A DNA stretch of 64,000 nucleotides from an uncultured Candidatus Saccharibacteria bacterium (lineage in GTDB: Bacteria; Patescibacteriota; Minisyncoccia; Phycocordibacterales; UBA9988), in contig CAYNXC010000001.1 in assembly GCA_964401135.1 (NCBI GenBank), positions 122,778-186,777 of the forward strand, in the 5' to 3' direction. Shown one piece after another: positions 1 through 64,000 of this stretch. Each line of letters starts with the position of its first letter. Position 1 is the stretch's first letter. The notes under the pieces are model-generated. The model had not been told where the DNA came from and did not search any database. It saw only the letters and a program-made list of their open reading frames with translations. Both the position numbers and the translations under genes were made by a program.

Positions 1-1076
1 TGATTGAGCGAGTCCATACTCATGATGCTATTAAGTGAAGCGAGAGGACCCATACCGAGCACACCTTCACCTGCCTCAAGATTACCATCTCCGTCATCAT
101 TCCAAGTGATAACATTGATGAAGCTTGAAAGCTCACCCTTTCCTTCAGGATTACCTACTCCCGCTGCATCACCATCTTCCTCCTCTGTCTCAAGGAGAGA
201 ATTCTCTTGATCATCTTTGTTGCTCGTGATCAAGCAGGCGTAAGCATCATTGTCGTACACATGAAGTGAGATGACATTGGTACCCCAGTCAGCCGGCTTA
301 ATATCGTTGAAACCAAAGAAGTGATCACCTTCTCCTAAATCCTTTTCCTGCCAGAGTTTGCATTGATTCTGGAAGTCCTGTTGGAAGTATTCGTCACTGC
401 AATCGCCATCAATGGTCAATTTATAGAGAAGACCAGCTGGATTGCCTGAAACTGATCCGCCAGGAACCCCTTTATTCTTCACTACAAATTTGATTGTATT
501 ATCTCCTGATATAAGCCATGGCGTGATGAGAGAGGGACCGATAGTATCAGCTACTGCGAAGTTATTGTCATTAACATCATCCGCGACTAAGTGGCCATTC
601 ACATAGACTTGGTAACTGTTATCGGCTGCAACACTGAAATCAATGCTTGCGCTAGGGATAGGACCGACCCAGTTAAAAGACTTCTCAAAGGTGTAGGTAA
701 CATCAGTCACCACATCCTCAATAAGAACTGGATCTGTTGCCCAAATCCATGTCGCCCCAGGTATGCTTGCCGTCCAGTACTGTGTGGTAACAGATGTAGG
801 CGTTACCGCAAGAGCAGATGTAGTAGCAATCGGAACTCCATTCTTCGCGGTTACGATATTACTCGTATCGCTCACGATAGTTACATCACAGGTCTGACAG
901 TCTACGCCGTTGTAGGTCTGGCGAGTGTGATCTACCTTGAGATCAATGGAACCAGCGGTGAAGATGTTCCCCGTGGAGGTCTCGGTGTCGTTGTAGAAGG
1001 CTACAGTGCCTCCTATCACGACTACTGCCGCCACCGCGAGTGTCCCGAGGCTCAACAATATTTTATTTTTACTCAT
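1..1076 (-). CDS. TasA/camelysin-like secreted protein (SipW-cognate signal-peptide family). The ATG is at 1076 and the C-terminus runs off the window start.
   Basis: The reverse-strand translation begins MSKNKILLSLGTLAVAAVVVIGGTVAFYNDTETSTGNIFTAGSIDLK, an N-terminus paralogous to the next gene. The plus-strand ORFs 4..210 and 591..1220 are antisense artefacts. Confidence 0.55.
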   Translation of the reverse strand, partial: MSKNKILLSLGTLAVAAVVVIGGTVAFYNDTETSTGNIFTAGSIDLKVDHTRQTYNGVDCQTCDVTIVSDTSNIVTAKNGVPIATTSALAVTPTSVTTQYWTASIPGATWIWATDPVLIEDVVTDVTYTFEKSFNWVGPIPSASIDFSVAADNSYQVYVNGHLVADDVNDNNFAVADTIGPSLITPWLISGDNTIKFVVKNKGVPGGSVSGNPAGLLYKLTIDGDCSDEYFQQDFQNQCKLWQEKDLGEGDHFFGFNDIKPADWGTNVISLHVYDNDAYACLITSNKDDQENSLLETEEEDGDAAGVGNPEGKGELSSFINVITWNDDGDGNLEAGEGVLGMGPLASLNSIMSMDSLN

Positions 1077-1116
1077 ATCATTTCTGTGGGATTAGTAAGA
1101 AGGCTATTTGTCATCA

Positions 1117-1887
1117 CTAGTTCTGAGGAGCGCAAACAAAGCTGGAGTTATTCCGTGACTGTTCTACACGAAATGAAATGTCAGCTGTTACTGAGTCCGT
1201 CTGAGACTCATTACCCATAAGAAGTCCTGAACATGTAGTAGTACCTGTTCCAAGATCAACTGTCATATCTCCAGCACACCACTGTAAGCCAATGTATTGT
1301 GTGGTATTTGAAGCCATCGGCACTGTTAATGAATCGGCAATAGTGTATGTCTTACCGTTAAGTACATCACTTGCCTGTCCGATTCCACTTGCCTGTGTAA
1401 AGAGTTTTATTTCTGATGACGCTGGCTCAAAGACTCCATCCCCATCGATATCCGCCCATGCGAAGAAGTCCAAGTTTTGAGCGAGTTCACCTTCTCCTGC
1501 CCCGTCAGCATCGGCATCCACTTCATCTTCAGGCTCTGTAAGTCCATTACCATCATTGTGGAGGTTAGTAATGTCTAAACATGCGTATGCATCATTGTTT
1601 GAGACATGAAGACTAATAACATTCGTACCACTATCTCCAGGCTTTACATCACTGAAGTTGAAAAACTTATCTGATGTAGGGACAAGATTTTTCATCGTCC
1701 ATGTAGAAGTTGCCCATGCATTACCGTTATAGGTCGCAGTACTGTCAATCGTCAAATCAATTGCGCCTGCGGTGAAAGTGTTACCGCTTGAGGTCTCGGT
1801 ATCACTAAAAAAAGCACCCGTTGCGCCAGCAACAACAGCTCCCGCGAAGGCGATCATCGTCAAAGAAAAGAGAATCCTCCTATTCAT
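1117..1887 (-). CDS. TasA/camelysin-like secreted protein (SipW-cognate signal peptide class)
   Basis: The N-terminus MNRRILFSLTMIAFAGAVVAGATGAFFSDTETSSGNTFTAGAIDLTID is the classic SipW-cognate signal and TasA/CalY motif. It is a tandem paralog of the upstream gene. Confidence 0.65.
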   Translation of the reverse strand: MNRRILFSLTMIAFAGAVVAGATGAFFSDTETSSGNTFTAGAIDLTIDSTATYNGNAWATSTWTMKNLVPTSDKFFNFSDVKPGDSGTNVISLHVSNNDAYACLDITNLHNDGNGLTEPEDEVDADADGAGEGELAQNLDFFAWADIDGDGVFEPASSEIKLFTQASGIGQASDVLNGKTYTIADSLTVPMASNTTQYIGLQWCAGDMTVDLGTGTTTCSGLLMGNESQTDSVTADISFRVEQSRNNSSFVCAPQN

Positions 1888-2209
1888 AATTATTGTTACT
1901 GTGAATAATTAACTGTTGATAATGAAAGAACAATATTCATTGTACCCTCTTTTATTTCTTGATTCGACCAAGGCAATCAGACGAGTACCTCCAGGGAGTA
2001 CGCTTGAAGTTACCCTAGCCGCTATTATTGTCTTAAGGATAGCCATTGTCAACTCTATCGTCTCTTTGTCTAGAGGACAAAGTCTCCCTGCCTATTTCAA
2101 TAGGTCATTGTCCTTTACTTCAGACTTATCTTGTCTCACATTCTTTGTCTTTTATGCGTCCTATAGGACAAATTCAAATTTATACACACTATGTTATGAT
2201 AGATGGATT

Positions 2210-4369
2210 ATGGATGAACGGTTAAAAAAGCCGTACAACCCCGTAGAGAATGAGGAGAGCGCTTACCGACTCTGGGAGTCTAGTGGTTTTTTTAATCCAG
2301 ACAACCTCACGGGTAAGCGCGAGAAGAGCTACACCATCCTTATGCCGCCACCCAACGCCAACGGCCACCTCCATGTGGGACACGCCTTGGGCACTACCAT
2401 CCAAGATATTATGATCCGCTACCGCCGTATGGCAGGCTACAGAGCACTCTGGCTCCCCGGCGCTGACCATGCAGGCTTTGAGACACAGGTAGTGTATGAG
2501 AAGAAGTTAGAGAAGGAGGGTCGCTCGCGCTTAGGTATGCCACGAGAAGAGCTCTATAAAGAGATACTTGCCTTTACCTTAGAGAATAAAAAATTTATGG
2601 AGGACGAGGTACGCGCACTCGGCGCCTCCTGTGACTGGTCTCGTGAAAAATTTACCTTAGATCCAGATATTGTAGAAGTTGTATACGGAACCTTCCGTAA
2701 GCTCTTTAATGACGGGCTCGTTTACCGAGGCAAACGGATGGTCAACTGGTGTACCAAGCACCAAACATCACTCTCTGATCTAGAGGCAGCATCAAAAACA
2801 CAAAAAGATACACTCTATTACATTAGCTACGGGCCACTTACCGTAGCCACCGTCCGCCCCGAGACCATCTTCGGCGATGTAGCAGTTGCCGTACACCCAA
2901 GTGACACACGCTACAGAGCGCTTGTTGGCAGCACTATTACAGTCACCACTCCCATCGGCTCCATGGACTTGCCGGTGATTGCTGATGAGACAGTGGACAC
3001 AGACTTTGGCACCGGGGCACTTAAAATCACTCCCGCCCACGATCAAAACGACTTTGAGATGGGTAAGCGACACTCACTCCCTGTGACTGAAGTGATTGAT
3101 CAGTATGGGAAGTTGAATGAGAAAACAGGCAAATACGCGGGGATGAAGATTGACGAGGCACGGAACGCAGTTGCCAAAGACCTTGCGGAGATGGGGCTCT
3201 TAGTGAAGACAGAGGAGTACGAACACGCCGTGAGTACCTGCTATAAGTGTGCAAAGACTTTAGAACCACGCATACTCCCTCAGTGGTTTGTAAAAATGGA
3301 GCCACTCGCAGCTCGCGCGCTTGAGGCAGTACGGACAAAAGAAGTCACCATACTCCCCGACTACTCTGAAAAAGTATTTAATAACTGGCTCTCGGATATC
3401 CGTGATTGGAACATCTCCCGTCAGATTACATGGGGGATCCCTATCCCTGCCAAGATTTGTAGCGTCTGTGATTACGGCACTGCAGATACAGGACAGAGCG
3501 TATGTCCCGGATGTAGTAAAGAACTCGTGCCCGACCCAGACACCTTTGACACTTGGTTTTCATCTGGGCAGTGGCCATTTGCAACGCTTGGGCACCCGGA
3601 TGGGGAAGACTTCCACACCTTCTACCCCACGGCAGTCATGGAGACTGCCTACGATATTCTCTTCTTTTGGGTAGCGCGTATGATCATGCTCGGTCTCTAC
3701 CGTACTGGGAAGGCCCCCTTCAATCATGTGTACTTGCACGGACTGGTACGCGATGCCACGAGACAGAAGATGAGTAAGAGTAAGGGCAATGTGGTTAACC
3801 CCATTGAGCTCCTCACCCAGTACGGCACCGACGCCCTGCGCATGGGACTCATCGTGGGCAACACTCCGGGGACTGATTTAGCATTTTCTGAAGATAAGAT
3901 AAGGGGCTACAAGCACTTCGCCAATAAAATATGGAATGTTGCTCGCTTTGTGCTAGAGCGTATAGATGAATCTCCTCTCCATGAGAGACCAGAACTTACG
4001 CAGGAGGATGAGGCTCGCTTACAAGAACTCTCTGCGCTCACTCGTGATGTAAGCTCCGACTTGGATGAGTTCCGCTTTCATCTCGCGGGAGAAAAGTTAT
4101 ACCACTACTTCTGGCATACATTTGCTGATAAGATGGTGGAGGAGAGCAAGGTACAGCTGAAAGAAGGGACTGAGGAGGTGAAGCGCTCTACACGCTTTAC
4201 ACTACTCTCTCTCCTCTGTACCTCTCTGGTGCTCCTACACCCTTTTATGCCGTTTATTACCGAGACACTCTGGCAACTCATACCAGCCAAACTGCGCGTA
4301 CTCGTAGGATACCGTGAAGCGCTCCTTATGATTGCCCCATGGCCTCTCTCTCACTCGGAACTATCCTAA
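2210..4369 (+). CDS. valS: Valine--tRNA ligase. The ORF opens at 1916, but the conserved N-terminus starts at Met 2210.
   Basis: Motifs PPPNANGHLHVGHAL, DTWFSSGQWPFATLGHP and KMSKSKGN. It ends right after the anticodon-binding domain, with no C-terminal coiled coil. Confidence 0.85.
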   Translation: MDERLKKPYNPVENEESAYRLWESSGFFNPDNLTGKREKSYTILMPPPNANGHLHVGHALGTTIQDIMIRYRRMAGYRALWLPGADHAGFETQVVYEKKLEKEGRSRLGMPREELYKEILAFTLENKKFMEDEVRALGASCDWSREKFTLDPDIVEVVYGTFRKLFNDGLVYRGKRMVNWCTKHQTSLSDLEAASKTQKDTLYYISYGPLTVATVRPETIFGDVAVAVHPSDTRYRALVGSTITVTTPIGSMDLPVIADETVDTDFGTGALKITPAHDQNDFEMGKRHSLPVTEVIDQYGKLNEKTGKYAGMKIDEARNAVAKDLAEMGLLVKTEEYEHAVSTCYKCAKTLEPRILPQWFVKMEPLAARALEAVRTKEVTILPDYSEKVFNNWLSDIRDWNISRQITWGIPIPAKICSVCDYGTADTGQSVCPGCSKELVPDPDTFDTWFSSGQWPFATLGHPDGEDFHTFYPTAVMETAYDILFFWVARMIMLGLYRTGKAPFNHVYLHGLVRDATRQKMSKSKGNVVNPIELLTQYGTDALRMGLIVGNTPGTDLAFSEDKIRGYKHFANKIWNVARFVLERIDESPLHERPELTQEDEARLQELSALTRDVSSDLDEFRFHLAGEKLYHYFWHTFADKMVEESKVQLKEGTEEVKRSTRFTLLSLLCTSLVLLHPFMPFITETLWQLIPAKLRVLVGYREALLMIAPWPLSHSELS

Positions 4370-5046
4370 CTTTTATCTTAGGCGGGACCATCCCCGCGGT
4401 GATTTGGTTATGGTTTTGGCTCAAGGAGGATGCTGCGCGACCAGAGCCACGAAGCATCATTATTGGAACCTTCATTGCAGGGGCTGTCGCAACGATCCCC
4501 GCCTTTATTTTAGAAAAGTACACCCGTGACATTCTGGGGATGAGCAGTGGAGCGAGCTTATTTCTTATATGGGCGCTCATTGAGGAGACAGTAAAGTATG
4601 GGGCGGCTCTCTTGACTGCCGAGAGGACTAAAAGTTACGACGAACCTGTTGATTCAATGATCTATATGATGACAGCCGCGCTCGGCTTTGCTGCATGCGA
4701 AAACTTATTCTTTCTCATTGATCACAGTATGGATGGTATCGCTCTCCACGAGTTTTTGCTCGGCGGAAATCTGCGCTTCTTAGGTGCTAACATCTTACAC
4801 CCTATCGCCTCGGGTATTGCGGGTGGCATTATTGCCCTCGCTTTCTACCGCAGTACCGCAGAGCGTGCCTACGCTACCACTCTTGGACTTATCACCGCTA
4901 CAGTATTGCACACTATTTTCAACTTGCTTATAATACGGAGTAGCGGCGGAGGGATACTCGCGACATTTTCATTCTTCTGGATTGTTGCCGCGCTTGTCAT
5001 CCTCCTTTTTGAACGAGTAAAACGTATACAACCATATTATGTTTAG
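4339..5046 (+). CDS. PrsW-like intramembrane protease family membrane protein
   Basis: Multi-TM protein carrying IEETVKYG (an EExxK-like motif), GFAACEN and HPIASGIAGG motifs. Confidence 0.4.
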   Translation: MASLSLGTILTFILGGTIPAVIWLWFWLKEDAARPEPRSIIIGTFIAGAVATIPAFILEKYTRDILGMSSGASLFLIWALIEETVKYGAALLTAERTKSYDEPVDSMIYMMTAALGFAACENLFFLIDHSMDGIALHEFLLGGNLRFLGANILHPIASGIAGGIIALAFYRSTAERAYATTLGLITATVLHTIFNLLIIRSSGGGILATFSFFWIVAALVILLFERVKRIQPYYV

Positions 5047-5503
5047 ACGAAAAAGATCATTTTTTGAACGACTCACTGGGAGTATGGCTCTCGAGGATGA
5101 ATTGGATGATGCAAAAGATGGAGATGAGGATCGCATCAACTCACCGAGCCTTGGCTGGGAGCGCGGTGAGGAGATGAGTGACCTCTCTCTGGATCTTTAC
5201 CAGACACCAAATGAGATTATTATCCAGACAATGGTAGCTGGAGTGAAGCCAGAAGATTTAGATGTAAATATCACTCGTGAATCTGTAACGATCAGCGGTA
5301 AGCGGAGCGAACAAAAGCAGGTTGTAGAAGAGAGTTACTTCCTCCGTGAACTCTCATGGGGCTCTTTTGAGCGTACTATTGCACTCCCACAAGAAGTAGA
5401 GCCAGAAGAAGCTGAGGCTGTAGAACGCCATGGACTCCTCACCATCCGCCTCCCCAAGCTCAACAAAGACAAGACACAAAAACTAAAGGTACGGATTGGG
5501 TAG
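5039..5503 (+). CDS. Hsp20/alpha-crystallin small heat-shock protein
   Basis: DLYQTPNEIIIQTMVAGVKPEDLDVNI...GSFERTIALPQEV...GLLTIRLPK, an alpha-crystallin domain pattern. Confidence 0.8.
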   Translation: MFRRKRSFFERLTGSMALEDELDDAKDGDEDRINSPSLGWERGEEMSDLSLDLYQTPNEIIIQTMVAGVKPEDLDVNITRESVTISGKRSEQKQVVEESYFLRELSWGSFERTIALPQEVEPEEAEAVERHGLLTIRLPKLNKDKTQKLKVRIG

Positions 5504-5521
5504 TAAAGTAATTATATAAAC

Positions 5522-6037
5522 ATGAGAAAGAGAAAAACTCCAAAAACATTGTTGGTCATATTACTTGTTATCGTTGCTGGTATTATTGGATACTTTCTGC
5601 TGACAAGACTAGACTCGGATGAGACCACAAATTGGAGGACATACAGGAGTGAGCAGTATGGAATAGAATTCCAGTATCCAACAGATTGGAAAGTTCGGAT
5701 TCTGAGAGAAGGAGATATTGGTAGTATCGTGCAAGTATTTAGCCCAGAATCGTATACTTCTGCGATGAGAGGAGACTCTGACTCCCCCACTGATCAATTT
5801 GCTGTACGAATTTTACATAATAGAGATTATGAGAATATAGTCACAGGTAAAGAGATCATTTTAGATGGTAAAAAGGCGATAGATAGAGGCTGGGAGCAGA
5901 ACGAAATGACGGGAGTTCCACTCAGAATAATTAAGGTTTTAGTTGATCCATCAATCACTATTGAAATAAGTGCCATCTCAACTACTTCTAAAAAGGTGGA
6001 AGAACAGATGCTTTCGACTTTTAAGCTCATCCCATAA
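5522..6037 (+). CDS. Hypothetical N-terminally membrane-anchored protein
   Basis: N-terminal TM helix (LLVILLVIVAGIIGYFLL). No recognisable motif. Confidence 0.35.
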   Translation: MRKRKTPKTLLVILLVIVAGIIGYFLLTRLDSDETTNWRTYRSEQYGIEFQYPTDWKVRILREGDIGSIVQVFSPESYTSAMRGDSDSPTDQFAVRILHNRDYENIVTGKEIILDGKKAIDRGWEQNEMTGVPLRIIKVLVDPSITIEISAISTTSKKVEEQMLSTFKLIP

Positions 6038-6211
6038 ATCCAGATATCTGTGTATTTATACAACCACGCTCGAACCTGCCGACCGGCAGGCAGACCGGCG
6101 ACCCGCCTCTCGCCTGTCTCGCAATGCTAAACATCGGCGAGCCATTCGGACCGGATGAGAAGCAAACTGCTTTGCTTCTCATCCCTTCGCCCTTCAGTCG
6201 ATTTTTGTTCT

Positions 6212-6287
6212 TGGTGTCGAGAGCCGGGCTCGAACCGGCGACCCTTCGCTCTTCAGGCGAATGCTCTACCAACTGAGCTATCTCGAC
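6212..6287 (-). tRNA. tRNA-Phe (GAA), CCA encoded
   Basis: The reverse complement GTCGAGATAGCTCAGTTGGTAGAGCATTCGCCTGAAGAGCGAAGGGTCGCCGGTTCGAGCCCGGCTCTCGACACCA folds as a cloverleaf. The anticodon loop CTGAAGA gives GAA. Confidence 0.9.
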
Positions 6288-6339
6288 ATAATTTCACTAT
6301 ACTCCACCCGGCTCTCTCCTTCAAAGCGTCGAGGCTGAA

Positions 6340-6612
6340 CTACCTAGGCGTGAGGGCGCCATTGATTGCATTCAATTGGCTCTTAGTACTCTCTATCATC
6401 CCCGCAGCCAGATCCCACGCATCCATGACGCTGTTTATCTGCGGTTCAAAGTAGTAGTAGAGTCCCACAGATGAGCCAATGATGATCACCCACCTGAGTA
6501 CACTGAGAGAGATCCCCCAGAGTCGTGCGCGCTGGATAGATCGTAATATGCGATTATTCTCTTGAGCCAACTCAAGGGTCTCGTGTACCTCTTCTCGCAT
6601 ATCATGATCCAT
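6340..6612 (-). CDS. Hypothetical small membrane protein
   Basis: 90-aa ORF with one TM segment (VLRWVIIIGSSVGLYYYF). Confidence 0.3.
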   Translation of the reverse strand: MDHDMREEVHETLELAQENNRILRSIQRARLWGISLSVLRWVIIIGSSVGLYYYFEPQINSVMDAWDLAAGMIESTKSQLNAINGALTPR

Positions 6613-6682
6613 TATCCAATCGTAGCAGAGGGGGTACTAAAAATCAAAAGCCCTGTCCGCCTAAGGCAGGCAGGGCTCTACC

Positions 6683-7135
6683 TCACACCACTATTCGGTG
6701 GAGCAGGAGTAGTGTGAGTTCTTCCCAATCAGGAACGCAGTAAAATCGGTTTGGCAGTCCGTCATGGACTTGGGAACCGAAAAGCAGGCAGTGTGTAACC
6801 GAATCTGGCATCGCATCAAGAACATCAAAACGGTCGTCAATCATATGAGTGAGACCAATTTCCTGTGCGATCACAACTTTTTCCCACCAATGATTACAGT
6901 AGAGTGCATCCACTCTCTTGATGCCGGTTCGCGCCCAGAAATCCCTCTGTGAGAGCCATCGGTTTATAAACCATCGAGATCCTGACAAAGTCTGTGAGAG
7001 AAGATAGATATGGTCAAAACCAGCACAGGCATGGATGCGGGTAATATCCTCTATGGCTCCAGTGACTTCCACACTCCTTGGCCCACGAATGACACCGCCG
7101 ATGTCAATGCCGAGTATCCTAGACATTATGGACAC
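6683..7135 (-). CDS. Hypothetical protein (possible HAD-like or nucleotidase-like fold)
   Basis: The N-terminal ILGIDIGGVI and the later MIDDRFDVL loosely resemble HAD motifs. The match is weak. Confidence 0.3.
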   Translation of the reverse strand: MSIMSRILGIDIGGVIRGPRSVEVTGAIEDITRIHACAGFDHIYLLSQTLSGSRWFINRWLSQRDFWARTGIKRVDALYCNHWWEKVVIAQEIGLTHMIDDRFDVLDAMPDSVTHCLLFGSQVHDGLPNRFYCVPDWEELTLLLLHRIVV

Positions 7136-7196
7136 CTCCTTTCTTATATAAAGTACTCTCCTTTTAGCCTAGCAGACAAGAAAAATAAGACAACAA

Positions 7197-7268
7197 CGCC
7201 CTCGGCAGGAATCGAACCCACATCAACCCCTTAGGACGGGGCTGTTCTATCCGTTGAACTACGAGGGC
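7197..7268 (-). tRNA. tRNA-Arg (CCU), no encoded CCA
   Basis: The reverse complement GCCCTCGTAGTTCAACGGATAGAACAGCCCCGTCCTAAGGGGTTGATGTGGGTTCGATTCCTGCCGAGGGCG folds with a 7-bp acceptor stem, a D stem GTTC/GAAC and an anticodon loop GTCCTAA. The T stem has two G-U pairs. Confidence 0.8.
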
Positions 7269-7371
7269 TACTAGGCGAGATGGTGTTCATTTTTTGAGTC
7301 GCGCCGGAGCCCTTTAGGGTAAAGCGCGAAGAAAGAACACCACGAGCCTTACCTCACTATAACAGAATTAT

Positions 7372-7611
7372 CTAAGAGATTCCGAGGAGGTTAGCGAGGG
7401 TCGGCTGATCAAAGCCAATAACAATATCTTTTTTATCAACTACAATCACCGGTACACCCATCTGCCCCGTCTTCTCAACCATCTCTTGTCGCTTCGCGAT
7501 ATCGCTCATCACATCGTACTCGGTAAAGGCAACTCCGTTCTCGGTAAAGTATTCCTTTGCCCTATGGCAAAAGTGACAGGTCGGCGTGGTATATATCTCA
7601 ACAGTGTACAT
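7372..7611 (-). CDS. Glutaredoxin-like (NrdH/Grx) thiol-disulfide protein
   Basis: A CHFC (CxxC) active site near the N-terminus, 79 aa, thioredoxin fold pattern (GVPVIVVD). Confidence 0.8.
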   Translation of the reverse strand: MYTVEIYTTPTCHFCHRAKEYFTENGVAFTEYDVMSDIAKRQEMVEKTGQMGVPVIVVDKKDIVIGFDQPTLANLLGIS

Positions 7612-7657
7612 AAAAAAGGCGCTTAACGCTTGTAATAATTCTAGTATAGCATAGCTG

Positions 7658-7972
7658 TCAAATTAACGCTGAGAGATCATCTTCAGGGCGCGCTTTGGTA
7701 CTACGCTCCTCACCACAGCGTTCGCATTGATGGACAATCACAAAGGTATCTCGCTTTTTTTCTAATCGCGTAGGCGGCATTAGCCCTCCACACAGCTCCA
7801 GCCTATCGCCAGGAAACATATCCACATGTTTACTGGTGAGACACACGGGGCAGTGGTTGGTATAGCCATCCCCTGCCACCTGTGCTCCACAGCGTTCACA
7901 AGTAAAATCCTCCTTGGTGCGTTTGAATCGCTCGCTCATGTGCGGGTAGGGAGAATCGGACTCCCGTCTCAT
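7658..7972 (-). CDS. RNHCP-domain protein. The true start is probably Met-12, at 7939.
   Basis: Contains YTNHCPVCLTSKHVD, which matches the RNHCP signature, plus flanking CxxC pairs consistent with a zinc ribbon. Confidence 0.6.
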   Translation of the reverse strand: MRRESDSPYPHMSERFKRTKEDFTCERCGAQVAGDGYTNHCPVCLTSKHVDMFPGDRLELCGGLMPPTRLEKKRDTFVIVHQCERCGEERSTKARPEDDLSALI

Positions 7973-8016
7973 GCTTGGGAAGCACGCGTTCTACCACTAA
8001 ACCATACCCGCTCTAT

Positions 8017-8436
8017 TCAAAAAAACCTCTCCCAAAAGGATTCTTTACTCGGCTCTGCCAGAGAGTCACTCGTCGTTGCTTCTACCTTCTCTTCTCCTGC
8101 AATCTGTATCACACCCTCGTCCGGCTTCGCCACAGGAAAGCGTGTCCGTAGTTCTGTCTCTACTCCTTCATCTGTTGAGAGACGCTCTAACTCCGTATCT
8201 AACTGCTCCTTCCGTGCTTGTAGACTTTCTAAATGAATCTCTGCTTCACGGCGACTTGCTTCGGCCGTGCGACTCTTCACATAGAGTCCACGCACCGAGG
8301 ACCCTAAGAGTAGCACAGTGGCAAGGAGGATGAGAAGGACCGGCCACGAGTATAGCCGCCGCAGAGAGGGTGCCGTCTTCTGTCCTTGAAATCTGTGCAT
8401 ACTACGAGTATAGTGTAGGGTAATGTTTGAAAGCAA
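8017..8436 (-). CDS. FtsB/DivIC-like septum-formation protein (TM segment plus coiled coil)
   Basis: A single TM segment (WPVLLILLATVLLLG) followed by a coiled coil EIHLESLQARKEQLDTELERL. The start may be an internal Met. Confidence 0.45.
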   Translation of the reverse strand: MLSNITLHYTRSMHRFQGQKTAPSLRRLYSWPVLLILLATVLLLGSSVRGLYVKSRTAEASRREAEIHLESLQARKEQLDTELERLSTDEGVETELRTRFPVAKPDEGVIQIAGEEKVEATTSDSLAEPSKESFWERFF

Positions 8437-8529
8437 GCACAGAAAGAAAATGCAGGTGGTCTGGGCAGTACTCGTCTTCTTGACCGCGCTCTCTATGATT
8501 ATCCTCTATGCTGCCCCTCTCCTCTCTCC

Positions 8530-10317
8530 TTAGCGCTCACCATTCTTCACCATTTGTAAGAAGACCTCATTGGGGATGGATACCTTCCCCAATTTTTGCA
8601 TTTTCTTCTTCCCCTTCTTCTGCTTCTCACGCAGCTTCATCTTGCGGGTAATGTCTCCGCCATAGAGGTAGTCAGTCACATCCTTACGCAAGGCCGCAAT
8701 GCGCTCTGCCGCAAGGATGCGCCCGAGCGAGCGTGCTTGGAGCTTAATCACGATGAGCTGTGGTGGAAGCAGTTCTTTAAGACGCGAGACTGCTCGCTCC
8801 GCCTCATCTTGCACCCGCCGTCGTGACACGACGCGTGAGAATGCTGGCACTACTTCCTCTGCGACAAGGATGTCTAAGCGAACAACATCCGCTCTCCGCT
8901 CATCTGCGTACTCATACGAGAGCGAGGCGTAGCCGCTCGTCACGCTCTTGAGTGCATCAAAAAAATTCCGCATCAATTCTCGTAGTGGTAAGAGCGCCGA
9001 GAGCGAAACACGCGTATCGCCAAAACCTTCTGTATCCCATACTTCCGCCTCATGTTCATAGAGGAGCGTCACTAAAGAGCCGAGATATTCTGGTGGGCTG
9101 ATAATGCGCACCTTGACCCATGTCTCGCGTACTTCCACTACATCCTTATCTTCGGGAAAGCGTGCTGGAGAGTACACTGTCTCGGTATGCCCATCTCTCC
9201 ACACAATCTTGTAGCTGATGGTAGGAGTAGCCACAATGAGCGAGAGTGAGAACTCACGCCGCAATCGCTCGGTAATAATCTCCAAGTGGAGCATTCCTAA
9301 AAATCCGCAACGGAACCCGCGCCCTAGTGTCCCCGACGATTCTTCCTCAAAGGTAAGCGCCGCATCAGAGAGGTGCAGACGCGAGAGCGCCTGTCTTAAT
9401 AGAGTAAAATCATCTTGACTCTCAGGGTAGATGCTCGCCCATACCACAGGCTTTGGCTCTCGGTAGCCAGAGAGTGCGGGGAGCGGATGCTTTTCTCTCG
9501 TCACGGTGTCTCCCACGCGTGCCTCCCCCGCTTGTTTAATACCAGTCACAATGTAGCCAATAGAGCCGGCTCCGAGCTCTTTGACTTCTTTTTGATCGGG
9601 GGTAAAGACTCCCACTTCAAGCGCTTGGAAGCGTTCCTTCGTCGCGGTAAGCATAAGGCTGTCCCCTCGTGTAAGTGAGCCATCAAGTACTCGCACATAG
9701 ATCACCACACCGCGATGGAGTGAATATTCAAAATCAAACACGAGTGCACGCAGGGCGCTCGTCTCGGTATAAATTTCTTGTGGTGGCGGGATTTGTGTGA
9801 TAATTGCGTCCAATAGTTCACTTACCCCAGCACCTGTCTTCCCCGACACTTCAAAGATTGTATCCTCAGAGATGTGCAAGAGTGCGGCCACCTCCTCCTT
9901 CACCTCCATGGTACGCGCGATGGGGAGATCGATTTTATTCACTACGGGAATAATGGTAAGCCCCAACTCCTCTGCTTGGTGAAGCACAGTAAAAGTCTGC
10001 GCCTGCACCCCCTGCGCTGCGTCAACCACAAGCACCACTCCCTCAACAGCAGTGAGGGCGCGTGACACTTCATAAGAAAAATCAATATGTCCAGGAGTGT
10101 CAATGAGATTAAAGATATGGCCACGATACTGCATCCGCACCGGCTGCATCTTGATAGTGATACCCCGTTCTTGCTCCAGCTCCATACGATCCAAGACTTG
10201 ATCGTGCATCTTACGCTTCTCTACCGTGGCGGTGAGCTCAAGCATCCTATCGGCGAGGGTGGATTTGCCATGGTCAATATGGGCTATAATGCTGAAATTG
10301 CGTATCTGTGACAACAT
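8530..10317 (-). CDS. lepA: Elongation factor 4 (LepA)
   Basis: NFSIIAHIDHGKSTLADR G-domain and the LepA-specific C-terminal region. Confidence 0.95.
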   Translation of the reverse strand: MLSQIRNFSIIAHIDHGKSTLADRMLELTATVEKRKMHDQVLDRMELEQERGITIKMQPVRMQYRGHIFNLIDTPGHIDFSYEVSRALTAVEGVVLVVDAAQGVQAQTFTVLHQAEELGLTIIPVVNKIDLPIARTMEVKEEVAALLHISEDTIFEVSGKTGAGVSELLDAIITQIPPPQEIYTETSALRALVFDFEYSLHRGVVIYVRVLDGSLTRGDSLMLTATKERFQALEVGVFTPDQKEVKELGAGSIGYIVTGIKQAGEARVGDTVTREKHPLPALSGYREPKPVVWASIYPESQDDFTLLRQALSRLHLSDAALTFEEESSGTLGRGFRCGFLGMLHLEIITERLRREFSLSLIVATPTISYKIVWRDGHTETVYSPARFPEDKDVVEVRETWVKVRIISPPEYLGSLVTLLYEHEAEVWDTEGFGDTRVSLSALLPLRELMRNFFDALKSVTSGYASLSYEYADERRADVVRLDILVAEEVVPAFSRVVSRRRVQDEAERAVSRLKELLPPQLIVIKLQARSLGRILAAERIAALRKDVTDYLYGGDITRKMKLREKQKKGKKKMQKLGKVSIPNEVFLQMVKNGER

Positions 10318-10329
10318 CCGTGTAGTCTA

Positions 10330-12015
10330 CTATAAACCTTCCGGTTCTGGGAGTACAAGCTTGCGACGACCTATTTTTTTTTGGAGCGCCGAGGCAAGTT
10401 CTGTAAGCTCGCGATTATCAAAGATGATAAGCAGGAGGATTCCAGCGGCAATACCAAGCCCTCCTGCAATGCATCCTTGGAGTGCAATACCGACAAAAGT
10501 TTGTGTATCAAAAAACCCTTGTACTGCGATGAGTGCGTAGTACACACTCGTACCGACAAGGATAGCGGTTGCAAGCGATTGATATACAGTATCATAGATC
10601 GTTGAGAAAAACTTCCCATGATCGCGCTCAAAGAGTACCCATATGATGACCACATTGATCATAAGTCCAAAGGCAAACGCGAGCGGGAGCATGAGTGCTG
10701 AGGTTCCAGGGAGACCCTCAACACGCAAGAGCCGTTCAAGTACACGCGCAAAGAAGGGTGTGTGATTAAAGATCCATGTAAGAAGTGGTGCCAGTATAAT
10801 GACACCCAGTGATGAGAGCGTGTTCACCACGAGAGGTACACGAGTCTTCCCGCAGGCATAGTACCCGCGGACAAAGAGGAGTACCAAGTTTTGTGCTATC
10901 AAGGAGATTACAAAAATAGCAAAGGCGGCGGCGGTCAGTCGAGTGGCTACCCAATCAAATGATCCAGTCCCTAAAATAATACGCACAATGTGTGCGCGGA
11001 GCACTATGGCGAGCGCAGATAGCGGGAGGGACCAAAAAATAAGGTGCCGTGCCGCTTCTCGGATATAGCCAACAAATTGTTCTCGCTCCCCTTTTGTGTG
11101 CAGAAGGGAGAGTGTGGGAAAAGCCGCCACTGAGTAACTGACTCCAAGAAGTGCAAGAGGGACTGATTGCAGGTTCCACGCAAAGGTGAATATCGCAATA
11201 GATCCCACTTCAAGAAATGAGGCAAGAGCGAAGAGACCCGTAAGTGAGAGCTGATGCGCCGCAAGAGTAATCGTCCGTGGAATAGAGACCGCAATCAGAT
11301 GCCGAAGCTCGTGCCATTCTGCGCCATGCGGAAGCTGTGGAATAAAGCGATACCCCGCCATGCGTAAGGCAGGAAATTGTATGAGGAGATGCAAGAGTGC
11401 GCCAAGTGCAACGCCAAAGGCAAGTCCAAGGAGGCCCAAGGATGGAAAGAGAAGCAGTAGGCCGAGTATGATGCCGAGGTTATAGAGTATGGGAGCCAGC
11501 GCGTAGAGTACAAAACGTTTTTCCATCTGTGTTACACTGCCGAAGACCCCAGAAAGACCGAGGAAAAAAGGAGAGAGGAGCATAATCCGTGCGAGAAGTG
11601 TCAACTCCTTCAATGCCAGCACATCAAAACCAGGAGCAATGATTGCAGCAAGTACGGGCATGATGAACGCAAGAAGAAGGGATATGAGCAGCATGAGCAC
11701 CGCAAAGACGGTACCGACACGAGAGATAAAATGTCCCTCAGCTGCACGGGTACCCCCTTCACGATACTGGGCCAATACGGGGATGAGTACGGTCACCGAT
11801 ACAAAAGAAGCAACAGTGACATAAAGGAGGTCAGGAATACGAAATGCCGCATAGTAAATATCTAGTTCACGCCCCGCCCCAAAACTTCCCGCAAGAAGTC
11901 TATCTCGTAAGAGCCCTAGACACTGCGATAGGAGAGAGCTCACAGCAAGGAGAAAAGCGGCCTGATGCAAGCCGCTCCACTCTCGCTGTAACAGTCGGAA
12001 GAATGTGCTAACCAC
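10330..12015 (-). CDS. murJ: Lipid II flippase MurJ/MviN
   Basis: A polytopic membrane protein of about 14 TM helices. The N-terminus AFLLAVSSLLSQCLGLLRDRLLAGSFGAGRELDIYYAAFRIPDLL is MurJ-like. Confidence 0.85.
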   Translation of the reverse strand: MVSTFFRLLQREWSGLHQAAFLLAVSSLLSQCLGLLRDRLLAGSFGAGRELDIYYAAFRIPDLLYVTVASFVSVTVLIPVLAQYREGGTRAAEGHFISRVGTVFAVLMLLISLLLAFIMPVLAAIIAPGFDVLALKELTLLARIMLLSPFFLGLSGVFGSVTQMEKRFVLYALAPILYNLGIILGLLLLFPSLGLLGLAFGVALGALLHLLIQFPALRMAGYRFIPQLPHGAEWHELRHLIAVSIPRTITLAAHQLSLTGLFALASFLEVGSIAIFTFAWNLQSVPLALLGVSYSVAAFPTLSLLHTKGEREQFVGYIREAARHLIFWSLPLSALAIVLRAHIVRIILGTGSFDWVATRLTAAAFAIFVISLIAQNLVLLFVRGYYACGKTRVPLVVNTLSSLGVIILAPLLTWIFNHTPFFARVLERLLRVEGLPGTSALMLPLAFAFGLMINVVIIWVLFERDHGKFFSTIYDTVYQSLATAILVGTSVYYALIAVQGFFDTQTFVGIALQGCIAGGLGIAAGILLLIIFDNRELTELASALQKKIGRRKLVLPEPEGL

Positions 12016-12017
12016 AA

Positions 12018-14441
12018 TTATTCATCCTCGGCTGCAGCCTTCCCGCCACGGAGTCCAGCGAGAGCGGGAAGCCCAGCCTTAAGATTTGCAAGAATCTTCT
12101 TCACTTCCTCATTGCCAGGATTTAGTTGGCTGATTTCAGTAAACTCCTGAATTGCTCTCTTATTTTCACCAAGCTCGTCATAAGTGAGCGCTAAGAAGTA
12201 CTTTGCATTTGAATAGTTTGGAGAGAGTGCGCGAGCGCGCTCCAGAATGATCCGTGCCTCATCGTAGCTCTTACTCTGGAACTTAAGGTAGCCCGCTTGG
12301 AAGAGTACTCCGAGATCATTTGGGGCGTAGGCAAGAGCGCGTTCTGCGATGACCGCCGCATTTTGAATATTGCCACGACTTGCTTCAATCTGTGAGTAAA
12401 AGAGTATTGCTTCAGGATAATCAGCCTTTTTAGTAATCGCCGCTTCAAGACTCTGCTGCGCCTTAGTAGCCTCACCAAGGGATGCGTACATTCGCGCATT
12501 TAAGTACGGGATGAGCGGACTCTCTGGATTCACAGTTGCCGCTTCTGCGTAGCGCTTAACCGCTTCATCCTTCGCTCCTGTCACCTTGAAGACAGAGAGT
12601 ACTTCGTACACACTCGCAAGACTTGCCACATTCTGATAGAAGTGTGGACGAATCTGGTATGCAGTGAGTGCGTTACGCGTTGCATTATCAACCTGTTGGA
12701 GGAATTGTGCTTGGAGCGCCTGCGCGGGGATATCTGTTTGACTCACGATACGGTTCATCCGGAGAATATTGAGGTTAGTGAGCGCTCTAGCATACTGATC
12801 GCGCACACCGAGACCTGCCGCACGCACGATGTAGGCCTCCGCGGCATTCAAATCGCCGTCTACATTTGCGCGAGCAAGTCCTCTAAAAAAGAGTGTTGTA
12901 GCCCACGATCTCCCCAAAAGTAGGTAGCCACCGCCAACAGAGGTAACGATGAGCGCAATGATGACCAGAGTGCTGATGAAGGTAGCACGAGCAGACTCGC
13001 CATAATCCAAAGAGAGTTCTTGTAGTGCGCCGGAGCGCACAGAAAGTGCGATCATGGTCCCCAATGAGAGTACTGCGAGCATAAGCAGGGTAATGTTCGG
13101 TGTGTAGATGAGTGAAAAGATCCACAGATAGAGTGTCACGAAGAAAGAGATGGCCGCGAGTGGATTAGTCATCTTGTCTCGCAAGACATTACTCATAGTA
13201 CGCCAGCCTTCAATGAGAATTGCTGCAACAAAGATGAGCATACTGATGAGTCCGACAACTCCAGTCGTCACCGCAAAGCTGGGTAGGTAGCCCACTCCGT
13301 CGTCAAAATCAGTGTTCCACGCAAGAGAAGAATTGAAAGAAGCAGGCTTAAACAATGCCCAGGCACTGTCAAAATTATTTGGACCAACACCGAAAATAGG
13401 CTTCTTCCCCAAGACTCGTCCAGTCACCTCAAGCGTGTCAGAGAATCCCGGTCGAGGCTCAAGAGAGAGTACTTGCGGTACGCCCATATAATTATTGATA
13501 CGGGTTACAATCTCACCAATGAAGCCTCTCTGATTGCCACCGAGAACAAAGAGTACCGCGATGACCGCTACAAGTAAGGAGGGGCGAAATACACTCTGAC
13601 TGCCTGAAAAGCGCTCGGCGGTCCTGTCCGCAGTCAATGCATACACATAGATCATAATTGACGAGAGTGCCAGCACGATCCACACAGGATAGAAGTTGAT
13701 GAAGGTGAGTCCAAATATAGAGAAACCAAAGAGCGTGTAGATGCCAGCGCGAGGCAGAAATGGAGATCTAAAGTCTCGCAAAAGATCTAGCATCACAATA
13801 ATACCCAGCACAGTAAGCCCAAAGAAGATGCCGAGTTCATTCCACTTCCCTACCAAGCTTACTGGGAGTGCTTGGTACCATTCGTACTTAATAAGCCAGC
13901 GGGCAGGGAGGATGCGGAAGAGTGTGTAGAGTGTGATGATTGCTGATGAGGCAAAAATAGAGAGGTACATGAGGAACACGCGCTTACGATCGGACATGAG
14001 CGTCCCAGAAAGAAAGAGAAGTATAGTGAAGATTGCGAGCCAGAGTGGTGTGCCCAGTTCGTACCCAAGGCCAATAAGGCTGTGTGCGCGGATCGCTGTC
14101 CATAAGCCCGGCACGCAAGACCCTCCTGCCCTACAAAAGAGACTCTGTGTTGACTCAACAAAAAGAGAAGAGAGGACCCCTGCAAGTGTTAGACCCCCCA
14201 GACCTAAGAACACATAGCTCTTGGGGATGGATACACTTGATTTACTCAGCCGTGATACAAGCCAAAAGATGAGCGCGATAAAAATCGCGATACCGACAAA
14301 AAATCGTTTAACAACCTCAAATGGGAGTACGCTCCCGGGGATGAATAATATTGGTGTGATAAATGCGAGTAACAGAAGGACGCTTGCCGCGGAGCCCTCT
14401 GAAGAACGGGCGGAGAGCCGCTCGTGTTCTTGTGAGTCCAT
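12018..14441 (-). CDS. Large polytopic membrane protein with an O-antigen-ligase-like core and C-terminal TPR repeats
   Basis: Many TM helices, then TPR-like repeats (ALSPNYSNAKYFLALTYDELGENKRAIQEF). Lies 3 nt downstream of murJ. Confidence 0.5.
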   Translation of the reverse strand: MDSQEHERLSARSSEGSAASVLLLLAFITPILFIPGSVLPFEVVKRFFVGIAIFIALIFWLVSRLSKSSVSIPKSYVFLGLGGLTLAGVLSSLFVESTQSLFCRAGGSCVPGLWTAIRAHSLIGLGYELGTPLWLAIFTILLFLSGTLMSDRKRVFLMYLSIFASSAIITLYTLFRILPARWLIKYEWYQALPVSLVGKWNELGIFFGLTVLGIIVMLDLLRDFRSPFLPRAGIYTLFGFSIFGLTFINFYPVWIVLALSSIMIYVYALTADRTAERFSGSQSVFRPSLLVAVIAVLFVLGGNQRGFIGEIVTRINNYMGVPQVLSLEPRPGFSDTLEVTGRVLGKKPIFGVGPNNFDSAWALFKPASFNSSLAWNTDFDDGVGYLPSFAVTTGVVGLISMLIFVAAILIEGWRTMSNVLRDKMTNPLAAISFFVTLYLWIFSLIYTPNITLLMLAVLSLGTMIALSVRSGALQELSLDYGESARATFISTLVIIALIVTSVGGGYLLLGRSWATTLFFRGLARANVDGDLNAAEAYIVRAAGLGVRDQYARALTNLNILRMNRIVSQTDIPAQALQAQFLQQVDNATRNALTAYQIRPHFYQNVASLASVYEVLSVFKVTGAKDEAVKRYAEAATVNPESPLIPYLNARMYASLGEATKAQQSLEAAITKKADYPEAILFYSQIEASRGNIQNAAVIAERALAYAPNDLGVLFQAGYLKFQSKSYDEARIILERARALSPNYSNAKYFLALTYDELGENKRAIQEFTEISQLNPGNEEVKKILANLKAGLPALAGLRGGKAAAEDE

Positions 14442-14487
14442 ATGCTTTTTATTTTATGCTTGGCTGGTATAATAGTCAAACTCTTTT

Positions 14488-14712
14488 ATGCACACACGGA
14501 AGCCAAAAAAAGGTGTTACCGTCTCGGCCGCAAGCGAGATTCTCGGGGTCTCTCCCGCAACACTCCGCAATTGGGACCGTTCTGGTAAATTGCGTGCGGA
14601 GCGAGACAGAGACAATGGATACCGGCACTACGCTGTGGGTGATCTGGAACGCTTTGCGGACCAACACGGTCTCCATAAGAGATATCCACGAACATTCAAG
14701 TTATCTACGTAA
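14488..14712 (+). CDS. MerR-family helix-turn-helix DNA-binding protein
   Basis: VSAASEILGVSPATLRNWDRSGKL is a MerR-type HTH. Confidence 0.5.
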   Translation: MHTRKPKKGVTVSAASEILGVSPATLRNWDRSGKLRAERDRDNGYRHYAVGDLERFADQHGLHKRYPRTFKLST

Positions 14713-14745
14713 AAACAAAGAACCCGCCGGTAGGCGAGTTCTTTG
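14711..14745 (-). terminator. Intrinsic terminator closing the RNase P RNA
   Basis: A CAAAGAAC.../...GTTCTTTG hairpin followed by a U-tract on the minus strand (TTTGTTTTT). Confidence 0.5.
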
Positions 14746-14747
14746 TT

Positions 14748-15074
14748 GTATACATCCTGTACCGATAAGCCGAATTCTGTTCTCCGCTAGAGGCGGAGCA
14801 GTAGTTATGTATCTAGGTCCGCCGTCGCCGACAGACTCAAGCGACTCTTCCCAACACAAAGTCGGGACACGGTCTTGCACTCAAGGATAAGGATTTAGCC
14901 GTTTCAGCCGGACTGAACCGGGTCGTTTCTGTTCGCACCTCGCGCGTTACCGCGGGCGGGAGTTACCCGCTACCCTTCCACTGCACGCCGTAAAGGCGGC
15001 GTCAGGGCACGTGTTCGGACTTTCCTCCCCGACCTCTATTAGAGGGCCGGAGCAACTACTTGGTACAGGACTTC
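14748..15074 (-). ncRNA. rnpB: RNase P RNA (bacterial type A)
   Basis: Carries the P4/CR-I motif GGAGGAAAGUCCGAAC (reverse complement of 15015-15030), GGGUAACUCCCGCCCGCGGUAACGCG, and the 3' ACAGAAUUCGGCUUAUCGGUAC motif. P1 pairs 5' GUCCUGUACC with 3' GGUACAGGAU. An extended -10 TGGTATAAT sits at 15079-15087. Confidence 0.85.
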
Positions 15075-15108
15075 TAATATTATACCATTTTTGCCGTCAA
15101 AAGGCACT

Positions 15109-17472
15109 TTACGCCTTCTTCTCCTGCGCCTCGTTTGTGAGAATATCTATCTCGCAGGTACCGCCAGCACAGGCAAGTTCTCGTTTATTTTCTGTTCCAT
15201 CCTCGCGCTCGTAGGTCACGATTTTGGAAAAATCGACATGGGCGAAGCGCTCGATGAGTTCGTTATACTGTCGTTCATCTATCTCTTCGTATGGTGCCAA
15301 TTTGTACACATGGTTCGACCGAGGGAGGAAGGAGAGTCCACCAATGATGTTCCAGTTCTCATAAACCCAATTACCAGTCTTGAGCCACTCATCATCCCCC
15401 ACTGAGATGGTCACTGATGGATTATGCTCGGTATAGTTTACTTTCACATTCTTCCAATACTCAAGAAGCTCAAGAGCAGAGACATTATCACGGAAGATTG
15501 CTCCTGTGGGTGCTTTTACAGGAAAGTCAATCACAAAGGTCGTTGCTGTCTCCAGATTCTGCCCCACTTCCGGATGGTACGGGACACCCTGATCACGGAG
15601 CATCTGGAAGAGCGCATCGGTAGATGCGATGCGCACACGGCGGATATAGTATTGCGCGTGCCGTGGGTGCATCCCTGAGGCACAATCTACCATCTGAGAG
15701 AGTGTTCCAGATGGCTTGGTACAAGTGATACAGGTAGAGGGAGTGACCCCAAAGCGCTTCGCGTATTCACGGTTGTATACCACTGCCGCGTCACGGAGTT
15801 TCCTAAGAGTCTCGGGCCTACGCACGGAAGGAGAATCCCATTGGCCAGTGATTGAGACACCGAGGAGCCGTTCACTTTCACAGTGCTCCTTCCATTCTTT
15901 AGAGAGATAAGGGAAATTGGTGAGTGTAGACTGGTAAGTACCGAGGATAGTGGCAACCTTCATCTTACGCATAAGAGACGCGGGAGTATCCTCCGCCCGC
16001 GCTACAATCTCCGAGAGGTTACAGAATTGTTTTGGCTGGAGAATAATCTCACCACATGGGTTGGTGCCAAGGGTACTGACACTGTCTCCCAACGCTTTAA
16101 TTCGACGCTCTGGCAATGTCTCACGCAGTCCACCACGATTAAAGATGCCACGCTCGCCCGAGTGGCTCTCCATCAGCGCGAGCCACTCGCGCATAAACTC
16201 CTCCGTGCTCGGCTTCTCATCGTAAACCGCAGAATTGTTTGCGAGACTACGCTGGGGCTCTGTCATATAGAACTGACCCCTCTTAGCATCGCGCATCTCT
16301 ACATCATCCAGATCAGAAAGTGAGATAAGTGCAGAACGGCGCACGCCTCCCGCAACTACAATCTCACCAATCTTACATATAATGTCGTGTGCATCTAAGT
16401 TAGTGAGCCGCCTCCCCTGCCGCTTTAGTACGGTGGCGCGGGTGAAGTTGAGTAGATCGCGCAGTGGATCAGGGCCCGATGACTTGCCACCCATCGTCTT
16501 CAGTCGCGCACCAGCAGCGCGCAGTCTACCATAATCAAATTGGATATCGTCCCCTGCGTACCATGTCTTGAGGCCAAGAGTAAGTGCATTACACCAGCCC
16601 TCCTTACTATCATCAATAGTGTGGACTGGTCGCATTTTGCCACTCTGGCGCTTAATGACAGGAAGCTGTTGCACATACTGGCTCTCTACCGAGAAACCCG
16701 CACCCGTCCCGCACATAGAGATGTACATAATTTCTGCAAAATCTTCTAGTCTGGTTGGCGCCGTGAAGGAACAGTTGTAGGCACAGACATTGGTAGCACG
16801 AGCCGCCTTCCCTGCAAATTGGAGAAGCCGCATAGATGGCATGGCCTCGTGTGAGAGGATTGCTTGGCGCACCTCTGCGTACTCTTTATCGGAAAGACGC
16901 TTCCCCAAGTTCTCACGCATAAAGTTCACATAACGATCGACGGTCTCCACCCAAGTCTCACGGCGCCCCTCATCATCTATCCAACGGGAGTAGGTGCGGT
17001 AGTAGATAAACTCACCGAGCGAATTCTTGAAATACTTCTTGCTCTCATTAACCAGATCACGAACTTTCTCGGGGATCTCCCCTTTCTCACGACGCACCTC
17101 AGAACGGCGCTCACGGTAGAGGATGTAGGCCTTTGCTGTTGCCACATAGTCGTGGAGCATCAGCTCCCGCTCTACGAGGTCCTGCGCCTCTTCGACGCTC
17201 GGAATATAGCCTTTTTCATCTCTGTGCGCGGTAGCGAGTCCAAGTGCGACAGCGTGCGCTACTTGCTTGGGCGCCCCCTCTACAGACTCGCCTGCCGCGC
17301 GCATCGCCTTGCCAATGGCGGCCTCGATGCGTGTAACATCAAAATCAACAATCGTGCCATTGCGCTTTCTCACCTGTTTCGGAGATGCTATCTTCTTTTC
17401 TTTTTTTACAGTTTTTACAGTCTTTGCGACTATTTTGGCAACTTTTTTGCTGATTTTTGTCATAATGCACAA
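15109..17472 (-). CDS. nrdJ: Class II ribonucleotide reductase with an N-terminal ATP-cone. B12-dependence is assumed from the class II call.
   Basis: 787 aa with an ATP-cone (VDFDVTRIEAAIGKAM) and a class II RNR core. Confidence 0.85.
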   Translation of the reverse strand: MCIMTKISKKVAKIVAKTVKTVKKEKKIASPKQVRKRNGTIVDFDVTRIEAAIGKAMRAAGESVEGAPKQVAHAVALGLATAHRDEKGYIPSVEEAQDLVERELMLHDYVATAKAYILYRERRSEVRREKGEIPEKVRDLVNESKKYFKNSLGEFIYYRTYSRWIDDEGRRETWVETVDRYVNFMRENLGKRLSDKEYAEVRQAILSHEAMPSMRLLQFAGKAARATNVCAYNCSFTAPTRLEDFAEIMYISMCGTGAGFSVESQYVQQLPVIKRQSGKMRPVHTIDDSKEGWCNALTLGLKTWYAGDDIQFDYGRLRAAGARLKTMGGKSSGPDPLRDLLNFTRATVLKRQGRRLTNLDAHDIICKIGEIVVAGGVRRSALISLSDLDDVEMRDAKRGQFYMTEPQRSLANNSAVYDEKPSTEEFMREWLALMESHSGERGIFNRGGLRETLPERRIKALGDSVSTLGTNPCGEIILQPKQFCNLSEIVARAEDTPASLMRKMKVATILGTYQSTLTNFPYLSKEWKEHCESERLLGVSITGQWDSPSVRRPETLRKLRDAAVVYNREYAKRFGVTPSTCITCTKPSGTLSQMVDCASGMHPRHAQYYIRRVRIASTDALFQMLRDQGVPYHPEVGQNLETATTFVIDFPVKAPTGAIFRDNVSALELLEYWKNVKVNYTEHNPSVTISVGDDEWLKTGNWVYENWNIIGGLSFLPRSNHVYKLAPYEEIDERQYNELIERFAHVDFSKIVTYEREDGTENKRELACAGGTCEIDILTNEAQEKKA

Positions 17473-17654
17473 AAAAATGAGTGATAATGTTTATCTATTG
17501 TATCTGAGATGCGTGTATCGCAAAGCTCATCAAGCTGTGTATAAGAATAACGAACCGTGGCTCAACAGATAACTCCGTCACATTTCTCTGTGACTCAGCA
17601 CTCGTCGTGAAGAGATGATCTCAAGAATCGCCCCTCGTCTATATGCAATCAGTC

Positions 17655-19199
17655 CTATACATCTATATCCGATCCAAGTGTACGGACGACAACTGTTTGT
17701 GTGGATTGTGCTGTCTTCCCTGCTGTATCTGTAACAGTTATCTTCACCGTATAAGTCCCCGCAGTAGTGTAGGTATGCGTAAAGCTCGTCTGTTGAGACA
17801 CCGTTGCTCCTGAAGATGTACCCACCGCAGTGCGGACGTCTGCAACAGTCTCGTCACCCCAGAGAATAGAGTAACTTAACCATTCTCCATCCGGATCATA
17901 GGCACGGATCTTCCAAGTTCCTGTCTTCCCTACCTCAAGACTGGTGGGGCCAGATACGGAAGTAATGGACGGCGCCCGATTGGTAGCGGTAGGTGCAGTA
18001 ATAGTGAAAGTGTTATCACTATGGTCACAATGGGCGCGCCCTGCACTACAAATGCGCAAGAAGTAGTTTCCGCTTACTAATCTATGCTGTCTGATTGTCC
18101 CTCCTCCTTCGTCCGTACCGTACTGAGCGCCAATGCGCCAACTATACGAATTTGTGCCCTCACGAGAATTTAGTCGTGCAATCTGTAATGGCTCAGCAGG
18201 CACCGTGATACAGGCCATTTCGCCTAAACAGGGTGATTCCTCCATATATATCCATACCGTTACCTGCCCTTCTTGTGACGAATTCCACGATATCGTCCTC
18301 GTCTCTCCGATACCCCACGACTCTCCTCCGTTTGGAGAGATGACAGTTATTTTTTGTCCAGTTCCATCTTTTTTTACTTCTATCCTGCGTGTGATAGTAC
18401 GAGTCTCCCCGCCAGAAATTAAGCGGAATGTGACAGTATAGGTCCCTGCTGTCGCATAACTGTGTGTAAAGGTGGTGGTATTGGTAGACCGCTTCTCTGC
18501 GGCACTCGCAGTAGTACCGGTGGTAGGAGCTGGCTCGTCTCCCCATGTCACCGCAATGGTGTAGTCACTACTGCTTGCGGTGGTGATGCCCAACTTCCAT
18601 GTCCCTGTCTCATTTACCTTAAGTGTGCTCGGGGCAGAGATAATGCGTAGCGATACCGTCTGCGATGGAGGGATGGTTATCACACAACCAAAGAGTGCAT
18701 TCAATTTTGCTCGCGTAGAGACTCCCACATACCCTGTCCCTCGTACAAGACCATATGGGGCGAGGACTTCAGAACGATACTGCTCTTGAAAGCCCACCAC
18801 TGCCGCGGCAGTCTGCTCATCAAACTCGTCATTCACAAAAGGTCCGTAACCTGCTTGCGTGAGCACCTGATGGAGTACACGCACGCGCTCTCCTCTATCT
18901 CCCACTCGGAGATTTGCTTTAAGTTCGGTGCACTGCTTCTTCACTGGGCTATCCTCCCATGCCTTACAAGAAGGTGGTACCGTCAAGTTAAACTGCGGAT
19001 ATACTTTTGTTAAGCGGATAATCGTCTTACATGCCGAAGAGATATCATCCTCCCTCGTATCATTGTTACTTGCACGCACCGGACTCTCTGCACGCACTGA
19101 GAGTGGCGCAACAGCAAGGAGCAGGAGTACTGCGCTTGCCACAATCATTATTCTATTCATACTTATTATAGTGTTATGTGCTAATAATAATGGCAGCAC
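17655..19199 (-). CDS. Secreted protein with a peptidoglycan-binding domain and PKD/Ig-like repeats
   Basis: A signal peptide, a PG-binding-1-like region (VLHQVLTQAGYGPFVNDEFDEQTAAAVVGFQEQY), and repeated TYTVTF.../TYTVKITVTD beta-sandwich motifs. Confidence 0.5.
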   Translation of the reverse strand: MLPLLLAHNTIISMNRIMIVASAVLLLLAVAPLSVRAESPVRASNNDTREDDISSACKTIIRLTKVYPQFNLTVPPSCKAWEDSPVKKQCTELKANLRVGDRGERVRVLHQVLTQAGYGPFVNDEFDEQTAAAVVGFQEQYRSEVLAPYGLVRGTGYVGVSTRAKLNALFGCVITIPPSQTVSLRIISAPSTLKVNETGTWKLGITTASSSDYTIAVTWGDEPAPTTGTTASAAEKRSTNTTTFTHSYATAGTYTVTFRLISGGETRTITRRIEVKKDGTGQKITVISPNGGESWGIGETRTISWNSSQEGQVTVWIYMEESPCLGEMACITVPAEPLQIARLNSREGTNSYSWRIGAQYGTDEGGGTIRQHRLVSGNYFLRICSAGRAHCDHSDNTFTITAPTATNRAPSITSVSGPTSLEVGKTGTWKIRAYDPDGEWLSYSILWGDETVADVRTAVGTSSGATVSQQTSFTHTYTTAGTYTVKITVTDTAGKTAQSTQTVVVRTLGSDIDV

Positions 19200-19235
19200 A
19201 GTGCCCTACTTCTAGGGTACCAATTTTCTCAATTT

Positions 19236-20066
19236 TTGCTAGAATGGCCGCGCATGAAGGAGTACCTCATCTGGTTGGGGAATGGTCTCATCTATCTCTT
19301 TGCACTCACCGGCTTCCTGCTTGTCTTCGCCTTCTTTGGCGTTAAGTATGGGTGGACCAATGTACGAGGCATCAATGATCCATCGTTTGCAACCAGCACC
19401 TCGCGCGCACAAGATCGACAAGTCTTTGTATGGGCACAAGGTGAGGAGTGGAAGGCACTTGAAGAGGCAATCATCAAGGATGTGGATCCTATCAACCGTG
19501 CCGCGGCAGTGAGCGGTGTTCCTGCGCGTTTTATTGTCTCCTGCCTCGTCCCCGAACAGCTCCGCCTCTTTACCAGCGAACGAGAAGTATTTAAGTCATT
19601 CTTTGGCCCGCTCAAGGTACTCGGGAACCAGACCCAGTTCAGCTGGGGAGTAATGGGCTTCAAACCCGAGACTGCCCGCGCGGTAGAAACACATCTCGTC
19701 AATAAAGAATCTCCGTTCTATCCTGGGGCACAATATGAACAGCTCTTAGATTTTAGGACTGATGATCCGGACACCGAGCGCTTTGCGCGCATTGCAAACG
19801 AGAAGGATCACTACTACTCCTACCTCTACGCCGCGCTCTACATTAAGCAAGTACTCGCGCAGTGGGAGCGCTCTGGCTTTGACCTTAGTACCCGCCCCGA
19901 TGTGATTGCGACGCTCTTTAATATTGGGTTTGGTAACTCGGATCCAAATGCGGAGCCGCGTGCAGGTGGCGCTCCAATAGAAATAGGCGAGACTGTGTAT
20001 AGCTTTGGTGGTCTCGCCTACGAGTTCTACTATTCTAATGAGTTGACGGAGTACTTTCCCCGTTAA
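19236..20066 (+). CDS. Hypothetical membrane-anchored protein
   Basis: An N-terminal TM segment and no recognised motif. Confidence 0.3.
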   Translation: MLEWPRMKEYLIWLGNGLIYLFALTGFLLVFAFFGVKYGWTNVRGINDPSFATSTSRAQDRQVFVWAQGEEWKALEEAIIKDVDPINRAAAVSGVPARFIVSCLVPEQLRLFTSEREVFKSFFGPLKVLGNQTQFSWGVMGFKPETARAVETHLVNKESPFYPGAQYEQLLDFRTDDPDTERFARIANEKDHYYSYLYAALYIKQVLAQWERSGFDLSTRPDVIATLFNIGFGNSDPNAEPRAGGAPIEIGETVYSFGGLAYEFYYSNELTEYFPR

Positions 20067-20067
20067 T

Positions 20068-20643
20068 CTACTTCTTCTTTCTTCGTGAAGCCTTCTGCTT
20101 GGCTGCGGGAGCCTTGCTGAAAGGCACTCCAATGGCATCAAAGAGTGCGCGTGCCTCTTCACGATTATGTGCAGTTGTCACCAGCGTAATAGCGAGCCCA
20201 AAGATGTCTCGGAGTTCTTCATCTGCAGTCTCGGGGAAGATGGTGTGCTCTTTAATCCCGATAGTGAGGTTGCCCACCCCGTCCACTCCGCTCGCGGCTA
20301 CACCCTTAAAGTCCTTGGTACGGGGCAGTGACGCGTGGATGAACTTATCTACAAATGCGTACATGCGTGCGCCTCGCAGAGTGACTGCGTAGCCAATCAC
20401 ATCTCCCTCGCGTAGTTTGAAGCTGGCAATAGATTGTTTTGCACGGCGCGGAGAAGCCTTTTGGCCCGTGATGATGGCGAGACGCTTAGCCACATGCTCG
20501 TTACGCGTCTTATCTTTGGCGCGACCAGTGCCTGAAGAGACTACTACTTTAACGAGACGCGGCAAGGAGAAGCGGTTTGTCCGCCCCAATTTCTCACCGA
20601 TACTCGGCAAGGCCTTTTCAATCCGTTCTTTTGTTCCAATCAT
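20068..20643 (-). CDS. rplE: Ribosomal protein uL5. The conserved start is Met 20643; the ORF extends to 20790.
   Basis: MIGTKERIEKALPSIGEKLGRTNRFSLPRLVKVVV... Confidence 0.9.
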   Translation of the reverse strand: MIGTKERIEKALPSIGEKLGRTNRFSLPRLVKVVVSSGTGRAKDKTRNEHVAKRLAIITGQKASPRRAKQSIASFKLREGDVIGYAVTLRGARMYAFVDKFIHASLPRTKDFKGVAASGVDGVGNLTIGIKEHTIFPETADEELRDIFGLAITLVTTAHNREEARALFDAIGVPFSKAPAAKQKASRRKKK

Positions 20644-20653
20644 AGTAGTAGTA

Positions 20654-20965
20654 TTAGATTTCTCGTTCGCAACTGCGGCAGATGCGGATCTTCTTTGTTC
20701 CTTCACCGCGCACACCAAAACGTACTCCCTTACCGCACTTCTCACAGAAAAGTGAGGCGCTGGAACGCGCAATTGGTGCCGGCTTCTCAAGTACTTGTCC
20801 CTTCTGCCCTTCTTTACGACTCTTCTGGCGGCGCTTTTTAATATTCACTCCTTCTACCACCAGACGGTCGGTACTGGTTTGTACTAAGATAACTTTACCC
20901 TTCACACCCTTATCTTTCCCTGAGCGTACAATAACGGTGTCCCCCTTTTTAATCGTAAGTGACAT
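20654..20965 (-). CDS. rplX: Ribosomal protein uL24 with a C-terminal C4 zinc-ribbon extension
   Basis: A KOW domain (KKGDTVIVRSGKDKGVKGKV) and a C-terminal CEKCGKG...CRSC. Confidence 0.85.
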   Translation of the reverse strand: MSLTIKKGDTVIVRSGKDKGVKGKVILVQTSTDRLVVEGVNIKKRRQKSRKEGQKGQVLEKPAPIARSSASLFCEKCGKGVRFGVRGEGTKKIRICRSCEREI

Positions 20966-20970
20966 GATAT

Positions 20971-21342
20971 TTACACAATCTCTGGCGCAAGCGATGCAAT
21001 TTTCTGATAACCGCGTTCGGCGATCTCGCGGGGTATCGGACCAAAGATACGCCCACCCTTGGGATCCTGCTTACCCTTCTCAAGAAGTACCACAGCATTC
21101 TCGTCAAAGCGGATGTAGGTGCCATCCTTGCGGCGGATTGCATCCTTGGTGCGCACAACCACTGCTTGGTGTACTTCCTTTTTCTTTGCGGCCTTGCGTG
21201 GCTCAGCGATTTGTACTGAAAGCACGAGTATGTCGCCCACGCGTGCGTAGCGGCGCTTGGATCCACCGAGTATCTTGAAAACGCGTCCGATCTTGGCACC
21301 GGTGTTATCTGCAATTGTTACGAGTGAGCGTGGCTGTATCAT
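20971..21342 (-). CDS. rplN: Ribosomal protein uL14
   Basis: MIQPRSLVTIADNTGAKIGRV... Confidence 0.95.
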   Translation of the reverse strand: MIQPRSLVTIADNTGAKIGRVFKILGGSKRRYARVGDILVLSVQIAEPRKAAKKKEVHQAVVVRTKDAIRRKDGTYIRFDENAVVLLEKGKQDPKGGRIFGPIPREIAERGYQKIASLAPEIV

Positions 21343-21350
21343 AGTAGTGT

Positions 21351-21596
21351 TTAGGCGTAGATAACCTCAAAATGCTTATCCTTAGATAGTGGTCGACATG
21401 AGCGAATTTCTACCGTATCTCCCTCGTGGAATAGTCCCTTAGGATCATGCGCCTTGTAGCGCTTGCTCCGTGAGATGTACTTACCGTACTTGTGGTGCTT
21501 TACATAGCGCTTCACCAAGACGACGACCGTCTGTGACATTTTGTCAGAGACGACGGTCCCGCGGAGTGTTTTACGAATTGTAGTGGTAGTGGTCAT
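21351..21596 (-). CDS. rpsQ: Ribosomal protein uS17 (start at Met 21596)
   Basis: RKTLRGTVVSDKMSQTVVVLVKRYVKHHKYGKY. Confidence 0.85.
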   Translation of the reverse strand: MTTTTTIRKTLRGTVVSDKMSQTVVVLVKRYVKHHKYGKYISRSKRYKAHDPKGLFHEGDTVEIRSCRPLSKDKHFEVIYA

Positions 21597-21600
21597 AGTA

Positions 21601-21795
21601 TTACTGCGTCTTAGCCACACGAGAGAGCTCGGTGAGTATCCGCGCAAGGTCACGACGGTGGATCCTAATGTCCTTGGTATTTTTACCACGACTCCCGGCA
21701 ATGTCAAAGCGCAGCGTCCGGAGCTCCTCGCGACGCTTAGCCACGAGCTCCGTGAGCTCGCTCGCCTTCTTCCCCTTGTGTGTCTCTTTCTTCAT
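21601..21795 (-). CDS. rpmC: Ribosomal protein uL29
   Basis: 64 aa, ASELTELVAKRREELRTLRFDIA. Confidence 0.85.
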   Translation of the reverse strand: MKKETHKGKKASELTELVAKRREELRTLRFDIAGSRGKNTKDIRIHRRDLARILTELSRVAKTQ

Positions 21796-21825
21796 ACTTG
21801 TTCCTTGATCCTTGGTACTTATTAT

Positions 21826-22245
21826 TTACTCCGTTCGACTAACAATGATGGTCTTAACGGGTAACTTTGCCCCTGCCTTACGAAGTGCATCCTTTGACTC
21901 GCTTGCAGTAAGTCCATCAATCTCAAATAGCACCCGTCCAGGGCGCACAGTAAAGACATAACCCTGTGGGTCTCCCTTCCCCTTACCCATACCCACTTCC
22001 GCCGCCTTGGCGGTGTAGGGTCGGTCGGGGAAGATGCGGATCCATATCTTACCCGTCTTCTTAGTCAGACGCGTCATAGTCTTGCGAGCGCTCTCTATCT
22101 GGTTACTCTTGATGCGCGCCGTACCCAGTGACTTAAGTCCGTGCGATCCAAACGAGAGTTTGGTACCACGCGTCTCAACACGCGCCTTGTGCGGGTTAAC
22201 ACGGTCAGTCTGCCACTTTCTAAATTTTACTTTTTTGGGAAACAT
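21826..22245 (-). CDS. rplP: Ribosomal protein uL16
   Basis: MFPKKVKFRKWQTDRVNPHKARVETRGTKLSFG. Confidence 0.95.
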   Translation of the reverse strand: MFPKKVKFRKWQTDRVNPHKARVETRGTKLSFGSHGLKSLGTARIKSNQIESARKTMTRLTKKTGKIWIRIFPDRPYTAKAAEVGMGKGKGDPQGYVFTVRPGRVLFEIDGLTASESKDALRKAGAKLPVKTIIVSRTE

Positions 22246-22254
22246 ACTTCTGTT

Positions 22255-22911
22255 CTATGATTCAAATACCTCACCACGGTAGATCCAGACCTTGATACCA
22301 ATCACGCCGTACGAGAGGTAGGCCTTCTCGCGAGCGAAATCAATATCCGCACGGAGCGTAGAGAGAGGTACCTGCCCTGCTTTGAATGCTTCACGGCGAC
22401 CCATATCTGCTCCACCCAAGCGACCAGAGAGGGCAATCTTGACCCCCTCCACTCCCTTAGTTGCCGTCGCCTTCTCCATTGCCTGCTTGGCAACACGGCG
22501 GAAGGGTAGACGCTTCTCCAATCCTTCGGCTACCATGTAGGCGAGAATAGCGGCATGCGCCTCGGGAGTCTTGATCTCATCGATGTCTAATTTAAAATCA
22601 CGAGGGATGCTGGCTCCTGCCTTACGCAGTACTGCTTGGATGTCGCTCTTGAGCTTGGCAGCACCCTCACCACTTCTACCTATCACCATACCTGGCCGGG
22701 ATGTTTTGATAGTAATGCGGAAAGAGTCCGCACCGCGCTCTATATCTACACCGTCTACATAGAGACCGCGTAGGCGCTTGGTGAGGTACTCGCGCAGAAG
22801 TACATCTGCTTTAAGGAACTCTTGATATTTACCGCGCGTACCAAACCAGCGTGACTGCCAGTCGCGGATGATGCCGAGTCTATGGGCGTATGGGTGAACA
22901 CTATGCGTCAT
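22255..22911 (-). CDS. rpsC: Ribosomal protein uS3
   Basis: GHKVHPYAHRLGIIRDWQSRWF with KH and S3-C domains. Confidence 0.95.
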   Translation of the reverse strand: MTHSVHPYAHRLGIIRDWQSRWFGTRGKYQEFLKADVLLREYLTKRLRGLYVDGVDIERGADSFRITIKTSRPGMVIGRSGEGAAKLKSDIQAVLRKAGASIPRDFKLDIDEIKTPEAHAAILAYMVAEGLEKRLPFRRVAKQAMEKATATKGVEGVKIALSGRLGGADMGRREAFKAGQVPLSTLRADIDFAREKAYLSYGVIGIKVWIYRGEVFES

Positions 22912-23239
22912 GGTGAGAATCTAGAACCACGCGGACATGGCTGGTGTGCTTATGGAGTGGGTATCCGCGACCACGCGCGCCGGGGCGCATACGCTTTAGG
23001 ACCACTCCCTTATCGACGGTAATCTCTTTAATATACAAATCCTCCTTCTTATTGCTTAAATCAGTTGACAGAGCATTGGCAAGCGCACTCTCGATGAGCT
23101 TTTTTACCGGCGCGGCGGCGCGCTTAGGGAGGTGTGTTAAAGTCGTGATGGCATCCCCTATTTTTTTACCACGCACCAAATCCGCGAGGAGTCGCACCTT
23201 GCGCGGAGACTGGCGGTAGTTTGAGAGAGTTGCTTTCAT
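22901..23239 (-). CDS. rplV: Ribosomal protein uL22
   Basis: ATLSNYRQSPRKVRLLADLVRGKKIGDA. Confidence 0.9.
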   Translation of the reverse strand: MKATLSNYRQSPRKVRLLADLVRGKKIGDAITTLTHLPKRAAAPVKKLIESALANALSTDLSNKKEDLYIKEITVDKGVVLKRMRPGARGRGYPLHKHTSHVRVVLDSHHDA

Positions 23240-23242
23240 AGA

Positions 23243-23584
23243 TTATTTTTTGGTATCCGTTACTGTTTTAGCAGCTTTGGCGGCTGCAATTTCGGCCTCT
23301 CTCTTCTTCTCTTCTAACTCTTTTTGCATCTTACCTCCGTGGCGCATAAACTTACGGGTAGGAGAGAACTCGCCGAGGCGATGGCCAACCATATCTTCTG
23401 TCACCAAGACCTCAATGTGACTGCGACCGTTGTGAACGCCAAAAGTAAAGCCCACCATCTCTGGGGCAATCTGGCTTGCGCGGGACCATGTCCGGACCAC
23501 AGCAGAATCCGCGGGGCGTTTGCCTTCTATCTTTTTTAGTAATTTGGGGTCAATGTACGGACCTTTTTTAAGTGATCGCGCCAT
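23243..23584 (-). CDS. rpsS: Ribosomal protein uS19 with a Lys/Glu-rich C-terminal extension
   Basis: [19 protein letters not shown]...[12 protein letters not shown]. Confidence 0.9.
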
Positions 23585-23616
23585 AAAAAAACGATAGCTC
23601 CTACGAGCCAGATTCC

Positions 23617-23645
23617 ATACTACAAAAACACTAGAACCCTGTCAA
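23617..23645 (-). promoter_or_regulatory. Sigma70-like promoter for the rpsS...rplE fragment
   Basis: On the minus strand, TTGACA, a 17-nt spacer, then TAGTAT, located about 30 nt upstream of the rpsS start. Confidence 0.5.
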
Positions 23646-23704
23646 CTAGGGCGTTTTAGGCCTCCTATCAATAAAAAGCCTATCTCTATGGTATATTTAG
23701 TGTA

Positions 23705-24577
23705 ATGCTGCTGAAAATTGACCTCAAAAAAAGCCCTGAGGAAGATATCGCCTTAATACACAGGTATTTTTTTGAGACAAAGACGGACCATTTTAAAAAA
23801 AGGATTCTACGATTCTACAAAACACTAGAAGACAAATTATCTACTGAGACTGAGGAAAATCACGCTCAAGTTATTGATAGTTTTTTTAAAGATATCTATA
23901 GAAATAAGGCGGAAGAAATAGAGACAATAGTGGATCAGAGCGAGAAAATCATTGATGAAGAATCAACACAGTGCTTGGGAGAACTGGCTAAATTGATGGA
24001 TTATGATACTGAGAAGGAAGAAATATTTATCGCAATACCAACATTATTACCCTTTTCCCCTTTTAATCGACCTATTTTTTATTTTTCTATTGTCTCTAGT
24101 CTATTTAAAGATGGAAAAAACAGCATATTAGATACTGCGATTCACGAGATATCCCACTTTCTCCTCTTTGACATCTTGGACGAATTGGAAATCAATCTGA
24201 ACGATACTCAGGAAAATAAAGACTTCCTCCATCTGTTTAAAGAAGCACTGACTGGGATGTTACTGTCAGAGAAAGAAATGAGTGAATGTCTTGGCATGAA
24301 AGAATACTTTGGAAATCCAGAGGTCCATAATTTAAACATCAAACTCGAAGACGGGAAGCAACTGGTATTTCGTGAATATCTACGTTCAATACTCCATCAG
24401 TACCGGCAACAAGATCTCTCCTTTCAACAATTTATTGCAGATACAATAGAGATACTCCGGCCAAAAGCAGAAGAATTCAGTAAGAAAAAAATATTTTGGA
24501 ATAAAAATGAGCAAAAAATATTAAATAGGGATGAAGAATTATCAAAAGAATACGGGCAACCTATTTTAATTCAGTAA
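23705..24577 (+). CDS. HExxH-motif protein, paralog 1 (putative metallopeptidase-like, function unknown)
   Basis: AIHEISHFLLF, then a shared FLHLFKEAL...LL region. Paralogous to 27993..29084 and 30518..31201. Confidence 0.5.
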   Translation: MLLKIDLKKSPEEDIALIHRYFFETKTDHFKKRILRFYKTLEDKLSTETEENHAQVIDSFFKDIYRNKAEEIETIVDQSEKIIDEESTQCLGELAKLMDYDTEKEEIFIAIPTLLPFSPFNRPIFYFSIVSSLFKDGKNSILDTAIHEISHFLLFDILDELEINLNDTQENKDFLHLFKEALTGMLLSEKEMSECLGMKEYFGNPEVHNLNIKLEDGKQLVFREYLRSILHQYRQQDLSFQQFIADTIEILRPKAEEFSKKKIFWNKNEQKILNRDEELSKEYGQPILIQ

Positions 24578-24756
24578 TCATAAAATAAAAAAGTGGATAC
24601 AATACTAGAGATTGTATCCACTTAATAGATTCAGGCAATGCTTTGACAGCTATGGTCACAGCTGTCGCAAGAGTGATCGGAGTCAGTATTGCAGTCTGTA
24701 TCACAGTCGGAACCGCAATCACCACATTGATTTGATGAACATTTCTAATAACATCG

Positions 24757-25002
24757 TTAACTAAGCAACGTTATCTCACTATCCTCAACCTTCCTCATCT
24801 CAAGTATCTCTTCTTTATTGAGGTCTAAGAAATCAATCACTTCATCATTTTTTGCGTTAAATCCTATCCTACATATAGAATCTTTCTCCCACATAAACAC
24901 GCCAACACACTTGTATTGATTGCCATCACTGCCCTGTATGAGTAATTCAACAACCGTGTTGTTTTCTGTATCGTTTCGATCATTGGGGATTATAGTAGTC
25001 AT
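24757..25002 (-). CDS. Hypothetical protein (81 aa), last gene of a small three-gene operon
   Basis: Overlaps the upstream ORF by 4 nt. No recognisable motif. Confidence 0.35.
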   Translation of the reverse strand: MTTIIPNDRNDTENNTVVELLIQGSDGNQYKCVGVFMWEKDSICRIGFNAKNDEVIDFLDLNKEEILEMRKVEDSEITLLS

Positions 25003-25571
25003 ACAATAGTGTGTATATCAGTGATAAACGCTTTGGGTATAATATAGTAGGTAGGCTTTCCATCAGGATGGTTTACCGCCGGAGCAGGATATGTTCGGAT
25101 AGTTTCTGGGTCTCTTAACACGATGTGATCATCGCACACGCTGTGAAGAATTCCTTCGGAATACATTGTGGAGCAATCTCCCCTCTCCGCATTGCCCACA
25201 TACACAACATCTCGCCAAGTAACTGCTACGCGTGACGATTCTTTTAGATTACTGGGGATGGTAATTTTGAAGTCTTTGCTTACAGAGAGTAGCGCGGAAT
25301 CAGGAATGACCAGTCCTTTTACAATAAAGCTGTCATCAGTCCCATCCTGTCTTCCTGATGCAGATACATTTTTTATAAAAGTAATAATGATGTTATCCCC
25401 ATTCTTTTTCACATACCCAAACGCCTCGTGTGGGGATAATTTGGTTTCGCCAACTTTCTCTTCAAAAAGGTAGTAGGCATCAATGTATTTGATTTTACAG
25501 ATTTCCTCCATAGGTTCATTATATAAAGAAAGCGGATAGGTTGGTACAAACCCTATCCGCTCGATGATCAT
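24999..25571 (-). CDS. Hypothetical protein (190 aa)
   Basis: ORF only. Sits 8 nt downstream of a small Ser/Asp-rich ORF. Confidence 0.4.
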   Translation of the reverse strand: MIIERIGFVPTYPLSLYNEPMEEICKIKYIDAYYLFEEKVGETKLSPHEAFGYVKKNGDNIIITFIKNVSASGRQDGTDDSFIVKGLVIPDSALLSVSKDFKITIPSNLKESSRVAVTWRDVVYVGNAERGDCSTMYSEGILHSVCDDHIVLRDPETIRTYPAPAVNHPDGKPTYYIIPKAFITDIHTIV

Positions 25572-25578
25572 GGTACTA

Positions 25579-25785
25579 TCAGCCGAAGATGGATTTCCAG
25601 AATCCAGTTGCTGCTTTGCCGGAGTCGTCGTCCCGAGGGAATGGTGTACTGTTCAGTGAAGAATTCCCCCTCTCAAACAATCCAGCATCGGTCGCATCAT
25701 CCCGAGCACTGTGCTCAGCAGAAGAGACTTTACCCAGAGAATCTCCGCTATGTGCAGAGGTATCTCCGTCTGTCCATTTACCCAT
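25579..25785 (-). CDS. Small Ser/Asp/Gly-rich protein (about 68 aa, from the ATG at 25785)
   Basis: AAAGGAAG sits 8 nt upstream of the ATG. The product MGKWTDGDTSAHSGDSLGK... leads the operon immediately after the HK stop. Confidence 0.35.
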   Translation of the reverse strand: MGKWTDGDTSAHSGDSLGKVSSAEHSARDDATDAGLFERGNSSLNSTPFPRDDDSGKAATGFWKSIFG

Positions 25786-25883
25786 AACGCCCACTTCCTT
25801 TCTACAAAGTTCAAGGCTCTGTACTCAGAAAATCTGAGTAGAAGTTACTAAACATAGTTTACACTAATCTACTATTTTGTCAA

Positions 25884-27551
25884 TTACCCCTTCTTCGCAG
25901 GGAGCTCCACAATAAAGGTGGAACCGGTACCGGCACCAGTACTCTCGGCCCAGATCTTGCCTTTGTGTGCCTCCACCATCTGCTTGGCCACATATAAGCC
26001 CAGACCGGTACCAGAGTAGTTGACCTTGCCGGCGTCATCGGCGCGGACAAACTTCTCAAAGAGCTTGTGCATCACCTCCGGCGTGAGTCCCACGCCGCTA
26101 TCCTTAATCGCAATGCGCACCTTAGCCTCGCCGTCGCTCACCTTTACTTCAATGGAGCCCGTGGGCGTGTACTTAATGGCGTTGTCGACAAGGTTAGAGA
26201 TCACCTGACTCAATTTACCCGGATCGGCGGTAATCTCATATTCCCCTTCCTCGGCAATAAAGTTGAGCGTGAGCCCCTTCTGTTCGGCGGAAACCTTCAT
26301 TGTAGAGACAACCTTCTCGACGAGATCCCTCACATTCAAGTTGGAAAACTCGTACTTCATCCGTCCCAGCTCAATGCGAGTGACATTCAAAAAATCTTCG
26401 ATCACCACCACGAGCCGCTGACTGGAGTCAAAAATATTTTGGAGCGGCTGGTGCATCTTCTCCCCCACCTCGCCGTAGGAGCCCTCCAGTAACATTGAGG
26501 TGTAGCCCTTGATGGCGGTTAAGGGGCTGCGCAATTGGTGCGAGGCAATGGAAACGAATTCCGTCTTTTGCCGATCCAATTCCTTGAGCTTGAGGTTTGC
26601 TGCAAAGAGACTGTCGTTCGCTTTTGCCAAGTCTCCAGCGAGTCGCTCAATGCGCTCGCGTTGCGCCACCTCCCCCTTTACGCTCCTAACCAGGATGTAG
26701 CCAAAACCGATGGCGATGATGAGGGTAATACCCGTGAGCACAATGTTGACCGGATTTCTCACAAAGAAGAACTCGGACGCAATGAGGATGACCAAGCCCA
26801 CCACCAAGGCCTGTGTGGCGAGGAGCTTAATGTTAAAGGCTTTGAACTGCACAATGAGGTACGCCAAGAAGCCCATAAAGACAAGCATCCCAAAGAGGCC
26901 GTACTGCTCCAATTCAAAGTTATCGATCGCGCTCGCCAAGTAGCCGGTAACGAAAAAGGAGAGGAGGAAGAGGAGCATCCCCACACCGAGCGGCACAATC
27001 TGCTTGCGTAGTGCTGGCTTGACCTTACGGTACCGCACAACAATGACCCTAAATGTCCAGAGCATGAAGATGAGCCCAAGGAGATAGTAGTAGCTCGTGA
27101 AGTAGTGCCCTTCGTGTACTTCACAGTTAGGGAGATCAAAATATTGGAGGTTCCATCTTGATGAGGCAAAGAGGATGACGGGGAGTAAAAGGATGGAGAT
27201 AATGAGCTTTGTATTAAACGAAATATCTTTTTTATCTATATACACATAGACGAAGTACAAACAGAGAGCATACAACAGTGAATACAACACTCCAAACGCC
27301 GGCCAGATAAACTGGATCAGACTAACATTATTATTAGTCCAAGCAATTAGGCTAAGAAAAGACCATAAAGAAAAGACTATTGAGATAGACACTAAAATAG
27401 TTCCGACTAAATTACGCGCACGCACAAAAACAAAAATCCCGATCAATAGTGAGACTATGACTGCGGGAATATGCGAATAATAGAGAAGCCCAGGAACAGA
27501 ATCTGAGAAGAATAAAAACTGCGGATTTGGAATATCGCTACAGAAGATCAT
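25884..27551 (-). CDS. Sensor histidine kinase with a large (about 7-8 TM) N-terminal membrane domain
   Basis: HisKA (IASHQLRSPLTAIKGYTSML) and HATPase_c (GTGLGLYVAKQMVEAHKGKIWAES). No response regulator is adjacent. Confidence 0.85.
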   Translation of the reverse strand: MIFCSDIPNPQFLFFSDSVPGLLYYSHIPAVIVSLLIGIFVFVRARNLVGTILVSISIVFSLWSFLSLIAWTNNNVSLIQFIWPAFGVLYSLLYALCLYFVYVYIDKKDISFNTKLIISILLLPVILFASSRWNLQYFDLPNCEVHEGHYFTSYYYLLGLIFMLWTFRVIVVRYRKVKPALRKQIVPLGVGMLLFLLSFFVTGYLASAIDNFELEQYGLFGMLVFMGFLAYLIVQFKAFNIKLLATQALVVGLVILIASEFFFVRNPVNIVLTGITLIIAIGFGYILVRSVKGEVAQRERIERLAGDLAKANDSLFAANLKLKELDRQKTEFVSIASHQLRSPLTAIKGYTSMLLEGSYGEVGEKMHQPLQNIFDSSQRLVVVIEDFLNVTRIELGRMKYEFSNLNVRDLVEKVVSTMKVSAEQKGLTLNFIAEEGEYEITADPGKLSQVISNLVDNAIKYTPTGSIEVKVSDGEAKVRIAIKDSGVGLTPEVMHKLFEKFVRADDAGKVNYSGTGLGLYVAKQMVEAHKGKIWAESTGAGTGSTFIVELPAKKG

Positions 27552-28069
27552 ATATTGTTAATTTTATCTGCAATGTATTGTTGAAAATATCCCTTATATT
27601 TTAACTGGAGCTCAGGAATTTTCCAATCTTCTCCTGTGATTTTAGAACGACAAGAGCTACTGCCACACTGACAATTCATCACATAAAATTGATCTCCTGA
27701 ATGAGCAACGGCCATTGCGTAATCAAAACAAATTTCTTCTTCTTCTTTTATTTTTTTGATTGCAATAAGGCGTATCTGTCCTAAAAATCCAGCATTTGGT
27801 TCACAAGAATGATTGAAGTAATCGGCTAATTCAGATTCACCACAAGAGGATAAGACAAAGTTGTCATCAATCTGAACTCCTGAATCTTTATGCTCCTGAG
27901 GCAGGATTGCTTCCTCCTCCAAGCTTAAGATATAGCCACCAAATAGAGCCAGTGTCTCATTCTTTTTTATATCTGCCTTTGCAAACACCCCTTTGCCATA
28001 CTCACCAGTCTCCTGCACCTCCAACTTTGGGCTCATCCACGAGAAGGGTCTCTGTTGTGCCGATGTCAT
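27548..28069 (-). CDS. SET-domain protein (putative protein-lysine methyltransferase)
   Basis: GKGVFA, NHSCEPN, EEICFDY and a post-SET CQCGSSSC. Its stop and the HK start overlap by 4 nt. Confidence 0.85.
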   Translation of the reverse strand: MTSAQQRPFSWMSPKLEVQETGEYGKGVFAKADIKKNETLALFGGYILSLEEEAILPQEHKDSGVQIDDNFVLSSCGESELADYFNHSCEPNAGFLGQIRLIAIKKIKEEEEICFDYAMAVAHSGDQFYVMNCQCGSSSCRSKITGEDWKIPELQLKYKGYFQQYIADKINNI

Positions 28070-28087
28070 ATCTCTCTATTGTAGCAC
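27979..28087. repeat. Copy A of a roughly 110-bp element repeated three times, covering the SET start codon and first 30 codons
   Basis: Near-identical to 32497..32605 and partly to 30433..30519. The conserved core is GTGCTACAATAGAGAGATATGACATCGGCACAACAGAGACCCTTCTCGTGGATGAG on the minus strand. Confidence 0.8.
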
Positions 28088-29084
28088 CTTCACAATAGGG
28101 GGAGAATCGGTATATACTGCCTCTATGCCAAATAGTTTTCGTATTAACAAATTATTCAATAAATTAATATTTATTGGAGAAATCTGCCAGATCAGAAACA
28201 ACCCTTGGAACAAAGAGCGGGTTGAACAGTGGCTAGCAGGCAATGGTGGTGCACTCTCTACAATTGAACAATCGTCAATAAAGAAAATCACTGATATAGC
28301 ATCAGAAGTAGGCATCAATCTCATTGAGGCTTATTTTTTGACCAAAGAGAATGAACAATTGTGGAATATTTTGGGACAAGAGATTGGAACAACTCACACG
28401 GGGGCAATTAAAGAAGTACTTGAGAATTTTTCTCATCGTTTTGACATCGTCTGGCAGAAAGAAGAAACGCATCTCATGAGAATAAGTAAATTTTTTAACT
28501 CACAATCAAAAAAAATAGAAACGGCATTAGCACAAGTAGAATCCCTCACAGGATTACAGAACAAAACAAAGCTCACTGACATACCCATACAGTTAGCAAT
28601 GAGCAGTGCAGAAGAGGATGATATTGTAGGATGGTACTCAACCTTTGAAGAAAAAACGGATCTTGTGCTGGAATGTTCTGGAGTAATTGAGAATAATTTC
28701 CCTTTTCTTGAAGCAGTGTTACTGCACGAACTGTTCCATCTTGCATTAAGAAGTCACTCTGTAGTGATGCCTTTGATTGTGAGTGTTGCTGATGAAAATC
28801 AAGACCTCCTCAGTCCCCTCTCTCAAGATATGCCGCCTTTCCAAATTCTTGAGGAGCTACTCATCAGTTCTTTTACTCCAGAGGGATACTTGGCAACAAA
28901 ATACTTTAACACCACGATAAGTATTGCGGAAAAAACTGACGAATCAGTGCTTCACAACTTCACATTGATCAGACGGCGGAGTGCTCACGCAATGAGAAAT
29001 CTGGCGAAAGAATATACGGATGAAAAAAAGTGCATAGATAAGATGTACTTAAACTCCCTCACTGAGACAATAAAAAACGGGTAG
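27993..29084 (+). CDS. HExxH-motif protein, paralog 2. An alternative start at 28125 would exclude the repeat-derived N-terminus.
   Basis: LLHELFHLAL and a shared downstream region. The first 44 codons are antisense to the SET N-terminus and repeat. Confidence 0.5.
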   Translation: MPYSPVSCTSNFGLIHEKGLCCADVISLYCSTFTIGGESVYTASMPNSFRINKLFNKLIFIGEICQIRNNPWNKERVEQWLAGNGGALSTIEQSSIKKITDIASEVGINLIEAYFLTKENEQLWNILGQEIGTTHTGAIKEVLENFSHRFDIVWQKEETHLMRISKFFNSQSKKIETALAQVESLTGLQNKTKLTDIPIQLAMSSAEEDDIVGWYSTFEEKTDLVLECSGVIENNFPFLEAVLLHELFHLALRSHSVVMPLIVSVADENQDLLSPLSQDMPPFQILEELLISSFTPEGYLATKYFNTTISIAEKTDESVLHNFTLIRRRSAHAMRNLAKEYTDEKKCIDKMYLNSLTETIKNG

Positions 29085-29122
29085 TGTATATGCACTACCC
29101 GTTATCGGGACCGAGTTGGAGT

Positions 29123-29248
29123 TTATTTCCTGTTGGCCCAGTGCCCTTTATCCCAAGGACCCTTGGCTTCGCCCTTGAGAGCTTGTTCTTTTGCTCGAAG
29201 TAATACTCGCGGAATTACGACTGATTTGCTTTGTTGAGAATTTTTCAC
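29123..29248 (-). CDS. Small ORF (41 aa, GTG start) just downstream of the radical SAM gene. Candidate precursor peptide.
   Basis: AAAGGAGGTGA lies 5 nt upstream of the GTG. The product is MKNSQQSKSVVIPRVLLRAKEQALKGEAKGPWDKGHWANRK. Below the ORF-track length cutoff. Confidence 0.35.
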   Translation of the reverse strand: MKNSQQSKSVVIPRVLLRAKEQALKGEAKGPWDKGHWANRK

Positions 29249-29287
29249 GGTAGTCACCTCCTTTCTGTCCTTAAGATCAATTCAATA

Positions 29288-30358
29288 TTACCCTACCAAT
29301 AAACCGTAGCTTATCAAGGTTTTCTGTATTTCTTCAAAAACTCTGAAATTTGCCGCGCAGACAGTATCTTTATTTCCATTCACATAATCTTTAAGACACC
29401 CACCGTGACAAAGAGTGTTCCATGGACAAGAAGTACATGCTGCTCTTGACCGTTGTGAGAGCTGGAGAAATTCTTGAAAATTGCTTCTCTCTACAACGTC
29501 ACTATAGGATTCCGTGACAGTTCCGAAACAAAAACAAGATTCGTTAAGTAAGCTGTCGCAAGGAAAGATTGACCCATCATTGTAGACAGTCACAAATTGA
29601 TCGCAGCGCCCCATGAGCGTACATTCACGGAATTCGCCGCCAAGAAGGATGTCAATGATGCTTTTGATATCACGAATTTCTAGATCAGGATTATCTATGT
29701 CAATCCAATGATGAAAAATCTTGATCAAAAAATCGGCGTACTGGTCTGCCGTGATAGCGTTTGAATCAGGTTCACGGATACGCAGGAACTTAATTGAATG
29801 GATATCACATGAGAGAAAAAACGAAATAATATCTTTTACCAAAGAGTAGTTTTGTCTTCCTATGCAACAGCTGACCCCGTTGAAAATTCCATTCTCTCGC
29901 AAATGAGTAATCCCACGGAGAACATCCTTGAGGTTCCCTTCCCCAGCACGAGAGACTCGGAGAGTGTCATGGATTACCGGCGGAGCATCAAGGCTTACCC
30001 CGACACAGAATTGTAATCCTGCAAACAACTTTGCCCATTCTTCATTGAGAAGGGTACCGTTTGTCTGCACAAAGTTTGCAATTTTTTTACCTTGGCGAAT
30101 CCATTCTGTCTGTAGCTGCCCAACAGCGCGATAAAATTGCATACCGGCAAGTAGTGGCTCACCTCCGTGCCAGACAAACTCAATTTCATCTTGATGAGAA
30201 CAGAAGAAATTAATGGTTGCTTGCAATGTCTCTTGCGACATTACTGCAGTAGATGACCGTTGTGGATCTAGAATTCCTCGCATGTAGCAATAACAACAAT
30301 TAAGGTTACATGCTCCATTCACCGGTTTAATGATGGGTACACTGAGTGGATTTCTCAC
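29288..30358 (-). CDS. Radical SAM enzyme with a C-terminal SPASM domain (peptide/protein maturase-like)
   Basis: CNLNCCYC (CxxxCxxC) N-terminal cluster. The C-terminal Cys cluster CTSCPWNTLCHGGC is SPASM-like. GTG start with a GAGGT RBS. Confidence 0.85.
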   Translation of the reverse strand: MRNPLSVPIIKPVNGACNLNCCYCYMRGILDPQRSSTAVMSQETLQATINFFCSHQDEIEFVWHGGEPLLAGMQFYRAVGQLQTEWIRQGKKIANFVQTNGTLLNEEWAKLFAGLQFCVGVSLDAPPVIHDTLRVSRAGEGNLKDVLRGITHLRENGIFNGVSCCIGRQNYSLVKDIISFFLSCDIHSIKFLRIREPDSNAITADQYADFLIKIFHHWIDIDNPDLEIRDIKSIIDILLGGEFRECTLMGRCDQFVTVYNDGSIFPCDSLLNESCFCFGTVTESYSDVVERSNFQEFLQLSQRSRAACTSCPWNTLCHGGCLKDYVNGNKDTVCAANFRVFEEIQKTLISYGLLVG

Positions 30359-30432
30359 GGGAGATACCTCGTTTCTTTATTATTTTAAAGGTTCAAATAT
30401 ATCTGGTATTTTTATACCACATTATTCAACTT

Positions 30433-30519
30433 TATGCAAACCTCAGCACTTCCACCTTAAGACTCATCCACGAGAACGGTCTCTGCTGTGCCGATGCCAT
30501 ATCTTTCTATTGTAGCACT
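30433..30519. repeat. Copy B of the element, forming a 22-codon uORF (30433..30501, minus) upstream of the radical SAM gene
   Basis: The uORF encodes MASAQQRPFSWMSLKVEVLRFA*, which is homologous to the SET N-terminus. It shares the junction TTTGCATAAAG...AATAATGTGGTATAAA with copy C. Confidence 0.7.
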
Positions 30520-31201
30520 ATCGGGAGTGAGGAGAAGATAACAGATTGAGTGATGAACTGACAAAAGCCTTCAGATCTTTACCGCTCTTTTCCCAGAGAA
30601 TTTGATGATGTTCTAGTGAGGTTTGTAAGTCGGGATAGAAGAGCTCTTCAGGACGACCAAGTACCACTTGCGCTTCAGGCTCGTTTAGGAGAATAACATT
30701 GAGAATTTCGGAGAGTTCCCACAATGGACCGCCATTCTTACTAAGATGTAGAGTTTCCTCCTTAAAATGCAGGTCAAGATATTTGAAGAAGACAAAGTGC
30801 AGGACCTCGTGGAACGCGACCTCAATGCGGTCCAGTAAATCTTTTTTATAGTAGACTTGGAATGTCTCGTCCTCCACAAAGCGAGGATTGCAATTAAATA
30901 TAGAGAGAAAACCTTTGTACTCGTGCGAGTGACTCTCCTCTCCAAAATAGTGGCGAGTGAAATTAAAGAATGTGGAGGATCGCTGGCCAAGCTCGTTGTT
31001 AGTCTCCTCAAGAATTTTGGCAAACTCTTGAGCATGAGCATCGTAAAATGAGTCTATGTACTGTGTACTATTCTCCGCAGTGATAGTGGAGTGGGCATCG
31101 CGAATCATCGCACCAAAATCGCGCCCAGCAACAGCAAAATTATGAAAATCGGTATAGGTTTCGTAATCCTGCTCTTTGTTCAATTCAATAGTAATCATCA
31201 T
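30518..31201 (-). CDS. HExxH-motif protein, paralog 3 (start at MMITIELNK; the ORF extends to 31291)
   Basis: AFHEVLHFVFF. An ATGA overlap with the upstream CYTH gene. Confidence 0.5.
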   Translation of the reverse strand: MMITIELNKEQDYETYTDFHNFAVAGRDFGAMIRDAHSTITAENSTQYIDSFYDAHAQEFAKILEETNNELGQRSSTFFNFTRHYFGEESHSHEYKGFLSIFNCNPRFVEDETFQVYYKKDLLDRIEVAFHEVLHFVFFKYLDLHFKEETLHLSKNGGPLWELSEILNVILLNEPEAQVVLGRPEELFYPDLQTSLEHHQILWEKSGKDLKAFVSSSLNLLSSPHSR

Positions 31202-31770
31202 TCCTTCTCCAATCCAGCCTGCACAAGTGCGAGATGCATCATCCCTATCGCCTCTGGTCGATCGGTGAGATTGAGGTGCGTGAGTATCCACTGCTTCAGT
31301 TCCCCTCTGATAGAATTACTCACCTCCTTGGGAACTTCTATCTCACACTCTATAAAGTATCGGTGTCCGTTAGAAAAAGTGAGGTCGTCAAGAGAAAATA
31401 CACAGGGGTAGGTAAAGAGCGTACCCGCAAAGTCGCGACGGGTTTTATGCAATGAGAGATGAGTCCCCTCTCCCTGTAACTCTGTCAATTCATCCGCCGT
31501 GCTCGCCCCTTCTACTTCGCGCCGCATCCGTTCTCCTTGCTCGTTTAAATACCATGTTTTTTCTGTTTTTTCGTAGTCCGTCCCGTTGTACACTCTAATA
31601 CGGGTAAAGTCCCATCCTTTGTCATCAAATTTTTTGAAATGGAAATAATGATCGCCTAACGATGACTCCTTACTCAAGGGGTACCCGAGAGTTGGGAGTG
31701 CTTCAATACAGTGTGCATACTCCTCTGTATTCAATTCCAATTTAATCTCGGTCTCAATGTGGTCTTTCAT
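31198..31770 (-). CDS. CYTH-domain protein (class IV adenylyl cyclase / triphosphatase fold)
   Basis: N-terminal ETEIKLEL (the ExExK signature of CYTH). Confidence 0.55.
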   Translation of the reverse strand: MKDHIETEIKLELNTEEYAHCIEALPTLGYPLSKESSLGDHYFHFKKFDDKGWDFTRIRVYNGTDYEKTEKTWYLNEQGERMRREVEGASTADELTELQGEGTHLSLHKTRRDFAGTLFTYPCVFSLDDLTFSNGHRYFIECEIEVPKEVSNSIRGELKQWILTHLNLTDRPEAIGMMHLALVQAGLEKE

Positions 31771-31830
31771 TATTGTATTTGTTTTTAATAAAAACGACTG
31801 AATAATGATCCTTATTCAGTCGTTGGTATT

Positions 31831-32424
31831 TTAGACTAGTTGGATTTTTTCTACAACCTCGTCCAAAGTTAGGTTTGTAGTATCGATTACAATTGGATCA
31901 AAAAGTGTTCTTGCATAATTAACCATAGCCTCTTCCATCCGTAAGAAGAAATCTGGATCCCGTATTACTTTTAAGTCATTCACGGTAACTTTTTCTGGTG
32001 ACTCTTTCATCCTTTTTCGAAGCCTTATCCTCCTCTCTTCAAGACTGGTAGTAAGAATGTAGACGCCTGTAAACCTAGGATGAAGTAAAGCTAAAGCCTC
32101 CAATCTTGCAAGAATCACGCTGAAATGAGCGGCGGCATGATAGGCGAGCGATCGTAAAAGAATTGTAGAGTCTTGGATTGTCGCTGAAATTGGCCAAGAA
32201 AAACGTTTCAGGTCATATTCTAACGCCTTCGCGTAAAGATACCCGATCCATTCAGAACCATCTTTTTCGATTTCTTTTGCAACTTGCAGAATATGATTAC
32301 TACCCAATAGAGATGAATGGCGGACCGTATAGTTTGGGTTGAGATGGTGAAGTCTTCGGATAACACTGGACTTTCCTGAAAGATCTATTCCTTCGACTAG
32401 ATAATACGGGACAGGTTTTTCCAC
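31831..32424 (-). CDS. P-loop kinase, thymidylate-kinase-like
   Basis: Walker A EGIDLSGKSS, then IQDSTILLRSLAYHAA (compare Tmk DRY..SS.AYQ). GTG start. Confidence 0.5.
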   Translation of the reverse strand: MEKPVPYYLVEGIDLSGKSSVIRRLHHLNPNYTVRHSSLLGSNHILQVAKEIEKDGSEWIGYLYAKALEYDLKRFSWPISATIQDSTILLRSLAYHAAAHFSVILARLEALALLHPRFTGVYILTTSLEERRIRLRKRMKESPEKVTVNDLKVIRDPDFFLRMEEAMVNYARTLFDPIVIDTTNLTLDEVVEKIQLV

Positions 32425-32496
32425 TTTTCTTTCCTCAAAAATCTAAGTTTTTTCAAGAGCCATGCTCTATTCCATTTATACCATATTATTTGGCTT

Positions 32497-32605
32497 TATG
32501 CAAACACCCCTTTGCCATACTTCCCCGTCTCCTGCACCTCCAACTTTGGGCTCATCCACGAGAACGGTCTCTGCTGTGCCGATGTCATATCTTCTATTGT
32601 AGCAC
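32497..32605. repeat. Copy C of the element, forming a 30-codon uORF (32496..32588, minus) upstream of the Tmk-like/CYTH/HExxH operon
   Basis: The uORF encodes MTSAQQRPFSWMSPKLEVQETGKYGKGVFA*. The listed 63-aa ORF 32476..32667 lies in a different reading frame. Confidence 0.75.
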
Positions 32606-32666
32606 TCTTTTATTTCTAGCTCCCAGTGGTAATCCGAGGTGCGGTGCGCTATGATAGGGTTACACA

Positions 32667-33965
32667 ATGAATATTCTGTTTATCACCAACGAGCTCATCG
32701 GTGGTGATGTGGCTTATCAGCTGACCAAAGAAGGGCACCAGGTAAAGCTATTCATCAAGGAGCGTGGAAGCAAGCACGACTTGGATGGTCTGGTAGAAAA
32801 GACGAGCAACTGGCGTCATGAGCTCTCTTGGGTCGGTAAGGACGGCCTCATCATCTTTGATGATGTGGGCTACGGCAAAGTCCAAGATGAGCTACGGCAG
32901 AAAGGATTCTCGGTCTTTGGCGGCTGTGAGAAGGCCGACCTCCTCGAGACCAACCGCCAGTACGGCAAGGAGCTCCTTGCCCACCATGGACTCAAAGGGC
33001 TCCCCTCCTACAACTTTGACTCCATCAGTGACGCTATCGGATTTGTGGAGCGCAACCGCGGACGCTGGGTCGTCAAACAGAACGGCCGCGCCTCAAAGGG
33101 CTTCAACTATGTTGGACACTTCCCCGACGGGAGAGATGTCATCAATGTTCTTGAGAACTACCGCGCCTTTGCCCGATACCGCTCATCAGTCATCACTCTC
33201 CAAGGATTTGTAGACGGCATAGAGATTGGAGTCGGCCGCTACTTCAATGGGAAGGATTGGGCAGGCCCTATTGAGATAAACATTGAGCATAAAAAACTAT
33301 TTCCCGGGGACTTAGGCCCAACCACCAGCGAGATGGGGACGCTCGCTTGGTACGACGACAATGAGGAAAATAAACTGTTTAGAGAAGCACTCGCCCCAAT
33401 CAGAGGGCATCTTGAAGAAATTAAGTATAGAGGAGACATTGATGTGAACTGCATTGTCAATGAGCATGGAGCCTTTCCTCTCGAGGTTACCGCGCGCATG
33501 GGCACCCCCGCCATCCACCTACACAGCGAACTGCACACAAGTCCCTGGGGAACATTTTTGAAAGAGATCGCTGACGGCAAGCCAAGCACATTGAAATGGA
33601 AAAAAGGGTTCGGCATCGTCGTCCTCATCGCCGTACCCCCATTCCCCTACGCTAAGCAAGTGCAGACAAACTCATCGCTCAGTACCACCATCCATTTTTC
33701 AGAGAAATTGCGTGCAGAAGGGCTCCCTCACATCCATTTTGAAGAGGCACGCTTTGATACAAAGACCAATCAGTACATTATTTCAGATACAAACGGCTAC
33801 CCGCTCTACATTACCGGCATGGGCGAGACTGTAAAAGAAGCTCGGCACGCAGTGTACCGTAGCATTAAAGAAACTTATATACCAAAAATGTTCTACCGTA
33901 ACGACATCGGGCTCAAATTTATGGAGCATGATGAGGAGAAGCTCCGCTCGTGGGGCTACCTATAA
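32667..33965 (+). CDS. ATP-grasp enzyme, PurD-like (phosphoribosylamine--glycine ligase family)
   Basis: 432 aa. An N-terminal Rossmann-like segment and a central ATP-grasp pattern (WVVKQNGRASKGFNYVGHF). Confidence 0.45.
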   Translation: MNILFITNELIGGDVAYQLTKEGHQVKLFIKERGSKHDLDGLVEKTSNWRHELSWVGKDGLIIFDDVGYGKVQDELRQKGFSVFGGCEKADLLETNRQYGKELLAHHGLKGLPSYNFDSISDAIGFVERNRGRWVVKQNGRASKGFNYVGHFPDGRDVINVLENYRAFARYRSSVITLQGFVDGIEIGVGRYFNGKDWAGPIEINIEHKKLFPGDLGPTTSEMGTLAWYDDNEENKLFREALAPIRGHLEEIKYRGDIDVNCIVNEHGAFPLEVTARMGTPAIHLHSELHTSPWGTFLKEIADGKPSTLKWKKGFGIVVLIAVPPFPYAKQVQTNSSLSTTIHFSEKLRAEGLPHIHFEEARFDTKTNQYIISDTNGYPLYITGMGETVKEARHAVYRSIKETYIPKMFYRNDIGLKFMEHDEEKLRSWGYL

Positions 33966-34262
33966 TGTACTATTGTATTCCACGAAGCACTTAGGCTCCC
34001 CTACTGCACATGAGAGCTCGGGACATTCTTCCTCATCTGGATTACAAGAAGCCATGTACCTCGCCTGTTTATGTATGATTTTGTAGTAGTATGTCTGATC
34101 CCCATCCTCCTCAGTGAAACACTGTTCGCGCTCAGAGTCGCATGAGATATGCGCCACCACCTCGTAGTCCCGCAGTACTACAATACGGTGGTAGGTGATA
34201 ATGATGGAGCCCACAATCAAGAGTCCAAGAATGAGGAAGAGGTACTGCGACTTAACATCCAT
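33960..34262 (-). CDS. Small membrane-anchored Cys-rich protein
   Basis: A TM helix and then 6 Cys (CDSEREQC...CNPDEEECPELSC...C). Confidence 0.3.
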   Translation of the reverse strand: MDVKSQYLFLILGLLIVGSIIITYHRIVVLRDYEVVAHISCDSEREQCFTEEDGDQTYYYKIIHKQARYMASCNPDEEECPELSCAVGEPKCFVEYNSTL

Positions 34263-34325
34263 CGTATAAGTGTAACAAAAGGTAGCGTAAATAAAAATCC
34301 CGCCACAGTAAGCTGTGGCGGGGCA

Positions 34326-35210
34326 TTATGCGCGAGATACGGTGATGATGATCCCGCAGATAACCATGGCCGCAATCGCGGCCAGCTTGCGGGGTAAGCC
34401 TTCCCGTTCACGGATAAACAAATCCGGAAACAAAAAAGAACAGAGGTATGCCCCGCCGACAACAAAGAAAGGCTGGAGGCAGCACGATCCCTCCATCACT
34501 GCGACAGGCATATGGAGCTTACCGATATCAAACAGCGCATCAGCAAGGATGCAGACAAGCTCTGCAAGGGAGCAGAGACCGAGCTTGCTCACGAGTCCGC
34601 GAGTCACACCGCGACGCGCATCTCGAGAGAGTAAGAATGCTGGCGCCCAGATGGCCTTACCAAGCATGTCCGCATAGAGTACCGACACCCAGTCCAGTCC
34701 TCGACCGTAGTGTGCAAAGATCACATCATTCGCGGCAAGGAGACCTGAGGAGAGGAGCATCAGTGCGATCACACGAGATGCGATTGTCGTACCAATACCA
34801 GAGAGGGCAAAGCCACCAACAATCACTCCGACAATAGCAAAGATCTCAAACCACCTAGGCAACTCGCCGAGGATGATGAGTGCAAAGACTATTCCAAACA
34901 CAGGGATCACCTGAAACCACGGCACAACATGAGAGGCGTCCTTCATCTGTAGCGCAATCAGATAGAACCACATAGCGAGTGAAAAGAGAGCACCGTTCAC
35001 CACAGCAAGTGCGATAAATCCTTCAAGGGAGAGTAGAGTTGTACACTCTCCATAGAGGCAGAATGCCGCCCCGAGGTTAAAGATCCCCCCGATTGCCATG
35101 AGCACCGCCGGATTAGACGCCTCTCGTCCTCTACCGCGAACGAGAAAGTTGTCGAGTAGATTAGCAGACGCAAAGAGTATTGGTGGGCCAAGCAGTAAAA
35201 CAAAGATCAC
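34326..35210 (-). CDS. DMT/EamA-like transporter
   Basis: About 10 TM helices with a two-half architecture. Confidence 0.45.
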   Translation of the reverse strand: MIFVLLLGPPILFASANLLDNFLVRGRGREASNPAVLMAIGGIFNLGAAFCLYGECTTLLSLEGFIALAVVNGALFSLAMWFYLIALQMKDASHVVPWFQVIPVFGIVFALIILGELPRWFEIFAIVGVIVGGFALSGIGTTIASRVIALMLLSSGLLAANDVIFAHYGRGLDWVSVLYADMLGKAIWAPAFLLSRDARRGVTRGLVSKLGLCSLAELVCILADALFDIGKLHMPVAVMEGSCCLQPFFVVGGAYLCSFLFPDLFIREREGLPRKLAAIAAMVICGIIITVSRA

Positions 35211-35496
35211 CGTATTTCACCTCCTTTCTTTATAGTGAAGTCAAAGTACTGAGACTAAATGCAGTATGACATATTCTCTATATTATGTCAATTTCTCATA
35301 AATAAAAACGGAATCCACAGTATTCTTCCGTAACTCCCAGAGTCGTAGCTGACGCTTAAAGAATGACACATCGCAGATGGCCAGACGATGTCCCCGAAGT
35401 AGTGGCTCCTATACATCACCTCCTTCTCGTGTGTGTAGGTACGAAAAACCCTGCGAGATACTACTACGCAGAGTTCTTTTTAGCAAAAGTGAGGCA

Positions 35497-35697
35497 CTAG
35501 CGGGCGATGAATGGCAGGAGTGCGAGGAAGCGTGCTCGCTTAATGGCTAGCGCGAGCTTGCGCTGGTGCTTGGAACATACCGAGCTCCGACTCTTCCCTA
35601 TCATGCGCGCGTGCGTATTCATAAAGCGCTTCAAAAGCTCTGTGTCCTTGTAGTCCACATGCTTTACATTACTGGTGCAAAAGTGACATTGCTTCAT
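35497..35697 (-). CDS. rpsR: Ribosomal protein bS18
   Basis: CHFCTSNVKHVDYKDTELLKRFM...RKLALAIKRARFLALLP. Confidence 0.85.
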   Translation of the reverse strand: MKQCHFCTSNVKHVDYKDTELLKRFMNTHARMIGKSRSSVCSKHQRKLALAIKRARFLALLPFIAR

Positions 35698-35699
35698 AC

Positions 35700-36152
35700 T
35701 TAAAATGGAATATCGTCTGGGTTAACTTCTTCACTGGGGTACTCTATCGTCTCTATGTCCGTGGTAGCGCTGGAGACTCTCCCTGTACTTGCAGGAGCTG
35801 AGCTACTTGCCCCCTCCCCTCCATCGCGACGGGGACCAAACTGCATCGTCTCGGCAACAATCTCGGTGCGGTACTTTTTCTGCCCATCTGAAGCATCCCA
35901 ACTCCGCGTCTGCATCCGTCCTTCAATGTACACAGCGCCTCCGCGGTGCAAGTACTGTGCGGCGAGCTCGGCCAGCTTGGCAAAGCAGACTACATTATGG
36001 TACTGCACATCCTCCTGTCGCGCGCCATTCTTATCCTTCCAAGTGCGGTTGGTTGCCACTGAGAAGCTGGTCACCGAGGTACCATTCGGGAGCCGGCGCG
36101 CTTCTGGGTCGCGAGTCAGATTGCCATAGATGAGAGCTTTGTTCAAGTACAT
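35700..36152 (-). CDS. ssb: Single-stranded DNA-binding protein
   Basis: An OB-fold NKALIYGNLTRDPEARRLPNGTSVTSFSVATNRTWKD and the C-terminal acidic tip DDIPF. Confidence 0.9.
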   Translation of the reverse strand: MYLNKALIYGNLTRDPEARRLPNGTSVTSFSVATNRTWKDKNGARQEDVQYHNVVCFAKLAELAAQYLHRGGAVYIEGRMQTRSWDASDGQKKYRTEIVAETMQFGPRRDGGEGASSSAPASTGRVSSATTDIETIEYPSEEVNPDDIPF

Positions 36153-36157
36153 AGGTA

Positions 36158-36655
36158 CTATGCGACTTTCTCCTCCGTCAACAGTTCCTCAATCCCCTTT
36201 GTAATCTCCGCCTCGTCTGCCTCCGTAAGTGAGCGCTTTTCAGCAGTATCCACAGGAGCACCGGCGCGAGCTGCCATCTGCGGTATACGGCGGATCGGAG
36301 CAGGATTCTCTTTACCTGCGATCATAATGAGAAAGCGGACCAGTGTCTCAACTTTTTCTAGTCTCGCCTTCACTGTGAGCACCTCCTCGGGTATGAGGGT
36401 AAATTTAATATATCCAAAGTATGCCTGCTGAAGCTGTTGCTTAACCCCTCCTACACGGTATGCAATGGGGTACGAGAGTGGGCGGAGTGCAGGGTACCCT
36501 TCACCGACAATGACACCCTTGGCCTTCTCGATTTCATCACGAATACGGGCAAGCTCTACTCCAATAGACTCTTCAGAGAGAGACGGGGTAAACAAAAAGC
36601 CGACCTCGTAGGTTGTGTGCTCGTCTGCTTGCGTATATGTTTCCGCTGTACTCAT
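36158..36655 (-). CDS. rpsF: Ribosomal protein bS6 with a C-terminal extension
   Basis: YEVGFLFTPSLSEESIGVELARIRDEI...YFGYIKFTL. Confidence 0.8.
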   Translation of the reverse strand: MSTAETYTQADEHTTYEVGFLFTPSLSEESIGVELARIRDEIEKAKGVIVGEGYPALRPLSYPIAYRVGGVKQQLQQAYFGYIKFTLIPEEVLTVKARLEKVETLVRFLIMIAGKENPAPIRRIPQMAARAGAPVDTAEKRSLTEADEAEITKGIEELLTEEKVA

Positions 36656-36676
36656 ACGGGCTACATACTAACAGAA

Positions 36677-37462
36677 CTAGTGAGCTATTGCAAACACTCG
36701 CCGTGCGTTGTATAGAAGCATCTCAGCGAGCTTCTCTGGAGCCTCACCGCGGATTTCGGCAAGTTTCTGCACCACCTCTCGCACATAGAGTGGCTCTCCG
36801 CGCTTACCACGGTAGGGCTCTGGGGCCACAAAAGGGGCATCCGTCTCGGCAAAGAGCATATTCTCCGGCACCCGAGTGATGATCTCATCATACTGCCGGG
36901 CAAAGGTGATGACACCGGTAAACGAGAGGCTGATGCCCCGTGTGAGGTAGGCCTGTGCAGTGGCCCGATCTCCTGCAAAAAAGTGTGCATGCGCTCGCAC
37001 CTCTGGGTGTGCGTTTAACATCTCTAAGGTATCTGCGTAGGCCTGTTCTGGAGCTGCTGCGGTGGAACGGATGTGGAGCATCAAGGGCTTCCCCACACGC
37101 TTGGCAAGTGCAATGTGTGCCTCAAACAGTCTTTTTTGCTCTGCCTTCTCGTCATCATCCTTCATATAGTAGTAGTCTAAACCACACTCACCAATGGCAA
37201 TCACTTTCTGGTGCTCTGCAAGTGCGAGAAATTCTTTTTCATCAAAACCTTGTTCCCAATCGGTTGGATGCACTCCTACCGTTGCGTAGAGGTGCTCATC
37301 CGCTTCTGCAAGTGCGAGCACCTCTCTACTTGTCGCGAGACTGGTGCCAACATTATTAACCAGCACCCCTTCTTCTTTACAGCGAGCAATCACCTCTTCC
37401 CTATCCACATCAAAGTCCTTAAAGTTGATGTGCGCGTGGATATCAAAATACTTCACCTCCAT
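36677..37462 (-). CDS. tatD: TatD-family metal-dependent hydrolase
   Basis: YFDIHAHINFKDF...GECGLDYYY, just downstream of metG. Confidence 0.85.
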   Translation of the reverse strand: MEVKYFDIHAHINFKDFDVDREEVIARCKEEGVLVNNVGTSLATSREVLALAEADEHLYATVGVHPTDWEQGFDEKEFLALAEHQKVIAIGECGLDYYYMKDDDEKAEQKRLFEAHIALAKRVGKPLMLHIRSTAAAPEQAYADTLEMLNAHPEVRAHAHFFAGDRATAQAYLTRGISLSFTGVITFARQYDEIITRVPENMLFAETDAPFVAPEPYRGKRGEPLYVREVVQKLAEIRGEAPEKLAEMLLYNARRVFAIAH

Positions 37463-37465
37463 ACA

Positions 37466-38893
37466 CTATTTCCTCACAAAGAGTGGGGTGAGGGAGCGGT
37501 TTTCTTTGGTGGCTCTCTGTAGTGCTTCTGCGGTTGCCGGCATAAAGGGAGTGAGAAGGTACGCAATATATGCAAGTGACTGCACTAACTCGGCAATGAC
37601 TTCTTTTGCCGCCTCCGCATCCGTCTTCACCAGTTTAAAAGGTTCCGTCTCCGAAATGCGCGCATCTACCTCTCCTACCAGTTCCCAAATCACCTGCATT
37701 GCATCACTGTAACGGTAGGAATCCATCGCATCTATGTACTCTCTTGGAACTTGATCCTTAGTACTTGGAACTTGATCCTTAGTACTTGGAACTTGATACA
37801 TCTCTGCCATTTTCATAATGCGCGACGCGAGGTTACCTAGCCCATTCGCCAAGTTCCCGTTGTAACTTTCTGTAAATTTTTCCAGAGTAAAGTCCGAGTC
37901 CTCGAAAGGGCTCACCTCACGCAAGAGGTAGTAACGCAAGGCGTCAGTGCCGTACTCATCCACAATCGCGATGGGGTCAATCACATTTCCCAGACTCTTA
38001 CTCATCTTTGCACCGCCAGAGGTCATAAAGCCGTGTATCACAATCTGCTGTGATGGAGGGAGTCCTGCCGAGAGGAGCATCGCTTGCCACATTGCCGCCT
38101 GCTGGCGTGTATTATCTTTCCCCGCAAACTGGACGACTGGCCACCACTTTTCAAACTCCTCCATCCGTTCAGGCCAGCCAATAGTAGAGACATAATTTAC
38201 CAGCGCATCAAACCACACATACATCACCTGTTCAGGATCTTCGGGGACTGCTATCCCCCACGGCATCTTCTCCTTTACACGCGAGATAGAAAAATCTTGC
38301 AAGCCCTGCGATACAAAGCTCTTCACCTCATTCCTACGCGTCTCGGGTACTACAAATTGATCATTACCGTACAGTGCAAGCAGGGCATCTTGATACTTTG
38401 AAAATCTAAAGAAGTAATTCTCCTCGTCGATGAGCTCTAATTCTAAGTTTGGATGGATGGGGCACTTCCCCTCCTCCAGCTCTGAATCTGTCTTCTCCAA
38501 TTCACAGCCGACGCAGTAGCGTACCTGATACTTCTTCTTATAAATATCACCGTTTGCGTAGCAACGCTTCCAAAATTCCTGTGCAGCTATTACATGCGCT
38601 GGGTCACTCGTGCGAATAAAATTAGTGTATGAGAGATTCAACTTCTCTTTGAGTACAGCAAAGTGTGTCACAGCCTCATCAACATAGACTTGCGGATCTC
38701 TCCCCTCCTCTTGCGCCTTCTTCCAAATTTTCTGTCCATGCTCGTCAGTCCCTGTATTAAAGAGTACCTCACGCCCCAAGAGGCGCGAAAAGCGCGCGTA
38801 AGTATCTGCTTGCACTATCTCAAGCGCAAATCCGATGTGTGGATCTGCGTTGACATAGGGCAGTGTCGTAGTAATGTAGGTGCGTTCACTCAT
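37466..38893 (-). CDS. metG: Methionine--tRNA ligase (short form, no C-terminal tRNA-binding domain)
   Basis: TTTLPYVNADPHIGFAL, KMSKSLGN and Zn-knuckle cysteines. Confidence 0.9.
   Translation of the reverse strand: MSERTYITTTLPYVNADPHIGFALEIVQADTYARFSRLLGREVLFNTGTDEHGQKIWKKAQEEGRDPQVYVDEAVTHFAVLKEKLNLSYTNFIRTSDPAHVIAAQEFWKRCYANGDIYKKKYQVRYCVGCELEKTDSELEEGKCPIHPNLELELIDEENYFFRFSKYQDALLALYGNDQFVVPETRRNEVKSFVSQGLQDFSISRVKEKMPWGIAVPEDPEQVMYVWFDALVNYVSTIGWPERMEEFEKWWPVVQFAGKDNTRQQAAMWQAMLLSAGLPPSQQIVIHGFMTSGGAKMSKSLGNVIDPIAIVDEYGTDALRYYLLREVSPFEDSDFTLEKFTESYNGNLANGLGNLASRIMKMAEMYQVPSTKDQVPSTKDQVPREYIDAMDSYRYSDAMQVIWELVGEVDARISETEPFKLVKTDAEAAKEVIAELVQSLAYIAYLLTPFMPATAEALQRATKENRSLTPLFVRK
37745..37800. 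repeat. In-frame 21-bp tandem repeat (about 2.7 copies) inside metG
   Basis: ttggaacttgatccttagtac repeated in tandem, encoding (QVPSTKD)n. Confidence 0.8.
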
Positions 38894-39957
38894 CCAGCTA
38901 TATTCTTTTCAGCGAATACATGCTTCTTCTTCTCCCAGTCAGAGACTAGCTCCATAAAGATCGCCGCAACCGGTACCGCAATGAGGATACCGAGAAAGCC
39001 GGCCAGCTTCGCGCCAATAATCATTGAGATAATCACCATGAGCGCCGGTACCCCCACCATCTTCTTAACCACGAGTGGGTAGAGTAAATGATTTTCAAAC
39101 TGCTGTATAATCACAAAGAAGCCAAGCACAAGAAGCCCTGTGACGAGTCCATCATTTAATCCAAGAAGTACCGCCGGTGTAGCAGAGAGTGTCGGCCCTA
39201 CATAGGGGATGAGCTCAAAGATGCCCGCAAGAATAGCAAGGAGAAGCGCGTATCTAATCCCGAGAAGCGCGAGCCCCAGGTACACAAAGATACCGATGAA
39301 AATACCAAGAAAGATCTGCCCCTGCATCCACAAGCCAATTTTTCTCTGTGAGCGCTTCCACACATCTATCACATAGCGCTCATGTTTGACTGGAGTTATC
39401 ACACGTAGCACATTCTCTACACCGTCCTCTTGTACTGCTAGGTAGAACGAAATCACCACGATGAGCACAAAAGAGAAGATACCTCCAAAGATGATGCTCG
39501 CGGCGCCAAGTGCGCCGCTCGTCGCACCAGAGAGAGACGAGCGCAGAATATCTATCGCATCGTTCACCGTGAGATCCCCCGCAAGATTGACGGCGAGCGA
39601 TCCAAGCGGAGAGACAGACTCGCCCCACGCGGTCAATGATTGGAGACGCTCTGGGATTGTAGACATGATGTCACTAAAGTCCGCAAGTAGTGTTGGGAGG
39701 AGGGAGTACACTAGGCCAAGAATACAGACGAAGGTGGCAACATAAATCATCAAAACAGCAAGCGTCCGCGCAATACCGCGCTTGGTGAGCCATATCACCA
39801 TCGGCTCAATCGCAGACGCTAGCACGACTGAAGACAGGATGACGAGTAATAGTTCTCGGACAATGTAGAGTGCCCAGAGCACCATCAGAGTCGCGGCAAC
39901 TTTGATTACCATCCCAACCGAGACAGTGATATGCATATCACGAGGAGAGACTGCCAT
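38890..39957 (-). CDS. AI-2E family (UPF0118, PerM-like) transporter
   Basis: An 8-TM protein of the typical length and hydropathy. Confidence 0.55.
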   Translation of the reverse strand: MAVSPRDMHITVSVGMVIKVAATLMVLWALYIVRELLLVILSSVVLASAIEPMVIWLTKRGIARTLAVLMIYVATFVCILGLVYSLLPTLLADFSDIMSTIPERLQSLTAWGESVSPLGSLAVNLAGDLTVNDAIDILRSSLSGATSGALGAASIIFGGIFSFVLIVVISFYLAVQEDGVENVLRVITPVKHERYVIDVWKRSQRKIGLWMQGQIFLGIFIGIFVYLGLALLGIRYALLLAILAGIFELIPYVGPTLSATPAVLLGLNDGLVTGLLVLGFFVIIQQFENHLLYPLVVKKMVGVPALMVIISMIIGAKLAGFLGILIAVPVAAIFMELVSDWEKKKHVFAEKNIAG

Positions 39958-39969
39958 AGTGTTAGTGTA

Positions 39970-41256
39970 CTACACCTTCATAAGTGGGACAAACGGTGCA
40001 TCATTCTCGTGCGGACCAATGACGGCAAGGTTCATATGCTTGGTAACAAAAATATCTTGAGCAACTGCGCGCAGATCCGCGGCATTCACCCGCTTAATCG
40101 CACGAATATACTCTTCAGGACTTACCGAAGAATCTTTTACCACTTCCTGTAAGCCATAAAAATCAGCAATATCATCGGAGCGCTCTAAACCAAGCCGGAA
40201 GCGTCCGATGACTGAGTCCTTACTGCGCTTCAATTCCTCCTTCCCCACATCGCTCCGCTTCAACTTGGTCACCTCTTTGATGATCTCAGTGAGTACTTCT
40301 GTAATCCGGGAAGTATCCAGACCTGCAGTGATTTCAAAAATACCGTGATCGGTCAAAGACTCGTGATCGGCACGCACATAGTACGCGGCACCGAGTCTCT
40401 CTCGCACCGTTTGCCAGAGTCGCGAGCTCATGGTTCCGCCCAAGATACTTGCCAAGACGGTTGCCGTGTAAGCACGCTTGTCATACGCCGAGTAAGCACG
40501 AAACGCAATCACAATGTGTGACTGATCTGAAGCCTTAGTGCGCACAGACACTCGCGGTTTTGATTGGCGGTCATCCACGGGGAGCTTCTCCCCTTTCACC
40601 CCGCCACTTAAGCGAGAAAAGAGTCTCTCTACATCACGACGGATGTCTGATTCTTTGAACGCCCCAGAGACGAGCACGATGGTTGACTGTGGCAAGTAGT
40701 GCTTAGCACGGTACTGCAAAAAATCTTCTCGCTTCACCGCGCGGATAATTTCTTTTGTTCCCAAGATGCTCCGTCCCACCGGCTGTGCACCAAAGAGGAG
40801 TGTCATCATATCATCTTGCACTTTACGATTAGGAAGATCCTCATACATATTCATCTCCTCGATAATCACACCCTTCTCTCGCTCAATTTCCTCCAGATTA
40901 AAGATTGGATTGAGGTAGAGATCAGAGACAATCTCCAGTGCTTTTTTTACATTTGTTGGCGCCACCTTTGCGTAGTAGCCGGTAAACTCGTAACTGGTAA
41001 AGGCATTGTACTGTGCGCCAAGGGCATCCAGCTCGGCAGAGATTTGCATCGACTTAGGACGCTTCTTTGTTCCCTTAAAGCACATGTGCTCCAAGAAATG
41101 TGAGATGCCGTTCTCCTCCTCATTCTCATACTTGGATCCTGCCTTCACCAAGACCATCACGGTCACACTCTCCGCACCGCGACGAGGCACCGTAATGAGC
41201 CGAAGGCCGTTTTTAAGCACATGTTTTGTATACGCCATAGCGCTTGGTTGTACCAC
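39970..41256 (-). CDS. M16-family (insulinase-like) zinc peptidase
   Basis: Inverted zinc motif HFLEHMCFKGT. Confidence 0.8.
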   Translation of the reverse strand: MVQPSAMAYTKHVLKNGLRLITVPRRGAESVTVMVLVKAGSKYENEEENGISHFLEHMCFKGTKKRPKSMQISAELDALGAQYNAFTSYEFTGYYAKVAPTNVKKALEIVSDLYLNPIFNLEEIEREKGVIIEEMNMYEDLPNRKVQDDMMTLLFGAQPVGRSILGTKEIIRAVKREDFLQYRAKHYLPQSTIVLVSGAFKESDIRRDVERLFSRLSGGVKGEKLPVDDRQSKPRVSVRTKASDQSHIVIAFRAYSAYDKRAYTATVLASILGGTMSSRLWQTVRERLGAAYYVRADHESLTDHGIFEITAGLDTSRITEVLTEIIKEVTKLKRSDVGKEELKRSKDSVIGRFRLGLERSDDIADFYGLQEVVKDSSVSPEEYIRAIKRVNAADLRAVAQDIFVTKHMNLAVIGPHENDAPFVPLMKV

Positions 41257-41269
41257 AAAAAGACAGATT

Positions 41270-42574
41270 TTACAATGCTGCCGCTACCCAACTAGGGAGC
41301 TCGGTTTCAGGGATACGCTCCTGCGTACCATCATCACGATTTCGTAAAGTGACGGTTCCGTCGGTAAGTGTGTCAAAGTCTACGGTGACACACCACGGGG
41401 TACCAATTTCGTCTTGCCGACGGTAGCGCTTCCCGATGTTGCCGTTGTCGTCAAAAACGACACCCGAGATGCCTCGCTTTAGGGTTTGGAAGAGTTCCCG
41501 CGCACGAGTAACCAACTCTGGCTTATTTTTAAGGAGTGGGAAGACCGCCACGCGGATAGGTGCCATGGAGGGTACCAGACGTAGAAATACTCGTTTCTCT
41601 CCGCCTAGTTCATCTTCAGCATAGGCACTGGTGAGTAAGGCAAGTGCAGTTCGGTCAAGACCAAGCGATGGCTCTATCACATTGGGGAGGAAACGCTCAC
41701 CACTCTGCTCATCTAAGTACGAGAGATCCACACCCGAGCGCTCGGTATGCCGAGAGAGATCGTAGTCACCACGGTAGGCAAGACCATAAAGTTCTTTGCG
41801 TCCAAAAGGAAAATCAAATTCAAAATCAATGGTGCGTTTGGAGTAGTGAGCTCGATCACCCTCCCCCACTTCTACCTCATGAAAGAGTGCGTCAGGAAGT
41901 CCAATGCGCTCTTTCCACTCATGCATCCGCGCTCGCCATGCTTCAAAATGCTCTTCCCACTCACTTGGACGCACAAAGTATTCCAATTCCATCTGTTCAA
42001 ACTCACGCGAACGGAAGAGGAAGTCCCGTGGAGTAATCTCATTCCTAAAAGCCTTGCCAATCTGAGCAATACCAAATGGGAGTTTGGGGTGATAAGCATC
42101 TACCGTATTTTTAAAGTTTACGAAGATTCCTTGCGCCGTTTCTGGACGGAGATATGAGACGGAGGAGCTCTCCTCTGCTGCACCCACGCGCGTCTCAAAC
42201 ATCATATTAAATTGCCGTGGCTCACTCACTGTCCCGCCACACTCGGGACACTCGATAAGTGGAGTATCTACGCGGAAGCGTCGCCTGCACTTGGCACACT
42301 CTACGAGCGGGTCAGTAAATCCTTCCACATGTCCAGACGCTTTCCATACTTCCGCATTCATAATAAGCGCGGCATCCACCATGAGTACATCATCGCGCTC
42401 GTATACAAAGGCCCTCATCCATTCCGCCCTAATACGCTCTTTTAGAAGTACCCCGAGGTGCCCCCAGTCCCAAGTGCCAGATAGGCCTCCGTAAATCTCT
42501 GAACCAGGAAAGATAAAACCGCGCCGTTTGGCGAGCGAGACGATGGCACTCATTCTGTCGATATCAGTACTCAT
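41270..42574 (-). CDS. glyQS: Glycine--tRNA ligase (alpha2 type)
   Basis: RRGFIFPGSEIYGGLSGTWDWGHLGVLLK, class II motifs. Confidence 0.9.
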   Translation of the reverse strand: MSTDIDRMSAIVSLAKRRGFIFPGSEIYGGLSGTWDWGHLGVLLKERIRAEWMRAFVYERDDVLMVDAALIMNAEVWKASGHVEGFTDPLVECAKCRRRFRVDTPLIECPECGGTVSEPRQFNMMFETRVGAAEESSSVSYLRPETAQGIFVNFKNTVDAYHPKLPFGIAQIGKAFRNEITPRDFLFRSREFEQMELEYFVRPSEWEEHFEAWRARMHEWKERIGLPDALFHEVEVGEGDRAHYSKRTIDFEFDFPFGRKELYGLAYRGDYDLSRHTERSGVDLSYLDEQSGERFLPNVIEPSLGLDRTALALLTSAYAEDELGGEKRVFLRLVPSMAPIRVAVFPLLKNKPELVTRARELFQTLKRGISGVVFDDNGNIGKRYRRQDEIGTPWCVTVDFDTLTDGTVTLRNRDDGTQERIPETELPSWVAAAL

Positions 42575-44583
42575 TGGATTACTTGGTCACTCCCACTTCG
42601 GAACACAGGATCTTTTACAATACGCGTAGTGATAGCGGGCTTCTCTGTTGTCACCGTCTTTTCTGTAAATGTATCAGTGCCCTTAAAAAGGGACTGTAAC
42701 ACAAGGGTCGGCGTCTCTCCAACTTGAGAGAGACTAGGGTTAATACCAACTTGGAATGAGGCGGTCCTCGGAGCAGTACCCCCTACTCCCACTCCCGACT
42801 TGAGGTATTGGAGATCCCAGGTAACGGTATGGGTAGATTCGTTATAGATTACCGACTCATTCACCGGTGAGGTAACCCCCTTCCATACAACATACACAGG
42901 GAGCACTGCCTCCACCGTGGCACTCGTAACATTATTTGAAGGGTTCACCAATGCCCAGGTGATGGTATATGTCGTCTCTGATCCGAGCTTTGGCGGTATG
43001 GGACCGCTATTTTTAATGGGCCCAATAGAGTAGTAACCATCAGCAGAGAAGCTGACCTGTGTTGCAAACTTCACCGAGCGAGCAATCACTGATGAAATAT
43101 TTTGTTGAGAGAATCCTTCTGCGGTGCGAGTGCCGGCAAAAGATATACTCAATTCTGCACTCGGATTGAGGGCTGCGCTGCTACGCGTTAATGCTTTCGG
43201 TTTAAAGGTAAATTGCACATTCCCATTTCCGCCTGCCTCGATACTCCCTAATCGTTCAACAACCCGCTTGTCCCAAGTAATAGTATTGTCACGAGAATTG
43301 TAGTAGCCATCATTCCCTACAGTTACTGAGCTAGGATCTACATTCCCCGAGAGTTCAAGGACAAGCACCCCCGAAGAAATGGTGGAATCAGTGCTGTTCT
43401 TCCATGAGATGACGCCTCTCACTTCTTTATCAGCAGGAGCGATTACCGACTTAGCGGTATTCCCGTTCAGTGTGGATGAGAGTGTAAGGTATGGCTCGGC
43501 AACAGAGACCGCGCCAAAGGCAGTGTTGTACACAATAGAGAGTGATCCCGCATCTTCACTGTCCTCGGTGCCTACCGTCGCACTGATTCCCTCTGACTCA
43601 TTACTATCACTTTGTGGGGTTCCCACAATGGTAACTGTCCGCTCTGCTCCGGAGGAGAGGTCGCCCAGCCTCCAGAAAGATGCTCCTTGCGATGGGTCTG
43701 GGTCAGTACTCTTTACCACAAATCCATAGGGAAAATCGACGCGTACCGCAACATTTTTCAGCGTCGTCTTTGCGTTTGAAACAATGCGCACCGTTGCGGT
43801 GATTTCTTGATCAGCATTAATCTCCTTTGGCATCTCTACGTACACATCAACCGGTGCGGCAGAGAGTGTGACAGAGTAAGATTCACTGCGAGAGAAGAGT
43901 GACATTGATTCTGGGAGGTTGTATTCCAATCCTGCAGCTATCTCCGGCTTGGAATCAGCAGAGCCGTAGAGGATTGCCTTGATAGTACGATTAACCACCT
44001 CGCCAGATTTGATTTCTCCTAAGGGAATGCGCTCACGAGTGAGTGTCTTTGCTGGATCCGCCGCATCTCGCGTACCATTTGGGTATTCAATAATGAGTGT
44101 GCTATTCAGTAACGGCTTACTGTCTTTATTGGTAATAGTCACTGTAAAGGTTGAAAGTTCCCCGCCAGCAACCGAGGTAGGACCTTGGATCACCATATCA
44201 ACATTTGTATCACTCACCCCAAGCTTAAAGTAGAGCACAGCGCCTGCGATGGCCACGCAGAGAGAGAAGAAAAGAAGCGAACCAAAGAGGAGTTTAGAGA
44301 TGAGGGACATTGGCTTTTCCACACTAGATGACATTGTGTGTAGTGTATTAGGAGTACTAGCTTCCCATTCTCTTTTTTCTTTTATATCAAGACTCCTCAG
44401 CTCACTTCTACCGCGTTCCGCACCACCCTTCCAGTCGCGGTCATAGAGCTTCTTTTTGAGCACCTCAAGGCTATCTTCGCGCGCCATCTGTTTAGTATAG
44501 CACAGCAGTTTCTGCGACCTGTGCACGAGTAAGTGTCTCTTCTGCAAGCGAAAACCCTCTCGGAGAGACGGGCTCAAACTCAC
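42571..44583 (-). CDS. Large N-terminally anchored surface protein of repeated beta-sandwich domains
   Basis: A TM helix near residue 100. Thr/Ser/Val-rich repeated segments, function unknown. Confidence 0.4.
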   Translation of the reverse strand: MSLSPSLREGFRLQKRHLLVHRSQKLLCYTKQMAREDSLEVLKKKLYDRDWKGGAERGRSELRSLDIKEKREWEASTPNTLHTMSSSVEKPMSLISKLLFGSLLFFSLCVAIAGAVLYFKLGVSDTNVDMVIQGPTSVAGGELSTFTVTITNKDSKPLLNSTLIIEYPNGTRDAADPAKTLTRERIPLGEIKSGEVVNRTIKAILYGSADSKPEIAAGLEYNLPESMSLFSRSESYSVTLSAAPVDVYVEMPKEINADQEITATVRIVSNAKTTLKNVAVRVDFPYGFVVKSTDPDPSQGASFWRLGDLSSGAERTVTIVGTPQSDSNESEGISATVGTEDSEDAGSLSIVYNTAFGAVSVAEPYLTLSSTLNGNTAKSVIAPADKEVRGVISWKNSTDSTISSGVLVLELSGNVDPSSVTVGNDGYYNSRDNTITWDKRVVERLGSIEAGGNGNVQFTFKPKALTRSSAALNPSAELSISFAGTRTAEGFSQQNISSVIARSVKFATQVSFSADGYYSIGPIKNSGPIPPKLGSETTYTITWALVNPSNNVTSATVEAVLPVYVVWKGVTSPVNESVIYNESTHTVTWDLQYLKSGVGVGGTAPRTASFQVGINPSLSQVGETPTLVLQSLFKGTDTFTEKTVTTEKPAITTRIVKDPVFRSGSDQVIQ

Positions 44584-45100
44584 GAAGGAGTGAATCAGAG
44601 AGTGTATGCGGGGTAATAAAACGCACTAGTGAGGCACACTCCTCCAAGAAACCTGCACGAGCGAGCATTCGTAAGAGCGTCAGGAGTTCAGCGTGCGGGG
44701 CAAGTGTCCGTCGAGAGACATCGTCTACACTTAAGTACTCAACCAAGGAGAAGAGGTCATGAAAGAGATCAGTGTGTGGGTCATCGGGGAGCGTGAGCTC
44801 ATAGGCAAGAGAGCAGAGTCGTGCCGTGATAGCGCGTGAATGCGCCAAACGCGTATGAGCGCGTGAAAGTGTCTCCGCGCCGGTCACTCGCCAAATCGCC
44901 TTCCCCCGCACCAGAGAGAGCCGTGTGAGTGTGTAGTCTTGCAAGTGGTAGCGAAGTTTCGACTTGAGCACGCGCACACTCTGCGCGTGTGCAGTGAGCA
45001 CCCCCAGATCCTCTGTCAAAAGATGTAGTATCTTATGTCCCTCCCCTTCTACCCGCGACTTAAGTATGAGCGCACGGGTTGTATGAATGTGGTAAGCCAT
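44492..45100 (-). CDS. recO: DNA repair protein RecO (divergent)
   Basis: An N-terminal OB-like TRALILKSRVEGEGHKILHLLTEDLGVLTAHA. The size is consistent. Confidence 0.5.
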   Translation of the reverse strand: MAYHIHTTRALILKSRVEGEGHKILHLLTEDLGVLTAHAQSVRVLKSKLRYHLQDYTLTRLSLVRGKAIWRVTGAETLSRAHTRLAHSRAITARLCSLAYELTLPDDPHTDLFHDLFSLVEYLSVDDVSRRTLAPHAELLTLLRMLARAGFLEECASLVRFITPHTLSDSLLREFEPVSPRGFSLAEETLTRAQVAETAVLY

Positions 45101-48100
45101 TATGAGCGCGAGATGGCAAACTCCTCTCCTTCAGTAAGAGTCAATACCGTAGCAGTGGCTTGCTCTAACTCCGCGCGATATTTCTCCAACAAGAGTTGCT
45201 CCTCTTTACGTGCATGGATAGTGAGAGTGATTGTCTCTTTCGGTGCGCAAGATCCACTTTTTCTGAAATCTTGTATACTCCGCACAAATTCACGGACCGT
45301 TCCCTCTTCTCGTAATACTGGAGTGATAATCGTATCTAACCACACGAGCTCCCCCATATCACGCCCTTCAAGGACTTCTTTCACATTCACCTCATCACGA
45401 ATGAGCGCGAGGTAGGCCTCCGGCACAAGCGTCTTCACCTTCATCGTAGAGAGTGGCTGGCGGATTTTTATCCCCTCGCGCTCCCTCCACTTGAGAGCCA
45501 CAGATACTAACTCACGAGTGGTCGCCATTAACTGGAGAGTGCCAGGATCTCCTCCCGAGGACACTGGCCAAAGTGCAAGGTGTACACTCTCTGGGTCACT
45601 CGTCTCACGCACTGAGAGGTAGATCTCTTCTGCCAGAAAAGGCATGAATGGCGCGATGATTTTTGAAACTTCTTTGAGTACATGCGTGAGCGTTGCAGAG
45701 ACAATGGATAGTCCCCCTTCATCTTTGAAGCGCTCGCGCGATCGGCGCAGGTACCATGTAGAAAGATCGTCGATGAAGGTGCTGATTGGCTTCGTCGCGC
45801 GATCGAGTTCGTAAGCATCCATCGCCTCTTCCACCTGCGTCTGTAACTCATCTAATCGTGCGCGTATCCACTGATCCAAGAGTACCGTGCTCTCGTGGTA
45901 GTCAGGAAGTACATGTCCTTGTGGTCTATAGAGCTCTAGGAAGGAGCGCACATTCGTGAGGCGGACGACATTTTTTCGGTATACTTCAGCAACACCTTTT
46001 TCAGAAAAATTTAGATCTTCAGCGCGGACTACAGGAGACGAGAGGAGATAGAAGCGCAACGCATCGGCTCCATAGCGCTCCATCACCTCCACAGGGTCTG
46101 GGTAGTTCTTCAGCCGCTTACTCATCTTCTGCCCATCCTCCGCAAGGATGAGACCATTCACAATAACATTGCGGTAGGGAGAGACTCCAAAGAGCCCAAC
46201 ACCGAGTACCAACATGCTATAAAACCATCCGCGCGTCTGATCCAAACCTTCTGCAATAAAGTCCGCAGGGAATCCAGTACCACGCGCAGGATCAAAAGAG
46301 CCCTGCTCCTCAAATGGGTAGTGCGCTTCAGCAAAGGGCATAGAGCCAGACTCAAACCAGCAATCAAATACTTCTGAGACGCGCGTATGTACCCCCCCAC
46401 AAGAACAGGGAAACTGGATCGCATCAATATAAGGACGATGGAGATCAATCTCTCCATCTGCATTTCGCGGTAGTCGTCGAGAGGTAGTGCGATACCACTC
46501 CCCCGTCCCTAAATGCGCCCCCTCTCCCTCGATCACCTTTCTCAACATAAAGAGCGGGAGACCGTGAGACACAACGAGGATACGCTTCCCTAAGTAGCGA
46601 GATTCCGTCTCTTGTAAGAACCCCTCCATCCGCTGAAGCACAGAGTCCCTATCTTCTCCATCGTCCGGCTTGTGCTCCCAATATGACTCCCATGTCCCCC
46701 CAGAAAAATTCCCCGGATTTAACTCTCTCAATGCTGGTACTTCAATAATTTCTTCTTGTGGGATGTCGAGTGCTACCGCAACAATACGCGTGGTCTCCTT
46801 TGTTCGATAGAAAGGAGAATGGAGTATGAGATCTGGCTTCTCTTCTTTCAGTTCCTCTGCACTTTTTTCTACTGTATGTATTCCATCAGGAGTAAGTGGG
46901 GTCACCTTCGTAGCGTCAGCAGAAACTTCTCCCGAAATATTTGCATCTATCTCTCCGTGGCGTAACAGAATGTAGGTATTGTGCAATGGGTGAGCGTCAC
47001 TTAGATCTTTCAAGGAGCCAATCACTGTCATGTCATTACAGGAGTTACAGCGCCACACCGGTAAGGGCGCGCCCCAGAAACGAGAGCGAGAAATAGCCCA
47101 ATCGCGCGCACCCTCGAGCCACTTACCAAAGCGCCCCTCCTTGATGTGTGACGGGATCCATGTGATGGCCTCGTTTGCTTTGAGCAATTCATCTTTGAAC
47201 GCGGTGACCTTCACAAACCATGATGAAGCCGCGTAGTTAAGGAGTGGCGTATCACAACGCCAGCAGTGCGGGTAGGAGTGTATAATTTTTTCTTTTGCAA
47301 AGAGAAGATTTCTTCCCACAAGATACTTGAGGATGAGGATATCTGCTGCTTGTGGATCATCCTTTGACTTTACTGGTATCCCTGCAAAATCACTCACCGC
47401 AAGGGTAAAGCGACCATCCATGCCTACATGCTGGACAAAGGGGAGCTCCTCGCGCATACCGAGCACCATATCATCCTCGCCAAAGGCAGGTGCAATGTGT
47501 ACAATACCAGTCCCATCTTCCGCGGTCACAAAGTCAGCGGCATACACAGTCCAGCCTTTCTCTCTATTTTTCAGAGTCGCATCTTCACTAAAATAGCTAA
47601 ATGGAGGAAGATACTTTTTCCCCACTAATTCAGCGCCGGATAATTCTCCGAGCACATCATACTCGCCAGTAAGAATGTGTGGTGCACGATCCTTGGAGAG
47701 GATGTAGATCTCCTCCCCTACTTTAGCTCGTATGTAAGTGAGTCCAGTTGATACCGCGAGTGCCACATTACCGGGGAGTGTCCAAGGTGTGGTCGTCCAC
47801 GCAAGTAAGAAGGTAAGATCCTCACCCACGAGGGGGAACTTTACTGTAACAGAGATATCGGTCACATCCTTGTAGCCTTGGTTCACTTCAAAGTTAGCAA
47901 GCGTTGTCTCACAGCGAGGGCAGATGTGCATTGGCTTATAACCCTCGTAGATGAGCCCCTTGTCATAGAGTGTTTTGAAAGCCCACCAGACGCTCTCGGT
48001 ATAAGAGGGATCCATGGTGCGATAGTCGTGCACCATATCAACAAAACGCCCAAAGCGCGGGATGATCTCCTTCCACTCCTCGGTGTAGCGGAGTACGCTC

Positions 48101-48426
48101 TTTTTTGCGGCATCATTAAACTTCTCAATACCATACGCTTCAATATCTTTTTTTGTTTTGAGGTCAAGCTCCTTCTCTACCACATTTTCTACCGGGAGAC
48201 CGTGACAGTCCCAGCCCCAACGGCGGCGGAGCTTCTCACCCAGCATCACGCGGTAGCGCGGAACCGCATCTTTGATGGCGCTTGCTAAGAGATGTCCGTA
48301 GTGTGGAAGGCCTGTCGCAAAAGGAGGGCCATCGTAAAAGATAAAGGGTTTGTCCCCGCGATTTTCAGTCTTGGCAAAAATATCCTTCTCCTTCCAAAAT
48401 TGTAGAATCTTTTTCTCGTAGTCCAT
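45100..48426 (-). CDS. ileS: Isoleucine--tRNA ligase (type 2) carrying an inserted histidine-phosphatase domain
   Basis: FYDGPPFATGLPHYGHLL and KMSKRLKN. Residues about 478-658 contain ILLRHGE...LVVSHG, a PGAM-like insert. Confidence 0.9.
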   Translation of the reverse strand: MDYEKKILQFWKEKDIFAKTENRGDKPFIFYDGPPFATGLPHYGHLLASAIKDAVPRYRVMLGEKLRRRWGWDCHGLPVENVVEKELDLKTKKDIEAYGIEKFNDAAKKSVLRYTEEWKEIIPRFGRFVDMVHDYRTMDPSYTESVWWAFKTLYDKGLIYEGYKPMHICPRCETTLANFEVNQGYKDVTDISVTVKFPLVGEDLTFLLAWTTTPWTLPGNVALAVSTGLTYIRAKVGEEIYILSKDRAPHILTGEYDVLGELSGAELVGKKYLPPFSYFSEDATLKNREKGWTVYAADFVTAEDGTGIVHIAPAFGEDDMVLGMREELPFVQHVGMDGRFTLAVSDFAGIPVKSKDDPQAADILILKYLVGRNLLFAKEKIIHSYPHCWRCDTPLLNYAASSWFVKVTAFKDELLKANEAITWIPSHIKEGRFGKWLEGARDWAISRSRFWGAPLPVWRCNSCNDMTVIGSLKDLSDAHPLHNTYILLRHGEIDANISGEVSADATKVTPLTPDGIHTVEKSAEELKEEKPDLILHSPFYRTKETTRIVAVALDIPQEEIIEVPALRELNPGNFSGGTWESYWEHKPDDGEDRDSVLQRMEGFLQETESRYLGKRILVVSHGLPLFMLRKVIEGEGAHLGTGEWYRTTSRRLPRNADGEIDLHRPYIDAIQFPCSCGGVHTRVSEVFDCWFESGSMPFAEAHYPFEEQGSFDPARGTGFPADFIAEGLDQTRGWFYSMLVLGVGLFGVSPYRNVIVNGLILAEDGQKMSKRLKNYPDPVEVMERYGADALRFYLLSSPVVRAEDLNFSEKGVAEVYRKNVVRLTNVRSFLELYRPQGHVLPDYHESTVLLDQWIRARLDELQTQVEEAMDAYELDRATKPISTFIDDLSTWYLRRSRERFKDEGGLSIVSATLTHVLKEVSKIIAPFMPFLAEEIYLSVRETSDPESVHLALWPVSSGGDPGTLQLMATTRELVSVALKWREREGIKIRQPLSTMKVKTLVPEAYLALIRDEVNVKEVLEGRDMGELVWLDTIITPVLREEGTVREFVRSIQDFRKSGSCAPKETITLTIHARKEEQLLLEKYRAELEQATATVLTLTEGEEFAISRS

Positions 48427-48431
48427 ACCTG

Positions 48432-50093
48432 TTACATCCTATCTGGAGCAGACATACCGAGCAAGGTAAGCGTGCGTGCGAGTACTCTACGAGTAGCTGA
48501 GGTGAGTGCTACACGGTAGGCCTCCGCCTCTGAGCCAACAATGCGATTACCTGCGTAGTATGCGTTAAATGCTCCCGCGAGCTCATTTGCGTACGAGACC
48601 AAACGTTGCGGAGCCAGTTCCGTGACGGCGCGTCCTGCCTCCTCGGGGAAGTGAAAAATAAGCCGCTCAAGAACACCCGGCACTTCTGGGCTGTGTACGC
48701 TTGCCGCCACATTGGATTGTGAGAGTACATTGGCCGCACGTGCATGTGTGTACTGGAGGTAAGGACCAGAGTCGCCGGTAAATGAAATAGATTTATCACT
48801 ATCAAAAACAATGTCCCTCCCTATCCCCTGCTTGAGTATTGAGTATTTGAGTGCGGCAACAGAAATAAGATCGAGTGATCCACTTGCCTCCTTTCTCTCT
48901 CCTGCAGAAGCAATACGGATACGAATCTTTTCCCGTACCTCATCTATAAGCCGCTCGGCGGTGAGCACATATCCGGTACGGGAAGACATTTTACCAGACG
49001 GGAGGCGCAGCATCCCGTGCGGGATATGTTTTTGTCTTGCAGCAAGCTCGGGGAAGATTTCTCCCATTGCGACAATGAGCACTTTAAAGTACTCACTAAC
49101 CTCATTCCCCGTCACTACGACCGAGAGATCGTGGGGGTAGCGCTCGTACTTGATCTGCGCGAGACCGAGCTCCTTTGCCTCGTAGGTGGGGAGGCCTTCT
49201 GTATTGAGAAAGACGCGTGTGTGGAACCCCTTTTTTTCACCACGGTAAATGATTGCGCCATCGCTCTCTTCAAATACATCACCCGTATGCTCGCGCACAA
49301 TTTTCTTGCCAAATTCACCCGTCTCGCTCTCGAAGAAATAGTAATCAAAGTGAGTGCCAAGCATTGCGTAGATCGTCTCAAAATATTCTAGAGAGATCCT
49401 TCTCCCCATATCGTAGAGAGTATTTATTTCTGAGTCACTGCGCTCGTATACTTTTTTATTTATCTCCTGAATCTCTCTCTTTGCTTGTTCATCTGACTCG
49501 TAAGATATCGCCCCTAATGTATACGCCTCACCGAGCACAGCGATCGAGCTGGCTCCAACTCCTTTTTTTTGCATACCCCACAATGCCTTTGCCACATGAA
49601 GGCCGATATCGCCCTGATAGTTGGACCGCTTCACCTCTGCCCCACCCCACTCGATAAGTCGTGAGAGAGATTCGCCAATGGTATTACTCATTAAGTGGCC
49701 AATGTGGAAGAGTTTGAAAGGGTTGGGATCAGTGTACTCAATAATCACTTTTTTATCTGCGTAGGCAAGGCTCTTACCGTAGTCTGGATTAGTAGACGCC
49801 TCGGTAATGGCGCGATGGAAAACTTCGTAGCTTAGGAAAAAGTTTATGAATCCTGCCCCAGCAACTTCTATCCGCTCTATCCCCTGTATTTTTGTTTTAG
49901 AGAGTTCAGCAGTAATTCCCTCCGCATGCTCTCGTACTGATGCACCCGTCTTTTTGGCAAGCAAGAAAGCTACATTACACGCATAATCTCCCCTTCCCTC
50001 TCCTCCCCACTCAACAGTAAAGGGGGACTCTGGAAGTCCGAGAGCTCTACAGACACTCTGTACCGCGTCAGCAATCTCATTCTGCACTATCAC
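48432..50093 (-). CDS. argS: Arginine--tRNA ligase
   Basis: YTDPNPFKLFHIGHLMSNTIGESL, with Arg_tRNA_synt_N and DALR domains. Confidence 0.9.
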   Translation of the reverse strand: MIVQNEIADAVQSVCRALGLPESPFTVEWGGEGRGDYACNVAFLLAKKTGASVREHAEGITAELSKTKIQGIERIEVAGAGFINFFLSYEVFHRAITEASTNPDYGKSLAYADKKVIIEYTDPNPFKLFHIGHLMSNTIGESLSRLIEWGGAEVKRSNYQGDIGLHVAKALWGMQKKGVGASSIAVLGEAYTLGAISYESDEQAKREIQEINKKVYERSDSEINTLYDMGRRISLEYFETIYAMLGTHFDYYFFESETGEFGKKIVREHTGDVFEESDGAIIYRGEKKGFHTRVFLNTEGLPTYEAKELGLAQIKYERYPHDLSVVVTGNEVSEYFKVLIVAMGEIFPELAARQKHIPHGMLRLPSGKMSSRTGYVLTAERLIDEVREKIRIRIASAGERKEASGSLDLISVAALKYSILKQGIGRDIVFDSDKSISFTGDSGPYLQYTHARAANVLSQSNVAASVHSPEVPGVLERLIFHFPEEAGRAVTELAPQRLVSYANELAGAFNAYYAGNRIVGSEAEAYRVALTSATRRVLARTLTLLGMSAPDRM

Positions 50094-50117
50094 GCCATTC
50101 TAGCAGAAATCCTTCAC

Positions 50118-50152
50118 TAAAAAAGCCCGCCGTGAGGCGGGCTTTTTTGAGC
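50118..50152. terminator. Bidirectional intrinsic terminator
   Basis: AAAAAAGCCCGCCGTGAGGCGGGCTTTTTTGAG. Confidence 0.55.
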
Positions 50153-50166
50153 TAGGTGGTACTAGG

Positions 50167-50607
50167 TTATGGGAAAGGGACTGAGTCGGTTCTCCATGTA
50201 GAGCCAAAGCTGGTTCCAGTAGGGTGACCTCCCTCCCGCGCAGTCCACGAAGCATGGATCAGTCCTACGGCAACAGTATCCTGATTGGGGAGTGCATTCA
50301 TTCCGTCTTCCCGTCTGCTGATAAAAACAAATGTAACGGGGATGATGACCTCTGTATTTTCAGATAAGATGAAACTATTGTCTAATCCTGTAGTAATCAC
50401 TCCTGTGGGAACAGCAAAGTCGGTCGAGGAAGCTACATGAAGCACTCTCGAGGAGCCATAAACACTACGAAGATAAGTAAACCAAGCTGTACGAGGGAAC
50501 ATCGGTGTTTTTGAAGCGACTGTACCAAAAACGATGTCTCCACCAACAGCTCTTACTTTTACAGTAAACGATTGAGTACCTGCATAGCAGAACTCTTCCA
50601 CGCCCAT
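50167..50607 (-). CDS. Hypothetical protein (146 aa)
   Basis: ORF only. Confidence 0.25.
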   Translation of the reverse strand: MGVEEFCYAGTQSFTVKVRAVGGDIVFGTVASKTPMFPRTAWFTYLRSVYGSSRVLHVASSTDFAVPTGVITTGLDNSFILSENTEVIIPVTFVFISRREDGMNALPNQDTVAVGLIHASWTAREGGHPTGTSFGSTWRTDSVPFP

Positions 50608-50708
50608 TCGTTACCCTCTATAGCGATTAGAGACATCTCTGCACTCCTTTCTTGTAAGAGTTCATTTCTAGCGGGCAGTATGATGAGATAAGTACCAATG
50701 GACAAGGG

Positions 50709-51140
50709 CTAAGTACCGGTACTGCCAAAGCCTCTATCTCCTCGTGGGCTATCCTTGAGAGAGGCCGCCTCACAGATCTCAACCCGCGCAACTGGCTGGA
50801 TCAGTACTTGCGCTACTTTTTCGCCTTTTTTGAACAGATAATCTTTGTCACCGAGGTTTACCACACCAACAAGGTACTCTCCACGGTACCCGGCATCGAT
50901 GACTCCACCAATTGTAGTAATACCTGCTTTGAAAGCAATTCCGCTCTTATCCCACACGAGTGAGACATAGCCATCGGGCAATTCCATTGCAATGCCGGTA
51001 GGAACAGTGGTCCGCTTTCCCTTGCGGACGAGGGTATCTTCTACAGCATAAACATCCATTCCCGCATCCCAAGGATATGCGTATGATGGCAACATAGCAT
51101 CTGACTGTAACTTTTTTACTTGAACCTGAAGCATATTCAT
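50709..51140 (-). CDS. dut: dUTP diphosphatase
   Basis: AGMDVYA...TGIAMELPDGY...IDAGYRGE...RGDRGFGSTG, the dUTPase motifs. Confidence 0.8.
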   Translation of the reverse strand: MNMLQVQVKKLQSDAMLPSYAYPWDAGMDVYAVEDTLVRKGKRTTVPTGIAMELPDGYVSLVWDKSGIAFKAGITTIGGVIDAGYRGEYLVGVVNLGDKDYLFKKGEKVAQVLIQPVARVEICEAASLKDSPRGDRGFGSTGT

Positions 51141-51481
51141 GAGTATAGCAAAAATTGCTAGTCTGCAGACAGACAAGAACATTCACAATAAAGAGAAAAA
51201 GGAGGCGGAATGTCTAATAGAAATCTTACGGCACTGATACATCTCGTTGAATTACGCTCTACCAGCGCGGTACTCCCCACGCTCCAACGCCGTGGCTTAC
51301 AGATGGGACATACGCTCTCCTGTCTCCTTTCTGATTACGAGTTCAAGCTCTACTGTGATGAACAGCCATTTGAGCGCTTTGACCCCAATCGCGGGAAGCA
51401 AGATATTGCTTAAAGAGAACTTGCAGTCCTCTGAAGTAAAAAAATAACCCCTCATTCGCTCGTGGCGAATGAGGGGTTTTC

Positions 51482-52573
51482 TTATGCGAAGTGCTTTGAT
51501 AGTCTTGCGATATTCTGAGAACGGTAGTGTGAGGTTCCAAGTTGATCATAGTGCTCATCGGGTGGCTCCGCCATCCGCTCAAAGCGTACCTTTGCAAAGG
51601 CCTGGCCTTTTCGGATAACCAAATCCTCATAAGGTCTCACCTCAAGCGTGATAGGTCTCCCCTTCCCCTTGCCGCTCTTCCCATAGCCCCAACCAGCATC
51701 TATGTATCCAGCGTAATGAGAACGAAATTCTCCATTTCGCGAGTCCATATCTACCACCTCACACGAGAGATGAGGAGGAACACAGACATACTCATGAGTA
51801 GAGAGCACATAGAATTCTCCACAGCGCAGTCGCAACATCTCCCCATCAGAGTACAGGCGCTCAAAGTAATCGAGCCGACGATAGTTACGACAAGAAAAGT
51901 TAAGCACTCTGGACGGTCTCCGGCACCGGTAGCCAACAAAACCTTTTTTGAGCGACAGAGTAAGGAGTACGGATCCATCAGTATCCGTAATAGAGAGGTC
52001 CGAGTACTTAAGCACGGTACCTTCAGGAGAGAAGATGAGTGAGGTACGCTCCATTTCAATCTGGAGCTCCAGCTCTGAAAATCGCGTATTTGCGGTAAAG
52101 AGCCGCAACTGCGCAATCCGTTCTCCTACTGGGATAATAATTGGGTACGATTTTGGTGTAATGGCCGCCCAGAGTGTTGCCGAGTGGCCTGGTGGAGTCA
52201 CAGCATCAAAACGGGGGACCCCATCCGCCAAGACACGGACATGGACATCGTTCCTCCCTGTGCTCGACTTTGGGTTACAGTACCCGTATACCCCATGAGG
52301 CAGAACTACACTCTCTCTGAGCCGCGCAAAATATGAGACACCAACCTCCATGACTTGATGCAAATCATGTAGCGTTGAACCAGCACAAGCGAGTGAATCT
52401 TCTACTCGCTCATTCACACGAGGTTGGACAATCCCTTCTACGCGCCAACATTGGCCCGAGAGCGACAGATCTACTGACGATGGGTTTACCTGCTCATCTA
52501 ACGCTCCACGGATGTGTCCCGTATGGATAAACGACTGTAACATCTGTTGTGGAAGTACTCCGGCATGCTTCAT
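51482..52573 (-). CDS. DCD-family (2'-deoxycytidine 5'-triphosphate deaminase-like, dUTPase-fold) protein
   Basis: About 360 aa with the size and pattern of the long dCTP deaminase family. A GAGGAGG RBS. Confidence 0.4.
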   Translation of the reverse strand: MKHAGVLPQQMLQSFIHTGHIRGALDEQVNPSSVDLSLSGQCWRVEGIVQPRVNERVEDSLACAGSTLHDLHQVMEVGVSYFARLRESVVLPHGVYGYCNPKSSTGRNDVHVRVLADGVPRFDAVTPPGHSATLWAAITPKSYPIIIPVGERIAQLRLFTANTRFSELELQIEMERTSLIFSPEGTVLKYSDLSITDTDGSVLLTLSLKKGFVGYRCRRPSRVLNFSCRNYRRLDYFERLYSDGEMLRLRCGEFYVLSTHEYVCVPPHLSCEVVDMDSRNGEFRSHYAGYIDAGWGYGKSGKGKGRPITLEVRPYEDLVIRKGQAFAKVRFERMAEPPDEHYDQLGTSHYRSQNIARLSKHFA

Positions 52574-52616
52574 CTCTATCCTCCTCTTCTCAAAGATCTA
52601 TATATTGCTCCTGTAG

Positions 52617-52650
52617 TAGTACAGAAAAACCCCGCCCTTTGCAAGGGCTG
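52617..52650. terminator. Bidirectional terminator after rplK
   Basis: AAAAACCCCGCCCTTTGCAAGGGCTGGGTTTTT. Confidence 0.5.
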
Positions 52651-52691
52651 GGTTTTTAATCCTTTGATCCTTATTACTTGTTCCTTGGTAC

Positions 52692-53117
52692 TTATTTGAT
52701 CACCTCTACTCCCATAGAGCGTGCGGTGCCCTCTACCATACGCATTGCCCCTTCTATATCTGCAGCGTTGAGATCTACCATCTTCTTCTCGGCAATCTCC
52801 TTTACCTGCACCTTGGTGATCTTACCCACCTTCTGTGTTCCCGCTTTGCCCGCCCCCTTATCTAGCTTGGCAGCTTTTAAAATAAACTGCGGGACGGGGG
52901 AAGATTTGAGGATAAAATCAAAGCTCCGGTCATCGTAAATACTCACAATCACCGGGACGATGTCTCCTGCCATCTGTGCGGTTGCCGCGTTGAATTTACT
53001 CACAAAATCACCGATGTTGATGCCAGCGGGTCCGAGAGCAGTACCTACTGGAGGAGCCGGAGTCGCCTTCCCTGCGGGGATCTGAAGCTTTATCTCTTTG
53101 GTCACTTTCTTAGCCAT
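52692..53117 (-). CDS. rplK: Ribosomal protein uL11
   Basis: [26 protein letters not shown]. Confidence 0.95.
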
Positions 53118-53133
53118 GACGCTTTGTTTTACC

Positions 53134-53709
53134 TTAAATTCTCTTAACTTGCAAGAAATCTAGTTCCAAGGGGGTCTCGCGGCCAAACATAGAAACGAGA
53201 ACTTTAACTTTACCACGATCTGTATCTACCTCTGCCACCTTACCCTCAAAGTCTTTGAAGGGACCGTCTACAATTTGTACTGACTCACCTGTCGCTAGCT
53301 CTATGGTGTGCTTCACCGTCTCGTCTCCCATGCGAGAGAAGAGCTCGGCAACCTCCTGCTCATTCAATGGCACCGGAATGACACCCGAGCCAACGAATCC
53401 AGTCACACGAGGCGTGTTGCGAACCACATACCAACTCTCTGGATCGTAGACCATCTCCACAAGCACATAGCCGGGGTAAATTTTCTCTTCTACCGTGATA
53501 CGCTTACCACCTTTCACCTTCACAATCTTTTCAATCGGCACCATCACATTAAAAATCTTCCCTTCCATCCCGAGAGACTCTATACGCTGTTTGAGATTCC
53601 TAAGCACTGTATTCTCGTAGCCAGAGTAGGTATGAATAGCATACCAGCGTTTATCGCCGGATGGAGCCATCTCAAGGAGCGAGGCTGGTTGTGGAGCGTC
53701 AGATTCCAT
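53134..53709 (-). CDS. nusG: Transcription antiterminator NusG
   Basis: [14 protein letters not shown] (NGN) and a C-terminal KOW domain. Confidence 0.9.
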
Positions 53710-53714
53710 ATATA

Positions 53715-53894
53715 TTACACGATGAGTGCGCCAATAAGGTAGGTAAAGATGAGGTCAAAGAGTGCAAGAAAGAGTGATATGCCCGCAGAAAAAATAATCA
53801 CCGTCAGGGTAAAGTTGACTGCCTGATTGCGCGTAGGCCAATTGACATGGTTGAGCTCGCGCTTGGTCTCTTCAAGATATGTTCCAATACTCAT
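53715..53894 (-). CDS. secE: Preprotein translocase SecE (59 aa)
   Basis: Minus-strand translation MSIGTYLEETKRELNHVNWPTRNQAVNFTLTVIIFSAGISLFLALFDLIFTYLIGALIV. Below the ORF-track cutoff. Confidence 0.6.
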   Translation of the reverse strand: MSIGTYLEETKRELNHVNWPTRNQAVNFTLTVIIFSAGISLFLALFDLIFTYLIGALIV

Positions 53895-53994
53895 ATATGT
53901 AGTCTAAATAAAAACGCCCCGCAGGGCAACCTGCCTATCGTAGGCAGGCCCTCAGAATACACCCGCAGGACATCCTTTGTCAAGTTGTTAGACT

Positions 53995-54837
53995 TTACGA
54001 GCGTTTGCCTACTTTGCGGCGAGAGACGATAAAGAGGTTTGAGTACTTCTTAGGGCGGCGAGTCTTTTGGCCCTTGCCGGTCGGCCTACCCCATGCACTC
54101 TTAGCTCGGCGCAATCCCCTGCCTTGACGCCCTTCACCACCTCCATGTGGGTGATCAACAGGGTTCATAGCACTACCGCGCACAGTTGGACGGATACCCA
54201 TCCAGCGAGAACGGCCTGCCTTCCCGATCTTTACCAATTTATATTCCTCGTTAGAAACGGCACCAATACTTGCCCACGCATTCTCATCAATGCGGTGCAC
54301 CTCCGTTGAGGGTAATTTCACATTCACATAGCCTGCGTTTGAGCCCAACACCTCCGCAAAGCTCCCTGCCGATCGCACCAACTTAGCTCCCCCTCTCGGC
54401 TTCATCTCAATGTTATATATAAATGTTCCCGCAGGGATGCGCTTTAAGGGTACACGATTTCCCACCTTCAAGTCCGCTTTTTCAGACACAATAAAGTTGT
54501 CCCCCGCCTTCATACTCTGCGGGATGAGCACATAGCGTCGTTCACCATCACGGTAGAGTGCTACGCCAATAAAGCCCGAGCGATTTGGATCGTATTCAAC
54601 AGATCTGAGCGTAGCGGGAATGTTGTACTTGTTATAACTAAAATCAACTGCACGGTAGAGTCGCTTATGTCCGCCTCCCTTATGGCGCACAGTAACTCGT
54701 CCATCAGCATTCCTCCCCACATGGCGCTTAGCCCCTGTCGTCAAAGACTTAAGTGGTTCTGCATGTGTAAGCACACCCTTGTAGGTGACTGTGCTCATGT
54801 TGCGGCGCGATGGCGTTGTTGCATGGTATGTTTTCAT
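53995..54837 (-). CDS. rplB: Ribosomal protein uL2
   Basis: GRNADGRVTVRHKGGGHKRLYR...HPHGGGEG. Confidence 0.95.
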   Translation of the reverse strand: MKTYHATTPSRRNMSTVTYKGVLTHAEPLKSLTTGAKRHVGRNADGRVTVRHKGGGHKRLYRAVDFSYNKYNIPATLRSVEYDPNRSGFIGVALYRDGERRYVLIPQSMKAGDNFIVSEKADLKVGNRVPLKRIPAGTFIYNIEMKPRGGAKLVRSAGSFAEVLGSNAGYVNVKLPSTEVHRIDENAWASIGAVSNEEYKLVKIGKAGRSRWMGIRPTVRGSAMNPVDHPHGGGEGRQGRGLRRAKSAWGRPTGKGQKTRRPKKYSNLFIVSRRKVGKRS

Positions 54838-54846
54838 ACAGTGTGG

Positions 54847-55149
54847 CTATCCTAATTCAATCGTCTCTCCTTTCTTTAAAAAGACAATTGCTTTTTTAAA
54901 TCCTGCTCGAACGCCACGGATACCACGGCGACCCACGCGGCGTTTGGATGGTACAGAAATAACATTCACCTTCACCGGACTGACTTTATAAAGCTCCTTC
55001 ACGGTACGGAGAATATCACTCTTGGTTGCGCGAGCTGATGCAATAAAGACATAAGCTCCCTTCTCTGCGAGTCCTGCTGCGCGCTCGGAAACATGAGGCT
55101 TAATGAGAGTCGTGGCGCTACGCTTCGTATTGTGTGCAATAGATGACAT
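54847..55149 (-). CDS. rplW: Ribosomal protein uL23
   Basis: Position and pattern (KPHVSERA...YVFIAS). Confidence 0.85.
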   Translation of the reverse strand: MSSIAHNTKRSATTLIKPHVSERAAGLAEKGAYVFIASARATKSDILRTVKELYKVSPVKVNVISVPSKRRVGRRGIRGVRAGFKKAIVFLKKGETIELG

Positions 55150-55150
55150 A

Positions 55151-55816
55151 TTATTTATTCACCCGTTCAGAAAGCTTTTTAAAACCATCCTTCGGATTTG
55201 CGATGACGATGTACTCGTAGGTGAGCAGATCCATGGGGCTAACCGTGCGTAGTTCCTCAACGCGGACGCTGGGGATATTGCGAAAGCCCCTTACCATATC
55301 TCCCTCAAGGGTCGCAGTGGTAATGAGCGCACGCTTACCGCGAGAGTAGCGCAGGCGCGGGCAGTTCACAATTTCTGCAAGCTTACCGAGGCGTTGTGAT
55401 GCCTCCTTTGTCTTTGGCGCCGAGAGTGCTGCTCCTTCTACAAAAAGAATCTCCCCATCGCGTAATTTTTGCGAGAGTACGGTGAGGAGTGCCTTGTCGC
55501 GCATTTTTTTGTTAATCTTGCGCTCGTAGTTACGCTCGTTGGTCGGCCCATGCGTCACACCACCACCCTTCCAGATAGGTGAACGAATGGAGCCGTGCCG
55601 TGCACGGCCAGTCCCCTTTTGGCGCCAAGGCTTTTTACCACCGCCACGGACTTCTCCTCGATCTTTTGCGTGTGCGGAGTTAGCGCGCGCATTACTGCGC
55701 ATAGCGGTAACCACTTGGTGTACGAGGTCCGCATTCCATGGGAGCGAAAAAAGCTCTCCCGGTACTGAGACCATGCCCGCCTTCTTGCCATCCCATGTGT
55801 ATACTTCGTGTTCCAT
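55151..55816 (-). CDS. rplD: Ribosomal protein uL4
   Basis: GGGKKPWRQKGTGRARHGSIRSPIWKGGG. Confidence 0.9.
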   Translation of the reverse strand: MEHEVYTWDGKKAGMVSVPGELFSLPWNADLVHQVVTAMRSNARANSAHAKDRGEVRGGGKKPWRQKGTGRARHGSIRSPIWKGGGVTHGPTNERNYERKINKKMRDKALLTVLSQKLRDGEILFVEGAALSAPKTKEASQRLGKLAEIVNCPRLRYSRGKRALITTATLEGDMVRGFRNIPSVRVEELRTVSPMDLLTYEYIVIANPKDGFKKLSERVNK

Positions 55817-55835
55817 ACTCGTTATTCGTCCAGCA

Positions 55836-56450
55836 CTATGCGGCGGTAACAGCAATCAGCGTCCCGCGACGTCCTGGGATTGCTCCTCCTATGTAGAGCT
55901 CACCCTTCTCGGCATCAACACGGAGTACTTTCAAATTTTTAACCGTTACCTGATCCACTCCCATACGACCCCCCATACGAATCCCCTTAAACACACGCTG
56001 TACACCAGAGGCTCCAATAGAACCTGGCTCGCGTAAGGAGTGCTTTTGTCCGTGACTGCGGCGCCCTCCGTGAAAGCCGTGCCGCTTCACCACACCTTGA
56101 AAGCCCTTCCCTTTAGAGATGCCACGGACCGTTACCGAGTCACCGGGAGTGAACTGGCTCACATCTACCGTATCGCCTACCTTTTTTTCATCACCTTCAT
56201 CTACACGGAACTCCTTAAGATTTTTAAAGAGTCCACCTGAGGCCTTGAGGTGCCCCTTGAGTTGCTTGGTTACCGACTTCTCCTTCGCCACAGTAAAGCC
56301 CACCTGAATAGCAGTGTAACCGTCCTTCTCTTTTGTGCGGACATGGGTCACGGTAACGGGACCTGCTTTGAGCACAGTTGCGCCATAGGCATTGCCGCTC
56401 TCATCAAAGAGCTCCGTCATCGCTGTCTTTGTGGCGAGTAGGTATTTCAT
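55836..56450 (-). CDS. rplC: Ribosomal protein uL3
   Basis: GKGFQGVVKRHGFHGG. Confidence 0.95.
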   Translation of the reverse strand: MKYLLATKTAMTELFDESGNAYGATVLKAGPVTVTHVRTKEKDGYTAIQVGFTVAKEKSVTKQLKGHLKASGGLFKNLKEFRVDEGDEKKVGDTVDVSQFTPGDSVTVRGISKGKGFQGVVKRHGFHGGRRSHGQKHSLREPGSIGASGVQRVFKGIRMGGRMGVDQVTVKNLKVLRVDAEKGELYIGGAIPGRRGTLIAVTAA

Positions 56451-56457
56451 AGGATAA

Positions 56458-56874
56458 CTACATCATCTTCACATCAATATGCACTCCCGATGGGAGTGAG
56501 AGGTTGGTGAGACTCTCAACAATCTTTTGGTTAGGGTTTAAGATATCTAATAGTCGTTTATGGATACGCATCTCAAACTGCTCACGCGAGTTCTTATCAA
56601 TAAAAGACGCGCGATTCACCGTGTAACGCTTGATGCCTGTAGGGATCGGCACTGGGCCGCGCACTTTTGCGTCATAGCGGAGTGCAGTATCTACAATCTG
56701 TTTGACTGAAGCGTCCAGCACCTTATTCTCGTACGCCGAGATGCGGATGCGGAGCTTCCCCAGTTCACCCTCCTTGAGCGCCACCTTAGCTACACCGGCC
56801 CGCTTGTGCGGTGTCGCGGGGCCCTTAGCTTTTGCTTTTGTCGGGGTTGTTGTGGTCATAGTAAGAAAGAACAA
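56458..56874 (-). CDS. rpsJ: Ribosomal protein uS10 with an N-terminal extension of about 35 aa
   Basis: LRIRISAYENKVLDASVKQIVDTA. Confidence 0.85.
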   Translation of the reverse strand: MFFLTMTTTTPTKAKAKGPATPHKRAGVAKVALKEGELGKLRIRISAYENKVLDASVKQIVDTALRYDAKVRGPVPIPTGIKRYTVNRASFIDKNSREQFEMRIHKRLLDILNPNQKIVESLTNLSLPSGVHIDVKMM

Positions 56875-56896
56875 GGTGAGTACACGAGGACACTCC

Positions 56897-58090
56897 TTAT
56901 GCGGTAATCTTGATTACTGCTCCAGCACCTACTGTGTGACCACCTTCTCGGATAGCAAAGCGCTGTCTCTCTTCCAACGCAACTGGTGCAACCAGCTTCA
57001 CCTTGAAGGTCGCTGTGTCGCCCGGCATAACCATCTCTACTCCTTCAGCTAGTGTTACCTCTCCGGTAACATCAGTGGTACGGATATAGAACTGAGGCTT
57101 ATAGCCATTAAAGAACGGGGTGTGGCGCCCTCCCTCATCCTTGGTGAGAATATAAGCCTGTGCCTCAAACTCAGTATGTGGAGTAACTGATCCAGGTTTA
57201 GAGAGAACCTGCCCTCGGGTAATATCCTCCTTCTTCACACCACGCAAGAGGATACCGGCATTGTCGCCAGCCATACCTTCATCCAGCTGCTTGTTGAACA
57301 TCTCAATACCAGTCACGGTTGTCTTGACAGTGTCTTTGAGACCAACAATTTCAGCTTCATCGCCAACCTTCACCACACCGCGCTCAATACGGCCTGTTAC
57401 CACGGTGCCGCGTCCTTCAATTGAGAAGATGTCTTCAATCGGCATTAGGAATGGCTTAGAAGTATCGCGGACCGGCTCGGGGATGTATTCATCGAGTGCC
57501 TTTGCGAGTTCTAAGATTGGCTTTGCAGCCTCATCCTCGGCTGACTTTGCATCAAGCGCCTTTAGAGCAGAGCCACGGATGACTGGGGTCGCCTTGCCGT
57601 CATACTCGTACTTGGTCAAGAGGTCACGGACCTCCTCTTCAACGAGATCAACGAGCTCCTTGTCATCAACCATATCTACCTTGTTTAAGAAGACCACGAT
57701 CTTAGGAACCCCCACTTGGCGGGCAAGAATGATATGCTCACGCGTCTGAGGCATCACGCCGTCAGTTGCAGCAACCACAATAACCGCACCATCCATCTGT
57801 GCGGCGCCGGTAATCATATTCTTAATGTAGTCGGCATGGCCAGGCGCATCAATGTGTGCGTAGTGGCGAGTTGCTGTCTCGTACTCGTTATGAGAAAGTG
57901 CAATAGTAATACCACGCTCGCGCTCTTCAGGGGCGTTGTCAATCTCGTTAACTCCGCGCATCTTAACCTTATTTCCCGCGAGATTAAGGACATGCAAGAT
58001 GGCCGCGGTGAGCGTTGTCTTACCGTGGTCAACGTGTCCGATGGTGCCGACATTAACATGTGGCTTGGAACGATCAAATTTATCTGCCAT
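56897..58090 (-). CDS. tuf: Elongation factor Tu (start at [11 protein letters not shown])
   Basis: [18 protein letters not shown]. Confidence 0.95.
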
Positions 58091-58198
58091 GGTGTTGTTG
58101 CTAACTAAATAATGAGTGCTAATAAGACGACTTTTTGACATCCACAATCAAATGGATACCTTTTGCACAATAAAAAGCACGCAGAATGCGTATCTAGG

Positions 58199-58226
58199 AT
58201 ACTAACAGAACCCCAAGGGAAGTCAA
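58199..58226 (-). promoter_or_regulatory. Sigma70-like promoter for tuf
   Basis: On the minus strand, TTGACT, a 16-nt spacer, then TAGTAT. Confidence 0.4.
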
Positions 58227-58279
58227 CCCCGTAAAGCTAAAGGATTCGTCACGAGGTAAGCCCTCCAGGATAAGATACA

Positions 58280-58308
58280 TTGACAAATTGACAGCAATAT
58301 GCTACTAT
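58280..58308 (+). promoter_or_regulatory. Near-consensus sigma70 promoter on the plus strand (TTGACA, 17-nt spacer, TACTAT) with no downstream plus-strand CDS
   Basis: Seen directly. It would drive a transcript of about 135 nt ending at the terminator at 58420..58448. Confidence 0.4.
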
Positions 58309-58419
58309 ATGCGAAGATACCGAGTACCGAGGATACGGCTTGAACATTGAACATCCCTCCGTCACTTACTAATCCTTAGTAGGTACACAATTCCCCTCTT
58401 GTAGTCCCACCACCACTTT

Positions 58420-58448
58420 GGCCCTCAACAATGAGGGCCTTTTTGTTC
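58420..58448 (+). terminator. Intrinsic terminator (plus strand)
   Basis: GGCCCTCAACAATGAGGGCC followed by TTTTTGTT. Confidence 0.5.
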
Positions 58449-58484
58449 AAAATAAAAATGACTGGAGTCGAACTTCAGTCATTT

Positions 58485-60641
58485 TTATTTGCGAGATTCA
58501 ATGATACTTGCGGCAACGCTCTGCGGTACGATTGAGTACTCCAAGAATTCCATAGTAAAGGTTGCGCGCCCTTCCGTCATTGAGCGCAGCGAGGTTACAT
58601 AGCCAAACATCTCCGAGAGAGGTGCCTTGGCACAGATCACACGGTTACCTCCGCGCTCCTCCATACCCTCAATCTGCCCGCGCTTACTGGAAAGATTGCC
58701 TGTCACATCGCCCATGAACTTCTCCGGCGTTACCACTTCCACTTTCATAATTGGCTCAAGGATCACCGGCTTCGCCTGTCGCGCGGCATCCTGCAGTGCC
58801 ATAGAGCCAGCCATCTTAAAGGCCATTTCAGACGAGTCCACCTCGTGGTAAGAGCCATCGTAAAGATCCACCGAGATATCTACCAATTCAAAACCTGCCA
58901 ACACTCCGCGGCTCATGCCTTCGCGGATGCCCTTCTCTACGGCGGGAATATACTCCTGTGGGATCACTCCTCCCTTGATGTTGTTGATAAATTCAAATCC
59001 CTGCTCACGCATCACATTCTTAGGGATCTTTGTACCTTCTTCTATCTTCTCCAAAGGCTTCACGCGGATGCGTACATGCCCGTACTGACCACGGCCACCC
59101 GACTGCTTGATGTACTTGTTCTCCACCTCGGCAGTGCCGGTGATGGTCTCGCGGTAGGCCACCTGCGGATTACCAACATTCGCCTCCACATTAAATTCGC
59201 GCTTCATCCGCTCAACAATGATGTCTAGGTGTAGCTCACCCATACCAGAGATGATGGTCTCCCCCGTCTCTTGGTCTGATTTGATTCTAAAGGTTGGATC
59301 CTCGTCCGAAAGACGCTTTAAAGCCATCCCCATCTTCTCCTGGTCTGCCTTTGTCTTGGGCTCAATGCGCAGCGAGACCACCGGCTCGGGGAACTCAATC
59401 TTCTCTAAGAGGACCGGGTGCTCGGCGTCACAGAGTGTATCGGAAGTTTTGCTATTCTTGAGTCCTACCATCGCGGCAATCTCGCCCGCGTGGACATCCT
59501 TCACATCTTCACGATGGTTAGCGTGCATACGCACGATGCGTCCAACTCGCTCTTTAGAGTTTGTTGTTGCATTGTAAATGTAGGAGCCAGCCTCAACCAC
59601 ACCCGAGTAAACACGGAAGTAAGTCAACTGGCCAACGAATGGGTCCGTCTGTACCTTGAACGCGAGGGCTGCAAAAGGCTCGTCGTCTGTCGCGTGACGG
59701 ATGATCTCCTCTCCAGTGTTCGGGTCTGTCCCTTTTACTGGAGGAATATCCAATGGTGAAGGGAGGTAGTCCACCACCGCATCAAGTACGAGTTGGACGC
59801 CCTTATTCTTGAGTGCGGAACCACAGAAGACGGGGACCAGATCATTAGCAATGCAGGCCTTGCGCAGAATTGCCTTAAGTTTGGAGAGAGAAATCTCTTC
59901 CCCACCCAAGTACTGAGTCATAGCATCGTCATCGTTCTCAACAATCTTTTCTACGAGAACATCATGATACTTTTTTGCTTCAGCGAGATACTGCTCAGGG
60001 ATCTCGTGTTCGTTGACAGCCTTCCCCTTATCGCCTTCAAAGTAGTAGGCCTTCATGGAGAGAAGATCAATCACACCCTCGTGTGCCTCACTCTCGCCAA
60101 TAGGTATCTGCATCCGTACTGCGTGTGTAGTGAGACGATCCAAAATTGTTTTGAATGAGCGCTCAAAAGAGGCACCAATACGATCCAGTTTATTTATAAA
60201 GCAGATGCGTGGAACTTTGCCCTCGTCTGCGTAACGCCAGTTGGTCTCTGACTGTGGCTCCACTCCAGCTACTCCATCAAACACCACTACTGCGCCGTCC
60301 AAGACACGGAGGCTGCGCTTTACTTCAGCAGTAAAATCGATGTGCCCTGGCGTATCAATAATATTAAAACGGTATTTAAACTGATCTGCGTCCGCCTTTG
60401 CTAAAACTTCATCGGATAAATATGTCGGGATCCACGATGCGGTTGTTGCGGCAGAGGTGATAGTAATGCCGCGCTCGCGCTCTTGCTCCATCCAGTCCAT
60501 CACCGCCTCACCCTCGTGCACCTCTCCTATTTTGTGTGAGAGGCCGGTATAAAACAAAATGCGCTCACTGGTCGTGGTCTTGCCAGCGTCAATGTGCGCA
60601 ATGATTCCAAAGTTGCGTGTCTTAGAAAGGTTTTCGCTCAT
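58485..60641 (-). CDS. fusA: Elongation factor G
   Basis: [20 protein letters not shown]. Confidence 0.95.
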
Positions 60642-61121
60642 TTATTTTCGTGAAGTCCAGGCAAAGTGTGCAAAGGCGCGGTTGGCCTCCGCCATTTTGT
60701 GGACATTCTCTCTCTTTTTTACTGCCTCGCCCTGATTCTGTGATGCGGCAAGTACCTCATCGTATAATTTTTTTGCCATCGGAGCACCCTTCTTAGAGCG
60801 TGCCGCGCCGATCATCCAGCGCAAGGCAAGTGAGGTGCGGCGCTCGGGGCGTACCTCGTGTGGCACTTGGTAGTTAGCACCGCCAACGCGGCGTGAGCGG
60901 ACCTCTACTGTTGGACCAGTATTTCTAATGGCAGTCTCAAAAACTTCCAGAGGATTCTGTTTGGTCTCTGTGGCAAGTTTATCCATCACACTGTACACAA
61001 TTCTTTCTGCAACATTCTTTTTGCCGCGCTCCATCACATAGTTCACAAACTGCGAAACACGCGGGGACTTGAAGCGGTAATCTGGCGCCGGCTTATTCCG
61101 ATTTTTTACTCTCCTTCTCAT
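60642..61121 (-). CDS. rpsG: Ribosomal protein uS7
   Basis: Position in the str operon and the pattern FVNYVMERGKKNVAERIVY. Confidence 0.9.
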   Translation of the reverse strand: MRRRVKNRNKPAPDYRFKSPRVSQFVNYVMERGKKNVAERIVYSVMDKLATETKQNPLEVFETAIRNTGPTVEVRSRRVGGANYQVPHEVRPERRTSLALRWMIGAARSKKGAPMAKKLYDEVLAASQNQGEAVKKRENVHKMAEANRAFAHFAWTSRK

Positions 61122-61124
61122 AGA

Positions 61125-61547
61125 TTATTTTGCTGCCTTTACATTCTTTTTTGCGCCATAGAGTGAGCGAGCCTGGCGGCGCTTCTCAACTCCTCCGGCA
61201 TCCAGCACACCGCGGACGATGTGATAGCGGACACCTGGGAGGTCTTTCACGCGACCACCACGGATGAGTACTACTGAATGCTCTTGTAAATTGTGCCCTT
61301 CGCCTGGGATGTAGGCTGTCACCTCCATACCGTTAGTGAGACGGACGCGCGCAATTTTACGGAGCGCGGAGTTTGGCTTTTTTGGAGTAGTCGTCTTGAC
61401 CTGAATACAGACGCCACGCTTAAAGGGAGATGGGTAAAAGACTGGTTTATTTTTAAGCGTATTGAAACCGCGCGCGAGACCAACAGTGCGCGAGCGTTTG
61501 ACTTGCTTTTTTCTGCCATTCCTGACTAACTGATTAATTGTCGGCAT
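61125..61547 (-). CDS. rpsL: Ribosomal protein uS12
   Basis: [14 protein letters not shown]...[10 protein letters not shown]. Confidence 0.95.
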
Positions 61548-61888
61548 ACGAGCGTTACTGTACTATACACACTCAAAATGTGCAAGAGAAAGCACCTGCT
61601 AGCACGACGTGGTAGATGAATAGGAACTGCCAGAGTCATGGATGGACAGAGGAGGGCGAGACAAGGAAGACAAATCCGCAGCGTGGGAGTGTACCAAGTG
61701 TAGTCAAAGTCGCCGTTGGACAAGTACGACTGGGTGGGACGGTCACCATCATCATTAAAACTGACAACTACAATTATAATAAGACTTTCACGGCCGTGAT
61801 ACTTTTATTACTCAGCTACTCGTGTTCAACCTCCGAGGTTGAACACATGAGACATAAGAGTATTTTGATGTTGGGAGTGAGACCTCCA

Positions 61889-62500
61889 TCACTGCCCCAA
61901 AAGGAGAGTAGCGAGAGAGAGAACGATGTCCGTGAGATAAGGCCAGAGGATGAGTGCAGCAAGGAGAAATATGAACCAGTAGTGCTCTAGTGCCTCTTCC
62001 ACAAAGTGATAGCGGTAGGGCAGGAGCGAGAAGAGCACTTTAGAACCATCTAAAGGAGGCACTGGTATCATGTTAAAGCTGGCCAACACGATATTGATTA
62101 CCACAATAGAGGCCGCCCCTTGGAGGAAGGCTTCAGAGAAGGTAATCCCAAATCCCGGCATGGTCCGTACCGCAAAGGCCATGAGCACCGCAAGTGCCAC
62201 ATTAGAGAGCGGCCCTGCGAGTGCCACAATGGCGGGACCAAAGCGCTTTGCTCTCAAGTTGTAAGGGTTGTATGGCACCGGCTTTGCCCAACCGAGCATT
62301 AATCCTCCTGGCATGATCGCGAGCGCAAGCGGAACGAGAACAGACCCCACAGGGTCTAAGTGTGAGAGGGGGTTAAGTGTGAGGCGCCCGGCGTTACGCG
62401 CGGTGTCATCTCCAAGAGCACTCGCGGCATAGCCATGAGAGACTTCATGGATCACCACCGAGATAATGAGGACGACGATGAGAAAAATGGTTTCTGCCAT
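61889..62500 (-). CDS. Site-2 protease family (M50) zinc metalloprotease, small form
   Basis: HEVSHGYAA (HExxH), a multi-TM protein, and a later LDGS motif. Confidence 0.7.
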   Translation of the reverse strand: MAETIFLIVVLIISVVIHEVSHGYAASALGDDTARNAGRLTLNPLSHLDPVGSVLVPLALAIMPGGLMLGWAKPVPYNPYNLRAKRFGPAIVALAGPLSNVALAVLMAFAVRTMPGFGITFSEAFLQGAASIVVINIVLASFNMIPVPPLDGSKVLFSLLPYRYHFVEEALEHYWFIFLLAALILWPYLTDIVLSLATLLLGQ

Positions 62501-62556
62501 AGTGTTGCAAATTGGCTTGAGTATGATACCATAACGAAACTCATCCGTGAATATAT

Positions 62557-62769
62557 ATGAAGATCTGTCCACTGTGTAAGAGGGGGAGCCAGATGGCGGG
62601 AGGCTACTCCAACCGCGTCCGCGCGACCAAATATAATCCAACCGGCAAGCGCCGTGTTTTTGTGAACCTCCAATGGGCAGCATTACCTACTGGTGGCCGT
62701 ATCAAAATCTGCACACGCTGTCTCAAGGCAAAGAAACACTTAGAGATTTCCCGTCGCTTAAAAGTATAA
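62557..62769 (+). CDS. rpmB: Ribosomal protein bL28 (zinc-ribbon form)
   Basis: MKICPLCKRG...RVFVNLQ...ICTRCLKA, i.e. CxxC...NLQ...CxxCLK. The only clear plus-strand gene in this area. Confidence 0.5.
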   Translation: MKICPLCKRGSQMAGGYSNRVRATKYNPTGKRRVFVNLQWAALPTGGRIKICTRCLKAKKHLEISRRLKV

Positions 62770-63616
62770 TCCTCCCATCCACATCCGTACGCAGAATACG
62801 GATGTTTTGTTTTTGGAGACTCGCAAGCACCTCCTGATGTGGATGGCCATAGCGGTTCCCCTCCCCTGCCGAGATGATGGCGAGCTCCGGCTTGACTAGA
62901 GAGAGAAATCCGGGGAGTGAGGATGTCCGTGAACCATGGTGACCTAATTTCAGCGCCGTACTCTTAAGTGACATACCTCCCTCTGCCATCAGCGCGCGTT
63001 CTACACTAATAGGCGCATCACCAGTCAAGAGTACAGTCGTCGTCCCGTACGCGAGTCTACCAACAATACTCGCCTCGTTTGATTCCACATCTGCCACATC
63101 TCTATTGGGATAGAGCACGGTGAACACGGCTCCACGACTTAAGCGGATGCGCATCCCACGCCGCGCGGTGACATGGATGGACTCCTCTTCTGTAAGCGCA
63201 CGGGTGAGTGCTTTGGTCACCGTAGTCTGATGTGCATTCCCCGAGTCCACAAAGGCGCCTACTGTGTATGATTCAAATACGGGGATGAGTCCTCCAATGT
63301 GATCTGCATCAGGGTGCGTCGCAAGCACTACATCAATACTCCTGTCGTAGAGGGGCATTACAGCACCAAGCTCTCGCAAGACCTCTCTCCCCCTCCCGCC
63401 ATCAATCAACATCTGGTTCCCATTTGGCGCCTCTATATAGATGGCATCCCCTTGACCGACATCTAAAAAGGCGACGATAAGCTCCCCTTGTGATTCTCGC
63501 CATACGGCATACCATACAAGCACCGAGAGGAGCGCGAGTACTAATAGGACTCCAATTTTTAGCCATTCTATCCGTCCCATACCTTTATTGTAGTCCCTGT
63601 CAGGGTATATTGACAA
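62723..63616 (-). CDS. ComEC/Rec2-related metallo-beta-lactamase domain protein
   Basis: AFLDVGQGDAIYIE...HPDADHIGG...GHHGS. Confidence 0.7.
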   Translation of the reverse strand: MSIYPDRDYNKGMGRIEWLKIGVLLVLALLSVLVWYAVWRESQGELIVAFLDVGQGDAIYIEAPNGNQMLIDGGRGREVLRELGAVMPLYDRSIDVVLATHPDADHIGGLIPVFESYTVGAFVDSGNAHQTTVTKALTRALTEEESIHVTARRGMRIRLSRGAVFTVLYPNRDVADVESNEASIVGRLAYGTTTVLLTGDAPISVERALMAEGGMSLKSTALKLGHHGSRTSSLPGFLSLVKPELAIISAGEGNRYGHPHQEVLASLQKQNIRILRTDVDGRIILLSDGKSLSVSLP

Positions 63617-63719
63617 AATATGCTAATATATACGGATATCCGCATTGAGCGGACGAACATTAAAGAGACCTGGAATAGAGAGGTGTTCCACATACCACTC
63701 AAAGATGGACTGTGTTGGT

Positions 63720-64000
63720 TTATAGTGTGTCAGGGCTTTTTCTATACCAATATATCCCAAGCACTCCATAGATGAGTGCAATGACTACCCCACTCCACGC
63801 AGGTACGGTTATAGAGGCGAAAGGTAGTTCAGAGAACAATCGCGCTAGCGTGATGAGTGTACGCAAAAGGAGTATGAGAGGAAAAGCTGAGAGGAGTGCA
63901 AATGGCACATTGACGAACGCGAGGACGCCAGTTATCGCGCCCAAGAGCATAGCAAGTGGCACAAACGGGAGCGTAAGCGGATTAACCACTAAGGCAACAC
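63720..64000 (-). CDS. Membrane protein fragment (possibly ComEC membrane domain), running off the window end
   Basis: All-TM 89-aa segment. The 5' end lies beyond the window. Confidence 0.3.
   Translation of the reverse strand, partial: VALVVNPLTLPFVPLAMLLGAITGVLAFVNVPFALLSAFPLILLLRTLITLARLFSELPFASITVPAWSGVVIALIYGVLGIYWYRKSPDTL

Follow-up and report, generated by a model that had tools for sequence, protein, structure and literature searches.

The ribosomal-protein super-cluster in the 64,000-nucleotide stretch of DNA analysed here (the window) is broken at two points inside its classical operons, and its rplK gene stands without rplA behind it. We consider it quite probable that the window derives from a Parcubacterium lacking uL1, in which the super-cluster was opened at loosened, promoter-bearing junctions and rplA was deleted in situ. 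For Parcubacteria, absence of the uL1 gene and an extended uS19 have already been described, and the window is one more well-verified example. What is new is that the breaks fall at two of three junctions already loosened in relatives, both carrying conserved promoter-leader modules there.

The CPR origin proposed by the initial annotation is supported by the best genome matches for uL2, which are Candidatus Nomurabacteria/Paceibacterota MAGs with 58-69% identity; uL2 of one congener is 96% identical to that of the window. A neighbour-joining tree of NusG plus uL11 (about 330 residues, without support values) placed the window among CPR loci, apart from loci with the rplKAJL order. The evidence thus supports chromosomal DNA of an uncultivated Parcubacteria/Paceibacteria (CPR) bacterium related to Candidatus Nomurabacteria.

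Two ribosomal-protein blocks and the junctions between them

Gene identities were assigned with NCBIfam equivalog models and their curated cut-offs, and that of nusG through Pfam. Only rplW (70.8 bits against a cut-off of 81) and rplE (182.7 against 186) fall slightly under; the remaining NCBIfam-called ribosomal-operon genes of both blocks exceed their cut-offs. Block 1 (53995..61547, minus strand) consists of rpsL (61125-61547), rpsG (60642-61121), fusA (58485-60641), tuf (56897-58090), rpsJ (56458-56859), rplC (55836-56450), rplD (55151-55816), rplW (54847-55149) and rplB (53995-54837). Instead of joining rpsS directly, rplB is followed after 100 bp by secE (53715-53894), nusG (53134-53709) and rplK (52692-53117), a same-strand group (52692..53894) with no rplA, rplJ or rplL behind it. 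The identities and coordinates first proposed for this region hold. The gene order of block 1 recurs in 10 assemblies of independent origin, and the congener L021 (85% DNA identity) has the same rpsL...rplB-secE-nusG-rplK arrangement.

Block 2, rpsS-rplV-rpsC-rplP-rpmC-rpsQ-rplN-rplX-rplE (20068..23584, minus strand), begins with rpsS (23243-23584), 30.4 kb from rplB on the same strand, and stops, as had been noted, after rplE (20068-20643). Directly after rplE, where relatives carry rpsZ-rpsH-rplF, the window has a convergent open reading frame without family match (orf276, 19236..20066, plus strand). With E. coli and Thermus queries tblastn gave no match to uS14, uS8 or uL6 within the window; all three were readily found in relatives. 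The break at the rplE/rpsZ boundary implies that the remaining spc genes (rpsZ, rpsH, rplF ... secY) are located in another part of the genome.

Within each fragment the order is that of the canonical str-S10-spc cluster (rpsL-rpsG-fusA-tuf-rpsJ-rplCDWB, rpsS-rplV-rpsC-rplP-rpmC-rpsQ-rplNXE and secE-nusG-rplK), whereas the breaks lie inside S10 (rplB/rpsS) and inside spc (rplE/rpsZ), not between the classical operons. The window further differs from the canonical arrangement in that secE-nusG-rplK comes after rplB instead of before rpoBC, that the neighbourhood lacks rplA, rplJ, rplL and rpoBC, and that upstream of rpsL there are an M50 peptidase and bL28. As the blocks are colinear, interposition rather than scrambling is indicated.

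All other relatives retrieved in which rpsS was found keep the order rplB-rpsS...rplE-rpsZ-rpsH-rplF, so that synteny sets the window apart as rearranged. In a survey of their gaps, spacers above 400 bp occurred at fusA/tuf (12 of 20), rplB/rpsS (9 of 25) and rplE/rpsZ (5 of 17), with a few at rpsG/fusA (2 of 12) and rpsJ/rplC (1 of 21) and none at other ribosomal-protein junctions; the one large uL16-uS17 gap (locus L051) spans rpmC, a gene outside the scoring. Inserts of 0.5-7.7 kb occur in relatives at the junctions that are fully disconnected in the genus of the window, and the cargo is mixed: M50 peptidase, racemase, OMP decarboxylase, amidohydrolase, PLP decarboxylase and toxin-antitoxin-like reading frames. 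The breakpoints of the window are thus two of only three junctions recurrently expanded in relatives. The initial annotation had called the locus unusually rearranged; it does differ from every other relative retrieved, but it is broken at the typical weak points of its clade, and the fragmentation is real but largely ordinary for the lineage. In Gammaproteobacteria and Bacilli small insertions between operons precede full disconnection (PMC8046335). The relatives of the window likewise carry inserts at junctions that are fully disconnected in its genus; the difference is that the soft junctions here lie inside single E. coli operons, and that the lineage belongs to the CPR.

Promoter-like sites and leaders

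Upstream of rpsS, exactly where a promoter had been predicted, lies the promoter-like site TTGACA-17-TAGTAT (23645..23617, minus strand), followed by a leader hairpin, GGCTC-GTAG-GAGCT (23610..23595), a T-run and the ATG. Promoter, hairpin and T-run are kept at the same position in about 17 relatives, with or without an insert. The motif matched at 18 places in 513 kb, every one within 150 nt upstream of rpsS; control loci totalling 653 kb gave 7 strand-hits, at 6 unrelated places. The rplB-secE spacer (53895..53994, minus strand) has a comparable organisation, with a promoter-like TTGACA-18-TATTCT (53983..53954), two hairpins, of which the second lies at 53928..53915, and a T-run leading up to the secE ATG; it folds with -24.6 kcal/mol (z -3.96). 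L021 conserves both the promoter-like site and the second hairpin, and about 35 relatives show the same promoter-hairpin-T-run layout before secE. In relatives rpsZ and secE have conserved promoter-leader modules of their own, and tuf a conserved leader sequence with no clear promoter resolved. Promoter-like matches are no commoner than in shuffled sequence, and it is only conservation that supports these sites. Since both breakpoints carry conserved promoter-plus-leader modules in relatives, breakage would have taken place at pre-existing transcription-unit boundaries, and the promoter-like site on each fragment would make expression independent of contiguity.

The leaders seen comprise an AGCUC-loop-GAGCU hairpin with a U-run (rpsS), a UUCUCCUUAAG...UUAAGAAAAAA structure (rpsZ) and the conserved tuf leader. 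We put forward only tentatively that the super-cluster may have been divided into four or more autonomous units (rpsL-fusA, tuf-rplB, rpsS-rplE and rpsZ-...), each with its own conserved, undescribed RNA leader acting as a new autoregulatory ribosomal-protein site or attenuator, and that this modularity would permit the extreme fragmentation of the window. It is plausible, though somewhat short of probable, that the hairpin and T-run ahead of rpsS (likewise those of secE, and of rpsL in relatives) are no regulatory leader and either terminate the upstream unit or form a generic stem-loop that stabilises the 5' end. They look like an intrinsic terminator and resemble the promoter-hairpin-T-run layouts before secE and rpsL in relatives, the rpsS stem is short (5-7 bp, about -8 kcal/mol), and no Rfam family matches: in the window no Rfam ribosomal-protein leader reached the gathering score, and nothing credible was found around rpsS up to E = 10 or in locus L032 up to E = 1. 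However, the rpsS hairpin is placed downstream, not upstream, of the conserved -10 element; 9 loci carry the specific sequence AGCTCGTTAGGAGCT in the rpsS leader, and 1.1 Mb of related loci contain it at no other place; and substitutions in the outer pairs compensate each other (A-U, G-C, U-A), a covariation seen by eye in two outer pairs only. RNAalifold on a MAFFT alignment of the rpsS leader returned no consensus structure.

To our knowledge no ribosomal-protein leader regulators have been described in CPR bacteria. In E. coli the S10 leader is an attenuator controlled by L4 and, like the putative leader of the window, places a short structured element and a U-run between the promoter and the first ribosomal-protein gene; the window hairpin is much smaller, and the two share no sequence or Rfam similarity. 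The distribution of such leader attenuators is discussed in PMC3616713.

The neighbourhood of rplK and the continuity of the contig

Downstream of rplK the initial annotation had noticed a terminator and a DCD-like gene, and both are there. The hairpin GCCCTTGCAAAGGGC with a T-run (52648..52634, minus strand) has the appearance of a terminator, and after a 118-bp spacer comes a two-domain dCTP deaminase of 363 amino acids (51482-52573, minus strand; PF06559/PF22569), the first of a Pfam-identified series of dCTP deaminase, dUTPase (50709-51140, minus strand), orf146, argS and ileS (45100..52573, minus strand). None of rplA-rplJ-rplL-rpoB-rpoC is present within the window, so that rplK lacks its usual followers; tblastn with E. 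coli and Thermus queries found no uL1, uL10 or bL12 in the window, and found them readily in relatives. In the NusG-uL11 tree the window nests in a 33-locus clade in which uL1 is missing from at least the first 1.5 kb downstream of rplK. The sister loci L073, L111, L113, L115, L123 and L130 keep rplK-rplA, with dut further along the same locus in four of the six, and the order rplK-(variable)-dut-argS-ileS is kept across many uL1-less relatives. The group secE-nusG-rplK with dCTP deaminase...ileS is, judging from these gene orders, most likely an ancestral syntenic block. Sister loci keeping rplK-rplA-...-dut in the block from which the window clade lacks rplA point to loss in situ, corresponding to the published 'OD1-L1' trait (Brown et al. 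2015, as cited in PMC5220378), and we infer that the loss is genome-wide. The uL1 absence, ascribed from the outset to a Parcubacteria subgroup, agrees with this published group and is seen here at the level of a clade.

The window shares with OD1-L1 its Parcubacteria affiliation and the rplK without rplA behind it, and shows no conflicting feature. It also has the enlarged uS10 and the Ala/Lys-rich C-terminal extension of uS19 described for Parcubacteria: uS10 (rpsJ) carries a Lys-rich N-terminal extension, uS10 being already listed as enlarged in CPR, and the uS19 (rpsS) extension is already published. These two predicted extensions stand, whereas that of uL24 does not, because its C4 motif (C74xxC77...C95xxC98) lies within the normal length of 103 amino acids. 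Other CPR share the motif, as do non-CPR outgroups, and the C4 form is an ancestral variant. The zinc-ribbon form claimed for bL28 is borne out by two cysteine pairs (C4xxC7...C52xxC55), although the gene (62557..62769, plus strand, divergent from the rpsL block) lies beyond the span to which it had been assigned. It is a probable bL28, scoring 17 bits with Pfam L28, below the cut-off, and is homologous and syntenic with bL28 of relatives. Both bL28 and uL24 thus possess the two CxxC pairs expected of putative zinc-ribbon (C+) small ribosomal proteins.

A low-GC accessory island of roughly 9 kb (23600..32610) adjoins rpsS. It contains three direct repeats of 74-112 bp (27980-28090, 30446-30519 and 32499-32609), each consisting of a promoter-like site and the 5' end of a SET-domain gene. 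Every independent k=31 assembly ends at these repeats. Hence only the assembly of the window joins the rpsS half, which reaches 28.0 kb, to the rplB half, which starts at 32.6 kb, and the statement that the blocks are colinear and 30 kb apart derives from it.

That the contig is a misassembly of two loci, perhaps from different strains or organisms, and its fragmentation an artefact, is quite improbable. Such a reading could draw on the three near-identical direct repeats between the ribosomal blocks, at which all independent contigs stop, and on the strain-variable island content, L011 having other sequence past repeat 2 and L135 past ssb. But none of the four junctions by which the fragmentation is defined involves the repeats, and since about 10 independent assemblies reproduce each of them, they are no assembly artefacts: rplB/secE and rplK/DCD recur in 10 Logan assemblies of separate runs (98.5-99.97% identity), and orf290/rpsS and rplE/orf276, the two flanks of block 2, also in 10. 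L021, a second species, has the rplB/secE junction too, both halves occur in the same samples (among them SRR27197497, SRR27197509, SRR27197517 and SRR10580904), and GC stays uniform at about 0.50 except in the island. Even with a wrong join, secE would still follow rplB and an unrelated divergent gene would still precede rpsS.

That the 30 kb entered an otherwise intact S10 operon as one island, mobile or horizontally acquired, is very improbable. Small foreign-looking inserts do occur at exactly the rplB/rpsS junction in relatives, and the 9 kb beside rpsS are low in GC, strain-variable and repeat-bounded; yet about 21 kb of the interval have normal GC and core genes (secE, nusG, rplK, argS, ileS, recO, a glyS-like class II aminoacyl-tRNA synthetase, metG, rpsF, ssb, rpsR), the order secE-nusG-rplK-...-dut-argS-ileS appears ancestral in the clade, no integrase or transposase was found, and one insertion would leave the break after rplE unexplained. 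It is likewise unlikely that rplA was relocated elsewhere, as rpsZ...secY must be, rather than lost. The genome is demonstrably rearranged, only 64 kb of it were examined, and rplJ-rplL are separated from rplK in sister Parcubacteria, so detachment does occur; against this, none of the 33 related loci has uL1 after rplK, sister lineages retain it in the same neighbourhood, and according to three papers a Parcubacteria subgroup lacks rpL1 throughout the genome (PMC5220378, PMC7304191, bioRxiv 10.1101/2022.01.07.475337).

Proposed opening of the super-cluster

We therefore favour opening at loosened junctions with in-situ deletion of rplA. In the wider clade the str-S10-spc super-cluster has ceased to be one tight unit: wide spacers with a promoter-like site and a short leader precede rpsS and rpsZ, a conserved leader precedes tuf, and fusA/tuf, rplB/rpsS and rplE/rpsZ repeatedly contain unrelated genes. 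In the genus of the window the rplB/rpsS boundary would have opened fully, to hold secE-nusG-rplK-...-dut-argS-ileS, further housekeeping genes and the island, and the rplE/rpsZ boundary would have broken as well. Deletion of rplA from the rplK-rplA-...-dut neighbourhood would have occurred in the clade ancestor.

The non-random breaks give a concrete, testable picture of a highly conserved operon cluster coming apart in reduced genomes, and the analysis provides candidate ribosomal-protein leader RNAs in CPR bacteria. Moreover, binning and phylogenomics pipelines that assume one ribosomal-protein block per contig would recover a partial marker set from the genus of the window.

Ribosomal blocks and the interval between them

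The identities and coordinates of the ribosomal genes named in the initial annotation were all confirmed, on the minus strand, by NCBIfam equivalog models. One block comprises rpsL, rpsG, fusA, tuf, rpsJ, rplC, rplD, rplW and rplB, followed by secE, nusG (identified by Pfam) and rplK; the other contains rpsS, rplV, rpsC, rplP, rpmC, rpsQ, rplN, rplX and rplE. The products of rplW and rplE score just under the curated cut-offs, and the other equivalog-called genes above them. Upstream of rpsL there is an M50 peptidase gene and a divergent gene for a small C4 protein, and not rpoBC, while a convergent ORF without family directly follows rplE. With E. coli and Thermus queries, tblastn gave no match in the window to uL1, uL10, bL12, uS14, uS8, uL6, bL9 or bL33, in agreement with the stated absence of rpsN, rpsH and rplF; the same uL1, uL10, bL12, uS14, uS8 and uL6 queries readily matched the related loci. 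The rpsF-ssb-rpsR genes (35211-35496, 35497-36655) are not followed by rplI.

Beyond rplK, Pfam identified a two-domain dCTP deaminase (363 aa), a dUTPase, argS, ileS and recO, then a class II aminoacyl-tRNA synthetase, an M16 peptidase, an AI-2E transporter, metG, tatD, rpsF-ssb-rpsR and an EamA transporter. Next comes a poorly annotated stretch encoding a histidine kinase, a SET-domain protein, a radical-SAM protein, a CYTH protein and several family-less ORFs. The window (48.8% GC) carries three tRNA genes and a bacterial RNase P RNA and lacks rRNA. The 1108-aa product of ileS (45100-48426, minus strand) contains a histidine-phosphatase domain, PF00300, inside the catalytic domain (residues ~486-634). 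The ileS genes of L080, L107 and L129, related loci retrieved for comparison, share this insertion, which is therefore a clade trait; L096 lacks it. Upstream of rpsF (at 36656), lepA (10318), argS (50094) and rpsL (61548), a -10-like hexamer is placed just 3-14 nt ahead of the start codon, with no Shine-Dalgarno sequence, which suggests leaderless or near-leaderless mRNAs.

The organism was recovered from many independent short-read assemblies by exact-protein look-up. Ten contigs, each from a different sequencing run, show the order rplB-secE-nusG-rplK-dCTP deaminase with 98.5-99.97% DNA identity to the window, and a further ten hold the rpsS-rplE block in full, together with its divergent neighbour ahead of rpsS and its convergent neighbour behind rplE. 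The same rpsL...rplB-secE-nusG-rplK order occurs in L021, from assembly CAZNKH01, a second species of the genus (85% DNA identity, 96% uL2 identity). Because the junctions recur in independent assemblies and in this congener, the fragmentation of the ribosomal cluster is not an assembly artefact, the alternative that the initial annotation had named as a possible refutation. An independent 20.3-kb contig spans 58.1 to 37.8 kb, another set 37.8 to 32.55 kb, and others 13.2 to 30.5 kb. The contig break recurring at 37772 is caused only by an in-frame 21-nt tandem repeat in metG (37743-37805; two perfect copies and one degenerate). Look-up with the M16 peptidase returned no record, probably owing to a different start-codon call, and the neighbouring AI-2E transporter gene gave matches. 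Three direct repeats (27980-28090, 30446-30519 and 32499-32609), 74-112 bp long and 88-94% identical, are situated between the two halves, and all the independent contigs stop at them; consequently no contig of the k=31 Logan assemblies spans 28-32.6 kb, and the exact 30.4-kb separation and colinearity of the two blocks on one molecule are known from the window assembly alone.

From 53.9 to about 32.6 kb the interval has a normal GC content (~0.50) and core genes in ancestral order, whereas the part between 32.6 and 23.6 kb holds accessory genes at a lower GC content of 0.33-0.45. Each direct repeat consists of the promoter-like element TGCTACAAT, an ATG and approximately the first 25 codons of the SET-domain gene, copies 2 and 3 being truncated; together they bracket two cassettes of 2.0-2.4 kb within the low-GC island. 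Content beyond repeat 2 differs in one strain. A single mobile-element insertion separating the blocks was considered and rejected, since the interval is mostly ancestral core synteny and neither integrase nor transposase was detected between the blocks. Taking into account the GC step, the gene content and the strain variation, the interval is made up of a variable accessory island adjoining rpsS, as in relatives, and a translocated core block.

Absence of rplA and traits of the lineage

Scanning metagenomes with uL11 yielded 80 related loci, of which 49 were scored (complete NusG and uL11, at least 1.5 kb downstream). Among these, non-CPR-like loci have the order rplK-rplA-rplJ-rplL, and six Parcubacteria-like loci (L073, L111, L113, L115, L123, L130) have rplK-rplA without rplJ-rplL, with dUTPase after rplA within the locus in four of the six; uL1 is absent in all the remaining scored loci. 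A neighbour-joining tree of NusG and uL11 places the window inside a 33-locus clade, no member of which has uL1. The arrangement secE-nusG-rplK-(variable stretch)-dut-argS-ileS is widely kept in this clade, and in L107 and L109 the dCTP deaminase gene directly follows rplK, as in the window. The dropping of rplA from an otherwise retained neighbourhood argues for an in-place deletion by a common ancestor and against relocation of the gene in this genome, and we infer that it is absent genome-wide. That an unannotated ORF might encode a divergent uL1 was rejected, as the main long ORFs without Pfam family gave no Ribosomal_L1 match at E <= 1e-3. The absence of uL1 from the window and its clade matches that of a Parcubacteria subgroup, the 'OD1-L1' group of Brown et al. 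2015 as cited in PMC5220378, confirmed on about 1000 CPR genomes (PMC7304191) and again on 69 complete genomes together with 828 drafts (bioRxiv 10.1101/2022.01.07.475337), in keeping with the initial reading of the missing rplA as a Parcubacteria trait. Downstream of the dCTP deaminase (50.7-51.5 kb) strains vary: comparison with L007 and L008 indicates that in some populations a convergent thyX (PF02511) takes the place of the window's dUTPase gene.

A uL2 scan, restricted to one genome per species, returned 32 loci. Bar the congener, the best matches (58-69% identity) are labelled Candidatus Nomurabacteria, Paceibacteria/Paceibacterota or Patescibacteria, some automated records bearing a Saccharibacteria label. 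These genome labels support assignment at the CPR/Parcubacteria level, and with it the proposed CPR origin.

Four ribosomal proteins had been described as extended or as zinc-ribbon forms. The 113-aa uS19 does have a C-terminal tail, rich in Ala and Lys, which is found in all CPR relatives examined and is absent in non-CPR outgroups; such a tail is described as specific to Parcubacteria and 'phylum group I', and S10 is listed as one of the enlarged CPR proteins (both bioRxiv 10.1101/2022.01.07.475337). The N-terminal extension of uS10 is likewise real, Lys-rich, ~33 aa long, and common to relatives with variable length. The CxxC pairs of uL24 are present, but as CxxC-17-CxxC inside the normal 103-aa length, and hence not in an extension. 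Niyogibacteria-like CPR and non-CPR outgroups share this pattern, which makes the uL24 of the window an ancestral cysteine-bearing variant by sequence comparison; in Nomurabacteria-like relatives the cysteines are lost or the protein is cut to 72 aa. The 72-aa form (L026, L027, L033, L035, L049, L050) misses the whole C-terminal third, which in the window carries the C4 motif. The bL28 candidate (62557-62769) scores 17 bits with Pfam, below cut-off; it is homologous and syntenic with bL28 of relatives and has a C4 pattern like that of L021, L042 and L043.

Junctions of the cluster and their leaders

Except for the congener, every relative in which rpsS was found keeps the order rplB, rpsS...rplE, rpsZ-rpsH-rplF (rpsZ being the uS14 gene), and the locus of the window is accordingly rearranged, as had been proposed. 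All adjacent spacers were surveyed across related loci, those above 400 bp being counted as large. Large spacers are found at fusA|tuf in 12/20 loci, at rplB|rpsS in 9/25 (0.5-7.7 kb), at rplE|rpsZ in 5/17 (0.7-1.9 kb), at rpsG|fusA in 2/12, at rpsJ|rplC in 1/21, and at no other ribosomal-protein junction; the single large uL16-uS17 gap (L051, 457 bp) includes rpmC, a gene left unscored. In two further loci rpsS was not reached within 1.1-2.4 kb past rplB. The inserted genes are mutually unrelated: M50 peptidase, glutamate-racemase-like, OMP decarboxylase, amidohydrolase, PLP-dependent decarboxylase, diacylglycerol-kinase-like protein and toxin-antitoxin-like pairs. The two breakpoints of the window are therefore two of the three soft junctions of the clade. 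Without inserts, the rplB-rpsS and rplE-rpsZ spacers measure ~100-270 bp in Nomurabacteria-like genomes, against 8-40 bp in CPR and non-CPR genomes at a greater distance. We read the conserved signals at these junctions, described below, as evidence that the super-cluster of the clade was probably already split into separate transcription units at these junctions, in which case insertions and rearrangements there would be nearly neutral. In Gammaproteobacteria and Bacilli, operon pairs have been described as coming apart in the same two steps, first by small insertions and later by complete disconnection (PMC8046335).

The near-consensus promoter reported upstream of rpsS is present at 23645..23617 (TTGACA-17-TAGTAT, a 10-of-12 match), but alone it is not significant, since shuffled sequence gives as many matches. 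About 17 relatives, with or without an insert, nevertheless carry the same module ahead of rpsS: TTGACT-16-TAT(G/T)AT, 6-10 nt, the hairpin AAGCTC-GTTAG-GAGCTT, TTTTGTTT and ATG. The window hairpin is TGGCTC-GTAG-GAGCTA, and from this and the variants GGCTCTGGTAGAGCC and GGCTCAAATGAGAGCC the two outer pairs are seen, by eye, to change in a compensating way. For 17 rpsS leaders aligned with MAFFT, RNAalifold gave no consensus structure, as loops of differing length put the stems out of register, and the leader was assessed instead by single-sequence folds (about -8 to -10 kcal/mol) and by a motif search, which gave 18 matches in 513 kb of related loci, all <=150 nt upstream of rpsS, and, in control loci totalling 653 kb, matches at 6 unrelated places (7 strand-hits).

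Other leaders were found in relatives. Upstream of rpsZ only, in 9-11 loci, an extended -10-like element is followed by a larger conserved structure with core TTCTCCTTAAG ... TTAAGAAAAAA and covarying flanks, a possible uS8 or uS14 operator. This structured rpsZ-rpsH leader occurs in the Nomurabacteria-like L023, L026, L027, L031-L035, L037, L049 and L050 (e.g. L032:14640-14736). The conserved tuf leader, ...CCTTAGYRACTGGTTCTCGTAYRYTRAGT..., is seen in L025, L026, L030, L032-L035, L037, L049 and L050, also Nomurabacteria-like; that of the window differs. In relatives rpsL is preceded by a promoter, a hairpin and TTTTGTTT, and secE-nusG-rplK, in the window (53915-53983, minus strand) and almost throughout the clade, in about 35 relatives, by a promoter-like site, a GC-rich hairpin and a T-run, which could form a promoter-proximal attenuator or stabiliser. 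The rpsS, rpsZ, tuf, rpsL and secE leaders have no Rfam match at gathering scores or permissive E-values. The promoters at the junctions are putative, and the hairpins there could serve as attenuators, protein operators or 5' stabilisers.

Overall, the initial observation is confirmed and the interpretation given to it is supported. For the most part it is Parcubacteria biology that was known before (loss of uL1, the tail of uS19, an enlarged uS10), together with a genus-specific change of gene order. The modest part that would go beyond the literature found is twofold: the breaks fall at non-random places, and leader modules are conserved.

Follow-up and report, generated by a model that had tools for sequence, protein, structure and literature searches.

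A radical SAM/SPASM enzyme, a 41-aa peptide and a convergently encoded HExxH protein (HExxH2) form a three-gene RiPP cassette in the 64,000-nucleotide stretch of Candidatus Saccharibacteria DNA analysed here (the window). The cassette recurs in ~85 other DNA stretches from metagenomes and Patescibacteria MAGs, mostly of Patescibacteria, and its labelled hosts are almost all Patescibacteria or CPR lineages. Judged by sequence, the product is most likely a cross-linked ribosomal peptide, of which we found no description in the literature, and the cassette, by analogy with known systems, is best read as encoding a new, triceptide-like RiPP family (three-residue cyclophanes). The 9-kb block around it probably consists of this one biosynthetic cassette and unrelated neighbour genes.

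The peptide, (M)KNSQQSKSVVIPRVLLRAKEQALKGEAKGPWDKGHWANRK, is encoded at 29123..29248 on the minus strand and starts with a GTG at 29248, 6 nt after AAAGGAGGTGA; the 41-aa ORF with a Shine-Dalgarno sequence described in the first-pass annotation is indeed present. A metagenome search with a DNA pattern for W-D-(K/Q)-G-H-W-A-N returned 68 matches, 66 with a precursor-like ORF; these yielded 47 unique homologous peptides, whose starts are preceded by a Shine-Dalgarno sequence, and 21 more were obtained from MAG loci. The homologues have in common the leader P-K-V-L-L-Q-A-K-K-E-A, then between one and four W-(D/E/N)-K units, and lastly a near-invariant GPWDKGHWANRK end. Each peptide carries 2-6 W-x-(K/Q/R/N) motifs, with Y-E-K replacing W-D-K in some; aromatic-X-Lys/Asn triplets (W-D-K, W-A-N) build the C-terminal core, and Cys is absent from the peptide. 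In the metagenome set, W-D-K-G-H-W-A-N is invariant partly because the search pattern demanded it; neither the G-P and R-K residues flanking the pattern nor the set seeded with HExxH2 (see below) carries this bias. A core this close to invariant suggests that the peptide acts with a conserved molecular partner and is not a diversifying antibiotic. The precursor family has no NCBIfam entry and is described in no paper that we found; from its sequence features, the 41-aa ORF is predicted to be a genuine precursor peptide. It is arranged as an operon with the radical SAM gene, with an extended -10-like box upstream (in repeat copy 2, see below) and, after the peptide, a strong intrinsic terminator (29076..29103, minus strand; an 11-bp stem with 6 GC pairs, then a T run) that closes the operon and sits between the convergent genes.

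Gene order around the peptide is well kept. Among loci found through the peptide only and fetched with enough flank, 50 of 57 have the radical SAM gene directly upstream, and 55 of 58 have HExxH2 downstream in convergent orientation. When neighbours were clustered over the ~85 loci, HExxH2 was present in 79 and the radical SAM enzyme in 75; the third most frequent family occurred in 5. These two were the only families to recur within 6 kb of the peptide, with no third; the histidine kinase (HK), SET, CYTH, Tmk-like, HExxH1 and HExxH3 genes discussed below were not recurrent there, nor was any transporter, and the same census revealed no exporter or immunity gene conserved with the cassette. 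With HExxH2 alone as an independent starting point, 30 loci were retrieved from GTDB species genomes: the peptide stands beside HExxH2 in 21; in 18 of these the fetched flank contains the radical SAM gene as well, and in the remaining three the fetched DNA ends, or shows no match, beyond the peptide. Peptide conservation and the recurrence of this arrangement in the neighbourhoods of homologues in other CPR genomes support the earlier suggestion of a ribosomal-peptide maturation unit, made up of the 41-aa ORF, the radical SAM/SPASM enzyme and, among the HExxH proteins, HExxH2.

The putative maturase (29288..30358, minus strand; 356 aa) is anSME-like and has no RRE domain. Both Cys motifs expected of a radical SAM enzyme with a SPASM-type C-terminal cluster were found, CX3CX2C at C17-C24 and CX2CX5CX3C at C308-C321, and Pfam Radical_SAM (PF04055) matches with 59 bits. 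The enzyme passes no curated NCBIfam cut-off, cyclophane-maturase models included: anSME scores 245 bits against 349.45 and DynA 214 against 450, followed by DarW, DarE, YhhB and GrrM, all below cut-off, and the YhhB, GrrM, AmcB, FxsB and XyeB models give 102-141 bits. PDB sequence matches include anSMEcpe (4k37, E 1e-43) and the ChlB radical SAM domain (E 6e-26). By these sequence comparisons the enzyme is placed between the anaerobic sulfatase maturases and the cyclophane/darobactin-type maturases. An ordinary anaerobic sulfatase-maturating enzyme beside an incidental 41-aa ORF is an extremely improbable reading, even though anSME ranks first among both the NCBIfam models and the PDB sequence matches. 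The best of 30 family members (E 3.8e-94, ~316 bits by estimate) is still below the anSME cut-off, as is the enzyme itself, and the closest ~60 relatives among the matches listed, at 37-62% identity, rank above the anSME-named proteins, which are only 29-34% identical; these relatives, from metagenomes and CPR-type bins, are unnamed or called 'radical SAM protein'. Moreover, the enzyme family adjoins the peptide in 75 of the ~85 peptide-bearing loci, the C/S-x-P-x-R sulfatase motif is absent from the peptide, and no sulfatase gene was detected among the window ORFs scanned. The sub-cut-off score, the unnamed closest relatives and the peptide linkage thus speak against the sulfatase-maturase case, which the first-pass annotation had itself raised.

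HExxH2 (28125..29084, plus strand; 319 aa) has a zincin-like fold with the motif HELFHL. Comparison with homologues sets its start at ATG 28125, not 27993, and the 5' extension of the ORF from 27993 overlaps a repeat (copy 1 below). We propose that the radical SAM enzyme would bind the helical leader (IPRVLLRAKEQA) and that 5'-deoxyadenosyl radical chemistry would join each Trp ring to the beta-carbon two residues downstream; every link would close a small three-residue cyclophane (-2 Da), comparable to those in triceptides and to darobactin's Trp-Lys ring, a cross-link type suggested by motif and family resemblance only. HExxH2 would then process the modified peptide, either as a leader peptidase or as an aKG-HExxH-like hydroxylase. 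As the favoured version, it may act as a metal-dependent peptidase that removes the leader by cutting in front of the first ring's Pro-Trp; a Pro ahead of that ring is a usual site of cleavage (PMC12912966). Alternatively, HExxH2 might be, instead of a peptidase, an aKG-HExxH-type oxygenase dependent on Fe(II) and alpha-ketoglutarate that beta-hydroxylates the Asp and/or His of rings already formed, like ChlH; we regard this as rather unlikely. Y-D-R is the motif on which ChlB acts, and hydroxylation of Asp and His by ChlH follows ring formation (PMC11499958, PMC12636437); such aKG-HExxH enzymes (PMC12636437) are a real precedent for the pairing of HExxH proteins with radical SAM/SPASM RiPP maturases that the first-pass annotation mentioned. 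By sequence HExxH2 is not a member of TIGR04267 (13 bits, cut-off 40). Homologues occur without the radical SAM enzyme or the peptide in 9 of the 30 species and also in the sister genome L001, and HExxH2 is therefore not strictly dedicated to the peptide.

Two further HExxH proteins are encoded in the block: HExxH1 (23705..24577, plus strand), a zincin-like protein of 290 aa with HEISHF, and HExxH3 (30518..31201, minus strand), a zincin-fold protein of 227 aa with HEVLHF. HExxH1 matches HExxH3 (BLASTP E 2e-7; hhalign 94%, E 1e-7) and the HExxH2 family (hhalign 80%, E 1.4e-5), and the HExxH3 family matches the HExxH2 family (hhalign 50%, E 1.6e-4); direct BLASTP of HExxH2 against HExxH3 and of HExxH1 against HExxH2 was not significant. 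HExxH1 is, at the level of sequence, a bridge between the HExxH2 and HExxH3 families. Of the three paralogues claimed previously, all are real and homologous, but they are remote homologues rather than close paralogues, and we found no membership of a housekeeping family.

The 9-kb block, in which every ORF named in the first-pass annotation exists, is hypervariable and made up, mosaic-like, of independent modules. It is flanked by ribosomal protein genes (S19 at 23243-23584; S18/SSB/S6 at 35497-36655) that are common to the sister genomes L001 and L002, with different content between them, and its GC is 0.36-0.44 versus ~0.50 in the flanks, the HK gene (0.53) excepted. Apart from the cassette, these modules are SET-HK-p71-p190-p81, Tmk-like | CYTH-HExxH3, and HExxH1. 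The SET-domain methyltransferase gene (27548..28069, minus strand; PF00856, 51 bits) is the first of its operon, with a 4-nt overlap between its stop and the start of HK; HK (25884..27551, minus strand), a multi-pass membrane sensor histidine kinase with HisKA, HATPase_c and a weak HisKA_7TM match, is a core gene with normal GC. The SET-HK pair was correctly recognised. The short ORFs at 24630..25785, previously taken for extra small peptides, turned out to be a conserved three-gene set and not precursors: p71 (25579-25794), p190 (24999-25571) and p81 (24757-25002), all on the minus strand, encode proteins of unknown function of 71, 190 and 81 aa without Pfam or NCBIfam family matches, the latter two being also called on the NCBI contig. 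In locus L110 they are 62, 49 and 38% identical, in the same order, beside an HExxH1 homologue and an HK. The CYTH-domain gene (31198..31770, minus strand; PF01928, 28.4 bits, cut-off 23.2) overlaps HExxH3 by 4 nt, consistent with translational coupling, and has an orthologue 91% identical at the equivalent position in L001. The P-loop kinase-like ('Tmk-like') protein (31831..32424, minus strand) has only sub-threshold Pfam matches (Thymidylate_kin 17.4 against 27, AAA_18 21.4 against 29.4) and no homologue in any fetched locus, and a terminator-like hairpin (31793-31824) separates its gene from CYTH.

The three minus-strand operons are each headed by one copy of a SET promoter/5' fragment. 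Copy 1 (27980..28087) is the genuine SET promoter-proximal region with the first ~30 codons; copy 2 (30411..30518), upstream of the radical SAM operon, has TGCTACAAT (an extended -10-like box) and a truncated SET 5' fragment; copy 3 (32499..32606), upstream of the Tmk-like gene, has the same -10-like box and 30 SET codons then a stop, and matches copy 1 at 94% identity over 108 nt. All lie on the minus strand, and the '22-codon uORF' reported at 30433..30501 is a truncated duplicate of the SET 5' end, one base off at 30432-30500.

This shared fragment (~60-108 nt) could place the three operons under common transcriptional control in this genome, and it is an argument for the whole block being one system that makes, senses or responds to a modified peptide, or a defence module, as first suggested. 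L002 retains a homologous repeat copy downstream of its HExxH3 gene; a few loci (L064, where an HExxH1 homologue adjoins HExxH2; L041/L056; L018/L073; L089) have HExxH1, HK or HExxH3-like genes close to the cassette; and HExxH3-family genes are often found beside other radical SAM-plus-small-ORF operons. We nevertheless consider a single system very unlikely, since the neighbourhood census, in which only the radical SAM enzyme and HExxH2 recurred, largely refutes it. The GC of HK is that of the core genome, and its orthologue in L041/L056 stands after a PurD-like gene on the downstream side of the cassette, where a SET gene was not detected; L001 has a decayed SET gene, and another methyltransferase comes before HK; CYTH-HExxH3 is found with NUDIX and without the cassette; no response regulator was detected among the window ORFs scanned; and the repeat gave no RNA structure signal. 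Some functional link of HExxH1, HExxH3 and HK to the cassette may exist.

Among known systems, triceptides, whose defining feature is aromatic-to-C-beta cross-linking within Omega1-X2-X3 motifs (PMC11499958), are made by 3-CyFE enzymes (XyeB, GrrM/OscB, YhhB, HaaB, HtkB, ChlB, MicB) that are likewise small SPASM maturases without an RRE, and the precursor shares with them several C-terminal aromatic-X-X triplets (W-D-K, W-A-N, Y-E-K) and Pro before the ring motifs. Unlike theirs, the cassette enzyme is below every curated cut-off, the precursor (PKVLLQAKKEA leader, W-D-K repeats, GPWDKGHWANRK) is not in NCBIfam, and the cross-link is here a prediction from sequence. The darobactin and dynobactin maturases DarE and DynA are also anSME-like and RRE-free, darobactin contains a Trp-X-Lys C-C ring, and DynA is the second-best NCBIfam model; in contrast to daropeptides, the cassette peptide has repeated units, an unrelated sequence and no aromatic-X-aromatic motif for an ether bridge, the cassette has no DarBCD-type exporter, and the DynA score is far below 450. 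The anSMEs (TIGR03942) resemble the enzyme in being its closest HMM and solved structure by sequence and in equal length and three-cluster Cys pattern, but it falls below the family cut-off and its linked substrate gene encodes a small peptide without the sulfatase motif. For HExxH2, the comparison is with ChlBH and the aKG-HExxH enzymes (ChlH, BpmH, PflC/PosC; TIGR04267, IPR026337), from which it differs as a separate convergent gene rather than a fusion and by its own ~190-residue N-terminal helical domain; hydrolytic peptidase activity is at least as likely, and gluzincin metallopeptidases (M1, M13, M4, M30; SprT/Wss1-like minimal zincins; DUF2268, Peptidase_MA_2) are among the closest known systems.

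The radical SAM gene of the accessory block (29288-30358, minus strand), the 41-codon ORF behind it (29123-29248, minus strand) and the convergent gene of the HExxH-motif protein HExxH2 (28125-29084, plus strand) recur together in other genomes. The neighborhoods of three radical SAM homologs (62%, 44% and 45% identity) all contained a radical SAM gene, a small ORF and a convergent gene for a 290-317-aa protein without Pfam domain; on translation, the small ORFs proved homologous to the 41-codon ORF and the convergent proteins to HExxH2. Scanning of a metagenome collection with a degenerate DNA pattern encoding W-D-(K/Q)-G-H-W-A-N gave 68 matches, with a precursor-like ORF behind a Shine-Dalgarno site in 66. 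Among the peptide-seeded loci with enough flank, the radical SAM gene lies directly upstream of the peptide on the same strand in 50 of 57, and HExxH2 lies directly downstream and convergent in 55 of 58. When every ORF within 6 kb was clustered for about 85 loci, HExxH2 was found in 79 and the radical SAM enzyme in 75, against just 5 for the next family, indicating that the cassette is an autonomous three-gene unit set in many different genomic surroundings; over these 6 kb it has no conserved companion among exporters, immunity genes, kinases, SET, CYTH or additional HExxH genes. The first-pass annotation had proposed a ribosomal-peptide maturation and sensing locus. The maturation unit is supported by this recurrence, while a single joint locus is not, as the histidine kinase (HK), SET, CYTH, HExxH1 and HExxH3 genes do not recur with the cassette.

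With HExxH2 alone as seed (a 13-sequence alignment), an independent search of the GTDB species genomes yielded 30 loci, 21 of them with the same peptide and the same ending; in 18 of these 21 the retrieved flank contains the radical SAM gene as well. The hosts are mostly labelled as Patescibacteria, i.e. candidate phyla radiation (CPR), lineages (Wolfe-, Jorgensen-, Ryan- and Azambacteria, Paceibacterota, Parcubacteria, 'Saccharibacteria'), and the few labelled otherwise (Gammaproteobacteria, two archaeal bins or plain 'bacterium') are taken for mis-binning. In some cassettes two tandem HExxH genes follow 3' of the peptide (L032, 1486-3324; L064, 3777-5673), pairing HExxH2 with a second HExxH2-like gene or with a HExxH1 homolog.

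The 47 unique peptides (34-60 aa) have a common leader motif, (I/V)-P-(K/R)-V-L-L-Q-A-K-K-E-A, then a variable linker, then one to four W-(D/E/N)-K-(A/G) units, occasionally Y-E-K, and the ending G-P-W-D-K-G-H-W-A-N-R-K. In the metagenome set, conservation of the eight residues of this ending that the search pattern specified is forced by the search, whereas the flanking G-P and R-K are free of such bias. Of the 30 MAGs surveyed at species level, 21 keep the peptide end GPWDKGHWANRK nearly constant, as do dozens of variants from metagenomes, although the maturases have diverged to ~40% identity. Aromatic-X-X core motifs, the mark of triceptide precursors, are present in the window peptide as W-D-K and (H)-W-A-N and occur two to six times in each of the 47 homologs, Y-E-K variants included. 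Substitutions within the units (W to Y, D to E or N, K to Q) are consistent with the Omega1-X2-X3 logic of such motifs. The core peptide, made of aromatic-X-Lys/Asn triplets, is free of Cys, which excludes thioether chemistry, and that of the 41-aa peptide has no aromatic-X-aromatic triplet. The sole record of the 41-codon gene was one Logan contig, and the look-up found it absent from NCBI-sourced records. Other small ORFs of the block had been put forward beside it. None of them is an additional precursor: the 22-codon ORF is a SET fragment, and the ORFs of 71, 190 and 81 aa form a conserved trio unrelated to the peptide.

The radical SAM enzyme carries CNLNCCYC (CX3CX2C) at residues 17-24 and scores 59 bits with PF04055 (gathering threshold 29.5). 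A SPASM motif CX2CX5CX3C is present at residues 308-321 (CTSCPWNTLCHGGC, C308-C321), C246, C252, C267, C275, C277 and C334 are further Cys residues and candidate ligands of auxiliary clusters, and across 30 homologs each of these SPASM-region Cys is either invariant or conserved in at least 90%. The SPASM assignment made from the sequence is thus borne out by the motif and by PF13186 matches recorded for several homologs, while PF13186 itself was not reported for the window enzyme at E<=0.1. Every NCBIfam model ranked for the enzyme fell below its cut-off (in brackets): the model of anaerobic sulfatase-maturating enzymes (anSME, TIGR03942) with 245.4 bits (349.45), DynA with 214 (450), DarW with 154 (650), DarE with 148 (650), YhhB with 141 (445), GrrM/OscB with 137 (310), PapB with 128 (340), AmcB with 127 (425), FxsB with 116 (370) and XyeB with 102 (450). 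The ranking was unchanged in 30 relatives, whose best anSME-model E-value (3.8e-94, an estimated ~316 bits) is still below 349.45. Among solved structures, the nearest in sequence are those of anSMEcpe (E 1e-43) and of the radical SAM domain from ChlB, a triceptide synthase (E 6e-26). Identity to the window enzyme is 29-34% for proteins named anSME; the nearest ~60 relatives among the matches listed (37-62% identical) come from metagenomes and CPR-type bins and are unnamed or plain 'radical SAM protein'. An anSME with a sulfatase partner elsewhere, the possibility held against the first-pass annotation, would account for the leading model and structure matches, but was rejected on the sub-cut-off score and because the linked substrate candidate, the 41-aa peptide, contains no C/S-x-P-x-R sulfatase motif; no sulfatase was seen among the window ORFs scanned. 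The enzyme should accordingly not be annotated as an anaerobic sulfatase maturase.

An exhaustive search at E<=1e-3 placed HExxH2 in a family of 389 clusters, all single proteins of roughly 300-340 aa, with no Pfam or NCBIfam family at threshold and scattered weak SprT-like, DUF5700 and Wss1 matches alone. The suggestion of a TIGR04267-like HExxH domain found no support at the HMM level, since this aKG-HExxH model gave 13.3 bits (E 0.06) against a cut-off of 40 and any match in just 1 of 42 members; membership of TIGR04267, DUF2268 or Peptidase_MA_2 was not supported by HMMs. In the confident AF2 model of HExxH2 (pLDDT 89.5), a helical domain at the N-terminus is joined to a C-terminal part built from three strands, the helix with HExxH and additional helices. 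Alignment of the 42 members revealed H205 and E244 to be invariant and H201, E202, P252 and G254 to be at least 90% conserved, which is consistent with a predicted gluzincin-type site, in which a zincin fold carries HExxH and the third metal ligand is a Glu further downstream. The residues H201, H205 and E244 form a 2-His-1-carboxylate arrangement, used by zincins and by aKG-HExxH enzymes (PMC12636437). Foldseek gave no significant match in the PDB. We place HExxH2 in the zincin-like fold class, which fits a hydrolase and an oxygenase alike, because both classes use this arrangement.

Of these activities, we favor that of a leader peptidase, because the cassette has no other protease and because CPR-type organisms are less likely to use a step that depends on O2 and aKG. 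It is favored also because characterised triceptides are cut before the first ring, often at Pro (PMC12912966). A serious alternative is an aKG-HExxH-like oxygenase by analogy with ChlH, which hydroxylates Asp and His in rings that ChlB builds on Y-D-R (PMC11499958, PMC12636437). HExxH2 homologs stand without radical SAM enzyme or peptide in 9 of the 30 species and in L001, one of two sister genomes (L001 and L002), a caveat for the peptidase and oxygenase readings alike. Through the cassette, unannotated HExxH proteins that make up at least 389 sequence clusters would receive their first assigned function, which could be that of a novel leader peptidase or of a further branch of the HExxH oxygenases discovered recently.

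HExxH1 (23705-24577, plus strand), HExxH2 and HExxH3 (30518-31201, minus strand) had been described as three paralogs. Paralogy of HExxH1 and HExxH3 can be detected (BLASTP E 2e-7; hhalign 94%); HExxH1 aligns with the HExxH2 family (hhalign 80%, E 1.4e-5) over a region that takes in the HExxH motif as well as the Glu helix downstream of it, and the match of the HExxH3 family to the HExxH2 family is weaker (hhalign 50%, E 1.6e-4). Remote homology is thus detectable, but the three are separate families of one zincin-like superfamily and not recent paralogs. HExxH3 homologs adjoin NUDIX and/or CYTH genes (L001, L109, L110, L111) and FibroRumin-like radical SAM genes with Cys-containing small ORFs (L001, L002, L104, L110), and HExxH1 homologs adjoin HExxH2 in L064 and the trio with HK in L110. 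Because these associations are recurrent but loose, we still give a broader functional link a small probability. The second kind of radical SAM-small-ORF pair, found in related genomes beside HExxH3-family genes (L001, 12354-13953; L002, 10909-12541; L104, 5606-8092; L110, 2197-3519) has FibroRumin-like enzymes of 438-494 aa and small ORFs with Cys of 63 aa in L002 and 47 aa in L104 (e.g. ...PPCDCTACGSCRCTPCK), these two being the ones read; the small ORF of L001 is 58 aa long.

The block around the cassette (23600-32660) was correctly placed among conserved genes: it is bounded by ribosomal protein genes (S19, 23243-23584; S18, SSB and S6, 35497-36655), and its GC content is 0.36-0.44 against ~0.50 outside, the exception being the HK gene with 0.53. 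The features of the first-pass annotation were recovered with small corrections, namely a HExxH2 start at 28125 instead of 27993 by comparison with homologs and a sub-threshold Tmk-like match. On the minus strand, the P-loop kinase-like ('Tmk-like') gene (31831-32424) is separated by a hairpin (31793-31824) from CYTH (31198-31770), which overlaps HExxH3 by 4 nt; the radical SAM gene and the 41-codon ORF are followed by a strong terminator (29076-29103), SET (27548-28069) overlaps HK (25884-27551) by 4 nt, and the trio (24757-25794) is followed by a terminator (24591-24623). Pfam supported the SET domain (PF00856, 51.4 bits against a gathering threshold of 22.4), CYTH (PF01928, 28.4 against 23.2) and HisKA/HATPase_c of HK. 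A thymidylate kinase was not supported (PF02223, 17.4 bits against 27; TIGR00041, 17.7 against 83), the likeness being confined to the P-loop (GIDLSGKSS). No response regulator for HK was seen in a non-exhaustive scan of window ORFs.

The protein methyltransferase gene preceding the multi-pass sensor kinase differs in family by genome (window, 25884-28069; L001, 18968-20678), being SET in the window and L002 and a PRMT5/PrmA-like enzyme in L001. The trio p71 (Ser/Asp-rich), p190 and p81, named by length in aa, has a conserved order in the window and in L110 (7792-8875), without family matches, and is linked to HExxH1 and HK in these two distant genomes; p71 was absent from the queried protein collection in an exact look-up, which suggests that it is not called as a gene. 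The S10 ribosomal operon is split into S10-L3-L4-L23-L2 (53995-56874, minus strand) and S19-L22-S3-... (from 23584, minus strand), and the rplB-rpsS gap of ~30.4 kb holds the accessory block together with aaRS, RecO, SSB/S6/S18, NusG/L11 and dUTPase/dCTP deaminase genes. An isoleucyl-tRNA synthetase-like ORF of 1108 aa (45100-48426) has an inserted histidine-phosphatase (His_Phos_1) domain at residues 486-634. A PurD-like ATP-grasp protein (32667-33965; 107 bits, far below the purD cut-off of 288) is a conserved neighbor of HK or the cassette in L004, L041, L056, L001 and L002; genomes of the host type are thought to be without purine synthesis. A phage origin of the island was rejected, the peptide pattern being unmatched in viral contigs; no tRNA adjoins the island, and no integrase or transposase scored above threshold among the island proteins scanned.

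Three direct repeats (27980-28087, 30411-30518 and 32499-32606; copies 1-3) were found in the block, copies 1 and 3 being 94% identical over 108 nt and copies 2 and 3 96% over 57 nt. On the minus strand each copy opens with GTGCTACAAT, an extended -10-like box, and runs on past the SET start into its opening codons (MTSAQQRPFSWMSPKLEVQETG.YGKGVFA). Copy 1 belongs to the real SET gene; the reading frame ends after 30 codons in copy 3 and after 22 in copy 2, so that the supposed 22-codon uORF is a truncated SET 5' fragment; a junction sequence is common to copies 2 and 3 and missing from copy 1. One copy, with the -10-like TGCTACAAT, stands directly upstream of each of the three minus-strand operons, and the duplicated SET promoter fragment probably now drives all three. 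Homologous copies occur in the sister genome L002 (10676-10760 and 20490-20613), one of them diverged and at the same place, 3' of the HExxH3 gene and before a different radical SAM operon; the radical SAM-small-ORF pair of L002 that has a FibroRumin-like enzyme occupies the slot that the W-D-K cassette has after window copy 2. L001 keeps a decayed SET remnant beside its solitary HExxH2 gene, and the two sister genomes have flanking genes in common and different cargo. We read the region as a recombination-prone accessory region with a duplicated promoter/gene-start fragment, where the triple repeat could be a promoter duplication or a recombination hotspot. An RNA element was rejected, as five folded copies gave no common structure (z-scores -1.7 to +1.3); Rfam gave no match to the repeat at gathering threshold or at E<=1.

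The cassette is compact (three genes, about 2.4 kb), widespread in its group and unusually constant in its core, and its CPR host range and near-invariant core raise its interest. The CPR, whose organisms are mostly uncultured, has so far yielded very few known natural products or pathways of peptide modification, and to our knowledge none has been characterised. A constant core with a diverged maturase is typical of cofactor- or signal-like RiPPs such as PQQ and mycofactocin and not of diversifying antibiotics. The near-invariant core, set against the diverged maturases, therefore hints at a conserved physiological role; in these ultra-small, host-dependent bacteria the product could be a signal, a metal or cofactor ligand, or a host-interaction factor. 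That a small multi-cyclophane product is a conserved physiological molecule and that, jointly, the HExxH families form a new peptide-tailoring superfamily is a speculative reading to which we give perhaps one chance among several. If true, the three HExxH families would be a new zincin-fold peptide-tailoring superfamily, found largely in CPR-type genomes and repeatedly paired with different radical SAM peptide operons.

No description of the W-D-K precursor family, or of CPR triceptides or radical SAM RiPPs, was found in the searchable literature; these maturases may already figure as an unnamed, uncharacterised cluster in a published network. [quoted passage not shown] As the triplets match this signature and the unit substitutions fit its logic, the window peptide would carry two rings (W-D-K and W-A-N, or H-W-A) and its longer relatives up to about five, each ring with a predicted mass change of -2 Da. 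Compared with the daropeptides, the aromatic-X-aromatic motif is missing, so that the cassette is not a daropeptide cluster, and the DynA and DarE models stay at 214 and 148 bits against 450 and 650. With the triceptides the cassette shares the precursor motif, a likeness of motif and sequence with the cross-link itself predicted, while the 3-CyFE models YhhB, GrrM, AmcB, FxsB and XyeB give the enzyme 102-141 bits, each below its cut-off (310-450). The cassette would extend the cyclophane RiPPs by a new precursor/maturase family; its most likely way of working, by analogy, is that of a triceptide cluster in which a HExxH protein does the tailoring or processing.

What the first reader, a model, noticed from the sequence alone, without database searches (positions are those of the whole stretch)
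27979..32605. A roughly 110-bp element present three times, each at the 5' end of a minus-strand transcription unit. It is the SET gene N-terminus in one copy and a truncated uORF in the other two.
The three copies are 27979..28087, 30433..30519 and 32497..32605.

On the minus strand they share GTGCTACAATAGA(G/A)AGATATG(A/G)CATCGGCACA(A/G)CAGAGACC(C/G)TTCTCGTGGATGAG... This carries a TACAAT box 9 nt before an ATG and then codons for M(T/A)SAQQRPFSWMS...

In copy A the reading frame continues into the 173-aa SET-domain protein. In copies B and C a stop truncates it to 22 and 30 codons: MASAQQRPFSWMSLKVEVLRFA* and MTSAQQRPFSWMSPKLEVQETGKYGKGVFA*. These lie immediately upstream of the radical SAM gene and of the Tmk-like/CYTH/HExxH operon respectively.

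Copies B and C also share a downstream junction motif, TTTGCATAAAG-N3-AATAAT(G/A)TGGTATAAA.

Three readings fit: a shared leader-peptide or uORF regulatory device coordinating the three operons, remnants of duplications and recombination that built the island, or a genuinely conserved short peptide.
Basis: seen in the sequence. Interest (0 to 1): 0.6.

Follow-up and report, generated by a model that had tools for sequence, protein, structure and literature searches.

The report
Duplicated gene-start repeats marking cassette swaps
The three repeats are copies of the promoter and first 20-30 codons of one gene (SET), left at the joints where blocks of foreign genes were recombined in upstream of it; related strains still swap those blocks by crossing over inside the repeats, so the short "upstream ORFs" are most likely scars, not a regulatory peptide.

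Summary
Three direct copies on the minus strand start sharply at GTGCTACAAT, and they are the only repeat family of 35 nt or more in the 64-kb window. Copy A is the native start of the SET gene, whose N-terminus is conserved family-wide. Copies B and C are fragments fused at TTGCA to a second promoter, P2 (TTGCAT-17-TATAAA). P2 is the native promoter of the radical-SAM cassette in a distant lineage that has no SET.

Relatives show the meaning. A 99%-identical strain (L119) loses synteny inside copy B. A roughly 80%-identical genome (L005) is 100% identical from the radical-SAM gene to codon ~180 of the kinase gene downstream of SET. Across relatives the SET-derived part shrinks from 30 to 22, 21, 19 and 0 codons, while the -10 box persists. 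Four other Patescibacteria loci show the same kind of duplicate upstream of their own SET genes. Neither leader holds an attenuator, no attC-like fold is present, and no recombinase was recognised.

Best reading: these are recombination scars from anchor-plus-microhomology gene acquisition. They now serve as promoters and crossover sites. The uORF-regulator reading is not supported.

The parts
27980..28087 (-). Copy A: native promoter P1 (extended -10 TGCTACAAT at 28086-28078) plus codons 1-30 of the SET gene. ATG at 28069.
   Evidence: The N-terminus RPFSWMxPKLEV..YGKGVFA is conserved in the SET homologs read and in the 30-sequence alignment consensus.
27548..28069 (-). SET-domain gene (173 aa). 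Its stop overlaps the start of the histidine-kinase gene.
   Evidence: Pfam SET, E 1.6e-13. The SET-kinase pair is also seen in L001, L015, L018 and L119.
25884..27551 (-). Histidine-kinase gene (555 aa). Proposed right-hand homologous anchor: identity to L005 falls from 100% to about 80% near 27000, and GC3 jumps from about 0.4 to about 0.74 near 27100.
   Evidence: Pfam families HisKA/HATPase_c are recorded for the orthologs.
30411..30518 (-). Copy B module: P1 -10 (30517-30509), a 22-codon SET remnant ORF (30432-30500), then P2 (TTGCAT 30439-30434, 17 nt, TATAAA 30416-30411). Its first G is the last base of the HExxH stop codon.
   Evidence: Reproduced in L085. Holds the strain-level switch point with L119.
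32475..32605 (-). Copy C module: P1 -10 (32604-32596), a 30-codon SET remnant ORF (32496-32588), then P2 (TTGCAT 32503-32498, TATAAA 32480-32475). 95% identical to copy A over 94 nt.
   Evidence: Its 3' half joined to P2 and Tmk is reproduced in L086.
28088..30410 (.). Cassette 1: radical SAM/SPASM maturase (29288-30358, minus), 44-codon precursor-like ORF (29123-29257, minus), terminator-like hairpin (29076-29103), and a convergent 319-aa HExxH-motif gene (28125-29084, plus).
   Evidence: The same three-gene module, with P2 and no SET fragment, occurs in L120-L125.
30518..32474 (-). Cassette 2: Tmk-like P-loop kinase (31831-32424), hairpin with T-run (31793-31824), CYTH (31198-31770), and a 227-aa HExxH-motif protein (30518-31201).
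   Evidence: Found with the same module in L095, and in L085-L091.

Best explanation
The repeats are displaced or duplicated copies of the SET gene's promoter and first 20-30 codons. They were left at the joints where gene blocks were recombined in upstream of the SET-histidine-kinase operon.

Proposed steps (inferred):
1. DNA from a relative carrying [P2-cassette-P1-SET-kinase 5' end] pairs homologously with the resident SET/kinase genes. This gives the right-hand crossover, inside the kinase gene.
2. The left end of the incoming DNA is joined illegitimately to the resident SET gene at a 5-nt microhomology. TTGCA occurs in codons 29-30 of SET (GTG TTT GCA) and in the -35 box of P2.
3. The resident promoter and SET start are stranded upstream as a truncated copy, while the incoming copy keeps SET intact. 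Repeating this, or copying the composite module, gives the array C-cassette 2-B-cassette 1-A.

Afterwards (shown): the copies act as homology patches where related strains cross over and exchange what lies upstream.

Afterwards (inferred): each copy supplies a promoter that needs no -35 box and starts at or next to the ATG, in tandem with P2. The 22- and 30-codon ORFs are by-products of this history.
For: - Copy A is native. The SET N-terminus is conserved in the homologs read and in the 30-sequence alignment consensus.
- Homology among the copies starts and stops sharply. There is no significant similarity upstream of GTGCTACAAT or downstream of TTTGCA.
- P2 exists without any SET fragment in two places: next to the purD-like gene in L001, and upstream of the rSAM-peptide-HExxH2 module in L121, where rSAM is 62% identical and P2 follows a terminator. 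So B and C are SET::P2 fusions at TTGCA.
- L119 is 99.15% identical to the window over 11.2 kb, but only up to the middle of copy B. Upstream it has an unrelated 210-aa gene. About 8 of the 45 nt 5' of TTCTCGTGGATGAG differ, and everything after is identical.
- L005 is about 80-85% identical in the ribosomal-protein genes and the kinase 3' part. It is 100% identical from window 29392 to about 27000.
- GC3 of the kinase gene switches at about the same place in the window, L001 and L005. SET and the cassettes share the low GC3.
- Across relatives the SET remnant shrinks (30, 22, 21, 19, 0 codons) while TGnnACAAT persists.
- The same architecture occurs in L015, L018, L041 and L007: a truncated promoter plus SET start, then a variable block, then intact SET.
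- Differences between the copies are mostly synonymous, as expected for former alleles.
- No recombinase or transposase domain was recognised in the island or its immediate flanks, though several ORFs have no domain match. There is no match to plasmids or phages.
- Natural competence with homologous integration is demonstrated in Saccharibacteria (PMC10633639). Microhomology-mediated promoter capture has been shown experimentally in E. coli (PMC6614815).
Against: - The order of events cannot be reconstructed. Copies B and C carry the same SET::P2 joint in front of different cassettes. That requires either two joints at the same microhomology or copying of the whole composite module.
- Four different upstream contexts all abut P1 within about 10 nt of the -10 box. 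Three contexts abut P2 right after TATAAA. This precision is more than random illegitimate joints would predict. It needs either selection for intact promoters or a site-specific process.
- The 100%-identity block in L005 could be a chimeric metagenome contig rather than a real transfer.
- No transcription start, promoter activity or transformation event has been measured in this organism.
- The low dN/dS between copies would also fit selection on the peptide.
Confidence: 0.62

Rival explanations
1. Intragenomic promoter propagation or capture without transfer. A local microhomology-mediated (TTGCA) duplication copied the P1-SET5' piece in front of resident silent or acquired genes and was kept because it turns them on. 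The copies were later homogenised by gene conversion.
For: - The copies meet the spirit of 'putative mobile promoters' (PMC3488235): 56-57 nt at 93-96% identity upstream of non-homologous genes.
- The -10 box is the best-conserved part. L092 keeps only the promoter, and L007 keeps the promoter but frameshifts the ORF.
- Tandem duplication with microhomology joints captures promoters in experiments (PMC6614815).
- Copy C is 95% identical to A, which is compatible with gene conversion.
Against: - A tandem duplication would give identical cassettes on both sides of the joint. Cassettes 1 and 2 are unrelated.
- P2 already provides a promoter for each cassette.
- The 100%-identity block shared with L005, and the strain-level replacement seen in L119, show exchange between genomes, not only local duplication.
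Confidence: 0.18
2. A dedicated cassette system, working like an integron. The 110-130-bp P1-SET5'-P2 modules would be specific recombination sites bounding cassettes the size of a transcription unit. The cassettes would excise as circles and re-insert at the SET 5' end, catalysed by a recombinase encoded elsewhere.
For: - Module ends are precise in several unrelated contexts.
- L095 is a 2180-bp closed cycle, with first 30 nt equal to last 30 nt, made of exactly one module plus Tmk-CYTH-HExxH. No other contig has this property.
- Homology ends within the same 6-nt stretch (GTTTTTGC/TTTGCA, the GVFA codons) in the window, L015 and L018.
- Different cassettes occupy the same slot in L015 and L018.
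Against: - No recombinase domain was recognised in or beside the island, though several ORFs have no domain match.
- The modules have no attC-like fold (DNA z-scores -0.7 to +0.6) and no terminal inverted repeats.
- Breakpoints differ in L041, L007 and L001.
- The L095 cycle is equally produced by a tandem amplification, or by collapsed flanking repeats with clipped flanks.
- L015 and L018 may share one ancestral event.
- The L119 switch point lies in the most conserved stretch, as expected for ordinary homologous recombination.
Confidence: 0.1
3. A leader-peptide or uORF device. Translation of the 22- and 30-codon ORFs would control expression of the downstream operons and coordinate them with SET.
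For: - An intact ATG and open frame are present in window B and C, L119 B, L095 and the L001 fragment.
- The 24-nt deletion in B is in frame.
- dN/dS between copies is 0.06-0.25.
- Each ORF sits directly upstream of a transcription unit.
Against: - There is no terminator or alternative hairpin in either leader. RNA fold z-scores are -2.2 and -0.6, and the terminator scan finds none there.
- P2 lies downstream of the ORF and bypasses it.
- ORF length and stop vary (30, 22, 21, 19 codons). The ORF is absent in L092 and frameshifted in L007.
- The ORFs contain no run of regulatory codons.
- Low dN/dS is expected anyway for pieces of a formerly functional gene.
Confidence: 0.07
4. A metagenome assembly artefact, with strain variants stitched together through a shared repeat.
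For: Contigs from several assemblies break inside the repeats: L086-L091, and L005 starts inside rSAM. That shows the region is a graph fork.
Against: - The SET::P2 joints share only 5 nt, so an assembler cannot have created them.
- L085 spans copy B at 99.9% identity. L119, from another sample, carries a B-type joint. L086 carries the C-P2-Tmk joint.
- The copies differ by SNPs and an indel, so they can be told apart.
Confidence: 0.03

Closest known systems
Homology-facilitated illegitimate recombination (HFIR) during natural transformation, as described for Acinetobacter, Streptococcus pneumoniae and Pseudomonas stutzeri (my own knowledge; the term occurs in papers listed)
   Same: - A one-sided homologous anchor. 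Here it would be SET/kinase, with the identity and GC3 break inside the kinase gene.
- A joint at a few bases of microhomology, here TTGCA.
- No integrase is needed.
- Competence is shown in the phylum (PMC10633639).
   Different: - Here the anchor gene is brought in again by the donor, so the resident 5' end is duplicated rather than deleted.
- The products form an array.
- The process recurs at one operon in several lineages.
- It has never been demonstrated in Patescibacteria and was not observed directly here.
Putative mobile promoters / promoter propagation (Matus-Garcia et al. 2012, PMC3488235) and promoter capture by microhomology-mediated duplication (PMC6614815)
   Same: Near-identical promoter sequence upstream of non-homologous genes within one genome. 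Recombination-based duplication and HGT are among the proposed routes. Microhomology is found at the break points.
   Different: - The repeated unit carries the start codon and 20-30 codons of the source gene, because the promoter appears to be leaderless.
- It is fused to a second promoter.
- It demonstrably acts as a crossover site between strains.
Genomic islands that insert in the 5' end of a gene and bring a replacement 5' end, such as dusA-specific integrative elements (my own knowledge)
   Same: Direct repeats made of the target gene's 5' end flank the inserted DNA. The target gene stays intact and a displaced fragment remains.
   Different: Those elements encode a tyrosine integrase next to the att site and have a defined short core. 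No integrase was recognised here, the breakpoints vary among lineages, and the inserts are 2-kb blocks of genes.
Integron cassette arrays
   Same: An array of small gene cassettes in one orientation, separated by repeats of about 110-130 bp next to a fixed platform gene. One cassette is seen as a closed cycle (L095).
   Different: There is no IntI and no attC hairpin. Each cassette has its own promoter(s). The repeats are derived from a protein-coding gene. One cassette contains a convergent gene.
Displaced 'orphan' modules at Rhs/CDI toxin loci (my own knowledge)
   Same: Successive acquisitions by recombination in a conserved part of a gene leave a row of displaced gene fragments as a fossil record.
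   Different: There the 3' tips are displaced downstream and lack promoters. Here the 5' ends, with their promoter, are displaced upstream.

Membership tests
Putative mobile promoter (PMC3488235) | Two upstream regions align over more than 50 nt at 80% identity or better | tested here: met
   B vs C: 57 nt at 96.5%. A vs B: 56 nt at 92.9%. A vs C: 94 nt at 95%. The aligned stretch is not wholly inside the fixed -150..-50 window that the paper's pipeline uses.
Putative mobile promoter (PMC3488235) | The downstream and upstream coding sequences are not homologous | tested here: met
   Downstream genes are SET, radical SAM and a Tmk-like kinase. Upstream contexts are HExxH2 (divergent), the HExxH 3' end and the purD-like gene. 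Flank similarity is not significant.
Putative mobile promoter (PMC3488235) | The sequence actually works as a promoter | not testable with these tools
   Only inferred: an extended -10 (TGcTACAAT) lies 7-8 nt before the ATG and is conserved in all copies, including L092. The generic scan, which needs a -35 box, does not list it.
HFIR product | Illegitimate joint at a short microhomology between recipient and incoming DNA | tested here: met
   SET reads ...GTGTTTGCAAAGG. P2 without a SET fragment reads ...ctacTTGCATAAAG in L001 and ...attaTTGTATAAAT in L121. The fusion reads ...GTGTTTGCATAAAG.
HFIR product | Homologous crossover in an anchor on the other side | tested here: inconclusive
   Identity to L005 drops from 100% to about 80% at about 27000, inside the kinase gene. 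A GC3 step lies at about 27100 in three genomes. A chimeric L005 contig cannot be excluded.
HFIR product | Arises during natural transformation | not testable with these tools
   Competence is shown for cultivated Saccharibacteria (PMC10633639), not for this organism.
Integron cassette array | IntI-type tyrosine recombinase next to the array | tested here: not met
   No recombinase domain was found in the ten island and flank proteins scanned, and the flanking genes read as ribosomal proteins, SSB, S6, TatD and MetRS. Several ORFs have no domain match. The rest of the genome was not searched.
Integron cassette array | attC sites that fold as imperfect hairpins in single-stranded DNA | tested here: not met
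   Folds of both strands of modules B and C give -4.4 to -11.9 kcal/mol, z-scores -0.66 to +0.63 against shuffles.
Transcription-attenuation leader peptide | Terminator/antiterminator structures between the leader ORF and the regulated gene | tested here: not met
   No terminator-like site in either leader. Fold z-scores are -2.24 (B) and -0.56 (C), with no hairpin followed by a U-run.
Transcription-attenuation leader peptide | The leader ORF is conserved in relatives | tested here: not met
   ORF lengths are 30, 22, 21 and 19 codons with different stops. It is absent in L092 and frameshifted in L007.
Integrative element targeting a gene's 5' end (dusA type) | Integrase gene adjacent to one of the direct repeats | tested here: not met
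   The genes between and beside the repeats are Tmk-like, CYTH, two HExxH-motif proteins, rSAM and a peptide ORF.
Transposon / MITE | Terminal inverted repeats and short target-site duplications | tested here: not met
   No inverted repeat pairs the module ends. No match to plasmid or phage collections.

The most novel reading that the evidence does not exclude
Patescibacteria may carry an integrase-free, or trans-recombinase-driven, cassette platform at the SET-histidine-kinase operon. Composite promoter modules derived from the SET 5' end would bound cassettes the size of a transcription unit, many of them RiPP-type. The cassettes would circularise or amplify, as the L095 closed cycle suggests, and re-insert at a preferred site in the GVFA codons of SET. 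That would be a working analogue of an integron, built from a gene's own start.
Probability: 0.12. Interest if true: 0.8.

Novelty: new variant of a known kind. Interest (0 to 1): 0.48.

Why it matters
Patescibacteria have tiny genomes and, to my knowledge, few recognisable mobile elements. How they gain and shuffle accessory genes is poorly understood. This locus gives a concrete, testable picture:

- A conserved operon (SET-kinase) serves as a homology anchor.
- Short microhomology closes the other joint.
- The stranded gene starts then supply promoters and act as portable crossover sites for further swaps.

The pattern is seen in strains that are 99% identical and recurs in at least four other lineages.

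There is also a practical warning for annotators. Short ORFs that copy a neighbouring gene's N-terminus can be recombination scars, not leader peptides.

The cassettes are of interest in themselves, because they include RiPP-type biosynthetic sets.

Tried and rejected
- **Metagenome scans.** A scan for the P1/ATG pattern found nothing, not even L001's contig. A second scan with AGACCNTTCTCGTGGATGAG gave 23 hits, all unrelated. That collection does not hold this lineage.
- **Exact look-up of the window's SET protein.** Not on record.
- **P2 as decayed SET coding sequence.** Local alignment of the 90 nt after TTTGCA in A vs C is not significant (score 12 vs 9.1 +/- 1.6, p about 0.08). Rejected.
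- **L001's purD-side sequence as a decayed P1.** It is the conserved purD-proximal intergenic sequence, present in the window and L092 too. Rejected.
- **attC-like or other structure in the modules.** None found.
- **Attenuator in the leaders.** None found.
- **Rfam.** Only RNase P RNA and tRNAs in the window.
- **Known defence systems.** PADLOC gave only generic radical-SAM and kinase-domain hits.
- **Plasmid or phage origin.** No blastn match.
- **uORF as the RiPP precursor of the rSAM.** Rejected. A conserved precursor-like ORF lies downstream, and the relatives' rSAM genes have small ORFs of their own next to them.
- **Pattern error.** My first P2 pattern had one N too many and gave a false zero. 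Corrected.
- **HExxH2 as a paralog of the cassette-2 HExxH protein.** No BLASTP similarity.

Full report
**1. The observation**

On the minus strand the window holds three direct copies of one sequence. Copy A is at 27980-28087, B at 30433-30518 and C at 32497-32605. All three begin at the same base with GTGCTACAATAG. That 12-mer and the 23-nt core CAGAGACCSTTCTCGTGGATGAG each occur exactly three times in 64 kb, against about zero in shuffles. No other direct repeat of 35 nt or more exists in the window.

A and C are 95% identical over 94 nt. B matches over the first 56 nt, then has a 24-nt in-frame deletion. B and C share 29 further bases, TTGCATAAAG-N3-AATAATRTGGTATAAA, found nowhere else in the window.

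Upstream of GTGCTACAAT and downstream of TTTGCA the copies have no significant similarity, so both edges are sharp.

**2. Which copy is the original**

Copy A runs into a 173-aa protein with a Pfam SET domain. Its N-terminus, RPFSWMxPKLEV..YGKGVFA, is conserved in the SET homologs read, which come from many Patescibacteria, and in the consensus of a 30-sequence alignment. A is therefore the native gene start, and B and C are fragments of it.

TGcTACAAT is an extended -10 box that ends 7-8 nt before the ATG. If it is the promoter, the mRNA has almost no leader. SET orthologs in L015, L041 and L007 have the same layout. This promoter assignment is an inference.

**3. What the shared junction motif is**

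The motif reads as a promoter, which I call P2: TTGCAT, 17 nt, TATAAA, with TG before the -10. It occurs without any SET fragment in two places:
- Beside the purD-like gene in the relative L001, where it precedes an acetyltransferase gene.
- After a terminator and in front of the rSAM-peptide-HExxH2 module in L121, a lineage whose rSAM is only 62% identical and which has no SET gene at this locus.

So P2 looks like the native promoter of cassette 1, and the B and C junctions are fusions. SET codons 28-30 (GTG TTT GCA) meet the P2 -35 box (TTGCAT) within the shared TTGCA.

**4. The setting**

Ribosomal-protein genes, SSB, S6 and MetRS frame the region. The closest public genome is a MAG labelled Candidatus Saccharibacteria.

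Genes between about 23.6 and 32.6 kb have GC3 of 0.34-0.51, against 0.50-0.60 in the flanks. In minus-strand order the region reads:
- purD-like gene (divergent)
- C
- Tmk-like, CYTH, HExxH
- B
- rSAM/SPASM, 44-codon ORF, convergent HExxH2
- A-SET, histidine kinase.

No recombinase or transposase domain was recognised in the island or its immediate flanks, although several ORFs have no domain match.

**5. Relatives**

The stretch between SSB and the kinase/S19 differs in every related genome recovered.

| Locus | Relation to the window | What it shows |
|---|---|---|
| L085-L091 | 99.8-99.9% identical | L085 spans copy B. The others end inside the repeats, as expected at a graph fork. |
| L119 | 99.15% identical over 11.2 kb (window 30518 to 19288) | Upstream of the middle of copy B it has an unrelated 210-aa gene. 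Its B copy differs at about 8 of the 45 nt before TTCTCGTGGATGAG and is identical afterwards. Two strains thus lose synteny inside the repeat, in its most conserved stretch. |
| L005 | about 80-85% identical in ribosomal genes and the kinase 3' part | 100% identical from its contig start (window 29392) to about 27000, inside the kinase gene. |
| L001 | SET 88% identical | Its HExxH gene is followed by a 19-codon SET remnant with a different stop, 10 kb from its own SET. |
| L092 | HExxH 88% identical | After HExxH only GTGCTACAATAGGGGAT remains, fused to a P2-like sequence. A promoterless SET relic (codons ~20-41) lies beside its HExxH2 homolog. |
| L095 | 80-83% identical | Carries a 21-codon remnant joined to P2, then Tmk-CYTH-HExxH. 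Its first and last 30 nt are identical, so the 2180 bp form a closed cycle. |

GC3 of the kinase gene steps from about 0.4 to about 0.74 near codon 150 in the window, L001 and L005 alike.

**6. Recurrence**

Four more Patescibacteria loci have a truncated promoter-plus-SET-start upstream of their own intact SET, on the same strand, with a variable block between them.

| Locus | Block between fragment and SET |
|---|---|
| L015 | DUF6176 plus a YcaO/nitroreductase fusion |
| L018 | hydrolase and others |
| L041 | PLP-enzyme ... MetRS. The duplicate also includes an upstream small gene |
| L007 | not examined; its duplicate keeps the promoter plus about 14 codons |

In L015 and L018 the fragment sits at the orthologous position after a shared left flank, yet the cassettes differ. 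Homology ends within GTTTTTGC/TTTGCA, the GVFA codons, in the window, L015 and L018, but elsewhere in L041 and L007. In L007 the promoter is about 90% conserved while the ORF is frameshifted.

**7. Tests of the regulatory reading**

- Neither leader has a terminator-like site.
- RNA folds are unremarkable, with z-scores of -2.2 and -0.6.
- P2 lies downstream of each short ORF.
- The ORF varies in length and stop, and is missing in L092.
- Differences between copies are mostly synonymous. A vs C has 4 synonymous and 1 nonsynonymous change, and B vs L095 gives dN/dS of 0.25. This is also expected for pieces that were parts of functional SET alleles until recently.

**8. Tests of the mobile-element readings**

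- The modules do not fold like attC sites.
- They have no terminal inverted repeats.
- Nothing matches plasmid or phage collections.
- PADLOC gives only generic hits.

**9. Explanation**

The data fit gene gain by recombination anchored in SET/kinase on one side, with a microhomology joint on the other. This strands the resident promoter and SET start upstream. The copies are then reused as crossover patches.

Shown:
- the fusion structure
- the SET-free form of P2
- the strain-level switch inside copy B
- the identity and composition break inside the kinase gene
- the decay series of the SET remnant
- the recurrence in other lineages.

Inferred:
- transformation as the route. Competence is shown in the phylum (PMC10633639)
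- promoter activity
- the order of events.

Unexplained:
- why B and C carry the same joint before different cassettes
- why so many contexts abut the modules within a few bases of the promoter boxes
- what the L095 cycle represents.

Those three points keep a site-specific cassette mechanism alive at about 10%.

**10. Comparison with known systems**

The closest concepts are:
- homology-facilitated illegitimate recombination
- promoter propagation or capture (PMC3488235, PMC6614815)
- islands that target a gene's 5' end
- displaced orphan modules at toxin loci.

None of these combines a leaderless promoter plus gene start, fusion to a second promoter, array formation, and recurrence at one operon in Patescibacteria. 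I rate it a new variant of a known kind, of moderate interest.

Noticed in passing
window 29123-29257 (minus), with rSAM 29288-30358; L121 2388-2591: The 44-codon ORF after the radical SAM/SPASM gene ends in GPWDKGHWANRK. The same 12 residues end a 67-aa ORF in a lineage whose rSAM is only 62% identical, and that ORF has an extra SWDKG unit. The rSAM's best NCBIfam matches are anaerobic sulfatase maturase and the dynobactin maturase DynA, with several cyclophane-forming peptide maturases further down the list; all are below their cut-offs. This looks like an undescribed RiPP precursor with W-x-K type motifs, in a conserved rSAM-peptide-HExxH2 module.
   Followed up: partly
window 25884-27551 (kinase gene), step near 27100: GC3 of the histidine-kinase gene jumps from about 0.40-0.46 to about 0.74 near codon 150. 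The same step is present in L001 and L005. The 7TM part of the kinase and SET share the island's composition, so the gene looks like an old chimera or a recurrent crossover point.
   Followed up: partly
L095 1-2210 (ERR4450737): The contig's first 30 nt equal its last 30 nt (k-1 for k=31). One SET5'::P2 module plus Tmk-CYTH-HExxH therefore forms a closed 2180-bp cycle with no flanks. It could be a circle, a tandem amplification, or collapsed repeats.
   Followed up: partly
window 30411-30439 and 32475-32503; L001 8443-8471; L121 about 1254-1282: The whole P2 promoter, spacer included, is conserved (about 26 of 29 nt) between lineages whose adjacent rSAM proteins are only 62% identical. It also sits in front of three unrelated genes (rSAM, Tmk-like, GNAT). 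The conserved spacer suggests a regulator binding site or recent spread.
   Followed up: partly
window 23649-25877: The segment between the kinase gene and S19 holds a 290-aa HExxH-motif gene and a 190-aa gene. It is absent from L005, present in L119, and replaced by other genes in L001 and L092. This is a second variable slot, downstream of the kinase.
   Followed up: partly
window 23705-24577 (+) and 30518-31201 (-): Two of the three HExxH-motif proteins are distant paralogs (27% identity, E 2e-7). The third (28125-29084) shows no BLASTP similarity to them. None matches Pfam or NCBIfam.
   Followed up: partly
window 31793-31824: A 13-bp perfect hairpin with T-runs on both strands lies between the Tmk-like gene and CYTH, so cassette 2 may be two transcription units. 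CYTH's ATG lies 1 nt after a TACAAT.
   Followed up: no
L092 17725-17795 and 17901-20678: In this relative the SET gene is reduced to a promoterless relic with stop codons. A Peptidase_S66 gene and a PRMT5-like methyltransferase gene now precede the kinase gene. A different methyltransferase occupies SET's place.
   Followed up: no
window 3767-3840 and 37935-38008: A 74-nt inverted repeat (77% complementary) lies 34 kb apart. One arm is inside the MetRS gene. Possibly a paralogous synthetase motif.
   Followed up: no
window 17579-19226: About 1.6 kb present in the window has no counterpart in L005, between otherwise collinear segments that are 85% identical.
   Followed up: no
L001 404-595 and 705-2036; L092 12354-13953: A different radical SAM gene (438-443 aa), preceded by a 58-63-aa Cys-rich ORF and followed by a PNP_UDP_1 family gene and an ABC-F type (two ABC_tran domains) gene, sits after the HExxH gene in two relatives (directly in L001, after two further genes in L092). 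This is a second RiPP-like set in the same variable region.
   Followed up: no
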